This document shows positions 1 to 64,000 of a stretch of 64,000 bases of DNA, piece by piece. Numbering within the stretch: position 1 is the first letter of the stretch; each line of letters starts with the position of its first letter. The notes under the pieces were generated by a model. It ran no database searches, was not told the origin of the DNA, and saw only the letters and a program-made list of their open reading frames with translations. The DNA comes from Bryobacterales bacterium (lineage in GTDB: Bacteria; Acidobacteriota; Terriglobia; Bryobacterales; UBA6623). The stretch covers positions 607,022 through 671,021 of the forward strand of contig CBDEGI010000002.1 of the NCBI GenBank assembly GCA_965237575.1. Reading direction: 5' to 3'. Both the position numbers and the translations under genes were made by a program.

Positions 1-159
1 TTTCGGGTGGCCCATTCGGCCGCGACCTTGCGTTCGGGCCAGATCGTCGGTTTCGAACACAGCCGCAGCGAAGGCGCCGCGCGCACGATCTGGACACGCA
101 TCACCGGGGACCGGGTCGAGAGCGGATTCTTGATCCTCGATGTACCCCGAACGCCCTAG
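1..159 (+). CDS. 3' end of an unidentified protein-coding gene (partial, runs off window start)
   Basis: Frame 1 is open from base 1 to TAG at 157-159. Strong G/C preference at codon position 3. 52 aa (…GQIVGFEHSRSEGAARTIWTRITGDRVESGFLILDVPRTP) is too short to assign a family. Confidence 0.3.
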   Translation, partial: FRVAHSAATLRSGQIVGFEHSRSEGAARTIWTRITGDRVESGFLILDVPRTP

Positions 160-438
160 CAGATCAGCTCCGTTTGAGAAACGAGGTGAAATGAGGAGAC
201 TCGCGGTCTCGGGAGTGCGGTACGCTCCCGAGTGACGGGCTTCGCCCCGCCGCTTCCATGACGCGGGGCGAATTCCAAAATCTCTTCTTGTAACGAAAGG
301 AACTACGAACTATGAAGAACCATAGCAAAGCCATCGAAGCCTTGTCACAACCGCAACACGAGATGATCGAACAAGGCATGAACGTCGTCGCCGGTCTGGG
401 ACGCCGCCCCCGAAGCTTGGTTTCCGCGTCAGCCTATA

Positions 439-1236
439 ATGCGGCGCATGAGGGGCGGTCTCGCGGGCGTGGCCCTGACGGTATCGTTTCTGTGTGCAGC
501 GGCGGGCCCGCTTTTCCTGATTCGCAGTCAAGCGGAGGAGCCGGTTCACGCAGGCCGCCGGGACGCCGAGTTTCATTTCATCCGCCTAGAGTACGTCAAC
601 CTGTCGTGGTCTCGCTGGGGATCGGGAAGACCGTGGTGGAGGCAGGACTGGCCCGCCGCCGAGAACCACTTCTCCCAGGGCCTACGGCGGCTGACGGAGA
701 TCGAGGTCGGCGAAGGCCGGCATGTTCCCCTCACCGACGACCGGATCTTCGAGTACCCATGGGCGTATGCGACACAAGTTGGTTTCTGGCAATTAGGCGA
801 AGAAGAAACGGATCGGCTGCGGGAATATCTTCTCCGCGGCGGGTTCTTAGTGGTGGACGACTTCTACGGCCCGGAGCAGTGGCTGGTCTTTCGCGAGTCG
901 ATGCGGCGCGTTTTTCCCGAGCGGCCGATTGTCGAGATGGATGAAGCCGATGAAGTCCTGCACGTAGTCTATGACCTCGACCACCGCGTCCAGATCCCCG
1001 GGCTTCGCCATCTGCGGTGGAGCTTCGGCGGCCGGTTCGCGGGACGTCTTGAGGACACGCCGCCCCGGTGGCGCGCCATTTACGACGACGAGGGACGTTT
1101 GCTCGTTGCCATCAACTTCAATATGGATATCGGCGATGCTTGGGAGCACGCCGACCTCCCCGAATACCCGGAGCCGATGACGGCCCTCGCGTACCGCTTC
1201 GGCATCAACTACATCATCTATGCGATGACCCATTGA
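439..1236 (+). CDS. DUF4159 domain-containing protein (secreted or membrane-anchored)
   Basis: 265-aa ORF with an N-terminal hydrophobic signal/anchor (GVALTVSFLCAAAG). The body (…GGFLVVDDFYGPEQWLVFRESMRRVFPERPIVEM…HVVYDL…AINFNMDIGDAWE…FGINYIIYAMTH) matches my memory of the DUF4159 family. Confidence 0.75.
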   Translation: MRRMRGGLAGVALTVSFLCAAAGPLFLIRSQAEEPVHAGRRDAEFHFIRLEYVNLSWSRWGSGRPWWRQDWPAAENHFSQGLRRLTEIEVGEGRHVPLTDDRIFEYPWAYATQVGFWQLGEEETDRLREYLLRGGFLVVDDFYGPEQWLVFRESMRRVFPERPIVEMDEADEVLHVVYDLDHRVQIPGLRHLRWSFGGRFAGRLEDTPPRWRAIYDDEGRLLVAINFNMDIGDAWEHADLPEYPEPMTALAYRFGINYIIYAMTH

Positions 1237-1261
1237 CCGGAGGCCCGCGCACGGCGGCGAC

Positions 1262-1440
1262 TCACCAGGGCAGATCCAACAGCCGCGTGATGTTGCCGCC
1301 GAGAATCCTGTTCTTGTCCGCCTCGTTGATCTCGCGGCGCTGCACTTTGTCGTGTTCGCTGTGGGCGTAGGAGACCAAGCCGGAGTAAGGCCGGAGTGAG
1401 ATAAACTGGTGGTCTGATCCAATCGACATCCAAACGAACG
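1262..1440 (-). pseudogene. Remnant of the 3' end (~60 codons) of an amidohydrolase paralogous to 7814..8656
   Basis: The ORF 1262..1474 translation FVWMSIGSDH…GLVSYAHSEHDKVQRREINEADKNRILGGNITRLLDLPW aligns with the C-terminus of 7814..8656 (LVWGTDGPH…GLVSYAQSELDKVQRLEISQADKDRILGGNIAELLNL). Nucleotide similarity is visible by eye. No N-terminal 220 codons are present. Confidence 0.7.
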
Positions 1441-1622
1441 AATGTTTGAAGCGAAAGCGTGCCGCGGGAGCCAACTGAGCCCCGAACGCCAGTGAGAGGT
1501 CAAGAACCCGACTAGCGACGTGAAACTGGGACCCGTCACTCGTGTTTCGGGCTCGGGTTTGAGTTTAGACCGGCCCATCGATACAGGCGGGTCGCTGAAG
1601 CGATTCGGTCCGGAAACGAATA

Positions 1623-4600
1623 GTGCTCCCGAAGCTTGCACAGCGAATGTGTTGGTTGGTCCTGCTCTGCTTCGGTGCGGTGCCGCTGACGCCGTCGGAC
1701 CAGGCCTCCCCCTCCGCCCCAACCCCGGACACGCAAGTTGCGGGAGCAAGCACGCCGGGAGACCGGCCCGTCACCGGCGGTCCTACTCCGGCAGCGGACA
1801 GCGGCACATCGGAGCCGGACGTGGGAAGCGGCCTGGACGTGGCCGGTTCGAACCTCGCGGCCGGCCCTAGCGCCAACCCTCGTTCCCCCAGGACCGCCAG
1901 AAGTCGCTCCTCGGCTCGAACCGGTTCGTCCCTCGCCAAGGCGCCCTTCACCTTACTGCCGGGGGACATTTTCTTTTCGCAAGACGGCGCGACACCCGGG
2001 ATCGTCCGTGTAGACCCGGCGACGGGCAACGCCGTGCCCATCGTGACGGTTCCTCCGCTTACGGCGGAAGTATTCGGGATCGCAATCGACAAGAGTGGCC
2101 GCGTTCTCGTCACGATATTGAATCCGCCCGAACTCCTTCGCGTGGAGCCAATGACGGACGCTGTTTCGAGCTTGAGGCTGTTCGACCCGTCGTCCTTCTT
2201 CAATGCCAGCGACGCAGCGGTCGAGGATGACGGCAACATCCTCGTGGTGGCCGCGGGTGTCGACAACGCTCCGCCGGCAGTGAGACGTTACGACCCTGTG
2301 GGGATGGTCGAAACCGAAGCCACGGACGGACTTCCTGAACCCGCGCTGATCAACGAAGAGATGGGCGGTATCGCCATTGAGGCAGACGGAAACATCATCA
2401 TTTCGCTGCCGGCTCTGCAAGAGATCCGCCGCATTGATCGAATCACAATGGTCGACACCGTGCTCAGCTCCGGCGGCGATCTCACCAGCCCGTTCGGCTT
2501 GGCGATCGCAGCCAGCGGGCGCATCCTGGTCGCGGACCCCGGGATATCCAACGAGATCATCAGCATCAATCCCGTCAGTGGAGCTCAGACCGTCATCTCC
2601 ATGGACGGGCTGCTCACCGATCCGTTCGACGTTGCGACGGAAGGGGACGGCGCGATCCTTGTCGCCGATGGCCAGTTTTCGGTGACGGCGTCGATCGTTC
2701 GGCTGGCGGCAGGCACGTTCACGCAGAGTACGCTCACAGCGTCGATTGACAACATTCGGCGCCTAAACGTAGTCCCTTGCCTACCATCGGTGACGAATGT
2801 CACGCCATCGACGATCCCCGCCGGTGACGCCGCTACACCCATCACGGTCGATGGCTCCTGCTTCAACACGACTTCGGTGATCTCCTTCGACGGGACACCT
2901 TTGGTGACCACGTTCGTGAGCGCCACCAGCCTGCAGGTGACCGTGCCGGAAGTCGAGATCGGTGTGGCAGGCTCGTTCAACGTGATCGTCACAAACACCT
3001 ATCCCGCCGCCGGAGCGTCCGGTCCTTTCGCTGTGACCGTGGCGGACCCAACGATCAGCGGCTTGAATCCGGCGAGTGTTTGCGCCGGCGATCCGGCATT
3101 CGGCAACCTCGGCGTCAATGGGGCGAACTTCGCAACCGGCGCGGTGGTGAGGTGGGACGCAACGCAGCTGGGCACCACTTTCGTCAACAGCATGTTGCTC
3201 AACGCCGCTCCCCAGGGTTTGCACAACACCGTCGGAACGCCGACGATCACGGCTGTGAACAACCCAGGCGGGGTGGCGTCGGCCGGCGTCATCTTTCCTG
3301 TCATAGGTCCTTCCAATACTGGGCTGAACCCACTTTCGACAATCGTTGGTGGCTCCGATTTCCCGCTGGTCATTATGGGTGGCTGCTTCGTGACGGGCTC
3401 GGTGGTCTTGTTCAACGGAAACGCCGTTCCAACTGTCGTCGACAGTGGCGTGCAGGTCACCGGCACCATCCCCGCGGCGTTGATCGCAGCAACAGGGACG
3501 GTATCGGTCCAAGTGATGAACCCCGGTGGCGCCCTGTCGGCCTCGATGAACTTCGACATCATCAACCCGGTTCCCACGCTGACTTCGCTGGGTCCGAACA
3601 GTGCGACGGCGGGCAATCCGGGGCTTACGGTGACCGTGACGGGCGGCGGCTTCATCAACGGCTCGACGGTCCTGTTCGACGGTGTTGCCCAGCCCACGAA
3701 CTTCGTGGGCGGCATGACCCTGGAAGTAACGTTCACGGCGGCGCAGCTTGCGGTCCCCGGAACGATCAGCGTGACCGTGTTCACCCCCGGGCCGGGGGGC
3801 GGCACGTCGACGGCCCTGCCGTTTACCGTCAACTACCCCGGTCTCGGAGGGGTGGCGATATCACTCTTCCCGAACAGTACAACGGCCGGCCAGACGGGGT
3901 TTACGTTGACCGTGCGCACAAATAGTCCGTTCTTCCCACTCTTCTTCAACGGCACGGTCGTCCGGTTCGACGGTGTCGACCAGGCGACCACTTTCGTCGA
4001 CAGCGAGACGCTGCAGGTAATGCTCACAGCGGTGCAGCTTGTCGCCGGAAACCATCTCGTGACGGTTTTCAACCCCCTTCCCGGAGGCGGGCCGTCAACG
4101 CCTCTGCCATTCTTGGTCACTAACCCGGCTCCCACCCTGACTTTGCTGAGTCCGAACAGTGCGACGGCGGGCGATCCCGGGGGTACGGTGACCGTGACGG
4201 GCGCAGGCTTCGTCAACGGCTCGACGGTGCTGTTTGACGGTCTTGCCCAAACCACCACTTTCGTTAACGGCTCAACCCTGGAAGTCATGATCACTGCGGC
4301 GCAGCTTGCGGCCGCCGGAACCATCAGCGTGACGGTGTTTAACTCCGGGCCTGGGGGCGGCACGTCCGCGGCCTTGCTATTCACGGTCACCAACCCCGCT
4401 CCGACGCTGGCATCCCTCAGCCCAGCCACCATCCCCGCGGGTCGTCCCGGTTTCACCCTGACGGCGACGGGAACGAACTTCGTTCCAAGCTCCGTGGTCC
4501 GCTTCGGCGCGACTGGCCTCGCGACCACGTTCGTTAGTAGTACTAGTCTTACGGCGACGGTGCTCGCCGCCCTCGTCGCTATTCCGGGTACGCAAATCGT

Positions 4601-7600
4601 CACCGTGCAGAGTCCGGCCCCGGGCGGCGGCATCTCAAGCGGACTGCCCTTCGTTGTTGAAGATCTCTCCTCTATCTCCGGTCTCGACCCGTCCACCGCT
4701 TGTGCTGGAGACGTGAGTTTCTTGCTTAGTGTTACTGGATCGGACTTTCTCGCCGGTTCGCAGATCAGTTGGGATGGAGCCAACGAACCTTGTCGACGCT
4801 TCGACGCTGACGGCTCTGATCCCTGGTGCGCTGCTCGCCGCTCCCGGTGACAGGGCGGTACGGGTCGTGAGTCCCGGAGGAGGCGAAACCGTCGGTCGTA
4901 ACTTCAGGATCAACGGACCCAGCATCGGTCTGCTACGACCGTCTTCGGCTGCTGCCGGCGGACCGCCGTTTGACATGGACATCTTTGGAAACTGCCTGCT
5001 CGGCACCTCGATCGTCTTCTGGAACGACAGGTCCCTCTCGGCGAACTTTTTTCCCGGTGGCGGCGGGTCTCTGGTCGCCCAGGTGCCGATGAGCTTGATC
5101 GCGACGTCCGGACCAGCCGCGGTCACGGTAAGAAACTCGCCGCAAGCGATATCACCAGGCGCCGACTTCTTGATCGTCGCGCCCGCGGTGAACGAGGTCA
5201 GCGTCGTCACGGAGTCGGCGTCCGAGGACGGGGTCACCGTCTCCATCTCGGGCACCGACTTCGTGCCAGGCTCGATCGTGCGATTCGCGGGTCAGCAGGT
5301 CAGCACAACCTTTCTTAGCCCGAACTCTCTGAGAGCTTTCATTCCGAAGAGCTTGTTAATGAGTAACCCGAACGGCTCGATCACGGTAGAAAGTCCGGGG
5401 GGCGCTCTCTCGGACTCTGCCACGCTGCCTCTTTTGAACCTCACCTCCGCCTTGCCAAACGGTCGTGTGGGATCGACATACGGGGCCGGACTCGACGCCG
5501 CGGGTGGCGTTCCTCCCTACGCGTGGTCAATCACGGGCGGTACGTTGCATCAGGGTTTGGTGCTCAACCCGGCCGGCTCCATCGGCGGTGTTCCCGGCGA
5601 GGGTGGCAACTTCTTTGTGACTCTCGAGGTCGCCGACAACTCCGGCCAAGCCGCGTCTCAAGCCGTACCATTATCGATTCTTGGGTTGATTCTGTTGAGC
5701 CCTTCGAAGCTGTCGATCGATCTTACGCCGAACGCCGCCGTCGTGACCCGGACGGTGACGGCTTCGGTCGAAGACGGCCCGGTTGAGATAGAGGCAAGCG
5801 CCTCGACGACCTCGGGGGTTGACTGGCTCAGCGTCTCGCCGCAGACCGCCACTGCGGACGTGGGCGCCCCGGCCGGCACAACGGTAACCATCGACCCCGG
5901 GGAATTGCCCATCGGTGTGCACATCGGCCAAGTGGATTACTCTCCGGCCAATGGCCCAACCAAAGGGCTGGATTTTCCAGCCACTTCGCTTCCAGTGATC
6001 GTCACGGTAAACCCCACACCGACGTTGTTCCAGCTTTCTCGAACCGGTTTGCTTTTTACGGGTGTAGCCGGATCCGGCAATCCACCGGAGCAGACGTTCT
6101 CGGTGGGCAACCTAGGGGTCGGAGATCTTCCCTGGACGGTGGCTTCTTCCACCGTTTCGGGCTCGGCGGGCGGAATCAACTGGCTAAGCGCCTCTCCACC
6201 GAACGGCACCAGCACGGCGGGCGATCCTCTCCCTGAGGTCGTGGCCGCGGTCGACACGACGGGCCTGGCCGCGGGTCAGTACTACGGGCAAGTCCAGGTG
6301 GGAGCGGAAAACACCGCAAACTCTCCTCAGGTCGTCACGGTTGTTCTGAATCTATTCGAGCCGGGCGCGGCACAGGCGGGTCCGGTTGTCGAGCCTCTGG
6401 GGCTCTTCTTTGTTGCGCCGCAAGGCGGCGAGCCTGCGCCGGCCGAAGAGATTGAGATCGCCAATGTCTCCGCGGAACCCATCACGTTTACCAGCGTCCG
6501 CATCCCTGAAGCGGGTGCCGATCCCTTCGGCCACGCACCGGCCGCGGGAACCATTGCGCCCGCTGCAACCGCGGCTGTGAGTGTGGACGCGAACCCGGGT
6601 ATTCTGGCTCCGGGTGAGTATCGCGCCGCCCTTGAGCTGGCCTTTTCGAACGGCATCGTTCGCTCAGCCGAGCTGTTACTGCTGGTGACTCCGTCCCCGG
6701 TCGGCCCTCTTTCCGAGTCGAGCCCTCTCTCCCAGTCGATGGGGGGGCGAAAGGGCAGGGGGGCTGCGCGCCGACTCGGTTGCTGGGGAACTTCACTAGC
6801 CTCGGGCAGGGCTTTACGGCTCCCGCCGCTTGGCCCAGTACAGTGGCCGTCGAGGTCGCTGACGACTGTGGCGGCGCCATCAGCAAGGGTGCGGTCGTGG
6901 CCTCGTTTACGGTCGGCGCCTCGGTGGCCCTTGTCCCCTTAGGCGATGGGCATTGGGAGAACAGTTGGGCGCCCGCCTCCGACTCAGCCGGCGCGGTCAC
7001 GGTGACGGTGGATATGGAGTCCCTGGCCGGTCTGAAAGGAAGCAGGGAGCTGACCGGCTCGATTGCCGTGAATGATGCCGCCCCCCCGCACGTCCCCGAC
7101 GGCGCGATTGTCAGTTCCGCCAGCTTCGACCCCGACCTCCCGCTTTCGCCTGGCACTCTGGTGACGATCTTCGGATCCGACTTGTCGCTGGACGAAGCCG
7201 CGGCTCCCGCCTTGCCGTTGCCGCTCGAGCTTGGCGGTACGAGCATACAGATTGCGGGACGGGTCTTGCCATTGCTCTTTGTGTCCGCTCGACAGGTCAA
7301 CGCCCTGGTTCCCTACGAACTCCCAGCCAACACGTCGCAGCAGATGATCATCCGGCGCGGCGGTACGATCAGTCACCCGAGTCGCATCGAGCTCGCCGTC
7401 GCGCAACCCGATGTCTTTGCTTTCGCCAATCGGGAAGGGATTGTCGTGGACCTCGCCGGCCTTCTTGTGACGGCGGACAACCCGGCCGCCCCAGGAGACA
7501 TCATTGTGATCTTCGCCGCCGGCCTTGGGCCGGTCACTCCGGAGGTCACGTCCGGAGCCGCGGCCCCGGTCTCGCCGCTGGCGTTCGCCGCGGGTGAAGT

Positions 7601-7781
7601 CACCGTCACCATTGGAGGGCTCCCGGCTCAAGTATTTTTCGCCGGCCTTGCGCCCGGTTTTGCCGGCCTCTACCAAATCAATGCGTTGGTTCCCGAGGGA
7701 GTCACACTCGGCGACGCAGTCACTCTGGTTATTCAAGTCGGCGACGGCGTCAGCCGCACGGTTACGATTGCGGTTCGGTAG
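1623..7781 (+). pseudogene. Giant (~2050 aa) secreted NHL/beta-propeller + multi-IPT/TIG-repeat protein with Solibacter-type C-terminal domain, interrupted by two frameshifts
   Basis: ORF pieces 1623..4850 (frame 0), 4729..6942 (frame 1) and 6780..7781 (frame 0) read as one protein. It has a signal peptide, a propeller-like N-terminus and a long series of ~85-aa Ig-like repeats (PTLTSLGPNSATAGNPGLTVTVTGGGFINGSTVLFDG…PGPGGGTS). The C-terminal ~210 aa (PGTLVTIFGSDL…LGGTSIQIAGRVLPLLFVSARQVNALVP…FAGLAPGFAGLYQINALVP) resembles TIGR03437 as I remember it. Repeat units continue across both frame changes, at ~4773-4782 and at the G7 run 6741-6747. Confidence 0.8.
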
Positions 7782-7813
7782 TGGAAAGCGGTGGAACGGC
7801 CCCCAGCGCTTGC

Positions 7814-8656
7814 TCACAGGTTGAGCAACTCTGCGATGTTACCGCCGAGAATTCTGTCCTTGTCCGCCTGGCTGATCTCGAGGCGTTGCACCTTGTCGAG
7901 TTCGCTCTGCGCATAGGAGACCAAGCCAGGGTTCTTGTGCGGCCCGTCCGTACCCCACACGAGCTTCTCGGCGCCGGCCCTCCTGACCGCGTCTTCCATC
8001 TTGTAGATCAGCGCCACCGCACTGGTATCGAGTAGGACGTTATCGAATTCCTCCGCCAACCGGATGAACGCATCGACCATGTCGCGGTTCCGGCTCATGT
8101 AGGCGCCCATATGGGCGAAAAGGAACGTTGTTTCAGGGAACGACGTCGCGAGCCGCCGGGCGACGCGCGCGTCCCCTGTCGCGTCGACTAGGCACGGCGC
8201 GCCGTGCTTCGCGGCCAGCTTGCATACCGGGTCGATGATGTACTCCCGCAGCCGGCACTCGCCGGCGTGAATCTTGATGCCTCGGAATCGCTTCCCACGC
8301 AAGGCGTCGTCGAGTTCTTGGATCACGGGCCGCTCGTAACTCGGCAACGCGTAGACGTAGGGGATGAGCCGGTCCGGAAACCGTCCGACCGCCGCCTCGG
8401 CCATCTCGATCGAGCGTCGGGTCGTGGTCGACATCGCGAACACGATCGACCGGTCGATGCCCGTCGCGTCCATCACTTCGACGATGGCCTTGGCTGAGTA
8501 TTCCGTCTTCGCCGCGTCGCCGTGCTTGAGGTGAGCGTGGGAGTCGATCACGAGCGTGCCGCTCGCACCCGCCGCGGGAACCGCTGCGGCACTCATCGAG
8601 AGCGCGGCCACTCCCGTCGATCGGGCGAATTGACGCCGCGTCACTTGGTTGCTCAT
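7814..8656 (-). CDS. Amidohydrolase-family (TIM-barrel metal-dependent hydrolase) protein with Tat-type signal
   Basis: ATG at 8656 is preceded by GGGAAAGGAG (SD). The N-terminus MSNQVTRRQFARSTGVAALS is a twin-arginine signal. Motifs IDSHAHL and WGTDGPH fit Amidohydro_2-like proteins. The ORF-track start at 8764 is probably too far upstream. Confidence 0.75.
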   Translation of the reverse strand: MSNQVTRRQFARSTGVAALSMSAAAVPAAGASGTLVIDSHAHLKHGDAAKTEYSAKAIVEVMDATGIDRSIVFAMSTTTRRSIEMAEAAVGRFPDRLIPYVYALPSYERPVIQELDDALRGKRFRGIKIHAGECRLREYIIDPVCKLAAKHGAPCLVDATGDARVARRLATSFPETTFLFAHMGAYMSRNRDMVDAFIRLAEEFDNVLLDTSAVALIYKMEDAVRRAGAEKLVWGTDGPHKNPGLVSYAQSELDKVQRLEISQADKDRILGGNIAELLNL

Positions 8657-8771
8657 GAAACTACTCCTTTCCCAAGACGTGAGTCCGCGCGCGAGTTTGC
8701 GGGCCTCATGTTCCCTAAGCGAAGCAACCTCAGCGACTTCCTCCATCATCACCCGGCACTGCAAACCGGCC

Positions 8772-9662
8772 CTAGTCTCGCAGATGTTTCTTCAGAAACT
8801 CGAGGGTGGCGCCCTCCACGTCGGGGCCGTTCGGTGCTTGTCTGCGCAGGCCGTGACCGGCGCCCTTGACGAGCAGATTCACCGTGGCAACGCCCGCGGC
8901 CTGGAGTTTCTCGATCAGGCGATGCGCATGCACAATGGGAACCGTCTCATCCGCCGTCCCGTGATAGGTGAATACGGGCGGGTCGTCCGCGGATACGTGG
9001 CGGATCGGTGAGACGTGCGTCAATCGCTCGTTGCCGATTTTCTCGGGCGGGTCTCCTTTCTCGAGCCCGAAGAGCTTCAGGTACGCCGGGTGGTCGTGCT
9101 TCACCGTCTTGAGCAGATGAAAATCGGTGGGGCCGAAATAGTTCACGATAGCGGCAAGACGCGTCGACTCCCGCTGGACTGGGTCCTCCGAATCCGGACG
9201 AGCCAAGTCGTCATGGAGACCGATCCACAACGCCAAGTGGGCGCCTGCCGAAGAGCCCATCACCGCGATGCGGTCGTCAATGTGCCATTCCGCCGCTTGA
9301 TGACGAACGAACTGGACCGCGCGCGCAACGTCCTCGACCTGCGCCGGATAGGTCGCCGTGCCGCTAAGACGGTAGCCGATCGAGATCAACGAAATGCCGT
9401 TGTCGAACAGCCTCTCCTGCAGGCCTTCCGGCAGGCGGCTTTTGTCCCCGCCACGCCACCCGCCTCCGTGAATGTAGATAACCGCCGGGGCCAATGACGC
9501 CCAGTCCCACAGGTACGCATCCAGCTTCAGCTCCAAACCGTCCACCTCCTTGTAGACGACGTCCTTGAGGACACGCAATTCCTGGGCGGGCATGGCTGCA
9601 CAAACAGCCCCCAGCAGCACAAGGACGCGGAGCAATCTCATGGCACCCGCAATTGTACCCAT
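8772..9662 (-). CDS. Secreted alpha/beta-hydrolase (esterase/lipase-like)
   Basis: Signal peptide MRLLRVLVLLGAVCAAMPAQ. Oxyanion-hole motif HGGGW, nucleophile elbow GSSAG, C-terminal GHG. The start is uncertain: ATG at 9662 or 9641, with the ORF-track start at 9767 unlikely. Confidence 0.75.
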   Translation of the reverse strand: MGTIAGAMRLLRVLVLLGAVCAAMPAQELRVLKDVVYKEVDGLELKLDAYLWDWASLAPAVIYIHGGGWRGGDKSRLPEGLQERLFDNGISLISIGYRLSGTATYPAQVEDVARAVQFVRHQAAEWHIDDRIAVMGSSAGAHLALWIGLHDDLARPDSEDPVQRESTRLAAIVNYFGPTDFHLLKTVKHDHPAYLKLFGLEKGDPPEKIGNERLTHVSPIRHVSADDPPVFTYHGTADETVPIVHAHRLIEKLQAAGVATVNLLVKGAGHGLRRQAPNGPDVEGATLEFLKKHLRD

Positions 9663-9790
9663 CCGGACACGGGGGAGGACCACCGGCCACAACAGAGGCG
9701 CGGGTGTGAACCCGCGCGTGCGGACGAAAGTCCGCGCCCGCCCCCACGCAACCGATGACGGACGCATCGCCGACTGGTGGGTCTTTACCC

Positions 9791-9828
9791 CTCGCCACCC
9801 ATCCCTTCACGGTAGAATCGGATTGGCA
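9791..9828 (+). promoter_or_regulatory. Conserved 38-bp upstream block with TAGAAT (-10-like) box, copy 1 (upstream of sialidase)
   Basis: ctcgccacccatcccttcacggTAGAATcggattggca is nearly identical to 12300..12337. TAGAAT lies at 9813-9818, 28 nt before the ATG. No clear -35. Confidence 0.25.
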
Positions 9829-9845
9829 AACGAGGGGGTGAAACC

Positions 9846-11069
9846 ATGAACAGACGCGCATTCCTTTCCGCCGCGACTGCTGCCGGAGCATTCGGGGGAT
9901 GCTCGCCGTTCGGTGGGGCGTCCCCTGAGGATTCTTCCTCGGAACCCAGTCAATCACCAGATGCGACGAGGGGCGAGGCCCTCTTCAGGCAGCAAGACCT
10001 CTTTATCAGCGGCCTCGACGGCGTCAACATTTACCGCATCCCTTCCTTGCTTGTCTCGGCCAAGGGCACGATCCTCGCGTTTTGTGAAGCGCGGGAAGGT
10101 GATGACGCCGATCCCACGGATCTGGTTCTGAAGCGAAGCCTCTACGATCCCGCCCGCGGCGTTCCCCGAAAGCTGAACGGGTACGAGCGAATCTTTGGCT
10201 ACGGTGTCAATTGGGAACCCATGCAGATGGTCCTCCCCGGCAAGGGTAAAGCCATCACCAATCCATGCCCGGTGGTTGATCGCGATGACGGAACCATACT
10301 CATGTGCTGCTGGCACTCGCTCGGTGGCAGCCTGGCGGCGCATCTGAAAGCTCCCTGGCATGGCAAGGTCGTCATTCTGAAGAGCACGGATGACGGAGTG
10401 ACGTGGTCAGACCCGGTTGATATTACCCCGAGCGTCGGGCCCTTCATAGCCGGTCCCGGCGTGGGAATCCAACTTCAGAGCGGCCGATTGGTCATTCCGG
10501 GCTATGACACCAGCACTCGCGTCGGTCATGGTCCTTCCAGGGTGATTTACAGCGACGACCACGGCCGAACCTGGCGTGCAGGCGCCAAGGTGCGGAAGAA
10601 AACGAACGAGTCACAGGCAGTGGAGTTGGTAGACGGGACCCTGATGCTCAACATGCGTGAAGTTGAAGGCCGGAATCGCTATGTGGCTCTCAGCCGCGAC
10701 GGTGGGGAGAGTTGGCACGAGGAGTTCGAGGACGAAGCGCTCCCGGATCCACGCTGTCAAGCCAGCCTCTTGCGCTACTCAACCGCGGCCGAGGGGGGAG
10801 AGAATCGCTTGCTGTTCTCTAACATCCCCAATTCGGGGGAGTTCGTTAACCGGAACAACTTGACGGTCAGGCTCAGCAACGACGAAGGGAAGAGCTGGCC
10901 AGTCTCGCGGCGAGTGAATGAAGGTCCTGCGGCCTATTCGTGCCTGAGCGTGCTGGCTGACGGAACGATCGGCTTGGCCTACGAGACAGGCACGGTTCAC
11001 CCCTATGAAAGAATCAAGTTTGTCCGCTTTGATCTCGAATGGCTGACCGCAGCTCAAACGAAATCCTAA
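9846..11069 (+). CDS. Exo-alpha-sialidase (GH33, BNR/Asp-box repeats)
   Basis: SD GAGGGGGTG upstream and a Tat-like N-terminus MNRRAFLSAATAAGA. YRIPSL (RIP motif) plus four Asp-boxes: STDDGVTW, SDDHGRTW, SRDGGESW, SNDEGKSW. Confidence 0.9.
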   Translation: MNRRAFLSAATAAGAFGGCSPFGGASPEDSSSEPSQSPDATRGEALFRQQDLFISGLDGVNIYRIPSLLVSAKGTILAFCEAREGDDADPTDLVLKRSLYDPARGVPRKLNGYERIFGYGVNWEPMQMVLPGKGKAITNPCPVVDRDDGTILMCCWHSLGGSLAAHLKAPWHGKVVILKSTDDGVTWSDPVDITPSVGPFIAGPGVGIQLQSGRLVIPGYDTSTRVGHGPSRVIYSDDHGRTWRAGAKVRKKTNESQAVELVDGTLMLNMREVEGRNRYVALSRDGGESWHEEFEDEALPDPRCQASLLRYSTAAEGGENRLLFSNIPNSGEFVNRNNLTVRLSNDEGKSWPVSRRVNEGPAAYSCLSVLADGTIGLAYETGTVHPYERIKFVRFDLEWLTAAQTKS

Positions 11070-11145
11070 GACCGGTACGAAATGACAAGTCTCATTGAGC
11101 TAAGAGTACAACTATCTTAGGCAAACCACCAAAGAGGACAAAAGA

Positions 11146-11908
11146 ATGAAGAGAAACTTCAAGAAGGCACTCAAGCATGTACTGGTCCACGAAGGTGGCT
11201 GGGCGGATCATCCGAAGGATCCCGGCGGCGCAACCATGAAAGGGGTCACTCTGGCCACCTATCGGCGCCTGGCCACGCTATCGGCGCCACTTCGGCAAAG
11301 CCAAAAGCAAGAACGATCTGCGTAACATCGCTGACGAGGAACTGGAGCAAATCTACCGTTCAGGCTATTGGGGCAAATGTCGCTGCGATGAACTGCCTGT
11401 GGGCGTCGACTACGCCGTGTTTGACGCCGCGGTGAATTCCGGACCGGGGCGAGGCGCAAGATGGTTACAAGCAGCGGTCGGAGCCAAGCAGGATGGAGGG
11501 ATCGGCCCTAAGACACTTTCCAGAGTCGAAGAACACGACCCCATCCAAGTCACCGGCGTCATGTGCGACCGCCGCCTGAGTTTCCTGCGTAGCCTTGACA
11601 CCTGGCCCACATTCGGAAAGGGTTGGGGACGCCGCGTTGAAGGCGTGCGCGCCACCGCCATCGCCATGGCCGGAGGAACGAGTCCAGCCGTAGAGGAAAT
11701 CACGCCATCGGTTGATTACGAAGTTGTCAAAAAGGGCTCCCGTGGACCCTGGGTACGCAAACTTCAGGAAGCCCTTGAAATTCAGGTGGATGGGAGATTC
11801 GGTAGAGACACCGAGGCCGTGCTCAAAGCCTGGCAACAAGCACACGGGCTGGAACCGGACGGCATAGCCGGCCGCAACACCTACCGCTCGCTCGGCTTGC
11901 TCGCCTGA
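11146..11908 (+). pseudogene. GH108-family lysozyme with PG_binding_3 and C-terminal PG_binding_1 domains, frameshifted by a 19-bp tandem duplication
   Basis: ATG at 11146 with SD AGAGGA. The N-terminus VLVHEGGWADHPKDPGGATMKGVT is the GH108 motif. Frame 1 stops shortly after 11290. Homology continues in frame 2 (HFGKAKSKNDLRNIADEELEQIYRSGYWGKCRCDELPVGVDYAVFDAAVNSG…) to 11908. The C-terminus KGSRGPWVRKLQEAL…DGIAGRNTYRSL is a peptidoglycan-binding repeat. Confidence 0.8.
11251..11287. repeat. Imperfect tandem duplication (18 nt + 19 nt) inside the GH108 gene
   Basis: ctggccacctatcggcgc (11251-11268) is followed directly by ctggccacgctatcggcgc (11269-11287). Deleting the second copy gives an intact 247-codon ORF (…LATYRRHFGKAK…). 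Confidence 0.85.
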
Positions 11909-12299
11909 CCCATAATTTCCGTCTTGTAATGTCGGCGACTGTGGCGGTTGACGGAGCGGTGCAACCACCCGTCGGCCCGGCGTGACGGTGCCCACCCGCC
12001 ACAACAGAGGCACGGACGGAAGTCCGCGCTTGCCCACGGCGCAAGTCGATGTGTCCGGCCACGGTTCATAGCCCCGGCAGGGGCGACTGAAAGTAGCCCA
12101 CCGCGCAAGCGGTGGGTCAGCCGTTCCAAACGATCCCCAGCCCCAGCAGGGGCGTTTGAGACGTTTTCTCCTCTTGACAACCGGTAGTGGGGAACACGAG
12201 AAACAGGTGGTGCTCTTTGAGGCCCGACCCGTTGCTCCTGGGGGGTGGCATCACGCAACCTGCACGCCGGTCTACGGACGGATCGCGGGCCCATTGCTC

Positions 12300-12337
12300 C
12301 TCGCCAGCCATCTCTTCAGGGTAGAATTGGACTGGCA
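12300..12337 (+). promoter_or_regulatory. Conserved 38-bp upstream block with TAGAAT box, copy 2 (abuts kinase start codon)
   Basis: ctcgccagccatctcttcagggTAGAATtggactggcA. TAGAAT lies at 12322-12327 and the ATG starts at 12337, so a transcript from this box would be (near-)leaderless. Confidence 0.25.
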
Positions 12338-15331
12338 TGATCGGCCAAACCATCTCGCACTACAAGATCACCGAAAAACTCGGTGAAGGCGGGATGGGAG
12401 TCGTCTACAAGGCCCAGGACACCGAGCTCGACCGGCCCGTCGCCCTCAAGTTCCTAGCGCCCCCACCTGCTCCGCGACGAAGAGGGCCGCAAGAGGTTCC
12501 GGCGCGAAGCGAAAGCCGCCGCCGCACTCGACCACCCCAACATCTGCACTGTCTACGAAATCGGCCAGGCCGATGATCAAAACTTCATCGCCATGGCCTT
12601 TCTCGAAGGCCGCACGCTGAGCAAGAAGATCAGCGATGGCCCGCTGAAGCTGCCCGAGGCCCTTTCCATTGCCACCCAGATCGGCGAGGGACTCGAAGCA
12701 GCCCACGAGAAGGGCATCGCCCACCGCGACATCAAGCCCGACAACGTGATGCTGATGAAAGGCTCGCGCGGGCTGCTCAAGATCATGGACTTCGGCCTCG
12801 CGCAACTCGCCGAGAGCTCGAAGCTCACTCGCGAGGGGACAACGCTCGGAACCCCCACCTACATGTCCCCCGAGCAAGCGATGGGGGAACCCACCGATCG
12901 CCGCTCCGATATCTGGGGTCTCGGCGGTGTGCTCTACGAGATGGTTGCCGGTAAGCCACCTTTCAGAGGCGAAGTCGATCAAGCGGTCATCTACTCCATC
13001 GTGAACGAGGAGCCGGAGCCGCTAACGGCGGTGCGCACCGGTGTTCCCAAGGAGCTTGAGCGCATCGTCGACAAGTGCCTGGCGAAGGATGCGGCTGAAC
13101 GCTACCAGCACGCCGAGGACTTGTTGGTCGATCTGCAGCGGCTGCGGCAGGAGTTGGAAACGGGAGCACCCAAGCCGGCGGCACGGCCTACACCTGCCCG
13201 CAGGTTTTCACCCGCCGTGATTGCTGCTGCCGGCGCGGTCTTGCTCGTTGCGGTGGGCCTTACTTGGTGGCTCGCCGGCTCATCGGAAACAGCCGCTCCC
13301 CCTCAATACAAACTGACCCAAATCACACGCGACACCGGCTACACCGCCGATCCGGCTCTGTCTCCGAACGGGCAGCTTCTTGCTTATGCCTCGGATCGTC
13401 AGGGCGACGGCAACCTTGACATCTGGGTGCAGCAACTGACCGGCGGGGGAAATCCGGTCCGCCTAACACAGCACGAAGCCGACGACCACGCGCCGTCATT
13501 CTCGCCCGACGGCAGCCGCATCGTCTTTCTCTCGGACCGCGACAACAGCGGGATTTACGTGACGGGGTATGCACTTGACTCCCGACGACCTCACACCTTG
13601 TGGTCGGCGACTGCGGCGACCGTACCCTCGAGGGGCCATCGGGCAGCGGTCGTGGGTCCTATAGCCGCCGCTCATTGCGCCCCGCGGGGGGACGGCAGCG
13701 GTTGACTTTGAAACCTGAAGGCGAAGCGCTCTTGAAACTCCCCAGCGTGCGCGAATAGTCCTCCAGAGCCCGGATACTAGACCTTGGGGCTTCGGGAGTC
13801 AAGTGCATACCCCAGTTACGTGATTCCGGCGCTTGGCGGAAGTCCGACACGCATTGGACGTGGCTGGCGATGGGCGGCACCCCGTTTCTCTCCAGATGGG
13901 AAGTGGGTCACTTTTTCTCGACCTAGGCAAGATAGCGATTTTCAACAGTTCTCCCATATTGAGATCGTCCCGGCTTCAGGCGGTCCACCGCGGATCGTGG
14001 AGGCAGGCCTGCCAATTGCCGCCGTGCCGATCTGGTCACCCGACGGACAGCATCTGATGTTCATAGGGAGCGAGGAGCCGGGTGGAATTGGCAAGCAGAT
14101 AGACCTCGACTGGTGGCTTGTGCCCGCCGCGGGGGGCGAGCCCGTTCGACTAGGAGCTCGAGAGCTATTCGAAAAACATAGAATCGTACCAGCGGGACCC
14201 ATCGATACCCATCCCAACAGGAGGTTCCCGGCTCCTCGCGCTTGGCTAGCTGACGATAATCGACTGGTCTTCGGCGGGGCGATCGGTGGTGCGGCAGCCA
14301 ATCTGTGGCAGGTTCGAATCTCACCCAGCGACGCCAGACTTGTCGGGGAGCCCCAGCGACTCACCTCGGGAACAGGCGAGGAAGACCCTTCCGCCTCCCA
14401 AGACAGCCTCATCGCGTTCGTCAACCCAGCCCGCGATTGGGATATCTGGAGCCTGCCGCTCGACGCTAATCGCGCCGAGGTCCGCGGAGAACCGGAGAGG
14501 GTCGTCTCAGCACTGAGCGACGAGCTGTACCCATCGATCTCGGATGATGGGCAAAAGCTTGCCTACGCGTCAGACCGCGCCGGTAACCGCGATATCTGGC
14601 TTCATGACCTAGAAACCGGCGAGGACACGCCCATAACGATCGCTCCCGAGAACGAGGGGCGGGGAACGATTTCACCCGACGGTTCGATGATCTCCTTCAT
14701 CCGCCGGGAGCAAGACAAACGCAACCTATACGTCATGGACCTCGTCCAAAGGAGAACGAAGCTGTTGGTCGAGGGCGTCGGCAGCATGTTGGACTGGATG
14801 CCGGGAGGCAAGCGAATCCTGTACTACACGCCTCCACCTCTACGCTGGAAGACCGTGGATGCGGAGACAGCCGAACAAGCCGATGTCGATCTCACGCACC
14901 CCGAGTACCACCCGGAAACGCTTCGATTCTCTCCTGATGGTGAGTGGCTTGCGTTCAATCTTGCGCTCCAACCCGAACGGCCGCTCTTCATTTCCCGTAT
15001 CGAGCAGGGCCAACCAACCGCACACGACGAATGGATTCAGATCACCGAGGGTTCGGCCGCTAGCCACCCTTGGTGGTCGCCCGACGGCAATGTACTCTAT
15101 TTCCGTTCCCGTCGCGACGGGTTCCACTGCGTCTATGCCCAGCCGTTGGAGCCCGCAACCAAAAAGCCGCAAGGGCCCCTGAAGTCGATCCGGCACTTCC
15201 ACGGGCGCATTCGTACTGTCGGTGTCGGCGGGGGAGGCTTCGGCTATGCCATGACCCACGATCGTCTCTATCTGCCGCTCGGCGAACGCAAGGCCAACAT
15301 CTGGCTGGCCGAACCGCAAACCGAGCCGTGA
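12337..15331 (+). pseudogene. Ser/Thr protein kinase with TM segment and TolB-like beta-propeller, disrupted by a homopolymer frameshift and a 253-bp TIR element
   Basis: Pieces are 12337..12576 (frame 1), 12593..13705 and 13784..15331 (frame 2). Kinase motifs: [38 protein letters not shown]. TolB-like repeats follow (SPNG/SPDG…). The C5 run at 12460-12464 shifts the frame; with C4 it reads [34 protein letters not shown]. Removing 13563-13815 plus one TSD restores …DNSGIYVIPALGGSPTRI…. Confidence 0.85.
13563..13815 (+). mobile_element. Non-autonomous TIR element, family A (MITE-like), copy 1, inside the kinase gene
   Basis: Termini are cGGGGTATGCACTTGACTCCCGA … TCGGGAGTCAAGTGCATACCCCag. It is flanked by the direct repeat TTACGTGA (13555-13562 and 13816-13823). 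About 99% identical to 63199..63452. Confidence 0.85.
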
Positions 15332-15375
15332 CCGTGAGGGAGCGGTCCGGCACGAACCCTGACGCAACTCAAAGG
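15319..15375 (+). repeat. 57-bp dispersed repeat (copy 1) overlapping the kinase stop codon
   Basis: aaccgagccgtgaccgtgagggagcggtccggcacgaaccctgacgcaactcaaagg. A reverse-complement copy lies at 33476..33532 and a partial copy at 25376-25390. It contains the imperfect hairpin CCGTGACCG…CGGTCCGG. Confidence 0.8.
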
Positions 15376-15428
15376 ATTCTATAGCGCACCTCTGTTGCCA
15401 CTCACGACTCGACAAACCTTTGTATCAT

Positions 15429-15465
15429 AAAGTACTTGACAATAGTGGACAACCCATTCTATCCT
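15429..15465 (+). promoter_or_regulatory. Candidate promoter (TTGACA-N18-TATCCT) overlapped by AT-rich palindrome AAAGTACTTg
   Basis: TTGACA at 15436-15441 and TATCCT at 15460-15465. The near-palindrome AAAGTACTTG at 15429-15438 recurs as the perfect AAAGTACTTT at 16539-16548. The region is unusually AT-rich for this window. Confidence 0.3.
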
Positions 15466-15475
15466 TGGCAGGAAG

Positions 15476-16102
15476 ATGGCTTCGCCCAACCCCATCCCCT
15501 CCCGCTCTACCGCTCCCCGTGACGAGCCGGTCGTCCTCCACGCCCACGCCATGGAGAACCTGCGGTTCATCCGCGAGACGATGGAAAGCTCGGTGGTATT
15601 CACGACCCTGCCCGGCTGGGGCGCCGTCGCTGTCGGACTGACCGCTCTGGCGGCGACCTGGCTAGCCGCGACCCGATCGTCCCACAGCGAGTGGCTGGCC
15701 ACGTGGTTGGCCGAGGCCGTGCTTGGCGTCGTGATCGCCGCGGCCGCCACAGCCTGGAAGATCCGCGGCACGGCAAGCCCCGTTCCACTGCGGCCCCTGC
15801 GAAATTTCGTTCTCAGCCTAGTGCCACCGCTGATCGCTGGAGCCATACTCACGGTTGTGCTGGTTCGGGCAGGCGCCATCAATGCCATACCCGGTACCTG
15901 GCTATTGCTCTACGGTGCCGGTATCGCAACCGGAGGCTCCGTCTCGGTGCGCATCGTCCCCGTCATGGGACTGTGCTTCATGTTGCTCGGTGCGCTGGCC
16001 CTGTTCTGCGACGCGTCTTGGCATAACGCGATCTTGGCCGCCGGGTTCGGAGGCCTCCATCTCGCTTTCGGGTTGGTCATCGCCAGGAGGTACGGTGGCT
16101 AG
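15476..16102 (+). CDS. Polytopic membrane protein, unknown function
   Basis: 208-aa ORF with SD AGGAAG and about 5 hydrophobic helices (GWGAVAVGLTALAATWLAA, AVLGVVIAAAATAW, LVPPLIAGAILTVVLV, LLLYGAGIATGG, VMGLCFMLLGALALF). Its stop overlaps the next gene's start. Confidence 0.65.
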   Translation: MASPNPIPSRSTAPRDEPVVLHAHAMENLRFIRETMESSVVFTTLPGWGAVAVGLTALAATWLAATRSSHSEWLATWLAEAVLGVVIAAAATAWKIRGTASPVPLRPLRNFVLSLVPPLIAGAILTVVLVRAGAINAIPGTWLLLYGAGIATGGSVSVRIVPVMGLCFMLLGALALFCDASWHNAILAAGFGGLHLAFGLVIARRYGG

Positions 16103-16505
16103 ATCAAGCGCGGCGCGCAAGCGCACCACCGAGCCGACCGGGCAGACGACGGAGGCAAGTCCGTCGGCAGAACGGAAGCCCACTCCCGTGCACTCCACGA
16201 AGAGCAACCAAGCGCTTCAGCTCAACCGGCTGATTCACGAAAGGACGCGACTAGCCATCGTCAGCGCCCTCGCCGTCAATACATCCCTCAGCTTCACCGA
16301 ACTGAAGACTCAACTGAATATCACTGACGGGAATCTCAGCGTGCACGCCCGTAAGCTCGAGGAGGCCGACTACATCGCATGCTCGAAGACTTTCGAGAAG
16401 CGCGTCCCGAAGACCCAATACAAGCTGACCCGTAGTGGCCGGCGCGCGCTGGAGCGCTACCTGGATCACATGGAAGCCTTGATCGAAGCCACACGGGACC
16501 ACTAA
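16095..16505 (+). CDS. Winged-helix (HTH_34-like) transcriptional regulator
   Basis: GTG at 16095 sits after AGGAGG (16085-16090) and overlaps the upstream stop by 8 nt. The sequence LNRLIHERTRLAIVSALAVNTSLSFTELKTQLNITDGNLSVHARKLEEADYIACSKTFEKRVPKTQYKLTRSGRRALERYLDHM is typical of small wHTH regulators paired with a membrane protein. Confidence 0.7.
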   Translation: MARSSAARKRTTEPTGQTTEASPSAERKPTPVHSTKSNQALQLNRLIHERTRLAIVSALAVNTSLSFTELKTQLNITDGNLSVHARKLEEADYIACSKTFEKRVPKTQYKLTRSGRRALERYLDHMEALIEATRDH

Positions 16506-16531
16506 AAGGCTTTTTTTTGGACATAGACTTT

Positions 16532-17311
16532 ATGAAACAAAGTACTTTTCAATCGTCATCCTTGCACGTAGCAATCATCATGGACGGCAACGGCCGCTGG
16601 GCTGCAGCGCACGGCCGGCCCCGCGTGGAGGGACATCGCCGCGGCGCCGACGCCGTTCGCCGAACCGTCGAGGCCTCGGTCAAGCTAGGCATCGGCACGC
16701 TGACGCTGCACGCCTTCTCGGCCGACAACTGGAAACGTCCCGCTCGCGAGGTGGACGAGCTAATGAGGCTGTTCCGGCGATTCCTGCTCGCCGAATCAGC
16801 ACGCTGCGCGCGTGAGGGTGTGCGTGTACAGGTGATCGGCCGCCGCGACCGCCTCGATGCGGCACTTCTATCCGCAATCGAGAAGACCGAATCTGCAACC
16901 TCGTCCGGCGCCGCGTTGCACTTGCGGATCGCGGTGGACTACTCGGCACGAGAGTCTACTCTTGCTACCGCGCGACTGCTGCGAGGCCGCGAGGATGTTA
17001 CGCCACAGGCCTTCGTCAAAGCACTCGCCGCCGCTATCCACACCGACGAAACCACCCCCGACGTTGACCTGTTGATTCGCACTGGCGGCGAGATACGCCT
17101 GAGCGATCTGTGCGGCTGGGACAGCGCCTACGCCGAGTTGGTCTTCAGCCAAAAGATGTGGCCGGACTTCGACGGCCTCGATCTCGCTTCGGCACTAGAC
17201 GAGTTCCGGAAACGCGAGCGGCGCTTCGGAGCGCTGCCGACTAACGGCGCGAACGGCACTTCCATGCCGATGCCCGCTGTCTTCATACCCCAAACCCCTT
17301 CCAAGGAGTGA
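16532..17311 (+). CDS. uppS: Isoprenyl transferase (undecaprenyl-diphosphate synthase family, cis-prenyltransferase)
   Basis: Signature HVAIIMDGNGRWA is present, followed by GHRRG…LTLHAFSADNWKRP…, IRTGGEIRLS and AYAELVFSQKMWPDF. ATG at 16532 is preferred over TTG at 16517. The next gene starts 10 nt after its stop. Confidence 0.85.
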   Translation: MKQSTFQSSSLHVAIIMDGNGRWAAAHGRPRVEGHRRGADAVRRTVEASVKLGIGTLTLHAFSADNWKRPAREVDELMRLFRRFLLAESARCAREGVRVQVIGRRDRLDAALLSAIEKTESATSSGAALHLRIAVDYSARESTLATARLLRGREDVTPQAFVKALAAAIHTDETTPDVDLLIRTGGEIRLSDLCGWDSAYAELVFSQKMWPDFDGLDLASALDEFRKRERRFGALPTNGANGTSMPMPAVFIPQTPSKE

Positions 17312-17321
17312 TGAACGAGAG

Positions 17322-19781
17322 ATGAAGCCCATCAGCCAAGAAGCCCAAACGCCGCCGGCCAGTGCGCCAAAGACGGCTTCGGAAACATTCCGCTTCGAAC
17401 TGCGTCAGCCGCCGGCCAAGCCAAACAAGCCGAAGGCGCCCCGTGTCAAGGCCCCCAGTGTCGAGGCCCCTGTGACCCTTGTGTTCACTGGACTGTTTGG
17501 CATCATCCTGCCGGCGGCGACGATTGCGATCGAGCTGTATACGCACATGTGCGCCGAAGTCTTCTTCGACCCCCTGCCGACCTTCTGGCACGCCTTGCTG
17601 GTGGGGTTGGCCCCGGCTGCGAACCTCGTGTTGGTTTGGCTCTTGGTACGCAGCAGACCGGTACCACTGCGGGCTCCTTTCGTGTTGAACGCCGTCGCTA
17701 TTGGAGTCTCGTGTTTCTATGCACTGCTGTTCCTGCCGCTCGCTCCGCTAGCGTTCGTAGCGGTATTGTTCTACGGCTTAGGACTGCTGCCGCTCGCTCC
17801 GCTTGGCGGCTTTGTCTCAGCGCTGCTGCTGCGCAGGGCGCTACGGAGGCGAGTACGGGCATCCGGTAGTGCTCGCTCCATACCGCGCGTGTGGAGCGGC
17901 ATCGCACTGGCGGCTGTCACGATCGTCCTGATTGAGCTGCCCGTCTCGCTGACCGGTTTGGGACTACGCTGGGCGGCGTCACCGGTTGCCGAAGATCGCG
18001 AGTCAGGCATTCAGTTCCTGCGGACGTTTGGGTCGGAGGAGGTCCTGCTGCATGCCACGAGCCCCAGACGCGGCAGGGGGTCCGACTTGATCGGGATGTG
18101 GCTCCTTGGTGATCCCGTTTCACCGGCGAAGGCGAAGGAAGTCTACTACCGGGTCACGGGCGAGGCGGCCCAGCCGGAAACGTCGCCCCGCTTTGTGTTT
18201 CCCAACTTCGATCCCGAGCAGGGAGGGGTTACCGTGGGCAGCTTTTCGCCGGGCCTCGACCTCGCCGAGTCGCGAATCGACAGCTCGGTCGACGCCGACG
18301 CGGCCCTCGCCTATTCACAGTGGACGATGGTGATCTCCAACAGTAACCAAGTTGCTCGCGAGGCTCGCGCGCAGGTCAAGCTGCCCAGTGGGGCAGTGGT
18401 ATCGCGAGTCACACTGTGGATCAACGGCGAAGAGCGAGAGGCTGCGTTCGGGGCCCGGGCCCGCGTGCGCGAAGCCTACGAACGCGTCGTCCGTACACAA
18501 AGGGATCCGCTACTCGTCACAACGAACGGCGCTGACCGCATCCTCATTCAGTGCTTTCCCGTCCCACGCAACGGTGAGATGAAGATCCGAATCGGCATCA
18601 CGCAGCCACTCGAGAATCGTGGTGATGGGTCATTGCTGTTCGACTTACCTCACTTCGTAGAGAAGAACTTCGCCATCGACGGTGCTGGGGTAGAGCACCG
18701 GGTCTGGGTCGAGATGGAGGGTGCACCGCTTCCGCCCGAGCTGGCTGGGTTCGAGGTCGAACGAACAGCGGACGGGGCCTTCGCGCTGCGCGGATCCGTC
18801 GAAGACTCGAAGCTGCGCAAGGCGGGAGTTCGGGTGCCATACCCGCAAGCTCCGCACCACGAATTGACTTGGACACCGGACCCACTCGACCCGGAGACCC
18901 ACGTCATCCAGCAGCGCTTCGAACTCCGACAATCGACGCCTCCCGAACATGTCGTGGTGGTTGTCGATGGATCGAAGGACATGCAGCCTTTTCTGCCCCA
19001 GATCGCCGACGCTCTTGATGCCATGCCCGGTGACTGGAAGACAGGAGTGCTCGTAGCGGCGGATCAGGTACTACCGCTTAACGACCCATCCGAACTGAGA
19101 GGCTTGCAGCTCGAGGGCGGCGCGGACAACGTGCCCGCTTTGGAAGAGGCTTACCGCCGTGCGGGTGCGGGCGATGCAGTCATCTTGTGGGTGCACGGCG
19201 CCCAGCCCGTGCTCATGGAGCGGACCGACGGCTTGCAACAGAGCTGGGAGCGCCGGCCGGGCCGGGTTTCTCTAGTCGCCATCCAAGGGCCGCCCGGACC
19301 AAACCGTATTCTCGAGAGCTTGGATGGCATCGCCGATGTCCGCTCTGTCACGAGGACGGTGAGCCTCACCGAAGACCTCTTGTATCTTGGGTCGCGTTGG
19401 GCCGGCGAGACCGCGGAATGGAAAGCCGTTCGGCGGAGACTGCCGAGGAGCGATCTCGGCCGGCACGATTTGGGCCAAAGGACCTCCTCCCACCTTGCAA
19501 AGCTCTGGGCCAATGATGAGGTAGCCAAGCTGGCCTCCTTAGGGATCTCTGACCGAGAGCATGCGGTTTCACTGGCTACCTCATATCAGATCGTCACGCC
19601 AGTTTCGGGCGCTGTCGTGCTCGAGACACAGGCACAGTACGAGCAAGCGGGGCTCAAGCCAGCCGACCCGGCGGACGTTCCCACCATCCCCGAGCCCGAA
19701 GTGTGGGCTCTGATGCTTGTTCTCACGGCATTGCTGGGCCGGCAGATGCTCAAGGCGAGGAGACCGTGGACAAGCGCCTAA
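17322..19781 (+). CDS. Polytopic N-terminal domain + VIT + vWA-like protein with C-terminal PEP-CTERM-type sorting signal
   Basis: 819 aa. About 6 TM helices lie in residues 50-210. VIT-like region: YSQWTMVISNSNQVAREARAQVKLPSGAVVSRVTLWINGEEREAAF…REAYERVVRTQRDPLLV. vWA-like region: VVVVVDGSKDM. C-terminus VPTIPEPEVWALMLVLTALLGRQMLKARRPWTSA has PEP, then a hydrophobic helix, then a basic cluster. Confidence 0.8.
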   Translation: MKPISQEAQTPPASAPKTASETFRFELRQPPAKPNKPKAPRVKAPSVEAPVTLVFTGLFGIILPAATIAIELYTHMCAEVFFDPLPTFWHALLVGLAPAANLVLVWLLVRSRPVPLRAPFVLNAVAIGVSCFYALLFLPLAPLAFVAVLFYGLGLLPLAPLGGFVSALLLRRALRRRVRASGSARSIPRVWSGIALAAVTIVLIELPVSLTGLGLRWAASPVAEDRESGIQFLRTFGSEEVLLHATSPRRGRGSDLIGMWLLGDPVSPAKAKEVYYRVTGEAAQPETSPRFVFPNFDPEQGGVTVGSFSPGLDLAESRIDSSVDADAALAYSQWTMVISNSNQVAREARAQVKLPSGAVVSRVTLWINGEEREAAFGARARVREAYERVVRTQRDPLLVTTNGADRILIQCFPVPRNGEMKIRIGITQPLENRGDGSLLFDLPHFVEKNFAIDGAGVEHRVWVEMEGAPLPPELAGFEVERTADGAFALRGSVEDSKLRKAGVRVPYPQAPHHELTWTPDPLDPETHVIQQRFELRQSTPPEHVVVVVDGSKDMQPFLPQIADALDAMPGDWKTGVLVAADQVLPLNDPSELRGLQLEGGADNVPALEEAYRRAGAGDAVILWVHGAQPVLMERTDGLQQSWERRPGRVSLVAIQGPPGPNRILESLDGIADVRSVTRTVSLTEDLLYLGSRWAGETAEWKAVRRRLPRSDLGRHDLGQRTSSHLAKLWANDEVAKLASLGISDREHAVSLATSYQIVTPVSGAVVLETQAQYEQAGLKPADPADVPTIPEPEVWALMLVLTALLGRQMLKARRPWTSA

Positions 19782-20557
19782 GAGATCCTCGCGTATTGCT
19801 GCTGGTGCAGGTGATCGCCTTCTGGCCCGTGTGGGGATGGTACGCCGCCCGCGTCAGCGATGGCTCCGACGACCCCTGGTGTCTGGCGGCTCTAGCGACG
19901 TTCGTGGTCCTGCTGCTGCGCGGCGGCGGTAGGCATGAACGCATCAGCGGGTCTTTATGGTTGCCGGCCCTGCTGACTGGCCTGTACGTTGTCACGGCGA
20001 TCACGCTCCCTCCGATCTTCAGCGCCGCACCCGCGGTGCTCGCCGTCGGGTCAACTCTTCTCTACTATCGGCGCGGCCGCTTCTTCCACCCTGGGGGGTG
20101 GGGCTTGCTACTGCTGTCGCTGCCGCTGTTTGCGTCACTTCAATTCTGCCTCGGGTATCCGCTGCGTGCGGTGGCCGGCGTGTTGGCGGCCTATCTGTTG
20201 AACCTCACCGGCTTCGGTGTGATCGCTGAAGGGACCCTCCTCAACTGGGGCGGGCAGCTTGTTGAGATCGACGCCCCGTGCAGCGGCATCAAGATGCTGT
20301 GGGCCGGCGCCTATCTGGCGTCGGTACTCGCGTGCCTGTACAACCTGAAAGCCACGCGTGTCGTTCTGTTGGGGCTCGGCACCGTCGTGTGTGTGATCGC
20401 CGGGAACGCATTGCGTGCAGCGGCGTTGTTCTATCTCGAGGCCGGTATCGTGCCGCTTCCGAGTTGGTCTCACAACGCTACCGGAATTGTTGTCTTCGCC
20501 GTCACGGCGTTGTTAGTCGTCAGGTTCGCCGAGCACCTTCGCATGGAGGCGGCATGA
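19766..20557 (+). CDS. Exosortase-family transpeptidase (dedicated to the upstream PEP-CTERM protein)
   Basis: Multi-TM protein with the exosortase signature residues: Cys in EIDAPCSGIKML, Arg in AGNALRAAALFY, His in SWSHNATGIVVF. The start is placed at GTG 19766 after GAGGAG and overlaps the upstream gene by 16 nt. The ORF-track start 19703 is also possible. Confidence 0.8.
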   Translation: MDKRLRDPRVLLLVQVIAFWPVWGWYAARVSDGSDDPWCLAALATFVVLLLRGGGRHERISGSLWLPALLTGLYVVTAITLPPIFSAAPAVLAVGSTLLYYRRGRFFHPGGWGLLLLSLPLFASLQFCLGYPLRAVAGVLAAYLLNLTGFGVIAEGTLLNWGGQLVEIDAPCSGIKMLWAGAYLASVLACLYNLKATRVVLLGLGTVVCVIAGNALRAAALFYLEAGIVPLPSWSHNATGIVVFAVTALLVVRFAEHLRMEAA

Positions 20558-21066
20558 GAAGCGCATCCGTGCTGTTGGCGACCCTGCTTTGCGCGGCCGT
20601 GGCGCCGTTCCTTCCGATCTCTGGCGACCACACTGGGCCCCAGGTCCCTTTCCCCGGCTGGATGAGCCATTGGAAGGGGCAGCCACTCGAACGTCTGCCG
20701 CTTTCCGAGCGAGAGGTCAAGTTTGCCGATGGCTTCCCCGGAAAGGTCGCCCGCTTCACCAGTGGCGAACACCAGTACGTGATCCGCTGGGTGCGCCGTA
20801 CGACGAGACAACTTCATCCAGCAGTCGACTGTTTTCGCGGGTCGGGTTATTCTGTCCAACCGCTGCCGATTCGAGTTGACGGCGACGGCGAACGTTGGGG
20901 CTGCTTCGAGGCAGCCCGCTCGGGCGAAGTACTCAACGTCTGCGAACGCATCTTCGACCATGACGGCAACGCCTGGGCCGACGTATCGGCCTGGTACTGG
21001 GCAGCCGCTTTGGGGCGAAGCAGCGGCCCTTGGTGGGCCGTCACGCGCGTCGCGTCCAAGAGGTGA
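20554..21066 (+). CDS. EpsI-like exosortase-associated protein
   Basis: ATGA start/stop overlap with the exosortase gene, with SD GGAGG at 20544-20548. Signal/anchor MRSASVLLATLLCAAVAPFL. The sequences FPGWMSHWKGQPLERLPLSEREVKFA and LHPAVDCFRGSGYSV resemble the EpsI family (H-P-x-x-C-x-x-G-x-G-W/Y). Confidence 0.6.
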   Translation: MRSASVLLATLLCAAVAPFLPISGDHTGPQVPFPGWMSHWKGQPLERLPLSEREVKFADGFPGKVARFTSGEHQYVIRWVRRTTRQLHPAVDCFRGSGYSVQPLPIRVDGDGERWGCFEAARSGEVLNVCERIFDHDGNAWADVSAWYWAAALGRSSGPWWAVTRVASKR

Positions 21067-21120
21067 CGTTCGCCGATAGCTCGGTCGCAGCACCGCGCGG
21101 AAATGCCATCATATACACAT

Positions 21121-21297
21121 ATGCGTCGAATCACTGTCACATTCCCCGAGGAGTTGCGGCTACATGCGCTCCGCCGTGCGCGTGAGCGAGGCATCTCTTT
21201 CGGCGCACTCGTGCGCGAGTCATTGGAGGTAGCGCTGGCCAGTTCGACAACCCGCACGGCGGAAGCCGATCCACTGTTTGCCGACTCCGCGGTGTAG
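21121..21297 (+). CDS. Ribbon-helix-helix (CopG/VapB-like) antitoxin-family protein, no cognate toxin adjacent
   Basis: MRRITVTFPEELRLHALRRARERGISFGALVRESLEVAL… is a typical RHH N-terminus. An in-frame TAG at 21295-21297 is followed by 24 more family-like in-frame codons, then TAA (EGAAPTDLSMEHDRHLYD…, ending 21369). Confidence 0.55.
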   Translation: MRRITVTFPEELRLHALRRARERGISFGALVRESLEVALASSTTRTAEADPLFADSAV

Positions 21298-21470
21298 GAA
21301 GGGGCGGCGCCGACAGACCTCTCAATGGAACACGACCGGCATCTGTACGACCAATCTTCTGAAGCATAATCTCCGTCTGGATCTGCCTCCCTCCACACGA
21401 ACTCCGGCCCGCCACGCCGACCTCGCCTGCTACATTGGTGCCTACCCTTCGCCGCGAAGGGACACCCTGC

Positions 21471-22772
21471 ATGGCGCTTGTCGACAGCCGAGCCCAGCGC
21501 ATGACCATGTTGTGCGCGATGTATCTGGCCCAAGGAATCCCCTGGGGCTTCATGACCATTGCGCTGATCTCCTACCTCACCGAGCGCGGCATCGGTGACG
21601 CGCAGGCCGGCGAGCTGACCGGCATCGTCTTGCTCCCCTGGACGTTCAAGCTCATCTGGGCGCCGCTGATCGACAGCGTCACAATCCGCTCGATGGGCCG
21701 GCGGCGTCCGTGGATCATCGGCGCGGAACTGATGATGGCGCTGTCGCTGCTCGGCATCCTGGCGATCGGCGACTTGACCGACAACCTCCGCCTGCTGGGG
21801 TGGATGTTCTTCCTTCACAACGTCTTCGCGTCGCTGCAGGACGTCTCGACCGACGCGCTCGCCGTCGACATCCTGCCGTACGAGGAGCAAGGCCGGACGA
21901 ACGGAATGATGTGGGGCACCAAGCTGATCGGCAAGGCGATCGGCGCAACGCTGATGGCCAACATCATCTACGCGTGGGGGCTGCCGGCGGCCGTGCTGGC
22001 ACAGATGATCGCGCTGCTGATCATCATGTTGTTCCCGATCTTTCTCATCGAGCGGCCCGGCGAGAAACGGTTCCCGTGGAGTGTGGGGAAGGCGCAGGCG
22101 ACCGGCCCCGGCGCGAGCGTACGCAGCCCCCTGGCCGTTCTTCGAGACCTGCGCCAGGCTTTCTCGCTCACCACAACGTCGGTGTTCTTCGTGTTCGGCA
22201 CGATCAGCATGATGGGTTGGGGCGTAGTCGAGGTGATCACGAAAACGCTCTACACCCAACAGCTCGATTGGACTTTCGTCGAGGTTTCGAACGTCGCCGG
22301 ACTCGCGGTTCTCACCGAGATGGTCGGCGCTTTTGGCGGAGGGTACTTCGCCGATCGATACGGCCGGCGCAAGATCATGATCATCGGCCTGGGTGGGTAC
22401 GGCCTGTTGGCAATCGTCTTCGGCGCCCTGCCCAGCCTATGGCACGTGCCATGGTTCGCCGCGGGCTATCTATTCTTGAATCCGGGGATCCTGGCGGTAG
22501 GGGCGGTCGGCTTCCTATCGATGTCGATGCGCATCTCGTGGACGCAAGCGGCCGCCACCGTGTTCACGATGTTTCTGACGGTGTCGAACATCGGGCACGT
22601 GATGGGCAACTGGCTCGTCGGCACGCTGCGGGAGACCTGGGCCCTCTCCTACGAGCACAGCTTCTTTGTAGTTGGGTTATTCATGCTGGCGCCCCTGCTG
22701 CTGCTGTCCGTAGTTCGCCCCGAAGAGGTCGATGAACAGAAGCTGCGGTACCTGGCAAGCGTGCGCTCGTAG
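21471..22772 (+). CDS. MFS transporter, AmpG/PAT-family-like
   Basis: About 12 TM helices. The MGRRRPWII loop after TM2 and the LQDVSTDALAVD motif are typical of AmpG-type permeases. The ATG 21471 start is preferred over the TTG start at 21435. Confidence 0.7.
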   Translation: MALVDSRAQRMTMLCAMYLAQGIPWGFMTIALISYLTERGIGDAQAGELTGIVLLPWTFKLIWAPLIDSVTIRSMGRRRPWIIGAELMMALSLLGILAIGDLTDNLRLLGWMFFLHNVFASLQDVSTDALAVDILPYEEQGRTNGMMWGTKLIGKAIGATLMANIIYAWGLPAAVLAQMIALLIIMLFPIFLIERPGEKRFPWSVGKAQATGPGASVRSPLAVLRDLRQAFSLTTTSVFFVFGTISMMGWGVVEVITKTLYTQQLDWTFVEVSNVAGLAVLTEMVGAFGGGYFADRYGRRKIMIIGLGGYGLLAIVFGALPSLWHVPWFAAGYLFLNPGILAVGAVGFLSMSMRISWTQAAATVFTMFLTVSNIGHVMGNWLVGTLRETWALSYEHSFFVVGLFMLAPLLLLSVVRPEEVDEQKLRYLASVRS

Positions 22773-23185
22773 TATTGCCTCAGGTGGCACTGTCCTGGAC
22801 GGTGATGTCCCTGATGGCAGGATCGCGGAGGACGGTGGCCCAAACGGCGGCCAGGCCTGCGTTGCTGAGACGAGATCAGCGCCCGTCACTGCGACAGCCA
22901 CGTCGGCGACCTGGGCCGGCTAGTCGGCCGTTTGGCAAGGTTTTCGGTAAGGTTGTCATTCATGGGTTGTCACGTCATCCTCGCCAGCCTCAGGGTAGCG
23001 CACCGGTCCGAGGTACTCGGCCGTTTTCTCCGCAAGTTATTGATTCGGTGGGATGAAGATTCTGTGACTGTGGTACCGACGATGGAGGTGTTGCACAACG
23101 GAATGGTCGTGTAGCGCCGATCCACGTTGGAACAGGGCCGCGAGGTCGCCTTGCCAACCCGGGTTCGGGCTTTGTCCCCGAACTG

Positions 23186-23261
23186 CCGAGGGGGACCAAC
23201 GCCCGAGCTGAGGCCGCAGGATGAAGGGGAGTGCCAAAAATGGGCTCCGTCCCCTTTAGCC
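23186..23261 (+). repeat. ~76-bp direct repeat DR1 (left flank of RAYT remnant)
   Basis: ccgagggggaccaacgcccgagctgaggccgcaggatgaaggggagtgccaaaaatgggctccgtcccctttagcc is repeated at 23719..23795 with a few mismatches. Confidence 0.8.
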
Positions 23262-23718
23262 CCCCAAGCGGCCGGATTCACTGGCGAATACGCTGCGGCG
23301 AACACACTCCCGCTACGCGCAGACCTTCAATGAGCATTACGGGCGCAGCGGACACCTGTGGCAGAACCGTTTCTTCTCGTGTTGCCTTGACCGCGATCAC
23401 TTGATCACGGCGCTGGCGTACGTGGACCTGAATCCTGTGCGAGCGGGAATGGTCGGGGACGCGCAGGAGTACCCGTGGTCAAGCGCTCGGCCGCACGTCG
23501 AGGAGGAGGACCCGCTCGGACTCATCGACTTCTCGCTGTGGCGAGAGGTGCGAGGGCGGGGTAACTGGGCGGAGTGTCTGAGCCGACCGTTGGATGCAGA
23601 GACGGTCCAGCGTCTCCGGGAGGCGACGCAGCGGGGGGTGCCCTTGGGGAGTGAGGCTTTCGTGAAGGCTTTGGAGCGTAGCACCGGACGGTGTCTGGCG
23701 CTGCGAGGACCGGGGCGG
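23260..23718 (+). pseudogene. 5'-truncated REP-associated tyrosine transposase (RAYT / COG1943 IS200-like) remnant
   Basis: The frame-1 translation LANTLRRTHSRYAQTFNEHYGRSGHLWQNRFFSCCLDRDHLITALAYVDLNPVRAGMVGDAQEYPWSSARPH… matches the C-terminal two thirds of RAYT-type proteins. No HUH-containing N-terminus and no start codon. The frame opens just after the TAG at 23257-23259, inside DR1. Confidence 0.7.
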
Positions 23719-23853
23719 CCGAGGGGGACCAAGGCCCGAGCTGCGGCCGCAGGATGAACGGGAGTGACAAAGAATGGGCTCCGTCCCCTTTAGCCCCAAG
23801 GCCCGAGCTGCGGCCGCAGGATGAATGGGAAGTGACAAAGAATGGACTGGACC
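23719..23853 (+). repeat. Direct repeat DR2 plus partial third copy (right flank of RAYT remnant)
   Basis: DR2 spans 23719..23795. A partial copy (ccaaggcccgagctgcggccgcaggatgaatgggaagtgacaaagaatgg…) spans 23796..~23853. Confidence 0.75.
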
Positions 23854-23907
23854 CTTCTCTACTGGTCTCGCTTTTTGGGTCCATTCCAGAAATCCGTTGC
23901 ATGGCGG

Positions 23908-23951
23908 CCCTAAAGGGGGCCCTAAAGGGGGCCCTAAAGGGGACGGAGCCC
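23908..23951. repeat. 12-bp tandem repeat (ccctaaaggggg x ~3) ending in CTAAAGGGGACGGAGCCC
   Basis: Read directly from the sequence. The terminal 18-mer is the reverse complement of gggctccgtcccctttag found in DR1 and DR2, and recurs at ~24942-24960. Confidence 0.8.
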
Positions 23952-23987
23952 TTTTCTGTCCTGGTGTTCACCGTTGTCACGCCGGCG

Positions 23988-24834
23988 TCAACCTTCGCCT
24001 CGCAAGGCATAGACCCCGCCGGCGACGACGATGATCGTGCCGACCACCGTCCACGTATCAGGAAGATGCCCGAAAACAAGCCAGCCCATCACGGCCGCCC
24101 ACACCGTGATGGTGTAGTTGAAAGGTTGCAATGTCGAAGCGGGTGCGGCGTGGAGGGCCTTGATCAGCAACCAGTGCGCAGCTTCCTAGCAATCCGACCA
24201 ACAGAAGCAAGGCCCACCCCTCCCCATCGGGGGTCCGCCATCGAAACGGGGCTGCGAAGCTCGAGAGGGCCAATCCCACCAATCCGGTGTAGAGCCAGGT
24301 CGTGTCCGTCGGGTCGGTTTGGCTGACCCGACGAACCAGGATCTGATAGACCGCCCACAACGAGGCGGCCAGCAATGGGATGAGAGCCGTGACACCCATG
24401 ACGCCCCCGCCCGGCCGGATGATCACCAGAACACCAGAGAGAAACCCCACGGCTGCCGCGACCCAGCGATGCGTCCCGACCTTCTCGCGCAGTGTGATGG
24501 CCGCCAGAGCCACCGTCAGCACTGGGGTGACGGCGGCAATGCCATGAACGTCCGCCAGCGGTAGGTAACGAAACGCGATGACGAAGCTGGCCACCTCCCC
24601 GACGAGAATGACCGAGCGGATGACTTGCAACGAAGCACGCCCGGTCCGCAGGGTGGAAGCCAGCCGAGAGGGCCCGATGGCCAAGACCGCGAACACGACG
24701 AAGAAGAGGTAGCGGATCCAAACGATCTGGACGACGGAGTATTGGACCACGAGGTATTTCGAGGCAGCGTCCATGGAGGCGAAGAGCATCATCGCCAGAA
24801 CCGTGTAGAGGATGCCTTTTCTCTCCGGATGCAT
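23988..24834 (-). pseudogene. DMT-superfamily (EamA-like) transporter, frameshifted
   Basis: ORFs 24058..24834 and 23988..24170 are consecutive halves (…GWALLLLVGLLG | AAHWLLIKALHAAPASTLQPFNYTITVWAAVMGWLVFGHLP…). The frame change lies near 24183-24184. Confidence 0.7.
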
Positions 24835-25830
24835 GAATGGTGGAGGTCTTGCTGGTGGCGGTCCGACGTTGACCGGGCTGTGCCACGACCCAATCGCTCG
24901 TCACTACAAACCTACACCTTTCCCGGGTTGGACAAGATGGGCTAAAGGGGACGGGAGCCCCTTGCCGGTCCGGCTGTGACGGAGAGTCACAGAATTCCTG
25001 AACTTTTTTTCGCCGCGTTTTCAACCACTTGACTCTCCACCGACCCCGGAACCCTCACCTACGAGTGCTAGCCTGATAGCGGAAACGACCGGTGCGGACA
25101 GATCGCCGGACCAACAACGACCGTTTCCTGCGCAGGCAGTTTCGATGTTGCTCTCCGAAAATATGTAAGCGACCTTCCCCCGCGAACGGCAGCTCTTGAC
25201 CCAAGCGGTCAGGAGAGGACCGTCCGTTCAAGCCTGCCTTTTCGCTCCTATCCTGGGCGGGCCGCTGAGGTCATCACAGACTGGAGCCAGAGGGCCCTCT
25301 TTTTTGAAGTTTTGAAGTTTTGGTTGGGTTTCGTCAGGCATACATCACCGCGCGCGCGATGCCAAGGTGCGCCCAAACCGAGCCGTGACCATGAGTACCT
25401 ACAGAGCAAGATCCCTGCCAAGAATGACCGAGTTTGGCTGCCAGTCACGTTCACGCGGCTTGGGGTTGATTAGGCCGGCCGTTGTACGGCTGGTATCCCG
25501 GACGCCTCCGACAACTGCTTAGGCCGGTTCAGCGGCCTTGCGATAGCGGGCTTGAGCCGTCCCCCCGGCGGGTGATAGCTCGTCGGTTCGTTCGAGACGG
25601 TCTTGCCGGTTCATGGCTCAAGCCGGTTTGGGGTAAGGCCCCTGGAAGGGGCCTGATTCATTCACTCGGGGGTCTTTCTACCAGGCGTAGAACGCCTGGC
25701 CTAGTTGAAACCAACGCCCGTAAACGGGCCTGTTTGCGTGGGTGCGATGCTCGACCGCCCAAATTCACCCCCAGCTCAAGTGTCACTACCCCGCCCAAAC
25801 TTCCCTTGCTGGCGGCCAAGAACACCGAAG

Positions 25831-25880
25831 GCCTAAAGGGCCTAAAGGGCAGTTCGGGGGCAGTTCGGGGCAGTTCGGGG
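25831..25880. repeat. Short tandem repeats: gcctaaagg x2 then cagttcgggg(g) x3
   Basis: Read directly from the sequence. cagttcggggacaaagcccg is the reverse complement of cgggctttgtccccgaactg at 23167-23186. Confidence 0.75.
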
Positions 25881-26544
25881 ACAAAGCCCGGACTCCGCCC
25901 GGCTCCGGGGCTCTGGCACCCTGCCATGATCCGTGGCACCCCCCTGGGACTCCGTCTTGCCATCGCACCACGAACCGCAATTTGAGTCGCGAATCTTCCA
26001 AAAATTGATTCCCCTTCCTTTCAATCACTTGCCGCGCGACGTGGGTCAAACCCCTTCCATCCGCTTGTTACCCTGGAATCGGAGGAAGAAGAGGAGCCAA
26101 GTCGAGCTCGGCGGAGTGCCAGATCGTTCCACGGGATTTCGTGAAAACGAGAGTTCGGGAGAGCCCCCAGGGCCCCCGAGTCATGCGCCGGGGGCGGCGA
26201 CACTCGTCCAGGGCGATACGGACTGCTGTTGAACCGACAACGGCTCGGTCCGCCGAGGCTTTTCCATCGCCCTGTCAGGGCTCGCGAGACAAGAGGTTCG
26301 AGACCTGGGGTTCCGCCTAGCGGCGTCACCCCAGGCTAACATCCGGTCGCCGCTTCGCGGCTAGGTTATGCGTCGGGGGTTCGCGGTGGGTGCGTGCCGG
26401 AGGCGCATGAGAGCGGGAGCGGTATCGAGGGCAGGAGGGTGAGTCGAAAGTTCTCCGCCGCCCCTCCAGGGCTTGAGGGCATGGTTGCCCGCATACCCAC
26501 GGTTGAAACCGTGGGCTATTATCGGCCCCTCCGGGGCGAAACGA

Positions 26545-27969
26545 CTACGCGGCTGACGCTGACTGGAAGGCGCGGGCGCGGTAGAGGAACTCGACGATGT
26601 TGCCCTCGTGCGGCTGCAACCAGTCGAGCTTCGTGGTGGGTACCGGTCCTAGATTCAAGCGGTCGATGTCGGGCGAGTCGAGCAGGGCCGCGCGGAACTT
26701 TTCGTCGTCGGTGATGCCCGAACCCACGAGCGTGGGCCCGATGTTTGCCAGCATTTCGTCCTGCGGGCATTCGACCACCGTCGCGAACGGGAACATGAAC
26801 TTCGCGATCGGGTGCGCGGGCGACTCGCAATGGACCAGCGTCGGCAACAGATAGGAACAGTGTTCGCGTGTGATGAGACGTTTGCCGCCGCGAGCCTTCT
26901 CGACCAGGTCGGCCGAGCCGGACGCTTCGAGATCGGCGTCGATGGCGGCTGAAATCGCGTCGGCCACGCCCGGCACGGTGAACGCGGCCAGCGGTGCCTC
27001 GGGGTCTTCCGGCGGCAGCGCCTCGATCTTGGCGAGTTTCTCGGCCATGGCCTCGGCGATCGCGTGGCCGTGACGCGGCACCCAGATGCCCGAGCAGTTG
27101 ATGCAACTGCGTCCGCTGTTGAGCGCCACGCTTGTGACGAAGAGGTCGAGATACTCTTCCCAGTTGTCGATCTTGTCGTCGCCGACGAGGATCTTGGTGT
27201 AGCCGGGCCCGTGCACCTGCACTCGCGGGTTGCCGCCGTGCTGGTCGACGGTGGCCTGGCTTCCGAACAGCATCGTTCGCCCGCAGCTCTCGAGTACGGC
27301 GGCTCCTACATCCCCACCTCCCGCGTAGACGGCGAACGCCTGCGCCGGCACGCCGGCTTGGATCATCGCCTGCACCATGCGATAGGGCGTCCACGGCTCT
27401 TGCGGCCCGGGCTTGAGCACCAGGCCGATCTGCATCGCGGCGACCGGCATCCACAGCGTGTGTACGCCGGGTGAGTTGCTTGGAAGCACCATGCCGAGCA
27501 CGTCGGTGGTCGCCTGGTAGCTCAGCAGCCGCTTTTCAGAATCGTAGCCGTGGCCGGCGGTGAGGATGGACAGGTCGAGGCCGCGGGTCAGCGCGTCGAG
27601 GATGCGGTCCATCTGGCTGAGCACGAACGCGATCTTGTCCATGTTCTTGCGGCACATGTGCTCCGGCAGGCCGGTGGTCGCGGACTGCTGGCGCACGAAC
27701 TGGTCGGGCGTTTGCGAGCCGTCCCCCAGAGGCAGCTCTTCCTTCATGAAGAGTTGGCCGGCGTTCTGGACCATCTTGATCAGCTCGGCGCAGGGAATTT
27801 CGCGCAGGGCGTCGCGCGCGTTCTTGGACTTGCGCAAGTCGCGGCGCACCTGGCCGGGCACGGCCTGGCTAACCTCGGCGATCGGCTCACCGGTATCGAA
27901 GTGGACAACCTTGTCGAGATCGAGGCTCTTGTAGGGTTCGCCCCAGCGAATGAGGGGTACGTGGATCAT
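26545..27969 (-). CDS. Aldehyde dehydrogenase-superfamily protein
   Basis: 474 aa with SD AGGAA. ALDH-like core with catalytic-Cys context (NSGRSCINCSGIWV) and a Rossmann-like segment. Confidence 0.7.
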   Translation of the reverse strand: MIHVPLIRWGEPYKSLDLDKVVHFDTGEPIAEVSQAVPGQVRRDLRKSKNARDALREIPCAELIKMVQNAGQLFMKEELPLGDGSQTPDQFVRQQSATTGLPEHMCRKNMDKIAFVLSQMDRILDALTRGLDLSILTAGHGYDSEKRLLSYQATTDVLGMVLPSNSPGVHTLWMPVAAMQIGLVLKPGPQEPWTPYRMVQAMIQAGVPAQAFAVYAGGGDVGAAVLESCGRTMLFGSQATVDQHGGNPRVQVHGPGYTKILVGDDKIDNWEEYLDLFVTSVALNSGRSCINCSGIWVPRHGHAIAEAMAEKLAKIEALPPEDPEAPLAAFTVPGVADAISAAIDADLEASGSADLVEKARGGKRLITREHCSYLLPTLVHCESPAHPIAKFMFPFATVVECPQDEMLANIGPTLVGSGITDDEKFRAALLDSPDIDRLNLGPVPTTKLDWLQPHEGNIVEFLYRARAFQSASAA

Positions 27970-28039
27970 GTGTGGTTCCTATGTACGGCGTGTTTGAAGC
28001 TCGGTTGCTCGGCGGACCGATGCGCCGGCATCCTGGCGC

Positions 28040-28064
28040 GGGCACGGCATGCCGTGCCCCTACA
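28040..28064 (+). repeat. REP-like palindrome GGGCACGGCATGCCGTGCCC+CTACA, copy 1
   Basis: Perfect 20-bp palindrome with an asymmetric CTACA tail. Intergenic, 71 nt upstream of the ALDH start. Confidence 0.85.
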
Positions 28065-28177
28065 TTTCAGATCGAACCGTCGCGTACTTACGAAGCACGC
28101 TGCTAGTTAAGATATCGCGCGCAAACGGCTCTGTCTTCAGTGTCGAGAAACAGGACTCCGGAAGCAAGCGAGGGCCA

Positions 28178-29092
28178 CTATGAAGAAGCGCTCGCATCTG
28201 ATGCCGCGCGCTTCCACGGCGGCGTCTCCGGCAACAATGCTAAGAATTCAGCCGTCCGAGCCTCTTCGTATTCGCCCCGATACGTCCCCGCGAAGAACCG
28301 ATCGAGCGCCTCAGCGTCGAGGCGCTCCCACGATTCTTCCTCGTGGCCTGGGTTCACCGGATAGAACATGATGTCGTTGGCCCGCGCGGCGTTCAGATCA
28401 CCAGGGGCGTCGCCGATCATGAGCATGTTGTCCGGCGCATAGCCTTTGCCCGCCTTGAGCACGCGCAGGTGTTCGGCCTTTTTTCCCAGTTCCTGCCCGG
28501 CGATCAGCGACGGGTAGTGATCGATCTTATGCTCGATCCACTCGCGCTGCAACGCCTCGCCCGGCGTCCCGGAAACCACGGCGAGGTCGGCACGCTCGGT
28601 GATCTTGTCCAAGCACTCGATCACCTTGGGGAATGGCGGGACTCCTTCGACCGTATCCCTGACCGCGGCATTAACCGCGTTGCTCCATTCCATCGTTCGC
28701 GTGAGGACGGGGTCGGCGTTCTCTTCCAGCACCTTGGCCAGCGACGCGTTGCTCTGTGGCAGGCCGGAGCTGACGAAATCCCGCAGCGGCTTCAGGTCGG
28801 GGATCTTTACGCCTCGCGCCATCGCCGCCGGGTAGTCCTTGAGTAGGTCGAGGCTCTTCACCAGCACCGGGAAGCGGTTGGCCCCGCGGTCGACCGAATA
28901 GAGGTTGGCGAACTCCCAGACTTGACGCGCGTACTTCGACGCGGCTTGCAGCTTCCATACTTTGATGAACGCGGGCGTGAAGCATTCTTTGTGTTTGATC
29001 TCCATCGAGTCAAACACGCAGCCGTCGGAGTCAAGCGCAACGAAGAAGTCGTGCTTGCGTTGGAACTCTTCCAGTTTTTTTTGTTGCGGCAT
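28178..29092 (-). CDS. HAD-superfamily hydrolase/phosphatase
   Basis: Motif I is FVALDSDGCVFD and motif IV is IGDAPGDLNAA. 304 aa. Confidence 0.75.
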   Translation of the reverse strand: MPQQKKLEEFQRKHDFFVALDSDGCVFDSMEIKHKECFTPAFIKVWKLQAASKYARQVWEFANLYSVDRGANRFPVLVKSLDLLKDYPAAMARGVKIPDLKPLRDFVSSGLPQSNASLAKVLEENADPVLTRTMEWSNAVNAAVRDTVEGVPPFPKVIECLDKITERADLAVVSGTPGEALQREWIEHKIDHYPSLIAGQELGKKAEHLRVLKAGKGYAPDNMLMIGDAPGDLNAARANDIMFYPVNPGHEEESWERLDAEALDRFFAGTYRGEYEEARTAEFLALLPETPPWKRAASDASASS

Positions 29093-29149
29093 CTGTTAGC
29101 GCGAGAGGTGGCCTGCGTCCGGCTTAGCAAACGGTTGTGCTTTCGAGGC

Positions 29150-29174
29150 GGGCACGGCATGCCGTGCCCCTACA
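29150..29174 (+). repeat. REP-like palindrome, copy 2
   Basis: GGGCACGGCATGCCGTGCCCCTACA. It lies 19 nt after the gnd stop and 58 nt before the HAD start (minus-strand genes). Confidence 0.85.
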
Positions 29175-29192
29175 CGTCACAGCGGGCAACCA

Positions 29193-30599
29193 CTAGTCTT
29201 CCCACTCGGTGTGGAACACGCCGTCGCGGTCGAGTCGCCGATAGGTGTGGGCCCCGAACAGATCGCGCTGCGCTTGCAGGAGGTTCGCCGGCAGGAACTC
29301 GCTGCGGTAGCTGTCGATGTAGGCCAGGGTCGCTCCCAAACAGGTCGCCGGCACGCCGGTTTCAGCAGCTAGGCTGACGATGTTGCGCAGGTCGGCCGAC
29401 TTCTCGTTCAACACCGCGCTGAAGGAGTCGTCGAGCAACAGGTTGATCAGCTTCGGATTCGCCGCGTACGCCCGCTTGATCGGGTCGAGCAGCTTCGACC
29501 GGATGATGCAGCCGGCCTTCCAGATGCGCGCCACCTCGCTCAAGTCCACGCCGTAGTCGTGCTCCTCGGAGGCCGCCCTAATCAACGCCATCCCCTGCGC
29601 GTAGCAACCGACGATCGCAAGGTGAAGCGCGTTGAACAGCGACGCCACCAGCGCGTCCTTGTCTCCTTCGAATTTCGCAGCCGGACCGTGCAGTACTTTC
29701 GATGCCTGGACGCGCTGTGGCTTCAACCCGGAAAGAATACGCGCCTCGACCGCCATGCTCAACGTCGGCGTCGGCACGCCCAGGTCGAGCGCCGATTGTG
29801 CTGTCCACTTACCCGTACCCTTCTGTCCCGCCGTATCGAGAATTAGCTCGACGAGAGGACTCCCTGTTTCCTCGTCGGTCTTGCCAAGGTTGATGGCCGA
29901 GATTTCGAGCAGGAAGCCTGTGATCTCGGTTTCGGTCCACTTGGCGAAGATGTCGCGGATCTGCGGGGTCGGCAACCCGGCCGACTTGCGCAGAATGTCG
30001 TACACCTCGCACAGGATCTGCATGATCCCGTACTCGATGCCGTTATGCACCATCTTGACGTAGTGGCCCGCCGATCCGGCACCGACGTACGTACAGCACG
30101 CGCCATCTTCGGTTTGCGCGGCGATCTTGGTGACGACGGGCTCGATGAGGCGGTAGGCGTCCTCATGTCCGCCGGGCATGATACTCGGTCCCAGCAACGC
30201 GCCCTTCTCGCCGCCGCTGATGCCGCAGCCGACGAAGTGAAAGCCCGCGTCACTCAATTCTTTCTGGCGACGCTCGGTATCGGGAAAATGGGCGTTGCCG
30301 CCGTCGATAATGATGTCGCCTTTTTCGAGTACGCCCTGGAGGTCGGCGATTACGGCGTCGGTGCCCTTGCCCGCGGTGACCATCAATAGAATCCGGCGGG
30401 GCTTGTCGAGCAGTTGGGCGAACTCGCTGACCGACTGCGTCACCTTGACGTTCTTGCCGGTGGACAGCTCGCGCATGCGGTCGGCTTTCTCCGCCCCGCG
30501 GTTGTAAGCGATGACGGGGAAGCCGTTGCGTTCGATATTGAGTGCGACGTTCTGGCCCATCACGCCAAGACCGGCAACACCGAAATTCACTTCCGCCAT
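29193..30599 (-). CDS. gnd: 6-phosphogluconate dehydrogenase, decarboxylating
   Basis: MAEVNFGVAGLGVMGQNVALNIERNGFPVIAYNRG… with full-length similarity to Gnd (…GHYVKMVHNGIEYGIMQ…). ATG at 30599 is preceded by GAGAAAGG. Confidence 0.92.
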   Translation of the reverse strand: MAEVNFGVAGLGVMGQNVALNIERNGFPVIAYNRGAEKADRMRELSTGKNVKVTQSVSEFAQLLDKPRRILLMVTAGKGTDAVIADLQGVLEKGDIIIDGGNAHFPDTERRQKELSDAGFHFVGCGISGGEKGALLGPSIMPGGHEDAYRLIEPVVTKIAAQTEDGACCTYVGAGSAGHYVKMVHNGIEYGIMQILCEVYDILRKSAGLPTPQIRDIFAKWTETEITGFLLEISAINLGKTDEETGSPLVELILDTAGQKGTGKWTAQSALDLGVPTPTLSMAVEARILSGLKPQRVQASKVLHGPAAKFEGDKDALVASLFNALHLAIVGCYAQGMALIRAASEEHDYGVDLSEVARIWKAGCIIRSKLLDPIKRAYAANPKLINLLLDDSFSAVLNEKSADLRNIVSLAAETGVPATCLGATLAYIDSYRSEFLPANLLQAQRDLFGAHTYRRLDRDGVFHTEWED

Positions 30600-30833
30600 G
30601 TTCGATCGACCTTTCTCGCTGCCGGGCACGGCCGGTTGGGCCTCGAGCGGCAGAGCTAATCTTACATCCTACTATCCCCGCGCGCCGGCGTGACTGCTCA
30701 GCAGATCGAAGACGGAGGGCGGACACGGCGGTCCGCCCCTACAAATGGTTATTACCCATGTCCCGGTCAGCACAAAATGGAATCGTTGCTTCATTTCAGG
30801 ACAAAAAAGGGCCAAATCGGGCGACTTGGACGG

Positions 30834-31253
30834 TTAGGGATCGGGGGTGGGCGCCGAGGTTGCGGAAGACGCTTCGTCCGGTCTCGCGCCGGCTAGCGGC
30901 AGCTCTCTACTGCCGCTGCGGCTCGCAACGCCTAAGCTCAGCAACCCCTCAGGCGGGGCATCTTTCAAGCCAACTTTGTTTGCGCGAACCACGGCCCAAA
31001 TAGCAGGTACGCAGAGAGCCACGCCGAACCATCGTGAGGCCTGGTCGTGGACCACGAAATTCCAGCTAAGGTTGAAAACGAAAGGAGGGACCCAGAAGGG
31101 ACCGACCGCCAACCAGTACGGCGTGCGTGGGCTCCACCCACGCGCGGGGATTTTACCTTTGACCCAGGATGGCAGCCAATGAGCGCCCACCCACATCGCT
31201 AGGACAAGGATAGTGTAAATCCAGGTTTCTGATGGCAGGCTTGCGATTTGCAT
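30834..31253 (-). CDS. Small membrane protein, unknown function
   Basis: 139-aa ORF with 3 Trp-rich hydrophobic segments and reasonable codon bias. No recognisable family. Confidence 0.4.
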   Translation of the reverse strand: MQIASLPSETWIYTILVLAMWVGAHWLPSWVKGKIPARGWSPRTPYWLAVGPFWVPPFVFNLSWNFVVHDQASRWFGVALCVPAIWAVVRANKVGLKDAPPEGLLSLGVASRSGSRELPLAGARPDEASSATSAPTPDP

Positions 31254-31307
31254 TCGCGTGTGCTCGGACGCCAGTATAATACAAACCTTCCGCGGGTGGC
31301 GCTAGCG

Positions 31308-32069
31308 CTAGAGTCTTCGTAGGTGGAAGCCACCGTCGACATCGAGCGCTTGGCCCGTGGAGTAGTCGAGTAGGCCGTCGGCAACGGCTCGCACCGCGCG
31401 GGCGACGTCGTCAGTTTCGCCGAGCCGGCCTTGGGGAAGTAGTCCTTCGGCAGCGAGCTTTTCGTATTTGGCAACCACCGGCGCCACCATGTCGGTGCGA
31501 ATGATGCCGGGCCGGATCTCGAACACTCCGATACCGTCAGGGGCCAGCCGGTCGGCGAAGAGCTTCACCGCCATGCTGAGGCCCGCCTTCGATACGCAAT
31601 ACTCGCCGCGGTTGGGCGATGAGGTGTAAGCGGAGATCGACGTGATGAAAACCACGCGGCCCGACTGGCGTTCGCTCATCCAGCGGGCAGCGGACTGGGT
31701 GAGGAAGTAAGGGCCTTTGAGGTTGGTGTTGAGCACCTCGTCGAAGCTCTCTTCGGTGGCTTCGAGCAGGTCGAGGCGTTGACGCGGCGCCATGCCGGCG
31801 TTGTTGACGAGCAAGTCGAGTTGCCCGAAGTGTTCGCGGCAGAAAGCAAGCAGCCGGTCGCGGTCCTCGGCCTGGCCCACGTCAATCTGGAAGATCTCGA
31901 CGCCGGTTTCCTTTTGCAGGCTGCGTGCGGCGTCCTCGCGCCCGCGGTAGGTGGCGATCACGCGATGGGTGCTTGACAACTCCTTGGCGATGGCCCGTCC
32001 GATGCCGCGGCTGCCGCCGGTGACGATGGCTACGGGACGTTGCGCGTCGGAAGCGGGTGAGTTTGGCAT
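31308..32069 (-). CDS. Short-chain dehydrogenase/reductase (SDR)
   Basis: TGGSRGIGRAI cofactor motif, NNAG, and the catalytic YCVSKAG. Confidence 0.85.
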   Translation of the reverse strand: MPNSPASDAQRPVAIVTGGSRGIGRAIAKELSSTHRVIATYRGREDAARSLQKETGVEIFQIDVGQAEDRDRLLAFCREHFGQLDLLVNNAGMAPRQRLDLLEATEESFDEVLNTNLKGPYFLTQSAARWMSERQSGRVVFITSISAYTSSPNRGEYCVSKAGLSMAVKLFADRLAPDGIGVFEIRPGIIRTDMVAPVVAKYEKLAAEGLLPQGRLGETDDVARAVRAVADGLLDYSTGQALDVDGGFHLRRL

Positions 32070-32233
32070 GGCAAACCGTCTATGATAACTGCTCAGTACT
32101 TAATCGCGCGATGCTCGAGGCCAACCTGGACTAGGGCGCCGCAGTGATTTCGCGGTCTTATGGCGTGGCGCGGCCGGGCATCGCTGCCGATCGAACCTAG
32201 TGAGACTCGCAACTACAGTAACCTTGGAAGACG

Positions 32234-32257
32234 GGGACGGCATGCCGTGCCCCTACA
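32234..32257 (+). repeat. REP-like palindrome, copy 3 (one base missing in left arm)
   Basis: GGGACGGCATGCCGTGCCCCTACA, located in the divergent SDR/USP intergenic region. Confidence 0.8.
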
Positions 32258-32444
32258 TGTGAACATGGGTCCTGTCAGCATAATTCGCGAGAGTCAGTAG
32301 TAGAGCAGCTCGAACCTTCGGTCACGTTTCCACGAAGCCGAGACGCCATTTTGTCGAAAGCCGCGGCATGCGGCGCCCCGACGTTGCGAATCGAGACGCG
32401 ACTGCCACACGGAACGCGTTGTCTAGTGGAGGATGGTCTCGCTG

Positions 32445-33380
32445 ATGAAGCTCTTCAAGAGAATTCTTGTCTTCGCTGACGCTGCTTTTGACAAGCATCC
32501 GGCGCTGACCCGCGCCGCGCGGCTGGCCCAGGCAACCGGCGCGGCCCTCAAGGTGGTGGACGTCGTGGAGGAAGAGCCGCTCTTCCATGCGCGCTTGAAC
32601 CCGCCGGCGTGGGCGCTGCCAGCCAACTTGGCCAAGCACAAGGCGGCGGTTCTCGAGAAGCTTGTGGCTCCCTTGCGCGCCAAGGGAGTGAAAGCAGGGA
32701 CGGAGGTGCTTTTCGGCAAGCCGTTCGCCGAGATCATCCGCGAAGTATTGCGCAACCGCCATGACCTCGTGATGAAGACAGCACATCAGGGCGGGATTTT
32801 GCATCTGGTCGATTCGACAGCCATGGACCTGCTGCGGAACTGCCCCTGCCCGGTCGAGTTGGTGAAGCCGACGGGCGCGCGCCGCCACAAGGCTATCCTG
32901 GCATGCGTCGATCCCGTGCGGGACGAGCCGCAACAAGCGGCGATGAACCACAAGGTGATCAACGTGGCGCGAGCGCTGGCCGAGTGGGACCGCGGCGAAT
33001 TGCACCTGATCCACGTGTGGAGTGTGTTCGGGGAGAGGATACTGCGCGGGCATTCCGGGGGGCAGCGCCGCGAGTTGGAAGAGTACATCACCTCCAAACG
33101 TGCCGAGAGGCGTGAGGACCTCCAGGATTTTCTTGCCAAGGAGGGCGTGTCTATCGAGCGCGATCGAATCCACTTCATCAAAGGCACTCCCGGCGGGGCC
33201 ATACCCCGCTTTGCCAAGCGCCGCCGGATGGACCTGGTCGTGATGGGCACCGTCGCGCGCTCCGGCCTCGACGGGTTTCTGATCGGCAATACCGCCGAGA
33301 AGGTCGTCAGCAAGCTCGACTGTTCGCTGTTGGCCGTGAAGCCGAATGACTTCGTTTCACCTGTGCGACCGAAGGGGTGA
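32445..33380 (+). CDS. Tandem universal stress protein (UspA-family)
   Basis: Two USP domains (…ILVFADAA… and …LVVMGTVARSGLDGFLIGNTAEKVVSKLDCSLLAVKP). GGAGG lies at 32428-32432. ATG 32445 is preferred, although ATG 32433 immediately abuts the SD. Confidence 0.8.
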   Translation: MKLFKRILVFADAAFDKHPALTRAARLAQATGAALKVVDVVEEEPLFHARLNPPAWALPANLAKHKAAVLEKLVAPLRAKGVKAGTEVLFGKPFAEIIREVLRNRHDLVMKTAHQGGILHLVDSTAMDLLRNCPCPVELVKPTGARRHKAILACVDPVRDEPQQAAMNHKVINVARALAEWDRGELHLIHVWSVFGERILRGHSGGQRRELEEYITSKRAERREDLQDFLAKEGVSIERDRIHFIKGTPGGAIPRFAKRRRMDLVVMGTVARSGLDGFLIGNTAEKVVSKLDCSLLAVKPNDFVSPVRPKG

Positions 33381-33475
33381 CGGCTTCCCGGCGCAGGAAG
33401 GGCGGCAGCGGTGCACCTGGGGACAGCCAGCCAATTCTCGCTCCCGAAGGACATTGGCAGGGCGCAGGCTAGAGG

Positions 33476-33532
33476 CCTTTGAGTGGCGCCGGGGTTCGTG
33501 CCGGACCGCTCCCTTACGGTCACGGCTCGGTT
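33476..33532 (-). repeat. 57-bp dispersed repeat (copy 2, reverse orientation) overlapping the stop codon of the GH-like gene
   Basis: The reverse complement reads aaccgagccgtgaccgtaagggagcggtccggcacgaaccccggcgccactcaaagg. Confidence 0.8.
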
Positions 33533-33871
33533 GATTCCGTGGATAGCTCGGCGACGCCGATGTGTGCGTAAACGCCGGCCGAGTCGGTTCGAGTGCGGCC
33601 CTGGTTGTCGGTGTACTCGTTCTGCCAATCGCGCGCCGAGTAATACATCAAGTAGCGGTCTTCGAGACTGACGACCGAGGGTGTCGAGGTGTAGCGGCCG
33701 TCGAACAGATCTCTGCCTCCTTCAAGACCATGGGCGGCAGGGAAGGCCTCGCGGCTGTGGTCGGTGTCCCAGTGGGTGCCGTCGCGCGAGGTCGCGCAGA
33801 AGATCTCGAACGTCCCTCCGTCGAGGTGGCAGCCGTACCACATGTAGTACGTGTCGTTCTCTTTGAGGACA

Positions 33872-34146
33872 AGTGGGGTATCCATTTGACTCAGGTGACC
33901 ACAACATACTGTGGTTGGCCATTGGCGGCCCCCGGAAAGGCTTGCCGATAGCACCACGTTTCCAAGCCTGCGATGGCCATGGCGCGTGCGTAATCCTTGA
34001 TCGGCCCGAAACGCAGCCTCGTGGCCCAATTGCCTGCAGACCGGCGTCTGGCGCCCCAGGGTGCATTCTGGGTGCAGTGTGCTGGCGTCCATGGATCGAC
34101 CAAACCACAACGCCTAGGGGCTACCTGAGTCAAGTGGATACCCCAT
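33872..34146 (-). mobile_element. Non-autonomous TIR element, family B (MITE-like), copy 1, inside the GH-like gene
   Basis: agtGGGGTATCCATTTGACTCAGGT … ACCTGAGTCAAGTGGATACCCCat. The 9-bp direct repeat TTGAGGACA lies at 33863-33871 and 34147-34155. By eye it is identical, as a reverse complement, to 63462..63736. Confidence 0.85.
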
Positions 34147-34975
34147 TTGAGGACAAATGGATAGACGGTCGAGTTCGCCCTGCCCGTGGGCTGCAAGACC
34201 GGCTGATCGGAGCGTTCCCATTGGACGCCGTCGGTTGAGGTGAACTCGTAGATGTTTCGATAGAGATCGCCGGGGGGATGTTGGCGACTCGGCCGCGATC
34301 CCATCCACATGCGATAGCGTCCGGGGCCTTCTTTAATGACTGACGGCGAACGGCCTGATTCGTAGATTGGCTCGGGGTGAATCCGCCACCGGATTCCGTC
34401 GCTGCTGGTGGCGTAGCCGAGCGCCTGTGTCATCTCGGTCATCTGTCCCGCCTCATCGCGCTCAATCTCCGTCACCGACACGAACCACATCTTGTAGATG
34501 TGCTCGTCGTCGTCGAACAGCACAAAAGGTGTTTGAAAGTTCGAGCCCCAAGGTAGGTCGTCGCCCGTGAGGATCGGATTACCGTCATACTCTCGCCACT
34601 CGATGCCGTCGTCGGACTCGGCGTACCCGAGGGCGATGTCCGAAGAGCGGGAGCCGGTCGAGGTGCCCAGGTACCACATCTTGAACTTGCCGTCCCGGCG
34701 GAGGACGTGAGGCGTATAGAGGACAACCTTTGACCAAGCTTGCTGGGTCGTGCCGGCTGAGAGAATCGGCTCGGGCCTTCTCTCCCACGGTTGTGGACGT
34801 TGGTCGAGCGGATGGGGTCTTGCGCTGGTCTGATCGGTTGACGCAGTTGGAGCGTCGGGTGATTCCGAGCAGCCCAGGCCCGCGAGGAGCAAACACAGGG
34901 CGACCCACAGGAGCTTGTTGCGAGATCGCCGCTTTTCTTCGGGTGAGTCTGATATTGGAGGGTGTTGTGGTACGA

Positions 34976-35000
34976 GGGCACGGCATGCCGTGCCCCTACA
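34976..35000 (+). repeat. REP-like palindrome, copy 4
   Basis: GGGCACGGCATGCCGTGCCCCTACA, lying within the first 20 codons of the only available reading frame of the GH-like gene. Confidence 0.85.
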
Positions 35001-35039
35001 TCTCAAACCCTGAGCACGAGTAAATCGACAAGTCACATT

Positions 35040-37353
35040 TCACTCCTTGTAGGTGACGAAGAAAGGGGAGATCCACGCTGCTTCGGGATCGCCTGTTGGG
35101 TTCTCGGGATCGCGCTGGAAGACGCGCAGGTAGTAGTAAGTTTCTCCGACGGCCGCATCGAGATCACGGTAGGAAACCTTGGCCGTGCGCTTACCCGGCC
35201 GCGTCGTGTAGACGTACTTGCCGTTCTTGACCACGTCGATCCGTAGGATCTCGTCGGGCGCCTCGATCTCGGCCTCGATCTGGGGAGGGCGTGCAGTGGA
35301 GGCTTCGAACCTCGCGCCCGGCATGTAGCGGTCCGCCGAGGCGCGCACGATGATTTCGTCGCTCGCGCCATAGCTGTGCCGGGCAAGCATCCCGTCGAGG
35401 ATGCCTTGACGGTCTTCGGTTTCGGCCCAAACTGCGGCCCAGCTATTGTGCGTCGAGAAGTGGTCGCTGAAGGAGACGAAACCGTAGACGTTGCCTTTCT
35501 CGAGCGCGTCGCGGGCGAAGTGTCCGGGCTCGTCGGTCTGCGTGGGGCCGCGCTTCTCGTCATCGGGCAGCCGCCAAGCCTCGTAGCTGCCACGGAATGC
35601 CTGGTAGATCTCGAGTACCGAGTCGTAGGCTGGGTTGGGCCAGTTCCAATCAGCCAGCGGGCCCGAGCCGAACGTGTGCGGGACGACGACGACCTTCTGC
35701 CCGGGTTGCGTGAGGACGTTGCCCTCGATCCACTTCCACAGATTCGGAGGCAGGTTGTCCTCGGGCCTACGCTCGCGGTCGATCAGGCGCATCGGCGCGC
35801 CGCGCTTGAGGAAGAGCAGGTTGCGATGGCCGCCCGGCCGCTGCAGGCTGTGCTCGTAACTATAGATGCCGACGAACACGGGCGCGTGCGTCATCAAGTC
35901 GACGGCCTTTTGCGTCCACCACCACTGGTAGTCGCGAAGGCCGTCGGCGCGGCGGACGCTCGGCAGGGCGGGGAAGCGTGACTTCGGTGAGTTGAGCGGC
36001 CACTGGCTGGTTGGTTTTGGGCAGATCGGTTACGTACGCGCGGTAGTGCAGGGCGTGCAACTGCTCGGTGGGGACGTTGTCCGCCGAGCGGCCATCGCCG
36101 GCATAGGCGACCGTAGTGCGGCCCATGGGGGTCCGCGCAAGCGACGCGAACTGCGTGGCGCGGCCCGAGCTTTTGGAGAGCCGCGACGGCAGCGACCACT
36201 TTCCGCCGCTCAGGTGCGTGGCAAAGAACTGGTGCGCGGTGATCGGTTCGGAGAGAGTCCAGTGGCGGAACAGCAGCCACAGGGCCCCACTGCCATCAAA
36301 GGCGAGATGCGGAAGAGCGGCGTAGCGCGTCATCCCGCCGGAGAGGACTTGCGAGACGTCCGCCGAGGGCTGCTGGAGGCGTCCGTTGGCCCACACGCGA
36401 AGGCCGATGGAGCGTGAGTTGTAGAGGCCGCGGCTGCCGTCGACCGCGCTCGAGCGCGAGAAGTCCTTGCCCCAGTTCTCGCCACCTTCGTCCCAGGCGA
36501 CCCAGACACGGTCGTCGGCATCGACGGCGACGCTTGAATGGAATTGCGCGGCCGTTTCGGTCGTGATAGGGATGACTTCGCCGGGACGGGTGCCGTTGAA
36601 CGAGCGTAGGAAGACGTCGTAGTTGCCGTGGTGATAGGAGTCCCAACTGACCCAGGCGGTGCCGGACGAATCGAGGGCCACGGCGGGCTGCCAGTCGTTG
36701 GCGTCGCTGGTGGAGATGCGGACTTCCGGTCCCCACGCGTCGCCGTTGAAGCGGCGGGCGTAGATGTCGGAATTGCCGTTGCGGAAGGACTGCCAGGCGA
36801 TGATGACGTTGCCGGCGCCGTCGGACACGGTCTTGACGTTGAAGTCGCTGTGCGGCGAGCGCGTGAGACGGTAGGGCACCGAGAGCTCGCCTTCCGGGGA
36901 GAGCGTGCGGCTGAACAGTTCGAAGTTCCCGTCGACCTGCCTGGACCAGACCACCAGGGCGCCGTCAGGCGTGGCGGCGATCGCCGGGGAATAGTGGTCG
37001 CCCCAACCGCTGACCTCGATGGGGTCGGACGGGCCTATGTGTGGTTTGTGAATCCGCGCCACGACTCGGTCGGCCTGTTTGCCGTCCCATTCGACGTAGG
37101 CGCAGTAGAGCGCGTCGTCGACGCCGTAGGTGATGGCGGGCCAGTCCGCCGTGTGGCCGGGGCGGCTCAGCGCCGAGCCGGGAAACTCTCCCGCGAGCCG
37201 GAGCGGCGAAGGTTGGTACCGGGTCTCGCGCACCCACTCGCGCTCGGGTTCACCCGGCTGCTGAGCCTGAAGAAGAGTCGTGGTGACGAAGGCAAAGCTG
37301 AGAAGTAACCGGCGTGGAGCGATCAAGCGTGTCACGTACCCGCGATTATACAT
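35040..37353 (-). pseudogene. Decayed paralogue of the beta-propeller/PHP-type metallohydrolase at 58580..61480 (frameshift plus loss of metal-binding segment)
   Basis: ORFs 35860..37353 and 35040..35897 align with the N- and C-terminal parts of the 58580..61480 product (ANDWQPAVALDSSGTAWVSWDSYHHGNYDVFLR vs ANDWEPSVAVNSRGEAAIAWDSYRHGNYDIFLR; YQWWWTQKAVDLMTHAPVFVGIYSYEHSLQRPGGHRN vs YLWRMVDKAVDVYKIPGVFYPLLNYERTVAYPDGHRN). The segment with GDLHRHTDLS is absent. The frame change lies between ~35900 and 35960. Confidence 0.7.
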
Positions 37354-37521
37354 CCGGCGGTTGCCCAGCCCTCTTCGCCCGGGAGACCAGCCGGCCTAGG
37401 GGAGCAAGTTGCCCAGCCCTGTTGGGGTGAAGCGAAACTTCAACCGCTGCCTCCAAGTCCCGTTCTGGGCGATCGCCCGGGAGACCAGCCGGCCTAGGGG
37501 AGCAAGCCCACTTCTTCTCTA

Positions 37522-37717
37522 CTGGGGTATGCACTTGACTGAGTATCCGGGCTCTGGAGGACTATTCGCTCTGGGGAGTTTCAAGAGCGCTTCGCCTTCA
37601 GGTTTCAAAGTCAACCGCTGCCGTCCCCCCGCGGGGCGCAATGAGCGGCGGCTATGCCCCTCAGGGTGCGGTCGCCGCAGTCGCCGACCACCGTCGGGAG
37701 TCAAGTGCATACCCCGA
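37522..37717 (-). mobile_element. Family A TIR element, internally deleted copy (196 bp), intergenic
   Basis: ctGGGGTATGCACTTGACT … GGGAGTCAAGTGCATACCCCga, flanked by the 8-bp direct repeat CTTCTCTA (37514-37521 and 37718-37725). It aligns with the reverse complement of the full copies with four internal gaps. Confidence 0.8.
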
Positions 37718-37811
37718 CTTCTCTATTGGACGGGGCGGGCCGCAACGGCCAAATCTTCTGCGGCCGCCTGATCGCTTTCCCCGGCCCTGACTCGCTGTTG
37801 GAAGCGGGCCC

Positions 37812-39049
37812 TCATCCGTTTGGCTTGCTTTGGGGTGAAGCGAAACGTGTGAAGCGAAACTTACCGCGGATCGCCTTTTCCAAGTCTCCGTTCTGCCAAG
37901 TCGCCTTCATGATCCCTTGGTTGGAATGACTTCCCGAACCAAGGAGGAAGTGCCCGATCTCATGCGCCAGAATGTGACCCAGCGCGACAGAGCGGTAGGA
38001 ATCCATGTCAGCCGCGAGTTCGTTCACACGGTGATAGAAGACAACGGCCTGGCTGCCGAACCCGTTCGCTTTGTCCGAAAGCACGGCGAAGCCAAAGCTC
38101 CCTTCCGGCACGGTGAACCGCTCCGCCATTTCGCGCGGCAGGATTTTCAGCACCACAACGGTCGGACCGGATGGGACCCGGCAAGCAGGATCGAGTTCCT
38201 CGTCGGACAGACTCATCGAGCAGTCCAGCCAGCGAGTCGGAATCCCGGCCTCCGAGAGCACCTCCTTGGCGTCCTCGGTGGCCCACTCGATCATCGCCGG
38301 CGACAGCCGCGCGTAGTCGTAGAGCCGTACCTGGAGCTTCGTGACAAAGGTCGGGGGAACTGATCTTGCCGCTGCTGCGGCAGGTATCAGGCGACCAGTA
38401 GCAGCAGCCATCGCGACGCTTGCCGACACCAACCGCTCTTTCCATTGTGCATGTATCCGCCCGGCCTGCTTCCGCGTGAAGATCAACTGTCCCCGAGCGG
38501 CTCGTAGCAATTCCTTCTCCTGCCACGGGATGTGCATCAGGCCGCTCCGCGAGTGGCTCCCTTTACCAAGTAACAGATGTCCGACTTCGTGAGCCATGAT
38601 GTGTCCCAAGAGCTGTCCCGTCGAGATCGCAATACCTCCTGGGATGCGCGCTTGCTCTTCCCGCACCCGGTGCACGAACACATCGGCGTGCGTCCCGAAC
38701 TCCCCCTTTCGCGAAGGCAACGCCGCGTAGCCGAAACAGCTGGCGGGTACCGGGAACTTTTCCGCCGTGGCCTTCGGGAGAATCCTCAGAACCAGTGACG
38801 TGAACACCGGAACCTGAGAGCAGATCGGCTGGCGGGGTCCGGGGCGGTTCGGTCCAGAGAGTCCGGTAGGGCAGCCTCGGCCCTGGCTCCGCCCAGAGTC
38901 CGCGGGGAAACCCCGGCGTAGTCGTATATCTTTACCGTAAGCTTGACGTCCGGGCGTGTGACTGGTGCGGAAGCAGCTCGGGCGACCTCCGCTGCAATGA
39001 CTACTGAGAAAACGCTGAGAATGAGTGAAGTTGCGAATGACCTGCGCAT
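37812..39049 (-). pseudogene. Tandemly duplicated HExxH zinc-metalloprotease-like protein (two units in one reading frame; first unit frameshifted near its N-terminus)
   Basis: Unit 1: signal peptide MRRSFATSLILSVFSVVIAAEVARA…KLTVKIYDYAGVSP (ORF 38786..39049), continuing after a frame change at ~38830 as …LVLRILPKATAEKFPVP…GHIMAHEVGHLLLGKGSHSRSGLMHIPW. Unit 2: …LQVRLYDYARLSP…VVLKILPREMAERFTVP…GHILAHEIGHFLLGSGSHSNQGIMKATW. There is no stop between the units. Confidence 0.6.
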
Positions 39050-39295
39050 GACCTCGACCTCCCGGTTGGGGTTCAGGTGAGGCCAGAATCAGCCAGGTGA
39101 GCGGGTACCTCAATGCAGAGCGGGTCGCCGCACGCTCAACAGGCCCGCAAGTTTTTCTAGAGAGTCAAATCGCAGAAACGAAGGAACTTATGTTGCGACC
39201 TCATCTACGAAGGAGGCCGCCGAAGCAAGCGGCCGGCGGGGTTCAAGGCAGTGCTATACTTTGCCCAGGTTGACGACCCCTGAAGCTTGACCGCG

Positions 39296-41554
39296 ATGGA
39301 AACGGGATCGAGCAACGGCCGGAGGGTGCGCTTCGGGGCGTTCGAAGCCGACTTGCAGACCGGCGAACTCCGCAAGAGCGGCATCCGCGTGCGGCTGCAG
39401 GACCAGCCCTTTCGGGTACTGGCTCTATTACTTGAGCGCTCGGGCGAAGTCGTCAGCCGTGAGGACTTGCGGCAGGAAATCTGGCCCGACGACACCTTCG
39501 TCGATTTCGACCACAGCCTCAATACCGCCATCAACAAGATTCGCGAGGCGCTGGGGGACTCTGCCAGCCATCCCCGCTTCGTCGAAACCATCCCGCGGCG
39601 TGGATACCGGTTCGTCTTTCCCGTGCCACGACCCCCGGGAAAGGACGCGGCCGAGGCGAGTGTAGGTCCGGCACCACCCGGCGCTCCTGCTGCTCGAGGA
39701 ATCCTAGCGAAACGCAAGCACCTCGGCTGGGTTATCGCCGCAGTCGCGACAATCGGGGCGCTGGCAGTCGGGGTTGCATATTTCGCCGAGCCGTCGAGGG
39801 AGCAGGCCGAGGGGCCGACGCCGACGACCTTTTACGTCCATCCTCCCGAAGGCACTACGTTCTTGCCCTTGCCTATGATGGGGCCGCCGACGATTTCGCC
39901 CAACGGGCAACACCTGGTGTTCGGTGGAGAGTCGAAAGATGGATCGAGAATGCTCTGGCATCGGCCCCTCGACTCTGTGGACGCCCACTCGCTTGCGGGA
40001 ACCCAAGACGCCCGCTATCCCTTCTGGTCACCCGACAGTCGGCAAGTGGCCTTTTTCGCCGACGGAAAGCTTAAGCGGCTGGCGATCGGGGGAGGTGAAC
40101 CGCGACTGGTGTGCGATGCGCCGGCGGGCCGGGGAGGTGCGTGGTCGGCTGGCGGGACAAGTGGCGAAGAGGTGATTCTGTTTGCCCCGCTCGCGCAGAC
40201 GGGACTCCACCGAGTCTCGCCCAACGGGGGCGAGGCCACGCCAGTTACGACTCTCGACCGCGCCGCTGGCGAACTCAGCCACCGCCGTCCCACCTTCCTG
40301 CCTGATGGGGAGCACTTCCTTTATGTTGTGGTGACTAAAGATAGCGCCAAGGAAAGAGAGGGAATATACTTGGCCAAGATCGGCCCCGGCTCTGAGCGGC
40401 CGGCGCAGCAGGGCGCAACAGGTCGCCGGCTGCTCGCAGGATTCGCTCAGGTTGCCTATTCGCCGCCCATAGACACTCATCCCAGCGGTTACATCCTGCA
40501 CGTTGTGGACGAAAACCTGATGGCCCAGCCGTTTGACGCCGGTAGCCTCGAGTTGACCGGAAAGCCTTTCTTCGTCGCCGCGTCCGTCCCAGTCGATGGC
40601 GTACGGCAAGCTACAGCCGGCTTTTCTGTCTCGAACACCGGGAGTTTGGTCCTGGGCTCTACGGGTTCTGAACACCTAGGGCAGCTCGTTTGGTTCGACC
40701 GCGCCGGAGGGCGTCTCGATGTCGTGGGAGATTCGGAACACTACGCTTGGGTCGAACTGTCTCCAGATGAGGGGCGAGTTGCTTTTGACGTACCCTTCTG
40801 GGGCCAAGCCAAGAATGACATCTCGGTACTGGAATTCGCCAGTGGCCGGCGAATGCAAATCACATCCCGCCCACATTTCGACGGAGGGCCGATTTGGTCA
40901 CCTGATGGCCGGAGGATTGCCTTCCATTGGTTTGGAGACGACGCCAAGTCGCGGATCTATCTGACTGCTTCCACAGGGGTGGGTGACCCCGAGCTACTGA
41001 CCGACGAAGTAGGTTTGGCCTGGGACTGGTCGAGCGATGGGAAATACATTCTGCGGTCCAGAAAGGGAGAGACCACCGATTCAGATCTGTGGGTTACCCC
41101 ACTTGATGGAGACCGCGCGTCGGTACCCTACCTTGAGGAGAAGTTTATCCAGGGGGGCGGGCAGTTCTCACCCAACGGCCAGTATGTAGCTTACGCATCG
41201 AACGAGTCGGGTCAGTTTAAAGTCTATGTGCAACCCTTTCCTGCCACAGGCGACAAGTGGCCAATCTCGGTCCATGGCGGTGTGTTCCCGCGCTGGCGCG
41301 GCGACGGCGCGGAGCTTTTCTATATCGCTAGCGACGGTATGCTGATGTCGGTGAAGGTACAGAGAGGCTCTTCATTTGCTGTCGGCACACCCCGCGGACT
41401 GTTTCGCACGCGAATCCCCGCAGCTCACGGGTTTCGGCCCAAGTACGACGTTTCAGCCGATGGCCAACGCTTTCTGATCAACACTCTTGCAGAGGAGCAA
41501 ACCGCTCAACCCGTTACGGTAATGCTCAATTGGCAGGCGGGGTTGGCGGAATAG
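39296..41554 (+). CDS. CadC/OmpR-type winged-helix DNA-binding domain + TM + TolB-like beta-propeller protein
   Basis: VRFGAFEADLQTGELRKSGIRVRLQDQPFRVLALLLERSGEVVSREDLRQEIWPDDTFVDFDHSLNTAINKIREALGD…IPRRGYRFV (Trans_reg_C). A TM helix (WVIAAVATIGALAVGVAYF) follows, then repeated SPNG/SPDG propeller blades. Confidence 0.85.
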   Translation: METGSSNGRRVRFGAFEADLQTGELRKSGIRVRLQDQPFRVLALLLERSGEVVSREDLRQEIWPDDTFVDFDHSLNTAINKIREALGDSASHPRFVETIPRRGYRFVFPVPRPPGKDAAEASVGPAPPGAPAARGILAKRKHLGWVIAAVATIGALAVGVAYFAEPSREQAEGPTPTTFYVHPPEGTTFLPLPMMGPPTISPNGQHLVFGGESKDGSRMLWHRPLDSVDAHSLAGTQDARYPFWSPDSRQVAFFADGKLKRLAIGGGEPRLVCDAPAGRGGAWSAGGTSGEEVILFAPLAQTGLHRVSPNGGEATPVTTLDRAAGELSHRRPTFLPDGEHFLYVVVTKDSAKEREGIYLAKIGPGSERPAQQGATGRRLLAGFAQVAYSPPIDTHPSGYILHVVDENLMAQPFDAGSLELTGKPFFVAASVPVDGVRQATAGFSVSNTGSLVLGSTGSEHLGQLVWFDRAGGRLDVVGDSEHYAWVELSPDEGRVAFDVPFWGQAKNDISVLEFASGRRMQITSRPHFDGGPIWSPDGRRIAFHWFGDDAKSRIYLTASTGVGDPELLTDEVGLAWDWSSDGKYILRSRKGETTDSDLWVTPLDGDRASVPYLEEKFIQGGGQFSPNGQYVAYASNESGQFKVYVQPFPATGDKWPISVHGGVFPRWRGDGAELFYIASDGMLMSVKVQRGSSFAVGTPRGLFRTRIPAAHGFRPKYDVSADGQRFLINTLAEEQTAQPVTVMLNWQAGLAE

Positions 41555-41706
41555 AGGCGGCATGGTTTGCTTGACGGCCTCCAACTCAGAGGTCGGAATA
41601 CTTTGCCGAGGCTGACCGAAGATACGTAGAGGGTGTCGACCGTTGGTGCTGTCAAGCGCGCTTGAAGAGCCATCCAAACGTTCAGGTCAGGAAAAAACGA
41701 GGTCAT
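41453..41706 (-). pseudogene. Decayed PIN-domain (VapC-like) toxin remnant
   Basis: ATG at 41706 overlaps the antitoxin stop. MTSFFPDLNVWMAL is a typical PIN N-terminus. Similarity then continues only in another frame (…RIFGQPRQSIPTSELEAVKQTMPPLFRQPRLPIE). The reading frame runs into the convergent gene ending at 41554. Total length is far below a ~130-aa PIN domain. Confidence 0.5.
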
Positions 41707-41917
41707 GAGGATTCTCGTCCTCCGGAAAGGCGGGACCCAGCTTGCCGCTTCCCTGGACCATTGGGCCGGTCACGAATTCACCCTCCTTACGGCCGCCATA
41801 GGAGTGCTCGATGGCTCGGATAATCAACGCGCGGATCGAGGTGCCTGATTGCTGCGCCCGATGGCGGAGTTCTTCGTGCAAAGGTTCAGGGATATTAATG
41901 GTCGTCCGTACTGCCAT
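41687..41917 (-). CDS. Ribbon-helix-helix antitoxin (VapB/CopG-like)
   Basis: MAVRTTINIPEPLHEELRHRAQQSGTSIRALIIRAIEHSY… 76 aa, immediately upstream of the PIN remnant. Confidence 0.7.
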   Translation of the reverse strand: MAVRTTINIPEPLHEELRHRAQQSGTSIRALIIRAIEHSYGGRKEGEFVTGPMVQGSGKLGPAFPEDENPHDLVFS

Positions 41918-42184
41918 GACTGTACTATGTCATGGACGACATAAGCCTGTCGTCGAGAACTAGGATCGATCCTGAAGTTTGAGTGCTCATGGGGAGCGCT
42001 TGATCGGGTGTGGCGCGCGCCTCTGGCGGGCAGGACCGGCGTCCGCGCCGGTCTTCTCCCGTGCCTGGGAGAGGGGGGTTGTGGGGGCAGAAACGTCGAC
42101 CCGGAGGTCGACGCGGCCGGCCAGGAGGCCCGCGCAACAAGGCACGCTTCGTAGCTTCAATGGGCTCAGTCTGGAAACAAAGCA

Positions 42185-44809
42185 CTAGGCCACAGTCAAG
42201 GCCCGGACGGCATCCTCGATTCGACTTGCTGCCTCGCCGTAGCTTTGGCCCGCGTCGAAGTCTAAGGGCTTGCCGAAGCGAACGATGGCCTCACCGGGTT
42301 TGGGCCATTCATCATGCACGGATTGGATCTCGTATGTACCGGAGATAAACACTGGGACAATGCTCACCTTGAGCCGGATCGCCATGAGGCCGATACCTGT
42401 CTTGAATGGCTGCATCCTGCCTGTTGGCGAGCGTTCGCCTTCGGCGTAGACCAGCGGACAGAAGCCGGCGTCGATCAGCTCGCCGGTGTACTTGAGCGCC
42501 CGCCGAGTTCCGCCCATCCTTTGCGGCAGAGGATAGGCGTTGAACAGGCCACACGCCAGATAGAACTGCGCCGCGACCTTCCAGCGCTCTTGCCACGGCT
42601 CACCACGGGGCTCGAAGTAGGTACGGAAGTAGTCCTGCGACATGGCGGGGGCAAGTAGCCTGCGCCAACGGCGGGGCAGCGCGGCGGAGATGCAAGCCGT
42701 GTCGAAATGGCTGAGGTGGTTGGAGGCGAAGATGAGCGGCGGCTGAGCGTGCTCGAGGTTGTCGACACCCTCGACGCGCAACTTGATCATCTGCCGCATG
42801 GCCGGCAATGCGAAAAGGTTGAGAAAGACTGCCCGGCCCGCCCGCACCAGAAGAGCACGGCTCCAGCGGGGCAGGATGGCTAACGTTGGTGTGGGCGCGC
42901 GCGGGACGGCGGGCTCGGTTGCTTCGACCACGTTTCCCTCCGTGCCTTCCTCGGGAAGCGTACGCGTGGGCACGGCTCCCGATGCGCCGGTGGGCCGTTC
43001 TGTGCTTGTCACTGCTGTTTCCAACTCGCCAACGGTGCGTAGCCGCGCGAACTGCTCCTCATCAAGTTCGATGGCAAACTCGTTCTCGAGGCGCGCGAGC
43101 AGGTCCATTCGCTGCAGCGAAGAGAGCGCGAGGTCTTCTTCGAGTTGCGTTTCAGGCTCTAGAGTCGCGGCATCCCGGCCGGTTAGCTCGGCCAGGGCGC
43201 CCTTCACGCCGCCGGCCGCAGGCGGCGTCTCGGTGCGCGCGCCGGTCTCGGCGGCGACGTAGCGCGCAACCTCCCCGCGCTTGATCTTCTCGGTGGAGGC
43301 TGTGCGCGGAAAGTCCGCGGCGGGCCACTCGGACCAGCTTTGGATGCGTTGATGAGCTTCCAGCCGGCTGTTGGCCGCACGGATGACGGAGTCGGGATCG
43401 TGCGCCCCTTCGTGCAGGATCAGCACGGCGTGGATGCGCTCGTCACCGTTTTGTTTGCGCCCGATGACGACGCTTTCCTTGACGGCCGGCAGCGCTTGCA
43501 GCACCGACTCGACATCCTGTGGAAAGACGTTGAGCCCGTCGGCGGTGACGATCATGTCTTTCTTGCGTCCCTTGAAGTAGAGCCGTCCCTCGCCGTCGAT
43601 CTCGGCGACGTCGCCGGTGTGCAGCCATCCGCTTTCGACGCGTGTCGCGGACTCGCCCGTAGAGCCGACGTATTCGCCGACGACGCTTTCGCCGCGTACG
43701 AGGATCTCGCCGTCCGGCGCCAGCCTCACCTCCTGACCCTCGACCGCCTTGCCGATCGAGCCACGCCGTGCGTGGAAGGGATGGTTGATGGCGACCACGG
43801 GGCTGGCCTCGGTAAGCCCGTAGCCTTGGACGACGACCAAGCCCAGCCGTTTCCAGAAGTCCTCAAGGTCGGCGTCGAGACGCGCGCCTCCCACCACGAC
43901 GCACCAAAACTTCAAGCCCAAGCGCCGATGGACGTCGCGGAACATCCACCAGCGTTCGACCACGCCTCCAATCCCGTGATAGCGCGGACGTCTCCCGTGC
44001 ACGTCGAATCTTCTCTCGAGTTCGTTGCGAACGTTTTGCAGGAGTCGCGGGACGCTGATCATCACCGAAACGCGCTCGCGGTGGACGGTCTCGATCAGGG
44101 CGCCCGGACTGTAGTCGTCGCTGAAGACGACCGCCCCGCCGAGCAGAGGCGGGACGAACAGTCCCGCCAACTGGCCGAACATGTGGCTGAGGGGCAGCGC
44201 GTCCAGCAGACGAATGGGTTGAAAGGGGCGGGCGAGCGTGCGGTAGCGGGCGATCTCGCGGCCGATCGGGTTGAGGTTGGCGCAGAGGTTACGGTGACGA
44301 TGCACGACGCCCTTCGGCTCCGACGTTGTGCCTGAGGTGTAGAGGATTTCGACAACATCGTCACGGCTGACGGTGACGGCCGAAAGTGAATCCTTCTCAG
44401 GCAGGGCCGCAACGTCGCGAAAGAAGACGACCGCTGTGCCCAAACTGCCCACCGAGGCTCCGGCTTCGCGTGCCGGCTCGTCACCCACGACGATCAACCG
44501 CGGCGAGACCTCGCTTTGAATCCGGCGGACGAACTCGATCGAGCTATGAAAATCGATCGGGACCACCTCGACGCCACGAGCCACAGAGGCCCAGAACACC
44601 ACCGCCCATTCCGGACGGTTCTCTCCCCACAGCAGCAGCCGGTCTCCTTTACGCACGCTCCTCTGGTCGAGAAAGCCGGCGAAGGCACAGATGCGGCGGT
44701 AGAGTTGCCGGTAGGTCAGCTTCCAGGTTCGGTAGCCGTTGTGGTAGCGAATCGCCTCCCGGTTCCCAAGCGAAGTGAACCGGTCAAGAAGGTCTAGGAG
44801 GGTCTCCAT
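42185..44809 (-). CDS. Tri-domain fatty-acyl adenylase (AMP-binding) – acyl carrier (PP-binding) – PlsC-type acyltransferase
   Basis: Adenylation motifs: LYTSGTTSEPKGVVH, QGYGLTEAS, WLHTGDV, GRKKDMIVTADGLNVFPQDVE. Carrier motif: LEEDLALSSLQRMDLLARLENEF. Acyltransferase motifs: ASNHLSHFD (HX4D) and VYAEGERSPTG. Confidence 0.85.
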   Translation of the reverse strand: METLLDLLDRFTSLGNREAIRYHNGYRTWKLTYRQLYRRICAFAGFLDQRSVRKGDRLLLWGENRPEWAVVFWASVARGVEVVPIDFHSSIEFVRRIQSEVSPRLIVVGDEPAREAGASVGSLGTAVVFFRDVAALPEKDSLSAVTVSRDDVVEILYTSGTTSEPKGVVHRHRNLCANLNPIGREIARYRTLARPFQPIRLLDALPLSHMFGQLAGLFVPPLLGGAVVFSDDYSPGALIETVHRERVSVMISVPRLLQNVRNELERRFDVHGRRPRYHGIGGVVERWWMFRDVHRRLGLKFWCVVVGGARLDADLEDFWKRLGLVVVQGYGLTEASPVVAINHPFHARRGSIGKAVEGQEVRLAPDGEILVRGESVVGEYVGSTGESATRVESGWLHTGDVAEIDGEGRLYFKGRKKDMIVTADGLNVFPQDVESVLQALPAVKESVVIGRKQNGDERIHAVLILHEGAHDPDSVIRAANSRLEAHQRIQSWSEWPAADFPRTASTEKIKRGEVARYVAAETGARTETPPAAGGVKGALAELTGRDAATLEPETQLEEDLALSSLQRMDLLARLENEFAIELDEEQFARLRTVGELETAVTSTERPTGASGAVPTRTLPEEGTEGNVVEATEPAVPRAPTPTLAILPRWSRALLVRAGRAVFLNLFALPAMRQMIKLRVEGVDNLEHAQPPLIFASNHLSHFDTACISAALPRRWRRLLAPAMSQDYFRTYFEPRGEPWQERWKVAAQFYLACGLFNAYPLPQRMGGTRRALKYTGELIDAGFCPLVYAEGERSPTGRMQPFKTGIGLMAIRLKVSIVPVFISGTYEIQSVHDEWPKPGEAIVRFGKPLDFDAGQSYGEAASRIEDAVRALTVA

Positions 44810-44866
44810 GCGACATGCTGATTGGACGGGCCGCCCTTTGCCCTCAGTCTACGGCAGGCAGATTGA

Positions 44867-45622
44867 TTACAGCCGTTTCGCGGCGCGTGCTTGGGTCGCG
44901 GCTGTGTCGGTGGCGCCGATGGCATCCGGCTTTGCCCGCTCGCGGCTCATGGAGAAGGGTTCGATGCCCGGCGCAAACTGCAAGGAATAATGGCGCCAGG
45001 GGCCCAGCCGGTAGCAGCGTATCCAACCGATGGGTCGAAAGCCCATCTTCCGAAACATACGCAGCGCGCGCTCGTTCTCAGGCAGAACCGCCCCAACAAG
45101 CCCTGCATAGCCGGCTTTGTGAAAATGCTCCGCGACATAAGCATTGAGCTGATGACCGGTCTTCGTCCCATGAAATTGCCTGATCGCGAGCGCCTCATAA
45201 AGGTAGACACGATCGGGTGCGAGTTGGATCCGGCAATCGAGGTATTCGATGTATCCTTGGCCCGTAGCCGCCCAACACACCGCAACGATTTGATTCGCCT
45301 TGCGAGTTAACAGGCAGGCCTCTCCCTGTTGCAGCCTTTGCCGAACGGTTTCCCGATCCGCCAGGGGACGTGCCGCGATGTACTCGTCCAGATCGTCGGT
45401 CGTGAGCGACCCCGTTTGGACATCTTCGGACAACCGAATGCCCCGGCCGCTCGGCGGCAACGGTTGCTCGATGACGACGAGCCGCCTGTAGAACAGCTCG
45501 CCGAGCATCTTGAACCACAGGCTCACGGCTCCCTCTTGACGCAGAACTTGCCAGGAGCGGGCGACGATGTCGCGCGCGGTCCACTTTGGGTTGACCGGAC
45601 GGTCGAGCGCTGACGAGTCCAT
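44867..45622 (-). CDS. GNAT-family N-acyltransferase
   Basis: The C-terminal half (…YLYEALAIRQFHGTKTGHQLNAYVAEHFHKAGYAGLVGAVLPENERALRMFRKMGFRPIG) is a GNAT core. The start is placed at ATG 45622 (MDSSALDRPV…), versus the ORF-track start 45688. Confidence 0.7.
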   Translation of the reverse strand: MDSSALDRPVNPKWTARDIVARSWQVLRQEGAVSLWFKMLGELFYRRLVVIEQPLPPSGRGIRLSEDVQTGSLTTDDLDEYIAARPLADRETVRQRLQQGEACLLTRKANQIVAVCWAATGQGYIEYLDCRIQLAPDRVYLYEALAIRQFHGTKTGHQLNAYVAEHFHKAGYAGLVGAVLPENERALRMFRKMGFRPIGWIRCYRLGPWRHYSLQFAPGIEPFSMSRERAKPDAIGATDTAATQARAAKRL

Positions 45623-45887
45623 CGAGTCTCTTAGGATGCTACCCACTTGCAGCCGTCGCAATACCCGCTCGCCGACAGCCCCTCGCAAACAACGCCCCTC
45701 GCAAACAGCGAGCAGGGGCGGGCAGGGAAGACACCGGTTCGCCGGGTGTCAGGCGTCGCGGAAAGACGCTCCGATGATAACTCAAACCGTTCGGCGAAGG
45801 CGGGCGGTGAGAAGGTGCGGAAGGCGCCGACGGAATACGGCTACCGGCATAAGCGGCGGCGCAGGATCGGTCGTGGAGCGATGCCTT

Positions 45888-45922
45888 GCGAAACAGAGAT
45901 CCGGCCGCCGAGAGGGCCGGAT
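45888..45922 (-). terminator. Candidate intrinsic terminator of glnA
   Basis: The minus strand has the hairpin ATCCGGCC-(8 nt loop)-GGCCGGAT (45899-45922), followed by CTCTGTTTCGC. It lies 37 nt after the glnA stop. Confidence 0.4.
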
Positions 45923-45958
45923 TAGGCAACTGCCTAGAAGCTCTTCTCGCTTTGCTTG

Positions 45959-47380
45959 TTAGATATCGAAATACAGCGCGAATTCGTAAGGGTGCGGGCG
46001 CTGCCGCATCTCATCGACCTCGGCGGTGCGCTTGTAGTCGATGTAGGTCTCGACGACCTCCTCGGTGAAGACGTCGTTCTTGGTCAGGAACTCGTGATCC
46101 TTCTCCAAGGCATCGAGCGCGCCCTCGAGCGATGCCGGCAGGGACGGCACATTCTGCAACTCCTCAGGAGTCAGATCATAAATGTCCTTATCGAGCGGCT
46201 CGCCTGGATCGATCTTATTCTGAATGCCGTCCAGGCCGGCCATGAGCATGGCCGCGAACGCCAGATAGGGGTTGCATGCCGGATCCGGCGAGCGGAACTC
46301 AACGCGCTTGGCCTTCGGGCTCGGCGAGTACATCGGGATGCGGCAGGCCGCGGAGCGGTTCCGGCGGGAGTAGGCCAGGTTCACCGGCGCTTCGAAGCCG
46401 GGGACCAGCCGCTTGAAACTGTTCGTCGTCGGGTTGGTGATCGCCACCAGCGCCGGTGCGTGCTTCAAGATGCCGCCGATGTAGTGCAGCGCCATGTCGC
46501 TAAGGCCGGCGTACTTGTCGCCCGCGAACAGCGGAGTATCGCCCTGCCAAATGCTCATGTGCGTGTGCATGCCACTGCCGTTGTCATTCCACAGAGGCTT
46601 CGGCATGAAGGTCACGGTGTGGCCGTGCTGGAAGGCGACGTTGCGCACGATGTACTTGTAAAGCATCATGTTGTCGGCCGAACGCAACAGCGAGTCGAAC
46701 TTCTGGTCGATCTCGCCCTGTCCGCCCGTGGCGACTTCATGGTGGTGGCACTCGATCGAGAGTCCGCATTGCGCCATGACCTCGACCATTTCGGTTCTCA
46801 GGTCCTGGTGATGGTCGGTCGGTGGTACGGGGAAGTACCCTTCTTTGTAGCGAGGCCGATACCCCAGGTTGTTCTCCTCGCGGCCGGAGTTCCAACGGCC
46901 CTCCTCGGCGTCGATATAGTAGAAACCGTAGTTGTAAGACTGGTCGAACCGCACGTTATCGAAGATAAAGAACTCCGACTCGGCGCCGACGAAAGCCGTG
47001 TCGCCCACGCCGGTGTATTGCAAGTAGTTCTCCGCCTTCTTGGCTATCCAGCGCGGGTCCCTCTCGTAATGCTGCTTGGTGATCGGGTCGACGATGTCCG
47101 CAACGAGAATGAGCGTCGGCACGCTCGTGAACGGGTCCATCATCGCCGTGGCGGGGTCGGGCACGATGAGCATGTCGCTCTCGCTGATCGCCTGCCAGCC
47201 GCGGATGCTAGAACCGTCGAAACCAAAGCCGTCTTCAAAGACGGACTCGTCGAGCTGCTCGATGGGATAGGTGACGTGCTGCCAGAGCCCGGGCAAGTCA
47301 GCGAACCGTACATCCAGCATCCGGGCGTCGTTCTCTCTCGCGTAGGTTAGGACCTCCGCGGGCGTGCGGTTGGTACTCAT
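45959..47380 (-). CDS. glnA: Glutamine synthetase, type I
   Basis: Full-length GSI similarity over 473 aa (…[22 protein letters not shown]…, …MHTHMSIW…, …[17 protein letters not shown]…). SD GGAGGA upstream. Confidence 0.95.
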
Positions 47381-47960
47381 GAATCCTCCAAAGATCTTGA
47401 CAAGACTAGTACAACGGGCAGGGAATCACTGATGGTCTGAGGCCCTAATCGTAGCACACCGACCTTAGCCACCTGTCGTGGGAATGACTCTGATAAAAAG
47501 TTTTGATCGACGGGGCGTGTCGTGGCCGAGGTATCGAAGTCAAGCTCAACAAGAAGCGGGCCTTAGTGGGCCGCTGCCAGCCCGCACGAAGGGGCCAATG
47601 GTGTACCAAAGGCGGCCTGCGCGCTAGGGGATATTGAGTAGATGGCTAGTGCGATTTGCTGATATCTGACCTCGATCGGCTATCCCTACCATCCAAGGGA
47701 CGACACCCGTGCGCCCTTCGGGTTGCCGGGCAAGTGCGAAACGGTGAGGTTCTGTGCGTACCTCGCGCTGCTTCGGCCGATAAGTGCGTCGTCGGCCGGC
47801 TGTAGTGCGTACCACCGTTGCCGGCATGCCCAACAGCCCGTGCCGCCTTCGCCGCGACAAAATGTCTGATCCAACGAAGTTCTCCAAAAACGCGTCTGAC
47901 GACTCCCAAAACCGCCAGCCCCCAACCGGGGAGAACGGGACCGAAGGCAGCGGGAATCCG

Positions 47961-48788
47961 ATGAAGAAAAAGCTGCTGATCGTGACCGGGATTGGTTTGG
48001 TCGGGGCTTCGGCTTCGACGTTCCTGTTCTATCAGTTGATCGCGGGGTACTTCGCCGAAACGGCCACCCCGGTGCCGGTGGAGCACTCGATCGTGGTGGC
48101 GGCGCGAGACTTGCCGCGGGGCACCCGGCTCAGCGCGGGTGACCTTGAGGTTTCTTCCTGGAAAGAACCGCGACTGCCGGAGGGAGCGTTCCTCGACGCG
48201 CGGGCTGTTGAAGGCGAGGTTCTAGGCGAGGCAGTCCGGGCCGCGAAGCCGGTTTTGCCGACGCACCTCACTGACAAGAACCAGTTGTGGCTGGCCGCAT
48301 CGGTTCCCCCTGGGATGCGAGCCGTGACGGTTCATGTCAACGAGTTCGCCGGCGTAACGCAGCTCGTGCAACGGGGGGATCGCGTCGACGTGATGGTGGC
48401 GAATCTGCCTCGATCTCCGGGGCGTCCCGATGTGCGTCTGAAGACGGTGTTGCAGAACATCGAGGTCGTGGCTACTGGACGCGAGCCGGTGACTCGTGAG
48501 CAGCGCAACCCGATTCCAGTCGTCACGCTCTTGGTCGAGGCCAAGGAGTCCGAGAGGCTTAGCCTGGCCGACCAAAGCGGGGCCGTCCGGCTTGCTCTGA
48601 GGAATCCGCTGGATGAGAGCGTGGAGATCACGGGCGGGCCGATTCGGCTGTCCGATGTGATGAAGGCGCCCCCCCGGCGCCAAGCCGCGGCGCGCTCCGC
48701 GAAGGCTCCCTCCGCGCCGGCCCAGAAGCGCGCCGAATCGGCGACAAGCACGGAAACAGCCGACTTGGCGGCGCTACGCGACGACTGA
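47961..48788 (+). CDS. cpaB: Flp/Tad pilus assembly protein CpaB (RcpC-like)
   Basis: N-terminal anchor MKKKLLIVTGIGLVGASAS. SAF-like VVAARDLPRGTRLSAGDL, then RAVTVHVNEFAGVTQLVQRGDRVDVM. Alternative upstream starts are 47862 and 47784. Confidence 0.75.
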   Translation: MKKKLLIVTGIGLVGASASTFLFYQLIAGYFAETATPVPVEHSIVVAARDLPRGTRLSAGDLEVSSWKEPRLPEGAFLDARAVEGEVLGEAVRAAKPVLPTHLTDKNQLWLAASVPPGMRAVTVHVNEFAGVTQLVQRGDRVDVMVANLPRSPGRPDVRLKTVLQNIEVVATGREPVTREQRNPIPVVTLLVEAKESERLSLADQSGAVRLALRNPLDESVEITGGPIRLSDVMKAPPRRQAAARSAKAPSAPAQKRAESATSTETADLAALRDD

Positions 48789-48826
48789 GGGCAAAGGCTG
48801 AGGCGTAGGCGACTAACCGAACCGAC

Positions 48827-50176
48827 ATGGCCACCCAATCCGTCCCCCTCTCCGCGACCCCGAACAGCACCCCTATCGGGCCTGAACCTCGACCAGGAAC
48901 TTCTGACGCTCCCTCCAATATTGAGCTGAAGCACGCTCTTCATCGCAAGCTGATCGGCCGCATCAATCTCGACCGTCTTGCTGAGATCGACGCTCCCCGC
49001 GTCCGGCGCGAAGTACGTTCGGCGTTGGTAACGCTAGTCGACGAAGCTGACTTCCCGGCGCCGCAGGAACACAAAGAGGAACTCATTGACCAGGTGCTCA
49101 ACGAGGTGTTCGGCCTCGGCCCGCTCGAGCCGCTGATGCAAGACCCCGACGTTGCTGACATCCTCGTGACGACCCCCGACCTGGTGCACGTCGAGCGCGC
49201 GGGGAAGCTCTCGAAGAGCCCGGTCAAGTTCAAGGACAACGCTCATCTGCAGCGCATTATCCAGAAGATCGTCTCGCAAGCCGGTCGCCGAATCGACGAA
49301 TCCTCGCCGATGGTGGACGCGCGCCTGCCGGACGGCTCGCGCGTCAACGCGGTGATCGCTCCGGTGGCGGTGGACGGGCCGCTGCTCTCGATTCGCAAGT
49401 TCTCGAAGGAGCCTCTTAGCGCCGACGATCTCGTGTCCACTCGCTCGCTGACGCAGCCCATGATGGACCTGCTCGCCAGCTGCGTGCGGGCGCGCCTCAA
49501 CATCCTGATTGCCGGGGGGACGGGCTCGGGCAAGACGACGCTGCTCAACATCCTCTCGGCATTCGTCCCCGCCGACGAACGCATCGTGACGATCGAAGAT
49601 ACCGCCGAGTTGCAACTTCGTCAGGAGCACGTGGCGCGAATGGAGACCCGTCCGGCGAATCTTGAAGGCGAAGGAGAGATCAAGCAGCGCCACTTGCTGG
49701 TCAACAGCCTGCGCATGAGGCCGGACCGCATCATCCTGGGCGAAGTGCGTGGCGAAGAAGCGCTCGACATGTTGCAGGCGATGAACACCGGGCACGATGG
49801 CTCGCTGGCGACGATCCACGCCAACAGCGGCCGCGACGCCGTGAGCCGCCTCGAGTTGATGATCGCCCTGGCCAACTCGAACATCTCCGTGGCCTCGATG
49901 CGCAAGCACATCGCCGCGGCAATTCAGGTGTTCGTGCAGACCGAGCGCCTCAGCGACGGGACGCGCAAGGTGACACAAATCTCCGAGGCGTCCGGCATCG
50001 TTGACGGGGAGGTCGAGATTCAGGAGTTGTTTGTCTTTGAGAAGCTCGGCCTGGAGAACGGACGAGTCAAGGGGCGATTTTCCGCCACGGGGCCCAAGCC
50101 GCAGTTTCTCGAACGCCTCCGCCGCAGCAATGAGAACGTCCCCGACAGCTTCTTCGAATCGGTCGTTGAGGTCTAG
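48827..50176 (+). CDS. cpaF: CpaF/TadA-family secretion ATPase
   Basis: Walker [15 protein letters not shown], Asp box, Walker [18 protein letters not shown], His box [11 protein letters not shown]. Confidence 0.9.
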
Positions 50177-50180
50177 CGTC

Positions 50181-51143
50181 GTGGCCGAGATCACTTTCTA
50201 CAGCCTGACGTTCTTGCTGACGTTTCTCGCCGGCGCGGGATTGTCGTTGGCGGCCTGGGCCCTTGTGTTTCGCGACCAGCGCAACACGGATTTCCCGGGC
50301 GTACCCACTTGGGCTGGGATCGACGCGGCGCGGATCCTTCACAGCGACAGGCTAAGCACGCTGTCGGTCTATCACCTGCTGCTATCGCGGTTTCGTTTCA
50401 CCCCGTTTCTCAGGAAGCTGCTCGGCCAAGCGAGCGTCAACTGGTCGGTGGGCCGAACCAGCGCGCTGATGCTGCTTGGTGGGGTCGTTACGTTGAACGT
50501 ATTGCTTCAACTCGATCTGCTGCCGCTGTGGGGGTGCTTCGTGGTCGCGCCGTTCGGGGCCTGCACACCGATCCTGTACCTGCGAAGGCAGCGGGCGGCG
50601 CGTTATCGCGAGATCGAAGAGCAACTCCCCGAGGCGCTCGACTACCTCTCGCGAGCCACCATCGCGGGTCATTCGCTGTCGATGTCGATGGAGCTGGTGG
50701 CCGACGAGGTAGGCGCCCCCCTGTCGACCGAGCTTCGCAAGACCGTTGATGAATACAACCTGGGTTCGTCGATGGACGATGCGTTGAAAAGCTTGGCCGT
50801 ACGGCTGCCCATGGTCGACGTGCAGTTCTTCGTCTCCGCGATGCTCACGCAGTCGAAAACCGGTGGCAATTTGCACGAGCTGCTCGACAACCTCTCCGAG
50901 ACGATTCGAGAACGCTCTTCTCTTAAGGGCAAGGTGCGGGCCCTGACGGCCAACGGCAGGCTGACCGCCGTCGTGCTGACCTCACTGCCGGTGCTCATCG
51001 CGGTTGTCATGTGGGCAGTCAATAGCGACTACTTCGGGGTTCTGCTCAATCACCCGGTAGGGAAGACCCTTGTGTTCGCGGCCATTTGCGCGCAGGTCGC
51101 GGCGTATTTCGTTATCAGCAAGATTGTGGATATCAAGGTCTAA
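50181..51143 (+). CDS. tadB: TadB-like type II secretion system F-family membrane protein
   Basis: GTG at 50181 lies 4 nt after the cpaF stop, with GAGG 10 nt upstream. T2SSF domain (…LPEALDYLSRATIAGHSLSMSMELVADE…). Confidence 0.8.
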   Translation: MAEITFYSLTFLLTFLAGAGLSLAAWALVFRDQRNTDFPGVPTWAGIDAARILHSDRLSTLSVYHLLLSRFRFTPFLRKLLGQASVNWSVGRTSALMLLGGVVTLNVLLQLDLLPLWGCFVVAPFGACTPILYLRRQRAARYREIEEQLPEALDYLSRATIAGHSLSMSMELVADEVGAPLSTELRKTVDEYNLGSSMDDALKSLAVRLPMVDVQFFVSAMLTQSKTGGNLHELLDNLSETIRERSSLKGKVRALTANGRLTAVVLTSLPVLIAVVMWAVNSDYFGVLLNHPVGKTLVFAAICAQVAAYFVISKIVDIKV

Positions 51144-51149
51144 CGCGCC

Positions 51150-52079
51150 ATGCTCTTCGCACTGTCGACGGCCTTCTTCCTGGCGATGGCTTCCGTTGCT
51201 GCCTTGATCGGCTACTGGGTTTGGGGCCGGAGCGCCCCGGCGGCTGCGCCCGCTGCCGCGCGGCCGGGTACGGTTGGGCCGATTGCGCCCGCGCACGTTC
51301 CTGTTGAACTACCCGGTTGGACTCACAGGCTCTACAAACTGGGCTTGCGCTGGCAAAGCTCGGAAGCGGACGGGCGCGTGCTTCGGCGTCTTCTCGTCTC
51401 GGCGGGCTTCCGCGATGACTGGGCCGTCGTCACGGTGCAGGGTCTGAGGGTACTGACGACCGTCACGCTTCCCATTTTGACCGCTGTCATTCTCTATAGC
51501 CTCAATCCGGACATCATGTCGATCGGCCCTGTGGTCCTGTGCGCCGGCTACATCGGCTTCCGGTTGCCGGAGATGGTGCTCCACCGGCTGACTCAAAACC
51601 GCCAGAGCGCCGTCCGACGTGGATTGCCCGACGTGCTTGATCTGCTGGTCATCTCGATCGAAAGCGGACTCTCACTCGATTCCGCGATTGCCACCACCGC
51701 GGAAGACTTGGCGGTGGTGCACCCGGTGCTGACTGACGAGCTGTCGGTTTTTCAATACGACATGCGTGCCGGCACCAGCCGCGCCGAAGCACTGCGCAAT
51801 CTCGGCAAGCGGACGCACGAGGCCGAGTTGCGCAAGCTGACGTCGCTGCTCATCCAGGCCGACCGGTTCGGGACCAGCATCTCGAAGGTGCTGCGGACGC
51901 AAGCACGCTACCTGCGTTTGCGCCGCCGCCAGAGCGCCGAAGAGATGGCCCACAAGGTCGGCGTCAAGCTGGTCTTCCCGATCTTCTTCTTGATCATGCC
52001 CTCGATGTTCCTGGTGACCGCCGGACCGGCGATGATTCAGTTGTTCGGTAGCATCGGCAAGCTCGTCAACGGGATGTAG
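51150..52079 (+). CDS. tadC: TadC-like type II secretion system F-family membrane protein
   Basis: Starts 6 nt after tadB. T2SSF domain (…LPDVLDLLVISIESGLSLDSAIATTAEDL…). Confidence 0.8.
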   Translation: MLFALSTAFFLAMASVAALIGYWVWGRSAPAAAPAAARPGTVGPIAPAHVPVELPGWTHRLYKLGLRWQSSEADGRVLRRLLVSAGFRDDWAVVTVQGLRVLTTVTLPILTAVILYSLNPDIMSIGPVVLCAGYIGFRLPEMVLHRLTQNRQSAVRRGLPDVLDLLVISIESGLSLDSAIATTAEDLAVVHPVLTDELSVFQYDMRAGTSRAEALRNLGKRTHEAELRKLTSLLIQADRFGTSISKVLRTQARYLRLRRRQSAEEMAHKVGVKLVFPIFFLIMPSMFLVTAGPAMIQLFGSIGKLVNGM

Positions 52080-52255
52080 CGGCAGGTCCGCGACCGGCCC
52101 GGACTCCGTACGAGTACAGGCCCCGCTCCATAAGAGCGCACCCTACGAGTCACCAGGGCGCCGTGGTTTTCATTCCCGGCACGTTCGTGTTAGCATTCGG
52201 CTGCACAAAATCCGATCCGCGAGACCCGGCGGTACGACGGAGGAGATGCCACGGC

Positions 52256-54133
52256 ATGACACTGAGAATCCTGATCATCACGCTCGCACTATGGGCTGCC
52301 GCGGCCTGTACCATGGGCCCTACCGATACCGGTGGCGCTCTAGGGATCACGCACGGCCCGATGCTTGGCCGCTTGTCGTCAGACGGTGTCGGGGTTTGGG
52401 CGCGTACGTCGCGGCCTGCGTCGTTTCAAGTACGATACGGCGCCGACCCTGCACAGCTCGACCAGGTCTCCGAGCCCGCCGAAACCACCCTCGATCACGA
52501 CAACACCGGCTGGGTCCACATCACCGGACTCGCATCCCACACCAAGTACTACTACGAGCTGGTCCTGCCCGAAGCCGGCCCAAGGCAACCCGGTGCGAGG
52601 CAACTGAACGGGTCGTTCCACACTCTTCCCAATGCGGACGACTATCGCCATGCCGAGCACAATCCCGACGGTCTGTTCAACTTCCGATTCGAGTTTGCCT
52701 GTGGTAACAACCAGAACACCGGCAGCGGCAGCGCCTTTGGGCCCGCGGTGCCGACCTTCGCAACGATGAAGCGCGAACTCTACCGCGAGCAAGAGCGCAG
52801 CCGCATCGACTTCGCCATCCAGAACGGCGACTGGCTCTATGAAGAGATGCGCGAATACAGCCCCGACGACTGGCTAGGCCAAGTCGGCGCCGACGCCAAG
52901 CCGCGCGTGGTTGAGTTGATGCCCACGATCGCAGGCGTCTGGGAGAACTACAAGCTCTACCTCTCGCGCGCCAACAACCTCGCCGCCTGGCACCGCGTCA
53001 TCCCGTCGTTCTACACCTTCGACGATCACGAGATCCTCAACGACGTCTACGGCTCGGCCGAGGTCGGACGCGTCGACCGCCGGGCCGTGTTTCGCGACAT
53101 CGGCGTGCGCGCCTGGTACGACTATCTGGGATGGAGCAATCCGGTCGGCGACGCCCAGGCGTTGCGCTTCGGCCGCGGCTCATTCCAAACCGGTAGTGAC
53201 GTTCTCATAGACGGCGAAGCAGACTTTAGCAACCTGAAGCTCGACGAGGCGGCGACGCTGCACGTCCATTGGGGGACGCCCGACGCCGGCGTGATGGAGG
53301 GTCCCTCGGACACGGAAGGGGGCGACCCCAATGCCGGCGTCTACGAGATCGTCGAAGTGATCGACGCGCAACGCCTTCGCATCCGTCCCGCGGCCAAGGC
53401 CGCTGGCGAGCAGACGTATTCGATCGGCCGGGTCTCCTACTACAAGAGGCGGGTCAGCAACGCCGACTTCTTCTTCCTCGATACGCGCACCTACCGCGAA
53501 ATGCACGACGTGACGAAGCCTGCCGAGAAGGGGCGCTCGATGCTCGGCGCGCGCCAGAAAAAGTGGCTCCAAGACGGCATGGCCGCCAGCGACGCCGACT
53601 ACTTCATCGTCGTATCGTCGGTGAACTTCATGATCCCGCACGTCGGCGGCACGGGCGCTCCGATCCCCGAGGAGAACAAGGATGACGCGTGGACCGTCTT
53701 CCTCGACGAGCGCGAGGAGCTGATCAACTTCTGGGACGCTCTTAGCAAGCCTGTTTTCGTACTGACCGGCGACTTACACAACAGCTTCGCCATCAAGATC
53801 ACTGACCGTGTTTGGGAGTTCGCCTCCGGCCCGCACAACTCGATGAACCACCCGGCCGGATCCGAAGCCAATCGCCCGGCCAACGGCGTCTTCGACTCCC
53901 AAGGCCGCAAAGCTGACATCCGCTGGTCGAGCTACATCCTGAGTGACACGCCCAACCACATGCGAAAGCGGCCGGTTTATTGCGTGGTCCAGTCGAACGC
54001 CGTGTTCAATAACCCGGCCGAAGAGGGTGTCGACCGCTGGGTCGCCTTTCCGCACCCGCAGGTCGTCTTCCAGTACTACGACGGCCTCACCGGCGAACTA
54101 CTCTACGCCGAGTCGATCGTGGCTGGAAATTGA
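52256..54133 (+). CDS. PhoD-like alkaline phosphatase/metallophosphoesterase lipoprotein
   Basis: GGAGGAG lies 10 nt upstream of ATG 52256. Lipoprotein-like signal MTLRILIITLALWAAAACT. The PhoD N-terminal domain (GPMLGRLSSDGVGVWARTSRPASFQVRYG…HTKYYYEL) is followed by a metallophosphatase core (…DDHEILND…, …LTGDLHNSFA…). Confidence 0.75.
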   Translation: MTLRILIITLALWAAAACTMGPTDTGGALGITHGPMLGRLSSDGVGVWARTSRPASFQVRYGADPAQLDQVSEPAETTLDHDNTGWVHITGLASHTKYYYELVLPEAGPRQPGARQLNGSFHTLPNADDYRHAEHNPDGLFNFRFEFACGNNQNTGSGSAFGPAVPTFATMKRELYREQERSRIDFAIQNGDWLYEEMREYSPDDWLGQVGADAKPRVVELMPTIAGVWENYKLYLSRANNLAAWHRVIPSFYTFDDHEILNDVYGSAEVGRVDRRAVFRDIGVRAWYDYLGWSNPVGDAQALRFGRGSFQTGSDVLIDGEADFSNLKLDEAATLHVHWGTPDAGVMEGPSDTEGGDPNAGVYEIVEVIDAQRLRIRPAAKAAGEQTYSIGRVSYYKRRVSNADFFFLDTRTYREMHDVTKPAEKGRSMLGARQKKWLQDGMAASDADYFIVVSSVNFMIPHVGGTGAPIPEENKDDAWTVFLDEREELINFWDALSKPVFVLTGDLHNSFAIKITDRVWEFASGPHNSMNHPAGSEANRPANGVFDSQGRKADIRWSSYILSDTPNHMRKRPVYCVVQSNAVFNNPAEEGVDRWVAFPHPQVVFQYYDGLTGELLYAESIVAGN

Positions 54134-54302
54134 CGGTGGGCCGCGCCCAAACCAGTCCACGGATGCAGAAGGCTCACGCCTTTGTCGGTAAGCGCAACTG
54201 CGCCACAAGCTGCCCGCACGCAGCACCGGAAGCTGCCGCAACAGATTCCGGTGAACGTCATCCGATCGTTGTCTCGCCCGCCAGGCCTCGGCGTGCGGCG
54301 GA

Positions 54303-55867
54303 CTAATCGTTGGGCACGACGAACACGTTATCCGGCAGACCCTCGATCGTCGTGTTGCGCTCGACGATCTTCGACAACGTCGTCGCCTTCAGCTCGTCGA
54401 CATACTTTTTCGAGAAATCCGGATCGTTTTCGAAGTAGAATCGGTCGCCGTCGCGGACGCGTTCGAACTGGTCTTTGAGTACGGTGTAGATGAGTTCCCC
54501 GACAGCAGCTCCATCGACGTGATCTTCCGCCAACCCGCCGATCCAGGCGTCGATATTGTTGACATCTCGGTAGACGGCTTCCAACGTGGCTGCCAGCGCC
54601 GCGTTCGAGGTGATTTCACTGAAGCTCGTCCGCCGCGCCAGGCCGAAATCTTCCCGGCATTGGTTGTAGTCGGCGAGGCCGTGGTCGCGACCCCGTTGGA
54701 TGTTAAGGGCTGCCAGATCCAGCAACCTCTTGCTCCTTGGGTCAAACTCCCTGAAAAGGAAGGTCCGTAGCTCTTCGACGATCTCGCAATCGATTTCCTG
54801 GATCGCCTCATACGCAAGGCCTCGCAAGAAGGGTTCGATCCCGCGGTCATCGATCAGCGCGGGCCGGAAATAGCCTTCCCGCAACGGCAGACCCGGCTCC
54901 CCCCCCCAAGCGGCAGCGTCCTGGGAATCATGGAATGACCGACCCGGTAGCAGGCGGTCGAGAAAATGTTGCTGATCCCCGGGTTCACGTCGTCCTTGTA
55001 GCCGCCGTACGGGGCGATGGCGCCGGGGCCCAGCAGCGCAGGGAGAAATTCGCAGTACACGATCACCTGCATCTCAGCGGCAACGATCTTGCGGACGCGC
55101 AGCCAGGCCTCCTGCCCGGTAAGTTTCGGGTGCTTGGCAGCGAGTTCATCGCACAGGCGATTGTGTTCCCTCACAAACAGGGTGTGCATCGACGTGAGCA
55201 CTGAGTGCTCGTTCGCCCGGACATCACCGGCCAGAAACAGTGAAGGCTCCGGCTGGTGGACCGCGTTGGCGTTGTCGAGTCCGTAGTAGTTCTTCGGCAG
55301 GAGCACCCCGACCGGTTTGGAGTCTGTCCGGAGCTTTCCGGTACCGTCATTGAGCCGCAAGGCCGCGGCACGGGTCTCGCTGGAGCCGTACACGTTGGAC
55401 GCGTCGATAAACGCAGTGATCGCGTTGATTTGCTGTCTGGGATTCCTCTTGGAGCGACCCGTTTTGGGGTCGAACTTCGACCTTTTGAACCCGATGCTCG
55501 CGTTCGGAAGGTCAGGGTCGTTGGCCGGTGCGGACATATTCAATGGTTCATCTGACTCCGGCGTCAAGTCGAGCTCGTGGTCGAGAAACTGGCCGAAGGC
55601 CCAGATAAAATTGGACAGCTTCTTGCTACTCGAGCTCGGCTCCTCTTGCTTGCAAAGCGCGTTGGTGATAGCACGCGGCGTAGGTCGGTACTCGCCAGCC
55701 GGCGTGGAGATGCCGTCGCCATACTCGACGCTGGTAAGGCGCAGCAGTTGCTGTCCCGCGCTTCCCCAGTCAACGCGGTCAGGATGCGACAGGTTGTTGT
55801 GTGTGCCGTCAATCCTTCGATACCGTTCAGGTTGGGCCTTGGTTGCTGCTCCACCTCTCGTTGCCAT
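54303..55867 (-). pseudogene. Animal-type haem peroxidase family protein, frameshifted in a 9-nt homopolymer
   Basis: ORFs 54854..55867 and 54303..54884 are consecutive parts. Motifs: FGQFLDHELDLTP (distal His), NAITAFIDASNVYGS, RANEHSVLTSMHTLFVREHNR (proximal His), LDLAALNIQRGRDHGLADYN. SD AGGAGGAGG upstream of 55867. The C9 run at 54899-54907 sits at the junction. Confidence 0.8.
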
Positions 55868-56310
55868 GTCTTGCCTCCTCCTTGAGTAGATGGCCCTTCT
55901 TCAGAAATCGACGGACATAACACCGTCTCGGAACGCCGACAGTGCCATGGCCAGGCGACAACTTATGTTGCCCGCTCAGGCCAATTTGTGGGACCCGCAA
56001 AGGGCAATGCGGGCCCGTCTTGCAATCCGTTCGGTCGAAAGGGCCAAACATAGAATACTGCTAGCTATCGGAAAAAGCAAACGAATTCCGCGGGCATACC
56101 CAGATCGGCTTCGGCGCGACGAAACCGAGAGAGATCCAATTGCGCGGGCCTTCGCGACGGTCTCAACCTTCGTTGGCTGGGGCGCGCCTTGTGGCAACGC
56201 CTTGTTGGTCGACGTGAACAACGCATTGACTCCCTGGGCGGCTTCCCAGGTGAGGAAGGCTGAACCGAGCAGATACGTATGGTAGCCTTAGGTATACGTA
56301 TATCGCTGCC

Positions 56311-56532
56311 ATGAAGACGAAGCTGACCGTAACGATCGATGAAGAAGTGTTGCCGAGGGCGAAAGAGTACGCGCGACGCCAGGGCGTTTCCCTTTCGCGT
56401 TTGATCGAGCACGCGCTCCGGGAGATGAGTTCGGATGCGGAAACGTCGTTCTCGCGACGCTGGCGCGGGAAGTTTCAGCCGGCCAAGAAAGGCAACGAGC
56501 GTTATCGGCATCTGGCGAAGAAGTACTTGTGA
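56311..56532 (+). CDS. Type II antitoxin (DUF6364/VapB-like)
   Basis: MKTKLTVTIDEEVLPRAKEYARRQGVSLSRLIEHALREM… Its stop overlaps the PIN gene start (GTGA). Confidence 0.75.
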   Translation: MKTKLTVTIDEEVLPRAKEYARRQGVSLSRLIEHALREMSSDAETSFSRRWRGKFQPAKKGNERYRHLAKKYL

Positions 56533-56963
56533 CTGTTCTGCTCGATCTGGACGTGCTGATCGATGTGGCGCTCGACCGAGAGCCGTTCGCCAAACCCGCT
56601 ACTGAGCTGCTCGATGCTCTCGAAGCGAGACCAGGCTCCGCGTTCATCGCCTGGCATTCCCTTGCCAACTTCTACTACTTGGTGTCGCCCGCCCAGGGGC
56701 GCCACGACGCGAAACGCTTTCTGGTCGATCTCACACGCTTCGTCGACGTCGCTCCTACAACCACCACAGGTCTCCACTTCGCCGCGCAACTGCCGATGCG
56801 TGACTTCGAAGACGCCATGCAAGTAGCTGCCGCTACGGCTTGCGATGCCAGTGTGATTGCCACCCGCAACCTGCGCGACTACCGAAACTCACCCATCCGG
56901 GCCGCCGCCCCCCACGACGTGCTGAGGGACCTATCGGTAGCTCGGCCTTACGGAGCAGATTAA
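56529..56963 (+). CDS. vapC: PIN-domain ribonuclease toxin VapC
   Basis: LLDLDVLIDVALDREPF…, later …DFEDAMQVAAA…ATRNLRDY. These are the acidic PIN residues at the expected spacing. 144 aa. Confidence 0.8.
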   Translation: MTVLLDLDVLIDVALDREPFAKPATELLDALEARPGSAFIAWHSLANFYYLVSPAQGRHDAKRFLVDLTRFVDVAPTTTTGLHFAAQLPMRDFEDAMQVAAATACDASVIATRNLRDYRNSPIRAAAPHDVLRDLSVARPYGAD

Positions 56964-57041
56964 CCGTTACAGACCGGGACCAAACGAGTTTCTCGGGCAG
57001 CCGCTCCTTCCGGGTTCGATGTCGCTCGCAGCGAGGCGACT

Positions 57042-58565
57042 TCACTTGACCTGGAACGAATACAGGTCCGCGTCTTTTAGCACGAAACGCAGGCGAACCG
57101 CCTTGCCCGCCAACTTCCTGACATCGGAGCCCCGTTTCCAGGCAACCGTGCGGGCTGGCGTGTCGCCGTAGATCGGCGGACAGTCGTCCAGGGTGAAACC
57201 TTCGATCGCGTCGCCATCGGAGTCCTGAAGCTCAACGCGAATACGGCCCACGGTGGAGGTCGAGAAGTTCAGCACCAGTTTGCTGCCCGCGAAGACGAGT
57301 GGCTGCGTGATCAATTCGCCGCCGGCAAAGGGCGCCTGGACCGAGACGAATCCGTCGAGGCGTAGCGTATAGCGGCGAAGGCGGTTGCCGTCCGGCTGGC
57401 GGCCGCCTTCGCTGGCGTAGATCGATAGCTCGTTCGGGGCACCCTCCATCGATGACGGGGTTTCGACTAGCCCCCAGTTCCCGTAGTTGTCACCGTAGAA
57501 CCAGCTTCCCGGACGCTCGACACCCGGCCGCCGGAACGCTTCCGGCCATAGCTCGAAGTTATGTCCGTCGCGGCTTGCCATGAAAACGCCGTCTGTCATC
57601 GCTGTCCCCGAGCGCTGGGATTTGCTCGCCACGATACGGCGGTAGTCGAGCTGCGGAAGAGCCTTGGTTGACTCCGACCAGCTGTAATCGACGTAGCGCG
57701 TCGGGAAGCCGAGGAAGATATGGGGCGCGCGGTGGTAGGGGACGACGCCGTTGGTGTAAAGCTGGTGGGGGCGTCCCGGCGTGTAGTCGAGAAACTCGGG
57801 CTCGGACCAGTGGATGAAGTCCTTCGACGTGGCGGTACGGATGTCGCGGCCATCGGGATACTTCGGGTCGTTCTTCCGGGAGTCGCGCCAGTAGGCCCGG
57901 TACTCGTTGCGCAACGTGTCCCAGAACGCGACATTCTGCGAGTCGAAGTTGCCCTTAGTGATGACGGGACTCTCGGTCATCAACTCCCAGCGAATCCCGT
58001 CCGCGGACCGGAACGCCCGCAAGCCGCCCTCTTTCCAGCGGTGGCCGCCGAGCGCCTTGTAGCGCGACTCGCGCGGGCACGCGGGGTTGGCGTCTTTGAA
58101 TACGGAGAAGTTGTGCGAGCCGACGCCGTCCCAGATGATGTTGTTTTCCTTGGAACCGTGGGACTCGATCAGGCCGAAGCGGGGCCGCTTCCAATGGATG
58201 CCGTCGCGACTCTCCGCGTAACAGATCACCTCGCGGTTGGTGGCCTCACTCTCGCCATCGCTGTAGGCGATGTGGAAGCCGCGGTAGTACATGCGATAGA
58301 GATCGCCGTCTTGGAACACGGTCGTGTAGCCGCTGGCGTTGCCCTCCCAGGGCTTGGTGCGGTCGAGCGCAACCTCTCGCGGCACGGGACGATGGAGAAC
58401 GCGCCGTGCTTCGCCCGTCAGCTTGTCGACCAAGTGGTCGTCGACGAAGAGTTCGAGGCGCGAACCGATGTCGATGGGCTCGGCGGCGGTAAGAGTAAGC
58501 GGAAGGGCGAGGGCAACCATCAGCAGTCGAGTGATCGTTACGGCGTGGATCATGTTTTGGGTCAT
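57042..58565 (-). CDS. Secreted beta-propeller glycoside-hydrolase-like protein with C-terminal beta-sandwich (GH32/43-clan-like)
   Basis: AGGAGG lies 7 nt upstream of ATG 58565. Signal peptide LLMVALALPLTLTAAEP. Blade motifs: LYRMYYRG, CYAESRDGIHW, FRSADGIRW. C-terminal lectin-like domain: RIRVELQDSDGDAIEGF. Confidence 0.65.
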   Translation of the reverse strand: MTQNMIHAVTITRLLMVALALPLTLTAAEPIDIGSRLELFVDDHLVDKLTGEARRVLHRPVPREVALDRTKPWEGNASGYTTVFQDGDLYRMYYRGFHIAYSDGESEATNREVICYAESRDGIHWKRPRFGLIESHGSKENNIIWDGVGSHNFSVFKDANPACPRESRYKALGGHRWKEGGLRAFRSADGIRWELMTESPVITKGNFDSQNVAFWDTLRNEYRAYWRDSRKNDPKYPDGRDIRTATSKDFIHWSEPEFLDYTPGRPHQLYTNGVVPYHRAPHIFLGFPTRYVDYSWSESTKALPQLDYRRIVASKSQRSGTAMTDGVFMASRDGHNFELWPEAFRRPGVERPGSWFYGDNYGNWGLVETPSSMEGAPNELSIYASEGGRQPDGNRLRRYTLRLDGFVSVQAPFAGGELITQPLVFAGSKLVLNFSTSTVGRIRVELQDSDGDAIEGFTLDDCPPIYGDTPARTVAWKRGSDVRKLAGKAVRLRFVLKDADLYSFQVK

Positions 58566-58579
58566 GCATTTACCTCCTC

Positions 58580-61480
58580 TTAGTTCGTCTTGTAGTTCAC
58601 CCACATGGGGCTGCCCCAGGCCATGTTGTTGTCCTGCTGGATCACGCGCACGTAATAGTAGTGGGTACCGGGCTCGATGTCGGCATCGGTGTAGGTGAAG
58701 GTGACTTCGCTGACTCCGGGGTGAGCGGTGTAGACGAAGGTGTTGTTCTTGATGATGTCGATTTGTTGGATCTCGCCCGTGCCGATGATTCGCACATCTA
58801 ATCGGGGCGGTTCGGTGGCGGAGAACTCCTCGCCCATCGCGTGGCCGCCGCTTTGAAAGTCGACGATGATGTTGTCCGTCGCGGCGTAGGTGCGGCGGGC
58901 ATGGAGTGAATCCCAGATGCCGTCGTAGCTGCGTTCCGGCGTATAGACCGCGGCGTACGACATGTGGGTCGAGCGATGGTCGGAGCTGGCGATAAACCCC
59001 ATCTTGTAACCCTTCGCCAGCGCGTTCCAGATGAAACCTTTGGGGTGAATCTCGCCCGACGAAATATAGCCCCCGACCACGATCTTCTCCGCCACCGCTC
59101 CTCGCGGCGCGCCCAAGTACTCATAAGAATCACGGTTGCCCTGGAACATCTCAACGAGACGCTCGGCCTGTTCGTCGTTGTAGCGCCAGTCGGTACCCAT
59201 CTGGGTAGCGGTAGTGTGCGGGATGCTGATGGCTTGCTGCTCGCCGCCTGACAGCAGTTGCTTCCAGAGCATCAGCATGTCGTCTTCGGCGACGCCGTTG
59301 GCGCGCTCGCCCGGCTTGATGCGCACCGGCTGATAGCCACGCGAGCGCCACACAATGTTTCGATGGCCGTCGGGATAGGCGACCGTCCGCTCGTAGTTCA
59401 GCAACGGATAGAACACGCCGGGAATCTTGTAGACATCGACGGCCTTGTCGACCATGCGCCAAAGATACGACGTATCCACCTTCTCGGGCAGCAGGTGTTC
59501 CGACGGCCCGAGGAAGTCCATGCGGGCGGCGTCGATGGCGTAGCGGTAGCAGTCGTAAAGGCTGCCGTCGCTGTAGCCGTCGAACGAGAGGTCGGTGTGG
59601 CGGTGCAGGTCGCCCCAGGTCACGTGATACTTCTTGCCGCCCACCTCCATCTGGTAGGTCTTCCACAGTGGCGTGGCGAGCTTGGGTTCGGCGTCGCTGA
59701 CGATCTCGGGTGCCGGCAGGTCATCGGCGCCGACGAAGAACTCGCTTTCGACGTGTCCGCCGGGGACTTTGTCGAGATCGATCTTGCCGGCATAGACGTC
59801 GTATTGCCAGAAGCGCGCGTCATCGGGGAGATAACTCTTGCCGTCTGTCTGTGACGCCAGCCAAAGACTGCCCGAGGGATCGACGGCGGCGGCGGGGCGT
59901 TGCTCAATGCGTCCGTCGGAGAAGGGAATCCACACGGGCGGCGTCCACCCATGGCCGTCGAACATGGTGACTTTGTAATCCCAGTAGGGGAAGATCGAGC
60001 GCGCGGCGACCGTGGGTGGGTTCGGGCGCCCCAGCGTGCGCGTTCGCAGGATGGCCCAGACGCGGCCCTTGCCGTCCACTTGAAGAACGGGGTACTCGGT
60101 GTAAGTGCGGCGCGCGCTGTCGAGGCCGAGCGCCATCCAGCTTCCCGTGATCGGGCTCGCTGCAAAGCGGTGATCGATCGGGACGGCGGGTTTGGCGATG
60201 CGGCCGCGATCGAGCACGCGCACCTGTGCCTGGCGATGGAAGTAGAGGCCGCTCTCACCGCGGTGGATTCCGTTGATGCCGTAATGGTCCTTGCCCCAGT
60301 TCGGCCCGCCGTTGTCCCAGGCCATCCAGAGGCGCTCGCGATGGTCGTAGGCGAGGCTGACGTGCGCTTGGAAGTCGGGGCTGGCGGTGATGCGCTCGAG
60401 CGGCCCAAGCTTGCCGTCGACGTAGCGCCGCAGAAAGATGTCGTAGTTGCCATGGCGGTAGCTGTCCCAGGCGATCGCGGCCTCGCCGCGTGAGTTGACG
60501 GCGACCGAGGGTTCCCAATCGTTCGCCGGGTGCCCGGTGACCTTAATCGGCGCGGACCAGTCGTCGCCGCGCCGGACCATCAGTGAAATGTCCGTATTGC
60601 CTTGGGCGTTGGCTTTCTCACCGGACTGGTAGACGAGATAAACGTCGCCGTTGGGCGCGGCCGCCATGCGCGGGAAGGTGTCGGGTCCGGGTCCGCGCGT
60701 CAGTGGTTCCACCACCGGGACGCCGCCGATCGAGTATCCGGCTTTCAAGAGTTGGACGCGGCCGGCACGAATGGCCGACGCTACGGCGGTCACGGCCCGG
60801 GGTTTGGTCGCTATAAGCGCGACCTGGTAGTAATCGCCCGGCGGCGCGAGCGTGACGGGCTCGTCCCACGCTTTGCCGTCAATGGACGAGCGAAGTTGGA
60901 TCGTATCGGCGCCGTTCTCGAACGCAATCCATGCCACCCAGACGCGTCCGTCCGGCCCGATCGTCATCGCCGGATAGTCGTCGTCGGCGAGGCTCTCGGA
61001 CATGCGCTCCACCGCGGGGACGCGCTCGATGCGGATGCGGCTGTCCAGCCGCTTCAAGGTTTGCTGATAGCGCACCTCGCCCGCGCGAAAGGACGCGCTG
61101 CCCTGCTTGGTTTCGATCGAGACGCGGGCTTGATCGCCGCCTTCGACATCGACGACGACGCCCTTCCAGCGCGTGGGAGGGAAGTCGGCGGCGTCCTTCG
61201 GCTCCATCTGGAGTTTGCCGTCCCACTGGTTGCCGCACTTCCACGACGAGGCGTCGAACGTCTCGCCGGGGCCGAAGTGATGGGCGGTGACGATCGTCGC
61301 GCCAGCCTCCGCCGAGATGCTGCCGCTCCAATCGACGACCGCCGGATCGGCGCCTCCGAAGAGGATACGGAAGCGTTGCTGCGCGGGGAGGGCCTGCTGT
61401 GCGGAGAGGGGTAGCGCCGCCGCGAGCGCCACCAAGCAGAGTAAGGTTCGAGTGGAAAGGGTCGGGGTTGATCCACACAT
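58580..61480 (-). CDS. Secreted beta-propeller + PHP/CehA-McbA-like metallohydrolase
   Basis: Signal peptide MCGSTPTLSTRTLLCLVALAAALPLSAQQ (ATG 61480). Propeller repeats: GPDGRVWVAWIAF, NDWEPSVAVNSRGEAAIAWDSY. PHP-like metal motif: WGDLHRHTDLSFDG. The ORF-track start at 61720 is unlikely. Confidence 0.7.
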   Translation of the reverse strand: MCGSTPTLSTRTLLCLVALAAALPLSAQQALPAQQRFRILFGGADPAVVDWSGSISAEAGATIVTAHHFGPGETFDASSWKCGNQWDGKLQMEPKDAADFPPTRWKGVVVDVEGGDQARVSIETKQGSASFRAGEVRYQQTLKRLDSRIRIERVPAVERMSESLADDDYPAMTIGPDGRVWVAWIAFENGADTIQLRSSIDGKAWDEPVTLAPPGDYYQVALIATKPRAVTAVASAIRAGRVQLLKAGYSIGGVPVVEPLTRGPGPDTFPRMAAAPNGDVYLVYQSGEKANAQGNTDISLMVRRGDDWSAPIKVTGHPANDWEPSVAVNSRGEAAIAWDSYRHGNYDIFLRRYVDGKLGPLERITASPDFQAHVSLAYDHRERLWMAWDNGGPNWGKDHYGINGIHRGESGLYFHRQAQVRVLDRGRIAKPAVPIDHRFAASPITGSWMALGLDSARRTYTEYPVLQVDGKGRVWAILRTRTLGRPNPPTVAARSIFPYWDYKVTMFDGHGWTPPVWIPFSDGRIEQRPAAAVDPSGSLWLASQTDGKSYLPDDARFWQYDVYAGKIDLDKVPGGHVESEFFVGADDLPAPEIVSDAEPKLATPLWKTYQMEVGGKKYHVTWGDLHRHTDLSFDGYSDGSLYDCYRYAIDAARMDFLGPSEHLLPEKVDTSYLWRMVDKAVDVYKIPGVFYPLLNYERTVAYPDGHRNIVWRSRGYQPVRIKPGERANGVAEDDMLMLWKQLLSGGEQQAISIPHTTATQMGTDWRYNDEQAERLVEMFQGNRDSYEYLGAPRGAVAEKIVVGGYISSGEIHPKGFIWNALAKGYKMGFIASSDHRSTHMSYAAVYTPERSYDGIWDSLHARRTYAATDNIIVDFQSGGHAMGEEFSATEPPRLDVRIIGTGEIQQIDIIKNNTFVYTAHPGVSEVTFTYTDADIEPGTHYYYVRVIQQDNNMAWGSPMWVNYKTN

Positions 61481-63198
61481 GGTTCGCACCGATCCACAAT
61501 CATACTGGAACCAGCGTGTGCATCGGTCGCACAAATGATTCGAGCTGTCCGGCTCAACTAGCCAAGGGCTACACGCCTCCCATCTGCTGGAACAAGGCGC
61601 CGATCTGCCGACGGTCAGGCGCTGCTCGTCAAGCTCACAGCGATCTACCTGCATCTGTCCGAGCGTCTGGCCGTTATCATTCGTGCGGTCCGCCGGCCAC
61701 AGCGGGTGCGAAATGCTCACGGCCGCTGGACAGCCGAGCGTCGCGCCTCCTCAAGCGGTGAAGCATCGACGTTCTGGGCAACGGAAGCCACTGGTTCTAA
61801 AGGGTTTCGAACCGCTTTACACTTTTGGAGACGAGCCCTTTTATCTTGGTTTGACGCTGAGCCGATCCAATAGTGCCTACTTGAGGTAAAATCAGCTAAC
61901 CTTAATGGTCCTGATCGAACTTCTGCACTCGGAGGGAAACATGAATATCCCAAGTTCTGTCTCACATATACCCTTTATTCGTGCGGGCAGGCTTTGCCGG
62001 TGCCTGGCGCTCTTCGTCGTCGTTCTTTTCCCCTGTCAGACTCGGAGTCAGATTGAAACAGGCAATCTTATGGGGTTAATCGCCGACGGCACCGGGAGCG
62101 CGGTGCCGGATGCCGCACTCACCGTCTCCTCGGCGAGCACGAGCCTACAGCGGACCACCAAGTCTAACGCGTATGGGCGCTATTTCGTGCCCTATCTTAC
62201 TCCGGGGAAATACGAGCTGGGAGTCAGCAAGAACGCGTTCAAGAAAGCCGTCGTGTCTGCTATCACGCTCGAGGTGCACCAAACCGCCCGAGTCGACGTC
62301 AGTTTGGAGGTCGGAGACATCGAAACGACAATCACGGTCGAGGCGCCGGCTGCCGCAACGCTGCAAAGCGATAACACGACTGTGGGAGGAGACATCGAGC
62401 AACGTGCTCTCGAGGAGCTGCCGGGACGTGACGTTTTTACCTCCCTCAGTCTGTCGACTAACGTGGCCAACCTCAGGATGCATGGTTTCAATGGCAACGT
62501 GCTGAGCGGTCTCCAGCCCGGCAGTAATCGATTCCTCTCGGCGAACATGAATTTTGGCGGGCAGCGCCAGACGGCGAATTACTACTGGCTGGACGGACTT
62601 TCCAACACCAACTGGAACATCAACTCCATGACGAACACCCCGTCTGTTGAGTCGCTCCAAGAGGCCCGGGTTCAGGTCAGCACTAGCTCGCAACAATTCG
62701 GCCAGGCACCGGGAGGAATCATAAACGTAGTGACGCGAGCCGGAACGAACGACTTCCACGGCGAAGTCTACAATTACCTGCGCAACGACGCTCTCGATGC
62801 CCAGCCCTATAACTTCAGTTCGGAGGTCCAGCCGAAAGCCCCACTGCACCATAACCAGTTCGGCGCAAGCTTCGGCGGACAGCTGATAAGCGACAAGGTC
62901 TTCTTCTTCGCCCACTATGAAGGCTTGGAGGCGCGCAGCCGGCAGGAAGGTAGCGCTTCGCCCCCCACCCACCGCGCTCGCGAAGGCGACCTGACGGATT
63001 ACGGCCGGACCATCTACGATCCGCTCAGTACGAGCGGCGGTTTCCGAACGCCATTCCCGAACAACACGATTCCAAGGAATCGATTCAGCCCGGTCGCGAA
63101 CAAGTATCTTGAGTTCACGCCGCTCCCCAACGTGCCCGGTGAGATTCAGCGGAACTTCCTCGGGCAGCGGCCCTCGAGAACGCACAACAATCAGGGCA

Positions 63199-63452
63199 TC
63201 GGGGTATGCACTTGACTCCCGACGACCCCACACCTTGTGGTCGGCGACTGCGGCGACCGTACCCTCGAGGGGCCATCGGGCAGCGGTCGTGGGTCCTATA
63301 GCCGCCGCTCATTGCGCCCCGCGGGGGGACGGCAGCGGTTGACTTTGAAACCTGAAGGCGAAGCGCTCTTGAAACTCCCCAGCGTGCGCGAATAGTCCTC
63401 CAGAGCCCGGATACTAGACCTTGGGGCTTCGGGAGTCAAGTGCATACCCCAG
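63199..63452 (+). mobile_element. Family A TIR element, copy 3 (254 bp), inside the TonB-dependent receptor gene
   Basis: tcGGGGTATGCACTTGACTCCCGA…TCGGGAGTCAAGTGCATACCCCag, flanked by TCAGGGCA (63191-63198 and 63453-63460). Confidence 0.85.
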
Positions 63453-63461
63453 TCAGGGCAA

Positions 63462-63736
63462 ATGGGGTATCCACTTGACTCAGGTAGCCCCTAGGCGTTG
63501 TGGTTTGGTCGATCCATGGACGCCAGCACACTGCACCCAGAATGCACCCTGGGGCGCCAGACGCCGGTCTGCAGGCAATTGGGCCACGAGGCTGCGTTTC
63601 GGGCCGATCAAGGATTACGCACGCGCCATGGCCATCGCAGGCTTGGAAACGTGGTGCTATCGGCAAGCCTTTCCGGGGGCCGCCAATGGCCAACCACAGT
63701 ATGTTGTGGTCACCTGAGTCAAATGGATACCCCACT
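63462..63736 (+). mobile_element. Family B TIR element, copy 2 (275 bp), immediately adjacent to the family A copy
   Basis: atGGGGTATCCACTTGACTCAGGT…ACCTGAGTCAAATGGATACCCCact, flanked by TCAGGGCAA (63453-63461 and 63737-63745). Confidence 0.85.
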
Positions 63737-64000
63737 TCAGGGCAATCTACGCATCGACACTCAACTCGCGCCGACGGACTGGCTGAGCGGCGCTTTCCAT
63801 GTCAACGAGCAAAAGCAGAACGTGGAAGATGTCTACAACGGTATCACCGGAACTTCCACGCGCACGCGGGCTTGGAATGCGACCCTCAACGAAACGCACG
63901 TCTTCAGCCCGTCGCTGATCAACAACTTCAAGATCGGATACAACCGGCTCGTGGCCGTTGACGGCGTCTATAGCGAGTTTCGGCGAGACATCATCGGGGA

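Follow-up and report, generated by a model that had tools for sequence, protein, structure and literature searches.

What are the short repeated sequences that interrupt genes in a stretch of acidobacterial DNA encoding no transposase, and what moves them? The question arises from 64 kb (hereafter, the window) of a long-read Bryobacterales MAG (7.55 Mb, 4 contigs), in which an earlier note, made from the sequence, had described five copies of two related element families. All five were recovered: MITE-A is present in three copies, one of them with internal deletions, and MITE-B in two that are identical, each copy flanked by 8-bp target duplications (Table 1). Within the window, the 18-nt terminus GGGGTATSCAYTTGACTC was found 10 times, whereas shuffles give an expectation of 0.08. 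As the note had said, the window holds no transposase gene; partners lie elsewhere in this soil-type genome, which holds both MITE families and two related insertion sequences of the IS1595 family, here called IS-A and IS-B.

Table 1 Element copies, target duplications and interrupted genes in the window.
Feature	Position	Strand	Description
Ser/Thr protein kinase with PD40/TolB-like beta-propeller	12593..15331	+	Pfam Pkinase 3e-44, PD40 3e-56
MITE-A copy A1	13563..13815	+	253 bp; duplication TTACGTGA at 13555-13562 and 13816-13823
Secreted five-bladed-propeller glycoside-hydrolase-like gene	33520..35036	-	weak GH130, GH32 and GH43 matches
MITE-B copy B1	33872..34147	-	276 bp, equal to genome consensus; duplication TGAGGACA at 33864-33871 and 34148-34155
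MITE-A copy A3	37522..37717	-	196 bp; CTTCTCTA at 37514-37521 and 37718-37725; intergenic
TonB-dependent-receptor-like outer-membrane protein gene	61905..64000	+	CarboxypepD_reg and OMP beta-barrel
MITE-A copy A2	63199..63452	+	254 bp, most frequent A variant; left duplication TCAGGGCA at 63191-63198
Target copy TCAGGGCA between A2 and B2	63453..63460		right duplication of A2 and left duplication of B2
MITE-B copy B2	63461..63736	+	276 bp, consensus; right duplication TCAGGGCA at 63737-63744

Four of the five copies do lie within genes, although the number of interrupted genes is three, because A2 and B2 share one. A1 cuts the kinase gene, which encodes at least 870 aa once its flanks are joined, at about residue 365 and leaves ORFs at 12593-13705 and 13784-15331; its insert of 261 nt is therefore in frame but nonetheless contains stop codons. 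The B1 insert of 284 nt, at about residue 298 of ~411, shifts the frame of the glycoside-hydrolase-like gene, and the A2 and B2 pair enters the receptor-like gene, which continues past the window end, at about residue 433. Joining the flanks of A1, B1 and the A2 and B2 pair gives back long ORFs with Pfam domains. In the sister species G002, all three of these sites are intact and empty: the A1 site reads continuously as GGGATTTACGTGGTTCC, the B1 site is found at 95% identity (and at 83% in G003) and the A2 and B2 site is contiguous over 500 of 500 nt at 96% identity.

At the level of single bases, the earlier description needed some correction. The two MITE-B copies are identical, as had been claimed (100% over 279 nt), with a length of 276 rather than 275 bp, and their proposed 9-bp duplications are 8 bp (TGAGGACA and TCAGGGCA), the seeming ninth base arising because the terminal A of the element happens to equal the A/T-rich flank. 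The 'about 2' differences between A1 and A2 comprise one internal position and a terminal T missing in A1, which accounts for the 253-bp length of that copy. A3 has internal deletions of 12, 25, 4 and 17 nt and one mismatch in its terminal repeat. The middle copy of TCAGGGCA is common to A2 and B2, so the identical 8 bp were cut twice.

Genome-wide, we counted 565 termini and, as two-ended copies, 75 of MITE-A and 161 of MITE-B, spread over all four contigs and making up ~0.8% of the genome. MITE-A is 254 bp (ends TC-GGGG...CCCC-AG) and MITE-B 276 bp (ends AAT-GGGG...CCCC-ACT), such that the real ends of both extend beyond the GGGG and CCCC blocks. Terminal inverted repeats span 28 nt in MITE-A (93% match) and 23 nt in MITE-B (96% match), and the outer 18 nt of the two families differ at 1–2 positions. 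Three main variants of MITE-A were found (n = 25, 17 and 15), while 119 of the 161 MITE-B copies are identical. Both families are smaller than ~600 bp and have no start-to-stop ORF matching any family. Lacking a transposase and bearing terminal inverted repeats and target duplications, MITE-A and MITE-B are non-autonomous elements, and they have the size, inverted repeats, duplications, dispersed copies, matching autonomous IS and empty sites of prokaryotic MITEs.

The autonomous elements that the note had proposed to look for were also found, as 20 elements of ~1 kb with MITE termini. IS-A is 1,024 bp, with an intact 317-aa ORF in 8 copies, and IS-B is 1,028 bp, with an intact 310-aa ORF in 3 copies; their predicted transposases are 68% identical. 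These match DDE_Tnp_IS1595 (PF12762; 5.7e-31 and 9.1e-29), Zn_ribbon_IS1595 (PF12760; N-terminal residues 17–60, ~1.6e-13) and the NCBIfam model transpos_IS1595 (NF033547; 197 and 208 bits, cut-off of 75). [quoted passage not shown] The zinc finger rules out the IS1016 subgroup, which lacks it (PMC8101967).

We therefore assign a probability of about 0.93 to the reading that the MITEs are moved in trans by these two related IS1595-family elements of the same genome. The transposase, combining an N-terminal zinc ribbon with a C-terminal DDE_Tnp_IS1595 catalytic domain, would bind the terminal inverted repeats (~23–25 bp) and insert the element at A/T-flanked WWW-N6-WWW sites through an 8-bp staggered cut, which would give the 8-bp duplication. 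MITE-A probably derives from an IS-A-like element by internal deletion and rearrangement: its nt 1–47 are 91% identical to one IS-A end and its nt 159–251 are 81% identical to the other. MITE-B has only ~45 nt per end in common with IS-B (85–89% identical). Because the MITE ends beyond the terminal repeats are only 81–91% identical to the IS, the exact parents are either not in the genome or diverged.

The earlier note had expected the transposases behind the two families to be either the same or closely related, and the second option is the one that the genome favours. A single enzyme, for example that of the commoner IS-A, might nevertheless move both families, leaving IS-B irrelevant to the MITE-B burst; the near-identity of the outer 18 nt, the similarity of the two transposases and the low copy number of IS-B, set against a MITE-B that outnumbers MITE-A, are all consistent with this. 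However, MITE-A and IS-A share a G at position 8 and a subterminal CCCGA, agreeing at positions 19–24, whereas MITE-B and IS-B share a C at position 8 and a subterminal AGGTG. The first 23 nt of the MITE-B repeat equal IS-B exactly, and the repeat departs from IS-A at position 8 and at all of positions 19–24. Such family-specific co-variation of MITE and IS ends is what cognate recognition predicts, and we consider a single transposase unlikely. The pairing of MITE-A with IS-A and of MITE-B with IS-B is predicted from terminal-repeat similarity alone, and the division of labour between the two enzymes, like the chemistry of transposition, is putative.

Two further readings were weighed. The source is a MAG, polishing of its long-read consensus could raise inter-copy identity slightly, and 119 identical MITE-B copies are unusually clean, so that copies, near-identity or tandem arrays could in principle be artefacts of assembly or polishing. 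Yet every copy has unique flanks and a private 8-bp duplication, joined flanks restore long Pfam-bearing ORFs, and the corresponding sites are empty in a sister genome that is independent. Distinct MITE-A variants persist and array members carry private mutations, so the repeats were not homogenised, and contigs of 1–4 Mb indicate that reads crossed 276-bp repeats. We regard an artefact as extremely improbable. The earlier note's own grounds for doubt (no more copies, no autonomous partner, assembly duplicates) are all removed. Hardly more credible is recruitment by the host as small RNA genes or as regulatory or REP-like sequences, a very improbable reading to which two observations lend some colour: the single strands fold far better than shuffled sequence (z = -5.3 and -4.2 for the two families) and one MITE-B frame is open from end to end. 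The folds, though, are essentially the terminal-repeat stem, an Rfam scan of the A and B pair gave no match (best E = 0.78, far under the gathering score), about half of the copies disrupt genes, whichever orientation they have, and the absence of full-length MITE-B from all relatives searched gives no hint of a conserved function. REP elements have no target duplications and need Y1 (RAYT) transposases, not DDE enzymes; a REP/BIME identity with RAYT is ruled out by the 8-bp duplications and the DDE-type partner.

Insertions fall at WWW-N6-WWW (consensus AA[T-N6-A]TT, 8 bp duplicated), a pattern present in 121 of 189 targets and at only 12,649 sites in 7.5 Mb. The 8-bp duplications noted earlier for family A are exact in 57 of 75 copies. 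For MITE-B, 87 of 161 are exact in the 8-bp register, while a further 51 fall short by one nt and 12 by two; this register analysis rules out a 9-bp duplication, the longer appearance being 8 bp plus the element-borne terminal A and T.

The claim of very recent activity also stands, given the 119 identical MITE-B copies, the empty sites in the sister species and the absence of full-length MITE-B from 40 of 40 relatives searched. MITE-B appears to have grown very recently in this lineage to ~160 copies, mostly identical, and MITE-A to ~75. By a home-made codon-usage gene caller, which probably over-extends some starts and counts as genic some sites at extreme gene ends or within other IS elements, ~40–48% of 215 unique insertion sites are genic, an estimate expected to be good to about 10 points; in a spot check, 8 of 10 sampled fragments contained Pfam domains. 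A survey that covered 183,232 genomes put bacterial MITEs at ~10% genic and ~90% intergenic (PMC11602168), against ~48% genic (crude gene caller) and ~52% intergenic here, so the genic insertion that the note found striking holds in relative terms. Insertions probably affect roughly 90–100 genes and seem still unpurged; these broken genes should be annotated as recent insertional pseudogenes, not as odd gene architectures. MITE-A and MITE-B, as a repeat class, should be expected in every window of the genome and in relatives.

The double use of TCAGGGCA is not isolated. Re-use of the 8-bp duplication next to a resident copy exceeds chance expectation ~18-fold (24 coincident pairs versus ~1.3 expected), which rules out coincidence through sequence preference alone. 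Head-to-tail arrays contain up to 4 copies, and private unshared mutations, together with 1-nt spacer differences within one array, rule out unequal recombination as their origin. All 17 two-ended B-B junctions (~20 with truncated copies) are head-to-tail, a bias to which palindrome loss would also contribute by removing inverted pairs; 3 of 5 mixed A-B junctions are head-to-tail. In two B dimers, the inner spacer is that of another locus while the outer 8-bp duplications are new; these dimers have transposed as single units. A strict-pattern search of 76 family members found only one abutted junction, in G050, and says little because the terminal repeats of relatives differ slightly. Our literature search found nothing specific on head-to-tail MITE arrays in bacteria or on MITEs in Acidobacteria. 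We tentatively suggest, at less than even odds, that the IS1595-family transposases of this genome prefer the 8-bp duplication flanking a resident copy (end- or IR-targeting), that arrays of up to four arise by independent insertions and that dimers are mobilised as composites. To our knowledge, such targeting is known from IS30 and IS911 but from no member of the IS1595/Merlin superfamily. If true, it would make this genome a natural record of the birth of MITE arrays and composite transposons.

Overall, MITE-A and MITE-B belong to an established class of element; their burst is unusual in its size and recency, has broken many genes and takes place in a free-living acidobacterium rather than in the more familiar setting of host-restricted bacteria. 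High copy numbers have precedents in Correia (Neisseria), RUP (Streptococcus pneumoniae) and Nezha (cyanobacteria), which are 100–300 bp, have terminal repeats, reach tens to hundreds of copies and rely on a resident IS in trans. These resemble MITE-A and MITE-B in copy number, size and mobilisation but belong to other IS families, have other duplication lengths and are mostly intergenic.

Like IS-A and IS-B, the zinc-finger groups of IS1595 (ISPna2, ISNwi1 and ISSod11, with Merlin as eukaryotic relatives) are ~1 kb with one gene, and the family shares with them repeats that begin GG and 8-bp A/T-rich duplications (PMC8101967; PMC12561309); the 189 sites here define the insertion target of one IS1595 lineage in a clean logo. 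IS1595-derived MITEs as such are already known (PMC3852290), and what is new is the two families described here. The 165-bp MITE of Haloquadratum walsbyi that is related to ISHwa6, listed with 7 copies, an inverted repeat of 25 nt and a direct repeat of 8 bp (PMC3852290, Table 4), is, like MITE-A and MITE-B, short and non-coding with ~25-nt repeats, an 8-bp duplication and an IS1595-family partner. In contrast, MITE-A and MITE-B have 10–20 times more copies (~75 and ~160), form two families in one genome with a cognate IS each and most copies identical, are about half genic and build head-to-tail arrays. The resemblance to IR-targeting by IS30 and IS911 (PMC9333248), seen here in junction sequences, may be superficial: in both cases a new copy adjoins a resident end and dimers are mobile, and the B-B junctions between two-ended copies here are all left-right, whereas the transposase here is of another family, the spacer is the full 8-bp duplication rather than 2–3 bp and A-B pairs have no orientation specificity. 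Target re-use and mobile dimers nonetheless offer a modest lead on IS1595 transposition, a mechanism that has been little studied.

All five MITE copies that the earlier note had placed in the window were confirmed on re-inspection. In a repeat search, A1 and A2 of the MITE-A family formed a 254-nt direct repeat, the deleted copy A3 was picked up through an 85-nt core, and B1 and B2 of the MITE-B family formed an inverted repeat with 100% complementarity over 279 nt, in agreement with their identity by eye. The 18-nt terminus common to both families occurs 10 times in the window, versus 0.08 expected, and 565 times across the genome, a long-read metagenome-assembled Bryobacterales (Acidobacteriota) genome of 7.55 Mb in 4 contigs with 62.6% G+C, in which the window occupies C2:607022-671021. 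Pairing of termini revealed 75 two-ended copies of MITE-A and 161 of MITE-B, together representing 62 kb (0.8% of the genome), plus 20 elements of ~1 kb. MITE-A comprises three main variants (n = 25, 17 and 15). Searches of Rfam gave no match, and single-strand folds contained merely the terminal-repeat stem.

Elements, repeats and junctions (window positions unless a contig, C1 to C4, or another genome is named)
Feature	Location	Details
A1	13563-13815	joined flanks: Ser/Thr kinase with PD40 propeller, at least 870 aa
ORF 3' of A1	13784-15331	restarts at TTG within MITE
A2	63199-63452	joined flanks (with B2): CarboxypepD_reg and OMP-barrel protein, TonB-dependent-receptor-like
B2	63461-63736	adjoins A2; minus strand has one frame without stops over whole element, 91 codons
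ORF 3' of B2	from 63498	restarts at TTG within MITE
A3	37522-37717	deleted copy
Short repeats around A3, intergenic	37300-37900	GGGAGACCAGCCGGCCTAGGGGAGCAAG twice; GGGGTGAAGCGAAAC twice, third shorter version GTGAAGCGAAAC nearby
B1	33872-34147	joined flanks: glycoside-hydrolase-like protein, secreted, propeller
85-nt direct repeats	23185-23269, 23718-23802	78% identical, 533 nt apart (GCCGAGGGGGACCAA...GGGCTCCGTCCCCTTTAGCCCC); unrelated to A and B, may be another small repeat family
Degenerate tandem repeats	3522-4379	~280-300 nt, 75-81% identity, in 1075-aa ORF (1623-4850); probably repeated protein domains
IS-A		1024 bp; 8 copies with intact 317-aa ORF, ~7 degraded
IS-B		1028 bp; 3 copies with intact 310-aa ORF
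Third IS1595-type transposase	C2:~149,736, C2:~532,544	~335-342 aa, start LRGIRLTQVTPRC
406-bp element	C4:1972226-1972631	A-type terminus, unrelated interior
~1.05-kb elements	C2:28504-29551, C4:2558875-2559957	variant GGGGTATTCGGTTGACTC-like termini, no intact ORF
Largest array	C4:2340794-2341903	four copies
MITE-B dimers	C4:3934262-3934815, C2:86839-87392	common spacer ATTATGGAGTAAGT; the C2 dimer has new outer duplication TCAATGTA
MITE-B dimers	C3:1662578-1663130, C4:3944433-3944985	common spacer ATTTCAGCCATGT; the C4 dimer has outer duplication TCAGGAGA
MITE-A match, other genus (L010)	G010:C35:897-1031	135 nt, 100% identical, on 5.6-kb contig
Abutted junction, other genus (L102)	G050:C2:2013-2058	...GGATACCCC-ATATACCGTGAAAT-GGGGTATCC..., spacer 14 nt

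The ~1-kb elements are of two types, IS-A and IS-B, which supply the autonomous elements with matching termini that the earlier note had proposed to look for. Both encode proteins with Zn_ribbon_IS1595 and DDE_Tnp_IS1595 domains, which are 68% identical to each other and score 197 and 208 bits against the NCBIfam IS1595 transposase model (cut-off, 75). One end of MITE-A aligns with IS-A over 47 nt (91%) and the other end over 95 nt (81%), the longer match taking in the transposase 5' region; MITE-A thus derives from an IS-A-like element through internal deletion. MITE-B has only ~45 nt per end in common with IS-B (85-89%), although its terminal repeat agrees with that of IS-B without a mismatch over the first 23 nt. 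Because the repeat positions that tell A from B (8 and 19-24) co-vary with the respective IS, the alignments point to two cognate pairs, with cross-mobilisation between them possible. The proposal that the same or closely related transposases serve both families thus holds for close relatedness, while a single shared enzyme is not favored. The third IS1595-type transposase likewise carries a Zn ribbon and DDE_Tnp_IS1595, and in each of two copies a MITE-B sits at the very 3' end of the ORF, so other IS copies also receive MITEs. The 406-bp element and the two ~1.05-kb elements are further members of this IS/MITE clade.

Flank logos revealed that conserved sequence reaches past the GGGG/CCCC blocks, placing the ends at TC-GGGG...CCCC-AG for A and AAT-GGGG...CCCC-ACT for B. 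With these ends the target duplication is 8 bp, exact in 57 of 75 MITE-A and 87 of 161 MITE-B copies; for MITE-B, the total length of ends plus duplication is one nt shorter in 51/161 and two nt shorter in 12/161. The 9 bp first read for B was only apparent, because the terminal A of the element precedes, or matches, an A/T-rich flank. Targets follow the consensus AA[T-N6-A]TT, with WWW-N6-WWW in 121 of 189 scorable cases and a match at 5/6 positions in 64 more, and the whole genome contains only 12,649 WWW-N6-WWW sites.

Long ORFs reappeared when the sequences on either side of the three genic insertion sites of the window were joined. All three sites are uninterrupted in a sister species of the same genus (G002), with identities of 85-89% (A1), 95% (B1) and 96% (A2+B2), the last being contiguous over 500/500 nt. 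Full-length MITE-B was found in 0 of 40 relatives searched, which argues for a lineage-specific, very recent burst; together with the identity of 119/161 two-ended copies (over 270 nt), this upholds the earlier view of very recent activity. MITE-A is found in G002 with 99% identity, and another relative (G001) has fragments of it at contig ends. Its 135-nt match in another genus reflects either horizontal transfer in the recent past or wrong binning of the contig.

All three interrupted genes gain stop codons inside the element; the gene halves distal to A1 and B2 might still yield protein if transcription starts within the element or runs through it. For the whole genome, two-ended copies were removed by script and genes called with a self-trained codon-usage model, yielding 5,225 genes that span 80% of the genome. 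In the window, this caller assigned all five copies correctly, and Pfam domains were found in 8 of a random sample of 10 genic fragments (two of these being other transposases). Overall, 104 of 215 unique insertion sites (48%) lay within predicted genes, compared to 80% of random positions and 65% of target-consensus sites (binomial p = 1e-6 against 65%). An excess of hits within the first tenth of genes suggests that some called starts are over-extended, and 40-48% is a fair range. By comparison, ~90% of bacterial MITEs were intergenic in a survey of 183,232 genomes (PMC11602168), so the genic load is unusually high, as the insertions in the window had already seemed. Recency is the simplest explanation: selection has started, given the depletion of genic sites relative to 65%, but has not finished.

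At the A2+B2 pair, TCAGGGCA is present three times. Genome-wide, 24 element-element junctions have 12-15 nt between them (the 8-bp duplication plus end nucleotides), versus ~1.3 coincident pairs expected from the measured target preference. Array copies carry private, unshared mutations and a 1-nt difference can separate spacers of the same array, which rules out unequal recombination and shows that arrays grew via successive insertions. Junctions between two-ended MITE-B copies were head-to-tail in 17/17 cases (chance p ~1e-5), as were 3 more with truncated copies, while the five A-B junctions had mixed orientation. One possible explanation pairs a hot regenerated target, since the AAT end of B restores a WW flank, with the loss of long palindromes formed by inverted B-B copies; long palindromes are unstable in E. 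coli. Another possibility is end-targeting in a specific orientation, which IS30 and IS911 are known to show (PMC9333248). Abutted pairs are not confined to this genome, as a junction of the same architecture occurs in another genus. Judging from their spacers and outer duplications, two MITE-B dimers have clearly been mobilised as units.

Together, the data identify these elements as true IS1595-family MITEs, which are a known kind of element; what stands out is how large and how fresh the burst is and how many genes it has hit. Only target re-use and the mobile dimers might teach something new about IS1595 transposases. The published hallmarks of the family are an 8-bp duplication and one transposase gene with a zinc finger and DDE_Tnp_IS1595 (PMC8101967), and A/T-rich 8-bp repeats have also been described for ISApl4 (PMC12561309).

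Follow-up and report, generated by a model that had tools for sequence, protein, structure and literature searches.

A single-substrate exosortase system with a VIT/vWA client protein, and its separately conserved UppS neighbour, in a Bryobacterales bacterium

Among the described systems closest to the locus reported here, the XrtN system (TIGR04476 + TIGR04477) likewise consists of a dedicated exosortase and an adjacent VIT-domain protein of about 800 aa; it is limited to Bacteroidota, and the XrtN model, of 406 positions, includes an extra fused domain. Exosortase Q (XrtQ, NF012182) is short and lacks a fused C-terminal domain. The literature search returned no description of an XrtQ substrate or gene context. 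MSEP-CTERM proteins (TIGR04286) are large and end in a variant of PEP-CTERM. The marine proteobacterial system is formed by a sortase and a TIGR03788 target with an LPXTG-type signal, following the logic of one VIT/vWA client per dedicated C-terminal processing enzyme. ITIH chains lose a C-terminal propeptide, and the new C-terminus is joined to a glycan. Archaeosortase A (ArtA), with its PGF-CTERM substrates, belongs to a homologous superfamily of enzymes; it has a Cys in the active site and acts on a signal of three parts (a motif, a helix and a basic tail), and a thioester intermediate resolved by a lipid amine has been proposed for it (PMC7157517). Concerning exosortases, the literature searches found no ArtA-like lipid acceptor for any of them and no work linking them with the VIT domain, and returned nothing relevant either on exosortase with undecaprenyl or on sortase with inter-alpha-trypsin/von Willebrand; a paper on F. 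johnsoniae dealt with XrtF only.

The locus studied lies in a window of 64,000 nucleotides, i.e. the whole stretch of DNA analyzed, from a Bryobacterales bacterium (Acidobacteriota). At positions 15476–21066 it contains six tightly packed ORFs, all on the + strand. A preliminary description of this DNA had reported six genes with coupling-type junctions, and all the ORFs and junctions were confirmed. The genes are divided here into two modules, A and B, a split that rests on the comparison with 160+ related loci. The features are the following:

15436..15465, + strand: promoter-like site TTGACA-18-TATCCT, weak consensus match, 10 nt 5′ of mem
15476–16102, + strand: mem, module A gene 1
16095–16505, + strand: winged-helix (wHTH) regulator, GTG start, module A gene 2
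16532–17311 (from ATG), + strand: UppS, module A gene 3
17322–19781, + strand: VIT/vWA substrate, module B
19677..19778, + strand: C-terminal sorting signal of the substrate, residues 786–819 (VPTIPEPE-V-W, hydrophobic helix, KARR)
19766–20557, + strand: exosortase, GTG start, module B enzyme
20279–20281, 20414–20416 and 20471–20473, + strand: exosortase catalytic codons (Cys172, Arg217 and His236, respectively)
20554–21066, + strand: accessory protein (sixth gene), module B

Within module A, mem and the regulator gene overlap by 8 nt, with a strong SD sequence (AGGAGG) just 5′ of the latter, and the gap to uppS can be taken as 26 nt from the ATG or as 11 nt from an in-frame TTG at 16517, because this TTG is also usable as the UppS start. 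Within module B, the substrate and exosortase genes overlap by 16 nt, and the exosortase and sixth genes share an ATGA overlap. The two modules are separated by a gap of 10 nt, while the equivalent junction in locus L081 is a 4-nt overlap, which implies co-expression of A and B. The identical six-gene order was found again in L081/L082 and in L165, so it is not a product of chance. The promoter-like site 5′ of mem is possibly the single promoter for all six genes, though its agreement with the consensus is weak (promoter-like sites numbered 2, versus 0.7 ± 0.9 in shuffles), and no convincing terminator was found between the six genes. Modules A and B are probably co-transcribed.

The substrate gene encodes an 819-aa inner-membrane protein with five TM helices at approximately residues 50–218. 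Its predicted topology places the N-terminus in the cytoplasm, followed by the five TM helices, a periplasmic ectodomain and a C-terminal helix with its basic end inside. Of the VIT/vWA identity previously attributed to this protein, the VIT half was borne out by Pfam (PF08487, 41.2 bits versus a gathering threshold of 26.5, residues 328–424), while the vWA half gave no Pfam vWA match and was recognized in the modelled fold alone. A search of PDB sequences with the protein gave no match at E up to 1. The AF2 model (pLDDT 84.9, pTM 0.80) found its best structural match in ITIH1 (6FPY), with E 4.9e-18 over about 590 columns comprising VIT and vWA, at only 11–12% sequence identity. In the vWA-like part thus modelled (about residues 543–720), D549, S551 and H625 are invariant, and D602 and N603 near-invariant. 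The canonical MIDAS (DxSxS...T...D) is absent: the third Ser is variable, GG-x-D-N stands for GGT and His625 for the Asp of TDG. In addition to this non-canonical MIDAS, the protein differs from ITIH chains in being bacterial and N-terminally membrane-anchored and in having an unrelated processing enzyme.

With respect to the described families, the best NCBIfam match of the substrate was TIGR04477, the VIT protein of the XrtN system, at 118.3 bits, below the cutoff of 250. This agrees with a likeness to the VIT-domain partners of Bacteroidota exosortases that had been mentioned in the preliminary description. Moreover, the tails of orthologous substrates can be aligned with the C-terminal 25 positions of the TIGR04477 model. 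Substrate residues 52–161 matched positions 210–311 of TIGR04286, a homologous polytopic N-terminal region, but the score was 55.2 bits, which did not reach the cutoff of 150, and the C-terminal motif is PTIPEPE, not MSEP. There was no match to TIGR03788 at E 0.01 or better, and the substrate has a polytopic N-terminus. On the other hand, a TIGR03788-like protein (426–451 bits) with a PTVPEPE tail lies beside an exosortase of the same clade in loci L021, L036 and L071.

The end of the substrate is as it had been quoted: IPEPEVW, then a helix (ALMLVLTALLG...), then KARR, i.e. the tripartite PEP-CTERM layout, with a hydrophobic run that is short and broken by an Arg. A motif/hydrophobicity screen of all the ORFs of at least 60 aa confirmed that it is the only PEP-CTERM-type tail in the window. 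Recognition by a PEP-CTERM model failed for this tail and succeeded for most of its orthologues: the locus tail was not matched by TIGR02595 (cutoff 16) with E relaxed up to 10, and scored best, with 15.4 bits, against the tail of NF038129, whereas three of four orthologous tails scored 20.6–21.9 bits. The combination of VPTIPEPE-x-W, hydrophobic helix and basic cluster is near-invariant in about 70 loci from several phyla, and P787, P790, E791 and P792 are invariant in 45 sequences.

The exosortase has 263 aa and eight hydrophobic segments (8-TM). It matched PF09721 (Exosortase_EpsH) with 79 bits versus 25.7, and the TIGR04178 signature with 40 bits versus 23. The motifs with Cys, Arg and His cited beforehand are present, and Cys172, Arg217 and His236, as well as N214, are invariant in 31 sequences. 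When the enzyme was compared with the Xrt subfamily models, a check that had been proposed at the outset, no named NCBIfam subfamily model passed its cutoff. The nearest model by a wide margin was XrtQ (169.6 bits, model positions 9–253 of 256), whose cutoff of 270 was not reached; the next-best exosortase model gave 53.6 bits, and this was also the score for XrtN (TIGR04476, cutoff 200). None of 31 relatives reached the XrtQ cutoff of about 270 bits, and five further loci gave only 173–202 bits.

Concerning the sixth gene, its product of 170 aa is anchored in the membrane by its N-terminus and has an alpha/beta domain on the periplasmic side. It had been called EpsI-like. That name did not hold at the level of family models, as three accessory orthologues gave no Pfam match at E up to 1 and there was no NCBIfam EpsI match; the implied association with the exosortase did hold, both by position (the gene is 3′ of the exosortase in 78 of the best 80 loci kept out of 401 relatives) and by fusion. 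Fusions of enzyme and accessory domain occur in P0099 and similar proteins, and the accessory is 49% identical (E 3e-50) to the C-terminal half of P0099, an exosortase fusion of 450 aa. The only NCBIfam match was to the C-terminal region of XrtT (positions 295–452), with 31 bits for the accessory itself and 20–31 bits when its orthologues are included. The accessory corresponds, as a protein of its own, to the C-terminal domain of long exosortases, which in XrtN is fused to the enzyme and here corresponds to a separate gene. No fold was assigned to it, because the AF2 model reached a pLDDT of 75 from only seven sequences and a Foldseek search against PDB yielded nothing better than E 0.1.

To define the distribution of the cassette, one genome per species was scanned, which gave 401 relatives of module B in many phyla, unlike the Bacteroidota-limited XrtN system. 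The 80 best loci were kept for gene-order counts, and the full trio of VIT protein, exosortase and accessory was present in 70 of them, in Acidobacteriota, Planctomycetota, Gamma- and Deltaproteobacteria, Verrucomicrobiota, Bacteroidota and others. The idea of a dedicated single-substrate system, already advanced for this locus, was strengthened by this trio, by the near-invariance of the VPTIPEPE tail and by the position of the substrate gene directly upstream of the exosortase. Module B is a genuine single-substrate exosortase system, which occurs in hundreds of genomes and almost never together with uppS. No other flanking gene family was broadly common to the loci; additional cassette genes were sought by all-against-all clustering of flanking ORFs and rejected, as the clusters consisted only of antisense shadow ORFs and of synteny among close Pyrinomonadaceae.

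Module A behaved differently. Its first gene, mem, encodes a 208-aa membrane protein with about five TM helices (five hydrophobic segments) and no match to any known family; orthologues lie directly 5′ of the wHTH gene in L013, L045, L081, L083, L084, L165 and many metagenome loci. The second product is an HTH_34 winged-helix regulator (PF13601, 94.6 bits versus a gathering threshold of 27). The third is a UppS-family protein, as indicated by TIGR00055 (211 bits versus a cutoff of 109.55), PF01255 (Prenyltransf, 224 bits versus 27) and NF011412 (317.5 bits, short of 334), and by its similarity to E. coli UPPS (E 1e-50), with which the motifs DGNGRW, NWKRP and RTGGE-R-S align; no second uppS copy was found inside the 64-kb window. 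In 22 of 23 metagenomic loci with a UppS at least 49% identical, the regulator is 5′ of uppS, while a VIT/Xrt cassette is 3′ of uppS in only 1 of 11 close UppS loci. Module A is present without the cassette in L083, in L084 and in most close UppS loci. So mem, regulator and UppS form an independently conserved triad, the arrangement in which this UppS clade is normally found in Acidobacteriota, mostly without the cassette.

In the converse count, the 52 cassette loci considered were those in which 3 kb or more of upstream DNA was available. A uppS gene was near the cassette in 2 of them, the other 50 having none within 10 kb, and a mem-wHTH-type regulator was near it in 3, being absent from most, including most of the acidobacterial cassettes; a context look-up added L166 as one more cassette without module A. 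L083 and L165 have a common backbone of mem-wHTH-UppS followed by HtrA(-) and STK-PD40(+), on which a VIT-Xrt-accessory-YjbQ segment is absent in L083 and present in L165; the cassette is thus a clean presence/absence unit 3′ of uppS. Given only two linked loci out of 52, and a backbone that either has or lacks the cassette, UppS is probably a lineage-restricted neighbour of the cassette and not a system component. The preliminary description had taken UppS as embedded in the cassette, a view that these counts do not sustain; the adjacency in relatives that it had made decisive is missing in most of them and is kept in the nearest clade.

We consider it likely, then, that the locus consists of two adjacent and separately conserved modules, of which B is the single-substrate exosortase system, with the uppS adjacency being a feature of a few acidobacterial lineages, where the cassette would have come to lie 3′ of uppS. 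UppS would have a housekeeping role, making the general undecaprenyl-diphosphate carrier under the mem/HTH_34 regulator pair. The substrate is predicted to insert through its five N-terminal TM helices and to display the ITIH-like VIT/vWA ectodomain in the periplasm; its C-terminal end consists of VPTIPEPE, a TM helix and a tail of basic residues in the cytoplasm. Archaeosortase A and sortase A suggest, by analogy, the following mechanism: the PEPE motif would be recognized by the 8-TM exosortase at the surface of the membrane and attacked by Cys172 with the assistance of Arg217 and His236, the C-terminal helix would be released with formation of an acyl-enzyme, and the latter would be resolved by water or some other nucleophile. 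The 170-aa periplasmic partner would assist the enzyme. As the substrate retains its N-terminal anchor, the reaction would be a maturation or attachment on a resident membrane protein rather than export.

Another aspect of the distribution speaks against a purely accidental vicinity. Juxtaposition of A and B was observed in the window, in L001, L081/82 and L165, separately in L113, and also in L013, while in L045 and L058 mem-wHTH adjoins the cassette and no uppS is there. In the VIT tree these loci are spread over two clades or more, and the juxtaposition is commoner than random placement predicts, which counts against a pure neighbour reading, as does the precedent of ArtA, whose lineage-restricted synteny with pssA/pssD is functionally meaningful (PMC7157517). 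A possible, although doubtful, explanation is that mem-wHTH senses the state of the envelope or of the lipid carrier and controls a transcript that in some Acidobacteriota extends to the cassette; equally doubtful is its corollary that the adjacency was selected for co-expression, without a common chemistry. The one promoter-like site 5′ of mem, the lack of internal terminators, the 58–79% identity of the wHTH orthologues in the A+B loci, and L045 and L058, where the cassette adjoins mem-wHTH though uppS is absent, are in line with it. However, such a regulator is near only 3 of the 52 cassettes and is absent from most acidobacterial ones too, no operator was found, and the promoter is a weak consensus match.

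The proposal made in the preliminary description, that UppS is a working part supplying a polyprenyl-phosphate-linked acceptor or anchor for the C-terminus released by the exosortase, is improbable. The nucleophile in the sortase A reaction is the undecaprenyl-linked lipid II, the UppS-VIT junctions are translationally tight both here and in L081, and uppS adjoins the cassette in more than one clade. Nevertheless, every bacterium makes Und-P, so that a dedicated synthase is not needed. There is also the precedent that a sparse artA-pssA-pssD synteny rightly predicted the lipid requirement of archaeosortase (PMC7157517). ArtA has many substrates, and the pathway that provides its lipid acceptor is PssA/PssD rather than a cis-prenyltransferase. 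Against a working part stand as well the 50 of 52 cassettes without uppS within 10 kb, L045 and L058, which keep mem-wHTH beside the cassette where uppS is absent, and the conserved partners of the UppS clade, which are mem and wHTH with or without the cassette. Neither does any sequence change in UppS accompany the cassette. The unusual motif SDL(C/L)GW of the UppS at this locus was considered as a cassette-specific variant and rejected, as it occurs also in L083, which has no cassette, while the cassette-linked UppS of L013 and L113 have the canonical SDFLLW; it is a trait of the UppS clade. With the same low probability, and by analogy with sortase A and lipid II, the acyl-enzyme of the exosortase might be resolved by an envelope precursor linked to undecaprenyl diphosphate, through an amine or hydroxyl group of this precursor, hence the joining of cassette and uppS in some Acidobacteriota. 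If this were true, an ITIH-like VIT/vWA protein would be covalently joined to a glycan by its new C-terminus, as a bacterial parallel to the linkage of ITIH with chondroitin sulfate, and an exosortase acceptor would have been identified.

That the PEPE-helix-basic segment is just a second membrane anchor, never cleaved, with the exosortase homologue acting on something else, is very improbable: the locus tail falls short of the PEP-CTERM model threshold and five TM helices at the N-terminus are already present in the substrate, but V-P-T-I-P-E-P-E is near-invariant across phyla while the helix varies, which is unexpected for a mere anchor, the same tail occurs beside the same exosortase clade on a TIGR03788-like VIT/vWA protein of unrelated architecture, and the gene order is strict and the catalytic residues invariant.

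The interpretation as two modules, with B as the exosortase system, has some practical and general consequences. Current annotation goes no further than 'exosortase family protein' for the enzymes and 'VIT domain-containing protein' or 'hypothetical protein' for the substrates. The alignments obtained here would allow the construction of a model for the subfamily and another for the sorting signal, and annotation should leave the neighbouring uppS outside the system. As the literature searched gives no acceptor for exosortase substrates, the module B family offers a compact model for this question, with three genes, a single substrate, a VPTIPEPE signal that hardly varies and natural variants in the hundreds. 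ITIH-like VIT/vWA proteins recur as sole clients of dedicated C-terminal processing enzymes (XrtN, the marine sortase), which hints, by analogy, at a common biological role for the covalent C-terminal attachment of this fold; a parallel in chemistry between ITIH processing and module B is speculative.

Finally, the surroundings of the locus were inspected. The location of the cassette within an EPS locus was considered and rejected, as no EPS or glycan genes were found among the large flanking ORFs examined (about 1.6–15 kb and 21–32 kb), which encode hydrolases, a BNR sialidase-like protein, 6PGD, SDR and an MFS transporter.

Six open reading frames, all on the + strand, were found in the window at the coordinates of the preliminary description, and the overlaps and gaps between them proved real:

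15476–16102, + strand: mem, membrane protein of 208 aa
16095–16505, + strand: wHTH regulator; 8-nt overlap with mem (wHTH GTG at 16095, mem TAG at 16102)
16532–17311, + strand: UppS; 26-nt gap after wHTH from the ATG at 16532, or 11 nt from an in-frame TTG at 16517
17322–19781, + strand: VIT protein of 819 aa; 10-nt gap after uppS (17311 to 17322)
19766–20557, + strand: exosortase of 263 aa; 16-nt overlap (exosortase GTG at 19766, VIT TAA at 19781)
20554–21066, + strand: sixth, accessory protein of 170 aa; ATGA overlap with the exosortase gene at 20554–20557

Shine-Dalgarno-like sequences stand ahead of four genes (wHTH, VIT, exosortase and sixth), a single promoter-like site lies 10 nt 5′ of mem, and a terminator scan gave no convincing terminator between the six genes. 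A run of eight T (AAAAGGCTTTTTTTTGG), not called by that scan, is located at 16506–16531, right behind the wHTH stop and ahead of uppS, where it could play a role in uppS start choice or in attenuation. The family assignments made earlier agreed with the HMM scores for wHTH (HTH_34, 94.6 bits), UppS (Prenyltransf, 224 bits; TIGR00055 uppS, 211 bits versus a cutoff of 109.55), the VIT domain (41.2 bits) and the exosortase (Exosortase_EpsH, 79 bits). UppS also matched E. coli UPPS (E 1e-50), its substrate-binding motifs being preserved, and mem belongs to no family and displays about five hydrophobic segments.

The last three genes form a cassette of their own. A protein search recovered 189 relatives of the exosortase, chiefly from uncultured Acidobacteriota and all carrying just the one name ‘exosortase/archaeosortase family protein’; in an alignment of 31 relatives, Cys172, Asn214, Arg217 and His236 were invariant. 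When one genome per species was scanned, 401 loci encoded a relative, and the best 80 of them were from Acidobacteriota (Bryobacterales, Blastocatellia/Pyrinomonadaceae), Planctomycetota, Gamma- and Deltaproteobacteria, Verrucomicrobiota, Bacteroidota, Bdellovibrionales and others. A tblastn search of these 80, with the window's six proteins as queries, placed the VIT, exosortase and sixth genes in this order on one strand in 70, those outside this count being mostly truncated contigs. All-against-all clustering of the flanking ORFs found no further gene broadly common to the cassette flanks, and the 64-kb window contains no second exosortase.

The sorting signal was read from the C-terminal 48 residues of VIT proteins encoded at roughly 70 loci, which gave the consensus V-P-T-I-P-E-P-E-x-(W/V/Y), followed by some 16 hydrophobic residues and a basic cluster. 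In a 45-sequence alignment, P787, P790, E791 and P792 were invariant and V786, T788, I789 and E793 nearly so. The window tail itself scored below the threshold of the generic PEP-CTERM model TIGR02595, whereas the orthologous tails of three of the four relatives tested passed it (20.6–21.9 bits versus a cutoff of 16). The relatives' tails also align with the final 25 positions of the model for the XrtN-system VIT protein. The statement that this is the only such tail in the window holds under a motif screen of all ORFs of at least 60 aa, in which no other PEP motif with helix and basic tail appeared. Together, the near-invariant tail and the conserved trio support the dedicated single-substrate exosortase system proposed previously.

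Three of the related loci compared with the window (L021, L036 and L071) lack the polytopic VIT protein and encode instead, 5′ of the exosortase, a protein of about 700 aa (L021, 3788–5878; L036, 2253–4415; L071, 4819–6855). These proteins resemble the ‘marine proteobacterial sortase target’ family TIGR03788 (426–451 bits versus a cutoff of 551). At the C-terminus they have PTVPEPE followed by a helix and a basic tail, and the same exosortase clade adjoins them; a sortase-type client architecture is thus combined there with an exosortase signal. The occurrence of this tail on another architecture indicates that the signal goes with the enzyme clade and not with one passenger architecture. Such co-occurrence is strong evidence for the tail motif as the recognition element.

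The exosortase came nearest to NCBIfam exosortase Q (XrtQ), over its full length, with 169.6 bits, and fell well short of the cutoff of 270, as did 31 relatives and five further loci. The window substrate came nearest to the XrtN-system VIT protein (118 bits versus a cutoff of 250) and next to the MSEP-CTERM proteins (55 bits versus 150). Its relatives are annotated merely as ‘VIT domain-containing protein’ or ‘hypothetical protein’, and a literature search found no paper on this cassette family or on XrtQ. The arrangement of one VIT/vWA protein with one dedicated C-terminal processing enzyme is also that of the XrtN and marine proteobacterial sortase systems. It follows that the cassette is an unnamed member of an existing kind.

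Hydropathy and positive-inside counts place the N-terminus of the VIT protein in the cytoplasm, followed by five transmembrane helices (approximately residues 50–218), a periplasmic domain of 570 residues and, at the C-terminus, a helix with its basic end cytoplasmic. Export is therefore ruled out as the exosortase step here, because the N-terminal anchor survives any C-terminal cleavage. The AlphaFold2 model, built from 45 sequences, was confident (pLDDT 84.9, pTM 0.80), and its top PDB match was inter-alpha-inhibitor heavy chain 1 (6FPY; E 4.9e-18, about 590 columns), which covers both the VIT part and the vWA part, the latter undetected by any sequence model. The MIDAS departs from the canonical pattern. 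Its invariant residues are D549, S551 and H625, with D602 and N603 close to invariant, but the third serine of DxSxS, the threonine of GGT and the aspartate of TDG are not conserved, His625 replacing the usual Asp. The transmembrane domain, homologous to that of MSEP-CTERM proteins, contains a conserved cluster (E71/C77/D83/P84/H90) in its first periplasmic loop. This cluster and the altered vWA metal site (residues 549–625) together suggest a putative functional site.

The sixth gene, previously described as EpsI-like, gave no match to any EpsI model in Pfam (E up to 1) or NCBIfam. Its product aligns with positions 295–452 of the 472-position XrtT model and shares 49% identity (E 3e-50) with the C-terminal half of relatives of 445–461 aa in which it is fused to the exosortase; it is thus a free-standing form of the periplasmic domain of long exosortases. 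Its structural model (shallow alignment, pLDDT 75) gave no significant PDB match.

The first three genes (module A, 15476–17311) behave differently from the cassette. Among the best 80 cassette loci, uppS occurred within 10 kb only in L001 (Bryobacterales, the closest genome) and L013 (Blastocatellia), that is, in 2 of the 52 with at least 3 kb upstream. The context of close UppS homologues showed the identical six-gene order in L081/L082, and mem-wHTH-UppS without the cassette in L083 and L084. In a metagenome scan of 80 UppS loci, those at least 49% identical had a wHTH gene in 22 of 23 with enough upstream DNA, mostly plus mem, but the cassette in only one (L113) of 11 with at least 3 kb downstream; around more distant UppS, the wHTH gene was present in 1 of 35 and the cassette in none. 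These figures argue for mem-wHTH-UppS as a conserved triad in its own right, occurring in the window and in L083, L084, L086, L089, L090, L093, L094, L101–L104, L107, L111 and L141. It looks like an undescribed acidobacterial operon, and it may regulate lipid-carrier synthesis. UppS as a component of the exosortase system, as put forward previously, is not supported.

In L165, mem-wHTH-UppS-VIT-Xrt-accessory-YjbQ is followed by a convergent HtrA gene and then a kinase-PD40 gene, while in L083 the same HtrA and kinase-PD40 genes come directly after mem-wHTH-UppS; the cassette is thus cleanly present or absent at one site. The window UppS has an unusual motif, RLSDL(C/L)GW, which also occurs in cassette-less L083, and the cassette-linked UppS of L013 and L113 have the canonical SDFLLW. 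The 64-kb window contains no second uppS.

The two modules are nevertheless juxtaposed beyond one shallow clade, namely in the window/L001/L081/L165, in L113 and in L013, to which L045 and L058 can be added as loci with mem-wHTH but no uppS beside the cassette; all these loci fall into at least two separated groups in a neighbour-joining tree of VIT proteins. This exceeds the expectation for random placement and could come from an ancestral arrangement, wHTH co-regulation or a functional tie. A purely regulatory coupling of module A and cassette agrees with L045 and L058, where mem-wHTH, YjbQ and DUF4153 genes adjoin the cassette and uppS is absent; we hold it to be rather unlikely. That UppS serves the exosortase by providing a polyprenyl acceptor, as first proposed, seems very improbable: adjacency in more than one group favours it, and artA, syntenic with pssA and pssD in some Methanosarcina only, is a cautionary precedent, those lipid-synthesis genes being nonetheless required for ArtA-dependent processing (PMC7157517), but 50 of the 52 cassette loci with at least 3 kb upstream have no uppS nearby and no UppS motif tracks the cassette.

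Two other genes recur around these modules. A 526-aa DUF4153 polytopic membrane protein (268 bits) is encoded after UppS/module A in some lineages (L013, 5132–6712; L045, 5880–7460; L058, 549–2090; also L094, L101 and L103), lying between module A and cassette in L013, L045 and L058. A gene of the YjbQ family (PF01894) is a recurrent neighbour of the cassette in Acidobacteriota-like loci (L081, 12605–13096; L165, 9348–9845; L045, 5385–5867; L058, 51–530), either 3′ of the accessory gene, in one clade, or, in a second clade, between wHTH and DUF4153; it takes the place of uppS in L045 and L058. L045 is labelled Heliobacteriaceae (compare L032 and L044, Heliomicrobium), and its genes are 65–81% identical to those of the Blastocatellia loci L013/L058; L045 is a MAG contig, and its Firmicutes label may have come from faulty binning.

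The six genes are flanked on the 5′ side by a kinase-PD40 gene in two ORFs, hydrolases and a BNR protein, and on the 3′ side by an AmpG-like MFS transporter, REP-like repeats with a transposase remnant, aldehyde dehydrogenase, 6PGD and SDR; no polysaccharide-synthesis or export proteins were present among the large ORFs examined (about 1.6–32 kb of the window). The nearer features are:

12593–13705 and 13784–15331: Ser/Thr kinase and PD40 beta-propeller gene, two ORFs
21435–22772, + strand (same strand): AmpG-like MFS transporter (TIGR00901, 87.6 bits, well below cutoff; PF07690, 110 bits)
23163–23958 and 25869–25893: REP-like repeats (85-nt and 35-nt direct repeats, 25–31-nt inverted arms)

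The first kinase-PD40 ORF begins at kinase-profile position 79, and the relatives in L083 and L165 are single genes of 905–911 aa; the split probably marks either a pseudogene with a frameshift or a mistake in the assembly. The transporter gene begins 369 nt after the accessory gene, and clustering of related loci did not find it conserved beside the cassette. The REP-like repeats enclose a short ORF (23401–23757) containing DLNPVRAG...YPWSS, which by these motifs resembles what is left of the C-terminal part of a REP-associated tyrosine transposase.

Follow-up and report, generated by a model that had tools for sequence, protein, structure and literature searches.

An outer-membrane receptor gene is interrupted by two short transposable elements, A and B, which adjoin each other and have one copy of a target duplication in common, the arrangement expected if both entered at the same staggered cut. 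They lie within a 64,000-nt stretch of DNA (the window) from a genome of 62% G+C. Judged by their ends, A and B are MITEs (miniature transposable elements with inverted repeats) from two related insertion sequences (ISs) of the IS1595 family. The explanation we prefer, while giving it a little less than an even chance, is that two separate transpositions placed A and B at this cut, both guided by a degenerate motif whose sites are rare in a G+C-rich genome. A more tentative explanation is that the end of the resident element was itself captured as the target of the incoming one.

Structure of the A-B tandem

Read directly from the sequence, the order of the tandem is TCAGGGCA, A (254 bp), TCAGGGCAA, B (275 bp) and TCAGGGCAA, with AACAA before the first target copy and TCTACG after the last. 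A repeat search recovered TCAGGGCA three times without a mismatch, at intervals of 262 and 284 nt and without assigned strand. Copy 1 (TCAGGGCA, 63191-63198) lies to the left of A, copy 2 (TCAGGGCAA, 63453-63461) is common to A (as 8 bp) and B (as 8 or 9 bp), and copy 3 (TCAGGGCAA, 63737-63745) lies to the right of B. This three-copy arrangement bears out the first-pass annotation, which held that the second element cut the same nucleotides that the first had duplicated. The length of B's duplication is ambiguous, being 9 bp if B is read as AT...ACT and 8 bp if it is read as AAT...ACT.

The termini of A are TCGGGGTATGC on the left and GCATACCCCAG on the right, and its left terminal inverted repeat (63201-63228) pairs with 63423-63450 over 28 nt at 93% complementarity. 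B runs from ATGGGGTATCC to GGATACCCCACT, and its left terminal inverted repeat (63460-63505) pairs with 63692-63737 over 46 nt at 76%; both pairings come from the repeat search. A folds on its own inverted repeats (z = -5.3), and B is predicted to fold as well (z = -4.4). In addition, A's right end, the spacer and B's left end make up a 33-bp interrupted palindrome, which could form a hairpin of -26.1 kcal/mol (z = -6.8) with duplication copy 2 as its loop. Rfam has no RNA family within 62900-64000.

The tandem is real and no assembly artefact: an independent 58-nt short-read contig from sequencing run X4 (depth 18.8) matches the A-B junction at 63427-63484 without a mismatch.

The interrupted receptor gene

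The host gene (61905-64000, plus strand) continues past the end of the window and was delimited from the list of open reading frames (ORFs), from restoration of the frame and from Pfam. Deleting 63199-63744 (546 nt) brings the two halves back into frame and gives SRTHNNQGNLRIDTQLAPTDW, as had been claimed for the removal of both elements. In Pfam, the restored fragment carries CarboxypepD_reg and OMP_b-brl_4 domains (PF13620 and PF25183), and its full-length relatives, as well as the homologues P0121 and P0126, additionally have PF00593; this domain evidence places the gene among the TonB-dependent-type outer-membrane beta-barrels. The uninterrupted form among relatives is 1059 aa long, and the gene is also found as pieces of 381, 436, 696, 755 and 810 aa. 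Annotation is affected too, since a gene split by elements of the A and B type ends up as several pieces, each called as a protein of its own. Exact-protein look-ups gave no match for two ORFs of the window or for fragment P0132.

Origin and abundance of A and B

Element A (63199-63452, minus strand) derives by internal deletion from an IS of the IS1595 family, namely of the L027/L019/L024 type. In BLAST comparisons against the collected loci, its positions 1-47 and 163-252 match both ends of 1024-bp elements, and its ends are 86-97% identical to those of elements of 1.02-1.03 kb. The right end of A corresponds to the transposase-upstream end of the parent IS, and A is therefore reversed at the focal site. 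Element B (63462-63736, no strand assigned) has ends 89-93% identical, in the same comparisons, to those of IS1595-family elements of 1023-1029 bp (L081/L020/L048 type); its orientation relative to the parent comes out in conflicting ways from L020 and L081.

The likeness to the IS1595 family extends to the general plan of the parents, which are about 1.02-1.04 kb long with a single transposase gene. The L027 ORF encodes an IS1595-family transposase that has a Zn ribbon (PF12760) at its N-terminus besides a DDE_Tnp_IS1595 domain (PF12762, NF033547), and the L081 ORF is by sequence of the same type. Parent termini start with GG and duplications are 8 bp long, in line with the account of the IS1595 family and its eukaryotic relatives, Merlin (8-9 bp), by Siguier, Gagnevin and Chandler (2009), as outlined in PMC8101967, where 8-bp duplications are the usual ones. 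The duplication is 8 bp at four of four sites of A, the copy on long-read contig L098 included, 8 or 9 bp for B, and 8 bp in most of 53 related elements. The difference lies in A and B themselves, which at 254 and 275 bp have no transposase gene (A is too short to hold one) and number in the hundreds within a single Bryobacterales-like lineage; their interiors differ from each other throughout. Ends shared with a transposase-encoding IS, a duplication of family length, small size, many copies and mobility together mark both as MITEs. The same samples are rich in full-length relatives. We propose that IS1595-family transposases move A and B in trans.

A shared terminal motif, GGGGTATSCAYTTGACTC, is found 10 times across the window, at five elements, against 0.07 occurrences expected. 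A second copy of A (13563-13815, plus strand; duplication TTACGTGA) lies within a kinase-like ORF that is 870 codons long from stop to stop. A second B (33873-34146, minus strand), identical to the focal one and with its duplication within TTTGAGGACAA, is present in run X4; in X1, X8 and X16 its site is precisely empty. The fifth element, a short deletion variant of A (196 bp; 37522-37717, minus strand; duplication CTTCTCTA), is missing from X4, X8 and X16, and empty sites exist. Among themselves, the window's copies of A or of B show 0-2 base differences. In several runs the interiors of A and B reach 130-350 times the depth of unique flanks, and these depth ratios put the combined number of A and B in the lineage at roughly 500. 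When a genome collection was searched with the terminal motif, at least 93 loci were found, the window's own genome not being among the matches listed.

Short, non-coding elements that are bounded by inverted repeats, flanked by duplications, multi-copy, trans-mobilised, strain-polymorphic and able to form hairpins are well known as bacterial MITEs, Correia and MITEAba12 among them. A and B share these features, with mobilisation in trans as a proposal, and differ in their IS1595-family parentage, in a copy number unusually high for a bacterium and in the many insertions that lie inside genes.

Alleles at the focal site

Three alleles of the focal site occur in public read sets and contigs: empty, A-only and A+B, so that the empty and single-occupancy forms that the first-pass annotation had suggested looking for do exist. 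A precise empty site is present on contigs L096 and L097 and as joints skipping 546 nt in X4, X7, X8, X11, X12 and X16. X1 and X2 show no allele other than A-only, which is also found in X7 and X8 and is carried by L098 (99.98% identity with the window across 11.4 kb); contig_33 of the long-read assembly ERZ25068887 (ENA) is A-only at that same identity, and gene fragments with A alone appear on several further ENA contigs. Words joining B's right end, the duplication and the flank are restricted to X4 among all indexed runs. That run holds the empty and A+B alleles and lacks A-only, and the depths of the tandem (18.8) and the empty site (27.6) together sum to that of the flank (44-58). No B-only allele was seen in the nine surveyed runs or among the listed protein-cluster members. 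Since A-only is widespread and B-only was never seen, A most likely inserted before B.

Other tandems

Besides the focal tandem, about 12 others have spacers of 8-9 nt. Run X4 alone has seven junctions of B-right to B-left and three of an A end to B-left; nine of these 10 spacers measure 8-9 nt, and the tenth 9 or 10 depending on how the B terminus is delimited. The two other A-B tandems of X4 have the spacers ATCGATCAA and TCGCACGA. Departures from this length are limited to a few junctions whose spacers measure 7 or 10-11 nt and to one where nothing but ATT separates the cores. Certain tandems are retained across strains that are 2-4% apart, and three of the B-B tandems recur in X16, whose strain apparently has far fewer copies.

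The geometry of these junctions is skewed. B's left end is present at every one of them, A may face it in either orientation, and the B-B tandems are all head-to-tail, though head-to-head forms may be unstable or unreported by the read tool. No A-A tandem was found, though A is the commoner family; in X4 no junction of B-right to A-left, or to any A end, was seen. Given this skew, the two families do not behave equally, and the earlier suggestion of a target choice common to both is to that extent not supported. Elsewhere, in JGI metagenome contigs, a pattern of right end, 0 to 30 nt and left end yielded no more than two junctions (their cores separated by 12 and 15 nt), few because short-read contigs break at repeats of this type; the same pattern gave none in viral contigs, and no tandem occurs among the 53 complete elements in other genome loci.

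A degenerate target motif

The flanks of 158 element ends yield the degenerate motif WW/TW-N4-WA/WW, where slashes mark the borders of the duplication. The first duplicated base is T in 66%, the two bases just outside are A/T in 95% and 93%, and A-type and B-type ends are alike in this respect; the A copy in L098, at AA/TGACTTCG/TT, conforms. The motif carries about 7 bits of information. In a limited literature search we found neither a published WW/T...A/WW motif nor anything specific on target preference or duplication-sharing MITE tandems in the IS1595 family, and as far as is known this is the first quantitative target motif for this IS group.

Scored with this motif, the empty focal site AA/TCAGGGCA/AT has 39 times the genome mean and falls in the 99.6th percentile. 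With E[w^2]/E[w]^2 = 788, duplication-sharing tandems would number about 4-13 per genome, against 0.02 under a uniform, untargeted null, figures for which the inputs are rough (a weight matrix from related elements in many genomes, a depth-based copy number and an assumed genome size of 7 Mb). About 10 tandems were seen in one sample, so the class total fits; the share of B-left ends that take part in a tandem is about 4%, the prediction being 1.5-5%. By end, the model gives 3.3-11.7 tandems per genome at B-left, 1.0 at B-right, 0.16 at A-left and 0.06 at A-right. The skew would follow from terminal bases, as tandems pile up at B-left because that end reads AAT or AT.

Directed target choice is thereby supported, and the coincidence would indeed be very unlikely for untargeted insertion, as the first-pass annotation had argued. 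Its stronger wording is not needed for tandems as a class, given that about 7 bits and some 500 copies already predict 4-13 of them, and one of its examples, recognition of the specific 8-9-mer, is not supported, the spacers and duplications being diverse and the preference a degenerate motif.

Order and mechanism of insertion

Under our preferred explanation, A and B, mobilised in trans, would insert preferentially at duplications of 8-9 bp that begin with T (often TW), end in A (often WA) and have A/T at two bases on each side. With about 500 copies and few good sites in a genome of 62% G+C, repeated hits on one site would be expected, and a duplicated copy of a good site would stay attractive wherever the resident's outermost bases are A/T. 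Such tandems would then be a recurrent by-product of a very large burst of transposition. The identities of the elements, the motif, their copy number, the recurrent tandems with their geometry and the three alleles are shown; that nothing but the motif selected the focal site for the second insertion is what we infer, and it is precisely here that the motif model fits worst. The allele survey points to A first, and that order puts a G just outside the duplication, where 93-95% of sites have A/T: B beside A's end, CCCCAG/TCAGGGCA, has a site weight only 0.43 times the genome mean, and 0.02-0.06 events of this geometry are expected per genome. If the motif acted alone, the focal tandem would be either a rare event of B landing beside A's ...CCCCAG end or the product of B inserting first, with precise loss of B in the A-only strains. 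The seven B-B tandems, all head-to-tail, also exceed the roughly two expected.

Insertion directed by the resident end would account for what the motif does not, and we regard it as a possibility of some weight, though short of probable. Here a transposase bound to A's inverted repeat, or a distortion at A's end, would have captured the incoming B, with one strand transfer at the phosphodiester between A's last base and the duplication and the other 8-9 bp away; A's duplication would then be re-used whatever the flanking sequence. This accommodates the most parsimonious order, A then B, together with a G flank that violates the strongest rule of the motif, and it agrees with spacers that nearly all equal the duplication length, with the palindrome at the junction, and with B-B tandems that exceed expectation and are shared with an apparently low-copy strain. 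The presence of B-left at every junction and the head-to-tail B-B arrangement resemble the IRL-IRR rule of IR-targeting by IS30 (PMC9333248). Against it, A-A tandems are absent in spite of A being the commoner family, the asymmetry in X4 (none of B-right to an A end, three of an A end to B-left) is predicted by the motif model from terminal bases alone, and neither the number nor the placement of tandems needs an extra mechanism. The scarcity of tandems in JGI contigs and their absence from the 53 complete elements of other genome loci point the same way, and nothing comparable is documented for IS1595 in the literature searched. If A came first, recognition of a neighbouring element end, the alternative raised in the first-pass annotation, is the better fit for the focal tandem.

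The reverse order appears improbable. B would have come first, A would have entered B's left duplication (AA/TCAGGGCA/AAT), where the motif is still perfect, and A-only would have arisen later by precise loss of B and one duplication. The motif model favors this order by about 100:1 (site weights of 45.9 and 0.43); in X4 the empty allele and A+B occur together and A-only is missing; and among near-identical strains A at the focal site and the second copy of B (33.9 kb) are present or absent in all four combinations, which implies that precise loss or recombination occurs. However, B is found at this site only in X4 and never without A, whereas A-only is known from at least four studies and several long-read contigs, such that a rare derived allele would have outspread both its ancestors.

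An artefact or an origin other than transposition is very hard to credit: high-copy repeats such as A and B are prone to mis-joining and slippage between duplications could yield head-to-tail B-B tandems, but the junction is spanned by an independent short-read contig, the X4 depths of tandem and empty site together account for that of the flank, duplicating one element cannot give A-B from differing interiors, and a composite arriving as a single unit would bring a foreign inner spacer and not the local target. A-B composite transposition was rejected on this last ground, and a circle junction or IS dimer on the grounds that the two elements are not the same and that A takes either orientation against B-left.

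Comparison with other target choices

The target specificity of IS30 is twofold, the element inserting at hot-spot sequences or beside its own inverted repeats (PMC9333248). The present tandems are similar in that the new element lies beside a resident end, the spacer equals the duplication length and the junctions show some polarity, though A faces B-left in either orientation. IS30 differs in its transposase family, its copy-out-paste-in pathway and a 2-bp spacer, and its joined ends are highly reactive and unstable, whereas some tandems here persist between strains; the transposase in question belongs to the IS1595 family. Any likeness would be one of mechanism, not of membership.

A comparison may also be made with IS1, a distant relative of IS1595 that has duplications of 8-9 bp and prefers A/T-rich targets, with old reports of end-like sequences near its hot spots. 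Duplication length and regional A/T preference are the same in both, while ends and transposase organisation differ.

Implications

A soil acidobacterial, Bryobacterales-like lineage with about 500 copies of two IS1595-derived MITEs amounts to a natural experiment in target choice, in which strains of 99.98% identity still differ in having the empty, the single or the double allele. A modest preference for A/T flanks in a G+C-rich genome suffices to make seemingly "impossible" double hits at one site routine, and same-site coincidences therefore need not signal site-specific recombination. Insertion next to an inverted repeat is known from IS30 and IS911. It is conceivable, if somewhat doubtful, that a B-type IS1595 transposase takes the end of a resident element for its target and uses the duplication there a second time, with a fixed polarity, B-left towards the resident. 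If so, insertion adjacent to inverted repeats would extend to the IS1/IS1595/Merlin lineage, and a new family that targets its own ends would explain the growth of MITE arrays.

The tandem and the gene it interrupts

Two MITEs, A and B, stand back to back in an outer-membrane receptor gene (61905–64000, + strand). Direct reading of the sequence places a first copy of the target duplication (TCAGGGCA, 63191–63198) to the left of the 254-bp element A (63199–63452), a second copy (TCAGGGCAA, 63453–63461) between A and the 275-bp element B (63462–63736), and a third (TCAGGGCAA, 63737–63745) to the right of B, exactly the order given in the first-pass annotation. A repeat search recovered the three 8-mer copies and, in each element, an inverted-repeat pair (A, 28 nt, 93%; B, 46 nt, 76%) on which it is predicted to fold (z = -5.3 and -4.4, respectively). 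No RNA families were matched in an Rfam search of the tandem region (62900–64000).

The annotation also held that excising both elements and two target copies mends the gene, and removal of 546 nt does yield ...SRTHNNQGNLRIDTQLAPTDW..., with CarboxypepD_reg and OMP_b-brl_4 domains in the restored product; the full-length relatives of the receptor (1059 aa) have a TonB-dependent barrel domain as well. The insert (63199–63744; A, B and two extra duplications) equals 182 codons, and thus the original frame resumes past the insert, but stop codons within A and B still break the reading frame. The allele with A only, by adding 262 nt, causes a frameshift. In related strains, the gene (61905–64000 and beyond) is broken at several further places (loci L096 and L097; homologues P0123–P0136), with a full-length IS1595-family IS at TTCACAAG, near codon 755–810 (L097, P0135), a DDE_Tnp_1 IS further along (L096, L097), and a B-like right end immediately ahead of ...LLTNMEL (P0132, first residues MDTPL). 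The gene looks dispensable and accumulates insertions.

Identity and abundance of the elements

The terminal core GGGGTATSCAYTTGACTC occurs at both ends of A and of B, and its 10 occurrences in the window (0.07 expected) mark five elements: the focal pair, a second A (13563–13815), another B with the same sequence as the focal copy (33873–34146), and a 196-bp deletion variant of A (37522–37717). Among the matches listed, elements of 1.02–1.04 kb with the same termini recur in many metagenome-assembled genomes, from Bryobacterales and from other groups. Positions 1–47 and 163–252 of A match both ends of such elements (L027, L019, L024, L077), making A an internal-deletion derivative of the L027 type, and the ends of B match a sister type (L081, L020, L048). 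The L027 ORF contains DDE_Tnp_IS1595 and Zn_ribbon_IS1595 domains (NCBIfam "IS1595 family transposase"), and by sequence comparison the L081 ORF is a transposase of the same kind. IS1595 elements usually have 8-bp flanking duplications and a single transposase gene with an N-terminal zinc finger (PMC8101967). The duplications of A are 8 bp at 4/4 sites seen, and that of B is readable as 8 or 9 bp. Given these duplications and the termini in common with IS1595-transposase elements, A and B are IS1595-family MITEs.

At the density seen in the window, five elements in 64 kb, a 7-Mb genome would carry ~550 copies, both figures being estimates, with genome size assumed from related Bryobacterales chromosomes (6.9–8.6 Mb among the matches listed). 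In public sequencing runs, A/B interiors reach 130–350x the unique-flank depth (X1, X2, X4, X7, X8, X11) and only ~20–30x in X16; since these samples are also very rich in full-length relatives, the ratios may include co-occurring species.

The A at 13563–13815 sits within a long ORF that, without the element, runs 870 codons from stop to stop and resembles a Ser/Thr protein kinase gene. This copy is missing the terminal T present in other A copies, and both it and the focal A have T at the family position equivalent to 63260, which reads C in the high-depth consensus of the family. Seven nt from the short A is a 98-nt extra segment (37409–37506), formed by a 29-nt flank that is repeated (CGGGAGACCAGCCGGCCTAGGGGAGCAAG at 37380 and 37478), the copies lying 69 nt apart; X4, X8 and X16 are without both this segment and the short A, joining 37408 to 37718 with CCCACTT between. 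Other high-copy repeats, neither A nor B (33500–33540 and 34859–35009; contig depth 100–8000x flanks), are probably additional mobile-element families, and X4 and X8 contain a joint that connects 33532 to 34976 through 40 other letters. Locus L067 (840–1080) has the right half of A only (positions 120–254, 100% identical), flanked on both sides by a ~50-bp host direct repeat (TAGGTGCATTCTTGTAGCCCGATTGAAAAG..CCAGCGAAATCGCCCG), which looks like an aberrant insertion or rearrangement at CGCCCGCGGGGGGA.

Alleles and order of insertion

Logan contigs of public runs, which drop rare variants, were aligned to the locus. In X4, a 58-nt contig passes through the right end of A, the spacer and the left end of B with 0 mismatches (depth 18.8), and a second joint omits exactly 546 nt, representing the empty site (depth 27.6); these depths sum to that of the flanks (44–58). 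The tandem is therefore real rather than an assembly artefact, a concern raised in the first-pass annotation, and both empty and single-occupancy alleles exist in related strains. A-only is the sole allele in X1 and X2 (A right end, TCAGGGCAA, TCTACG), and both A-only and empty sites occur in X7 and X8. A-only is also found in L098, which comes from a 786-kb long-read contig and has one mismatch and one gap relative to the window over 11.4 kb, and A-only-type gene fragments (381 aa, ending ...NNQGIGVCT; 696 aa, starting MGLRESSAYPSQGNLRIDT) lie on several more contigs. L098 has an additional A (14437–14691; duplication TGACTTCG, flanks AA and TT) ~3 kb further downstream than the focal site, just past the window end. 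The empty site is the sole allele in X11, X12 and X16, whose strains have 5–9 substitutions per 214 nt of flank, and is present as CACAACAATCAGGGCAATCTACGC in L096 and L097, which share 94% identity with the window.

Words across the right end of B, the duplication and the flank occur in X4 only, among all indexed runs. A B-only allele was seen in none of the surveyed runs and contigs, although Logan's loss of rare variants means that this absence is not proof. With A-only common, B-only unseen and B-right words confined to X4, the parsimonious history is empty, next A, and last A+B. All four possible combinations of presence and absence of focal A and the B at 33873–34146 are found among strains with identical or near-identical flanks (X1, X4, X8, X16); for instance, X4 has that B in all strains yet an empty focal site in part of them, and X1 has focal A without it. 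Such combinations point to recombination between strains, or precise element loss, in the population.

Target motif

Target preference was derived from 158 non-redundant end-flanks read outward from the core, where positions 1–2 are terminal bases of the element, 3–10 the duplication, and 11–13 the flank past it. The first duplicated base is T in 66% and the second W in 77%, the middle of the duplication shows no base preference, and the two bases immediately outside are W in 95% and 93%. A-type and B-type ends have the same pattern, and exceptions are mostly register shifts due to 3-nt termini. These frequencies define the target as WW|TW-N4-WA|WW, at ~3.7 bits per half-site. Weights are very skewed in the 62.5% G+C window (E[w^2]/E[w]^2 = 788), and the focal site, AA|TCAGGGCA|AT, has 39x the mean weight (99.6th percentile) under a matrix that pools related elements from many genomes.

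Other tandems

Spacers were read from contigs running from a right end to a left end. Other tandems, for which the first-pass annotation suggested looking, exist, both B-B and A-B in X4. X4 has seven B-B spacers of 8 or 9 nt, all head-to-tail (TAGGTCTAA, TGTCGTTT, TTCATGAA, TACTCCATA, GAGCGGGA, AAGTGTAAA, TAGTCCAAA), and three hetero-tandems (the focal one, AG|ATCGATCAA|AAT and GA|TCGCACGA|AAT), in which A takes either orientation and the left end of B is always the partner. Further B-B tandems occur in X7, X11, X12 and X16, some of them common to strains 2–4% apart. No A-A junctions were found in X4 and X8, nor B-right-to-A-left junctions in X4; X11 has one odd junction of the latter kind. 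A JGI metagenome scan gave two junctions only, with 12 and 15 nt between cores. In L077 (1967 to 2241), a B-type end is joined to an A-type end by ATT alone between CCCC and GGGG cores, with no duplication-length spacer and at single-copy depth (X4, 42.9; X1, 7.0).

Origin of the tandems

Untargeted insertion, as the first-pass annotation argued, is unable to explain the tandem, with a uniform null of 0.02 per genome at any site. After insertion, each duplication copy keeps one original flank and gains the resident's terminal bases as the other, and the A/T terminus of B would regenerate the target motif beside a resident B. A model counting later insertions into a duplication copy (fitted weights, N = 550, G = 7 Mb) gives expected tandems per genome of 3.3–11.7 at a resident B-left end (AT/AAT), 1.0 at B-right (ACT), 0.16 at A-left (TC), and 0.06 at A-right (AG), or 0.024 for the last with B as newcomer. 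From independent data, it predicts how many tandems there are, their clustering at B-left and the absence of A-A, and ~4% of B-left ends are occupied versus 1.5–5% predicted.

The same model misfits the focal event on an A-first history, in which B would have entered CCCCAG|TCAGGGCA, at 0.43x the mean weight and with G at a flank position nearly always occupied by A/T elsewhere. B-B tandems are also in excess and strictly head-to-tail, and they occur in X16 despite its seemingly low copy number. Head-to-head B-B pairs would be long palindromes that may have been lost, or may escape the contig-junction readout.

The main rival, which we hold possible if doubtful, is that the end of resident A was itself the target, by analogy with IS30, which inserts adjacent to its inverted repeats (PMC9333248). 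The transposase would recognise a phosphodiester at A's end for one-strand attack, with the second attack 8–9 bp off. This would account for A preceding B, for the exact spacing and for the polarity, but alone it leaves unexplained the missing A-A tandems and the zero B-right/A-end contacts in X4. Under motif-driven insertion, the focal tandem would require a 2–6% event, or else B inserting first and its later loss giving A-only, a history that seems improbable. For the duplication-sharing tandems as a class, we tentatively favor, as the best explanation, that good sites are used repeatedly through the motif preference in a copy-saturated genome.
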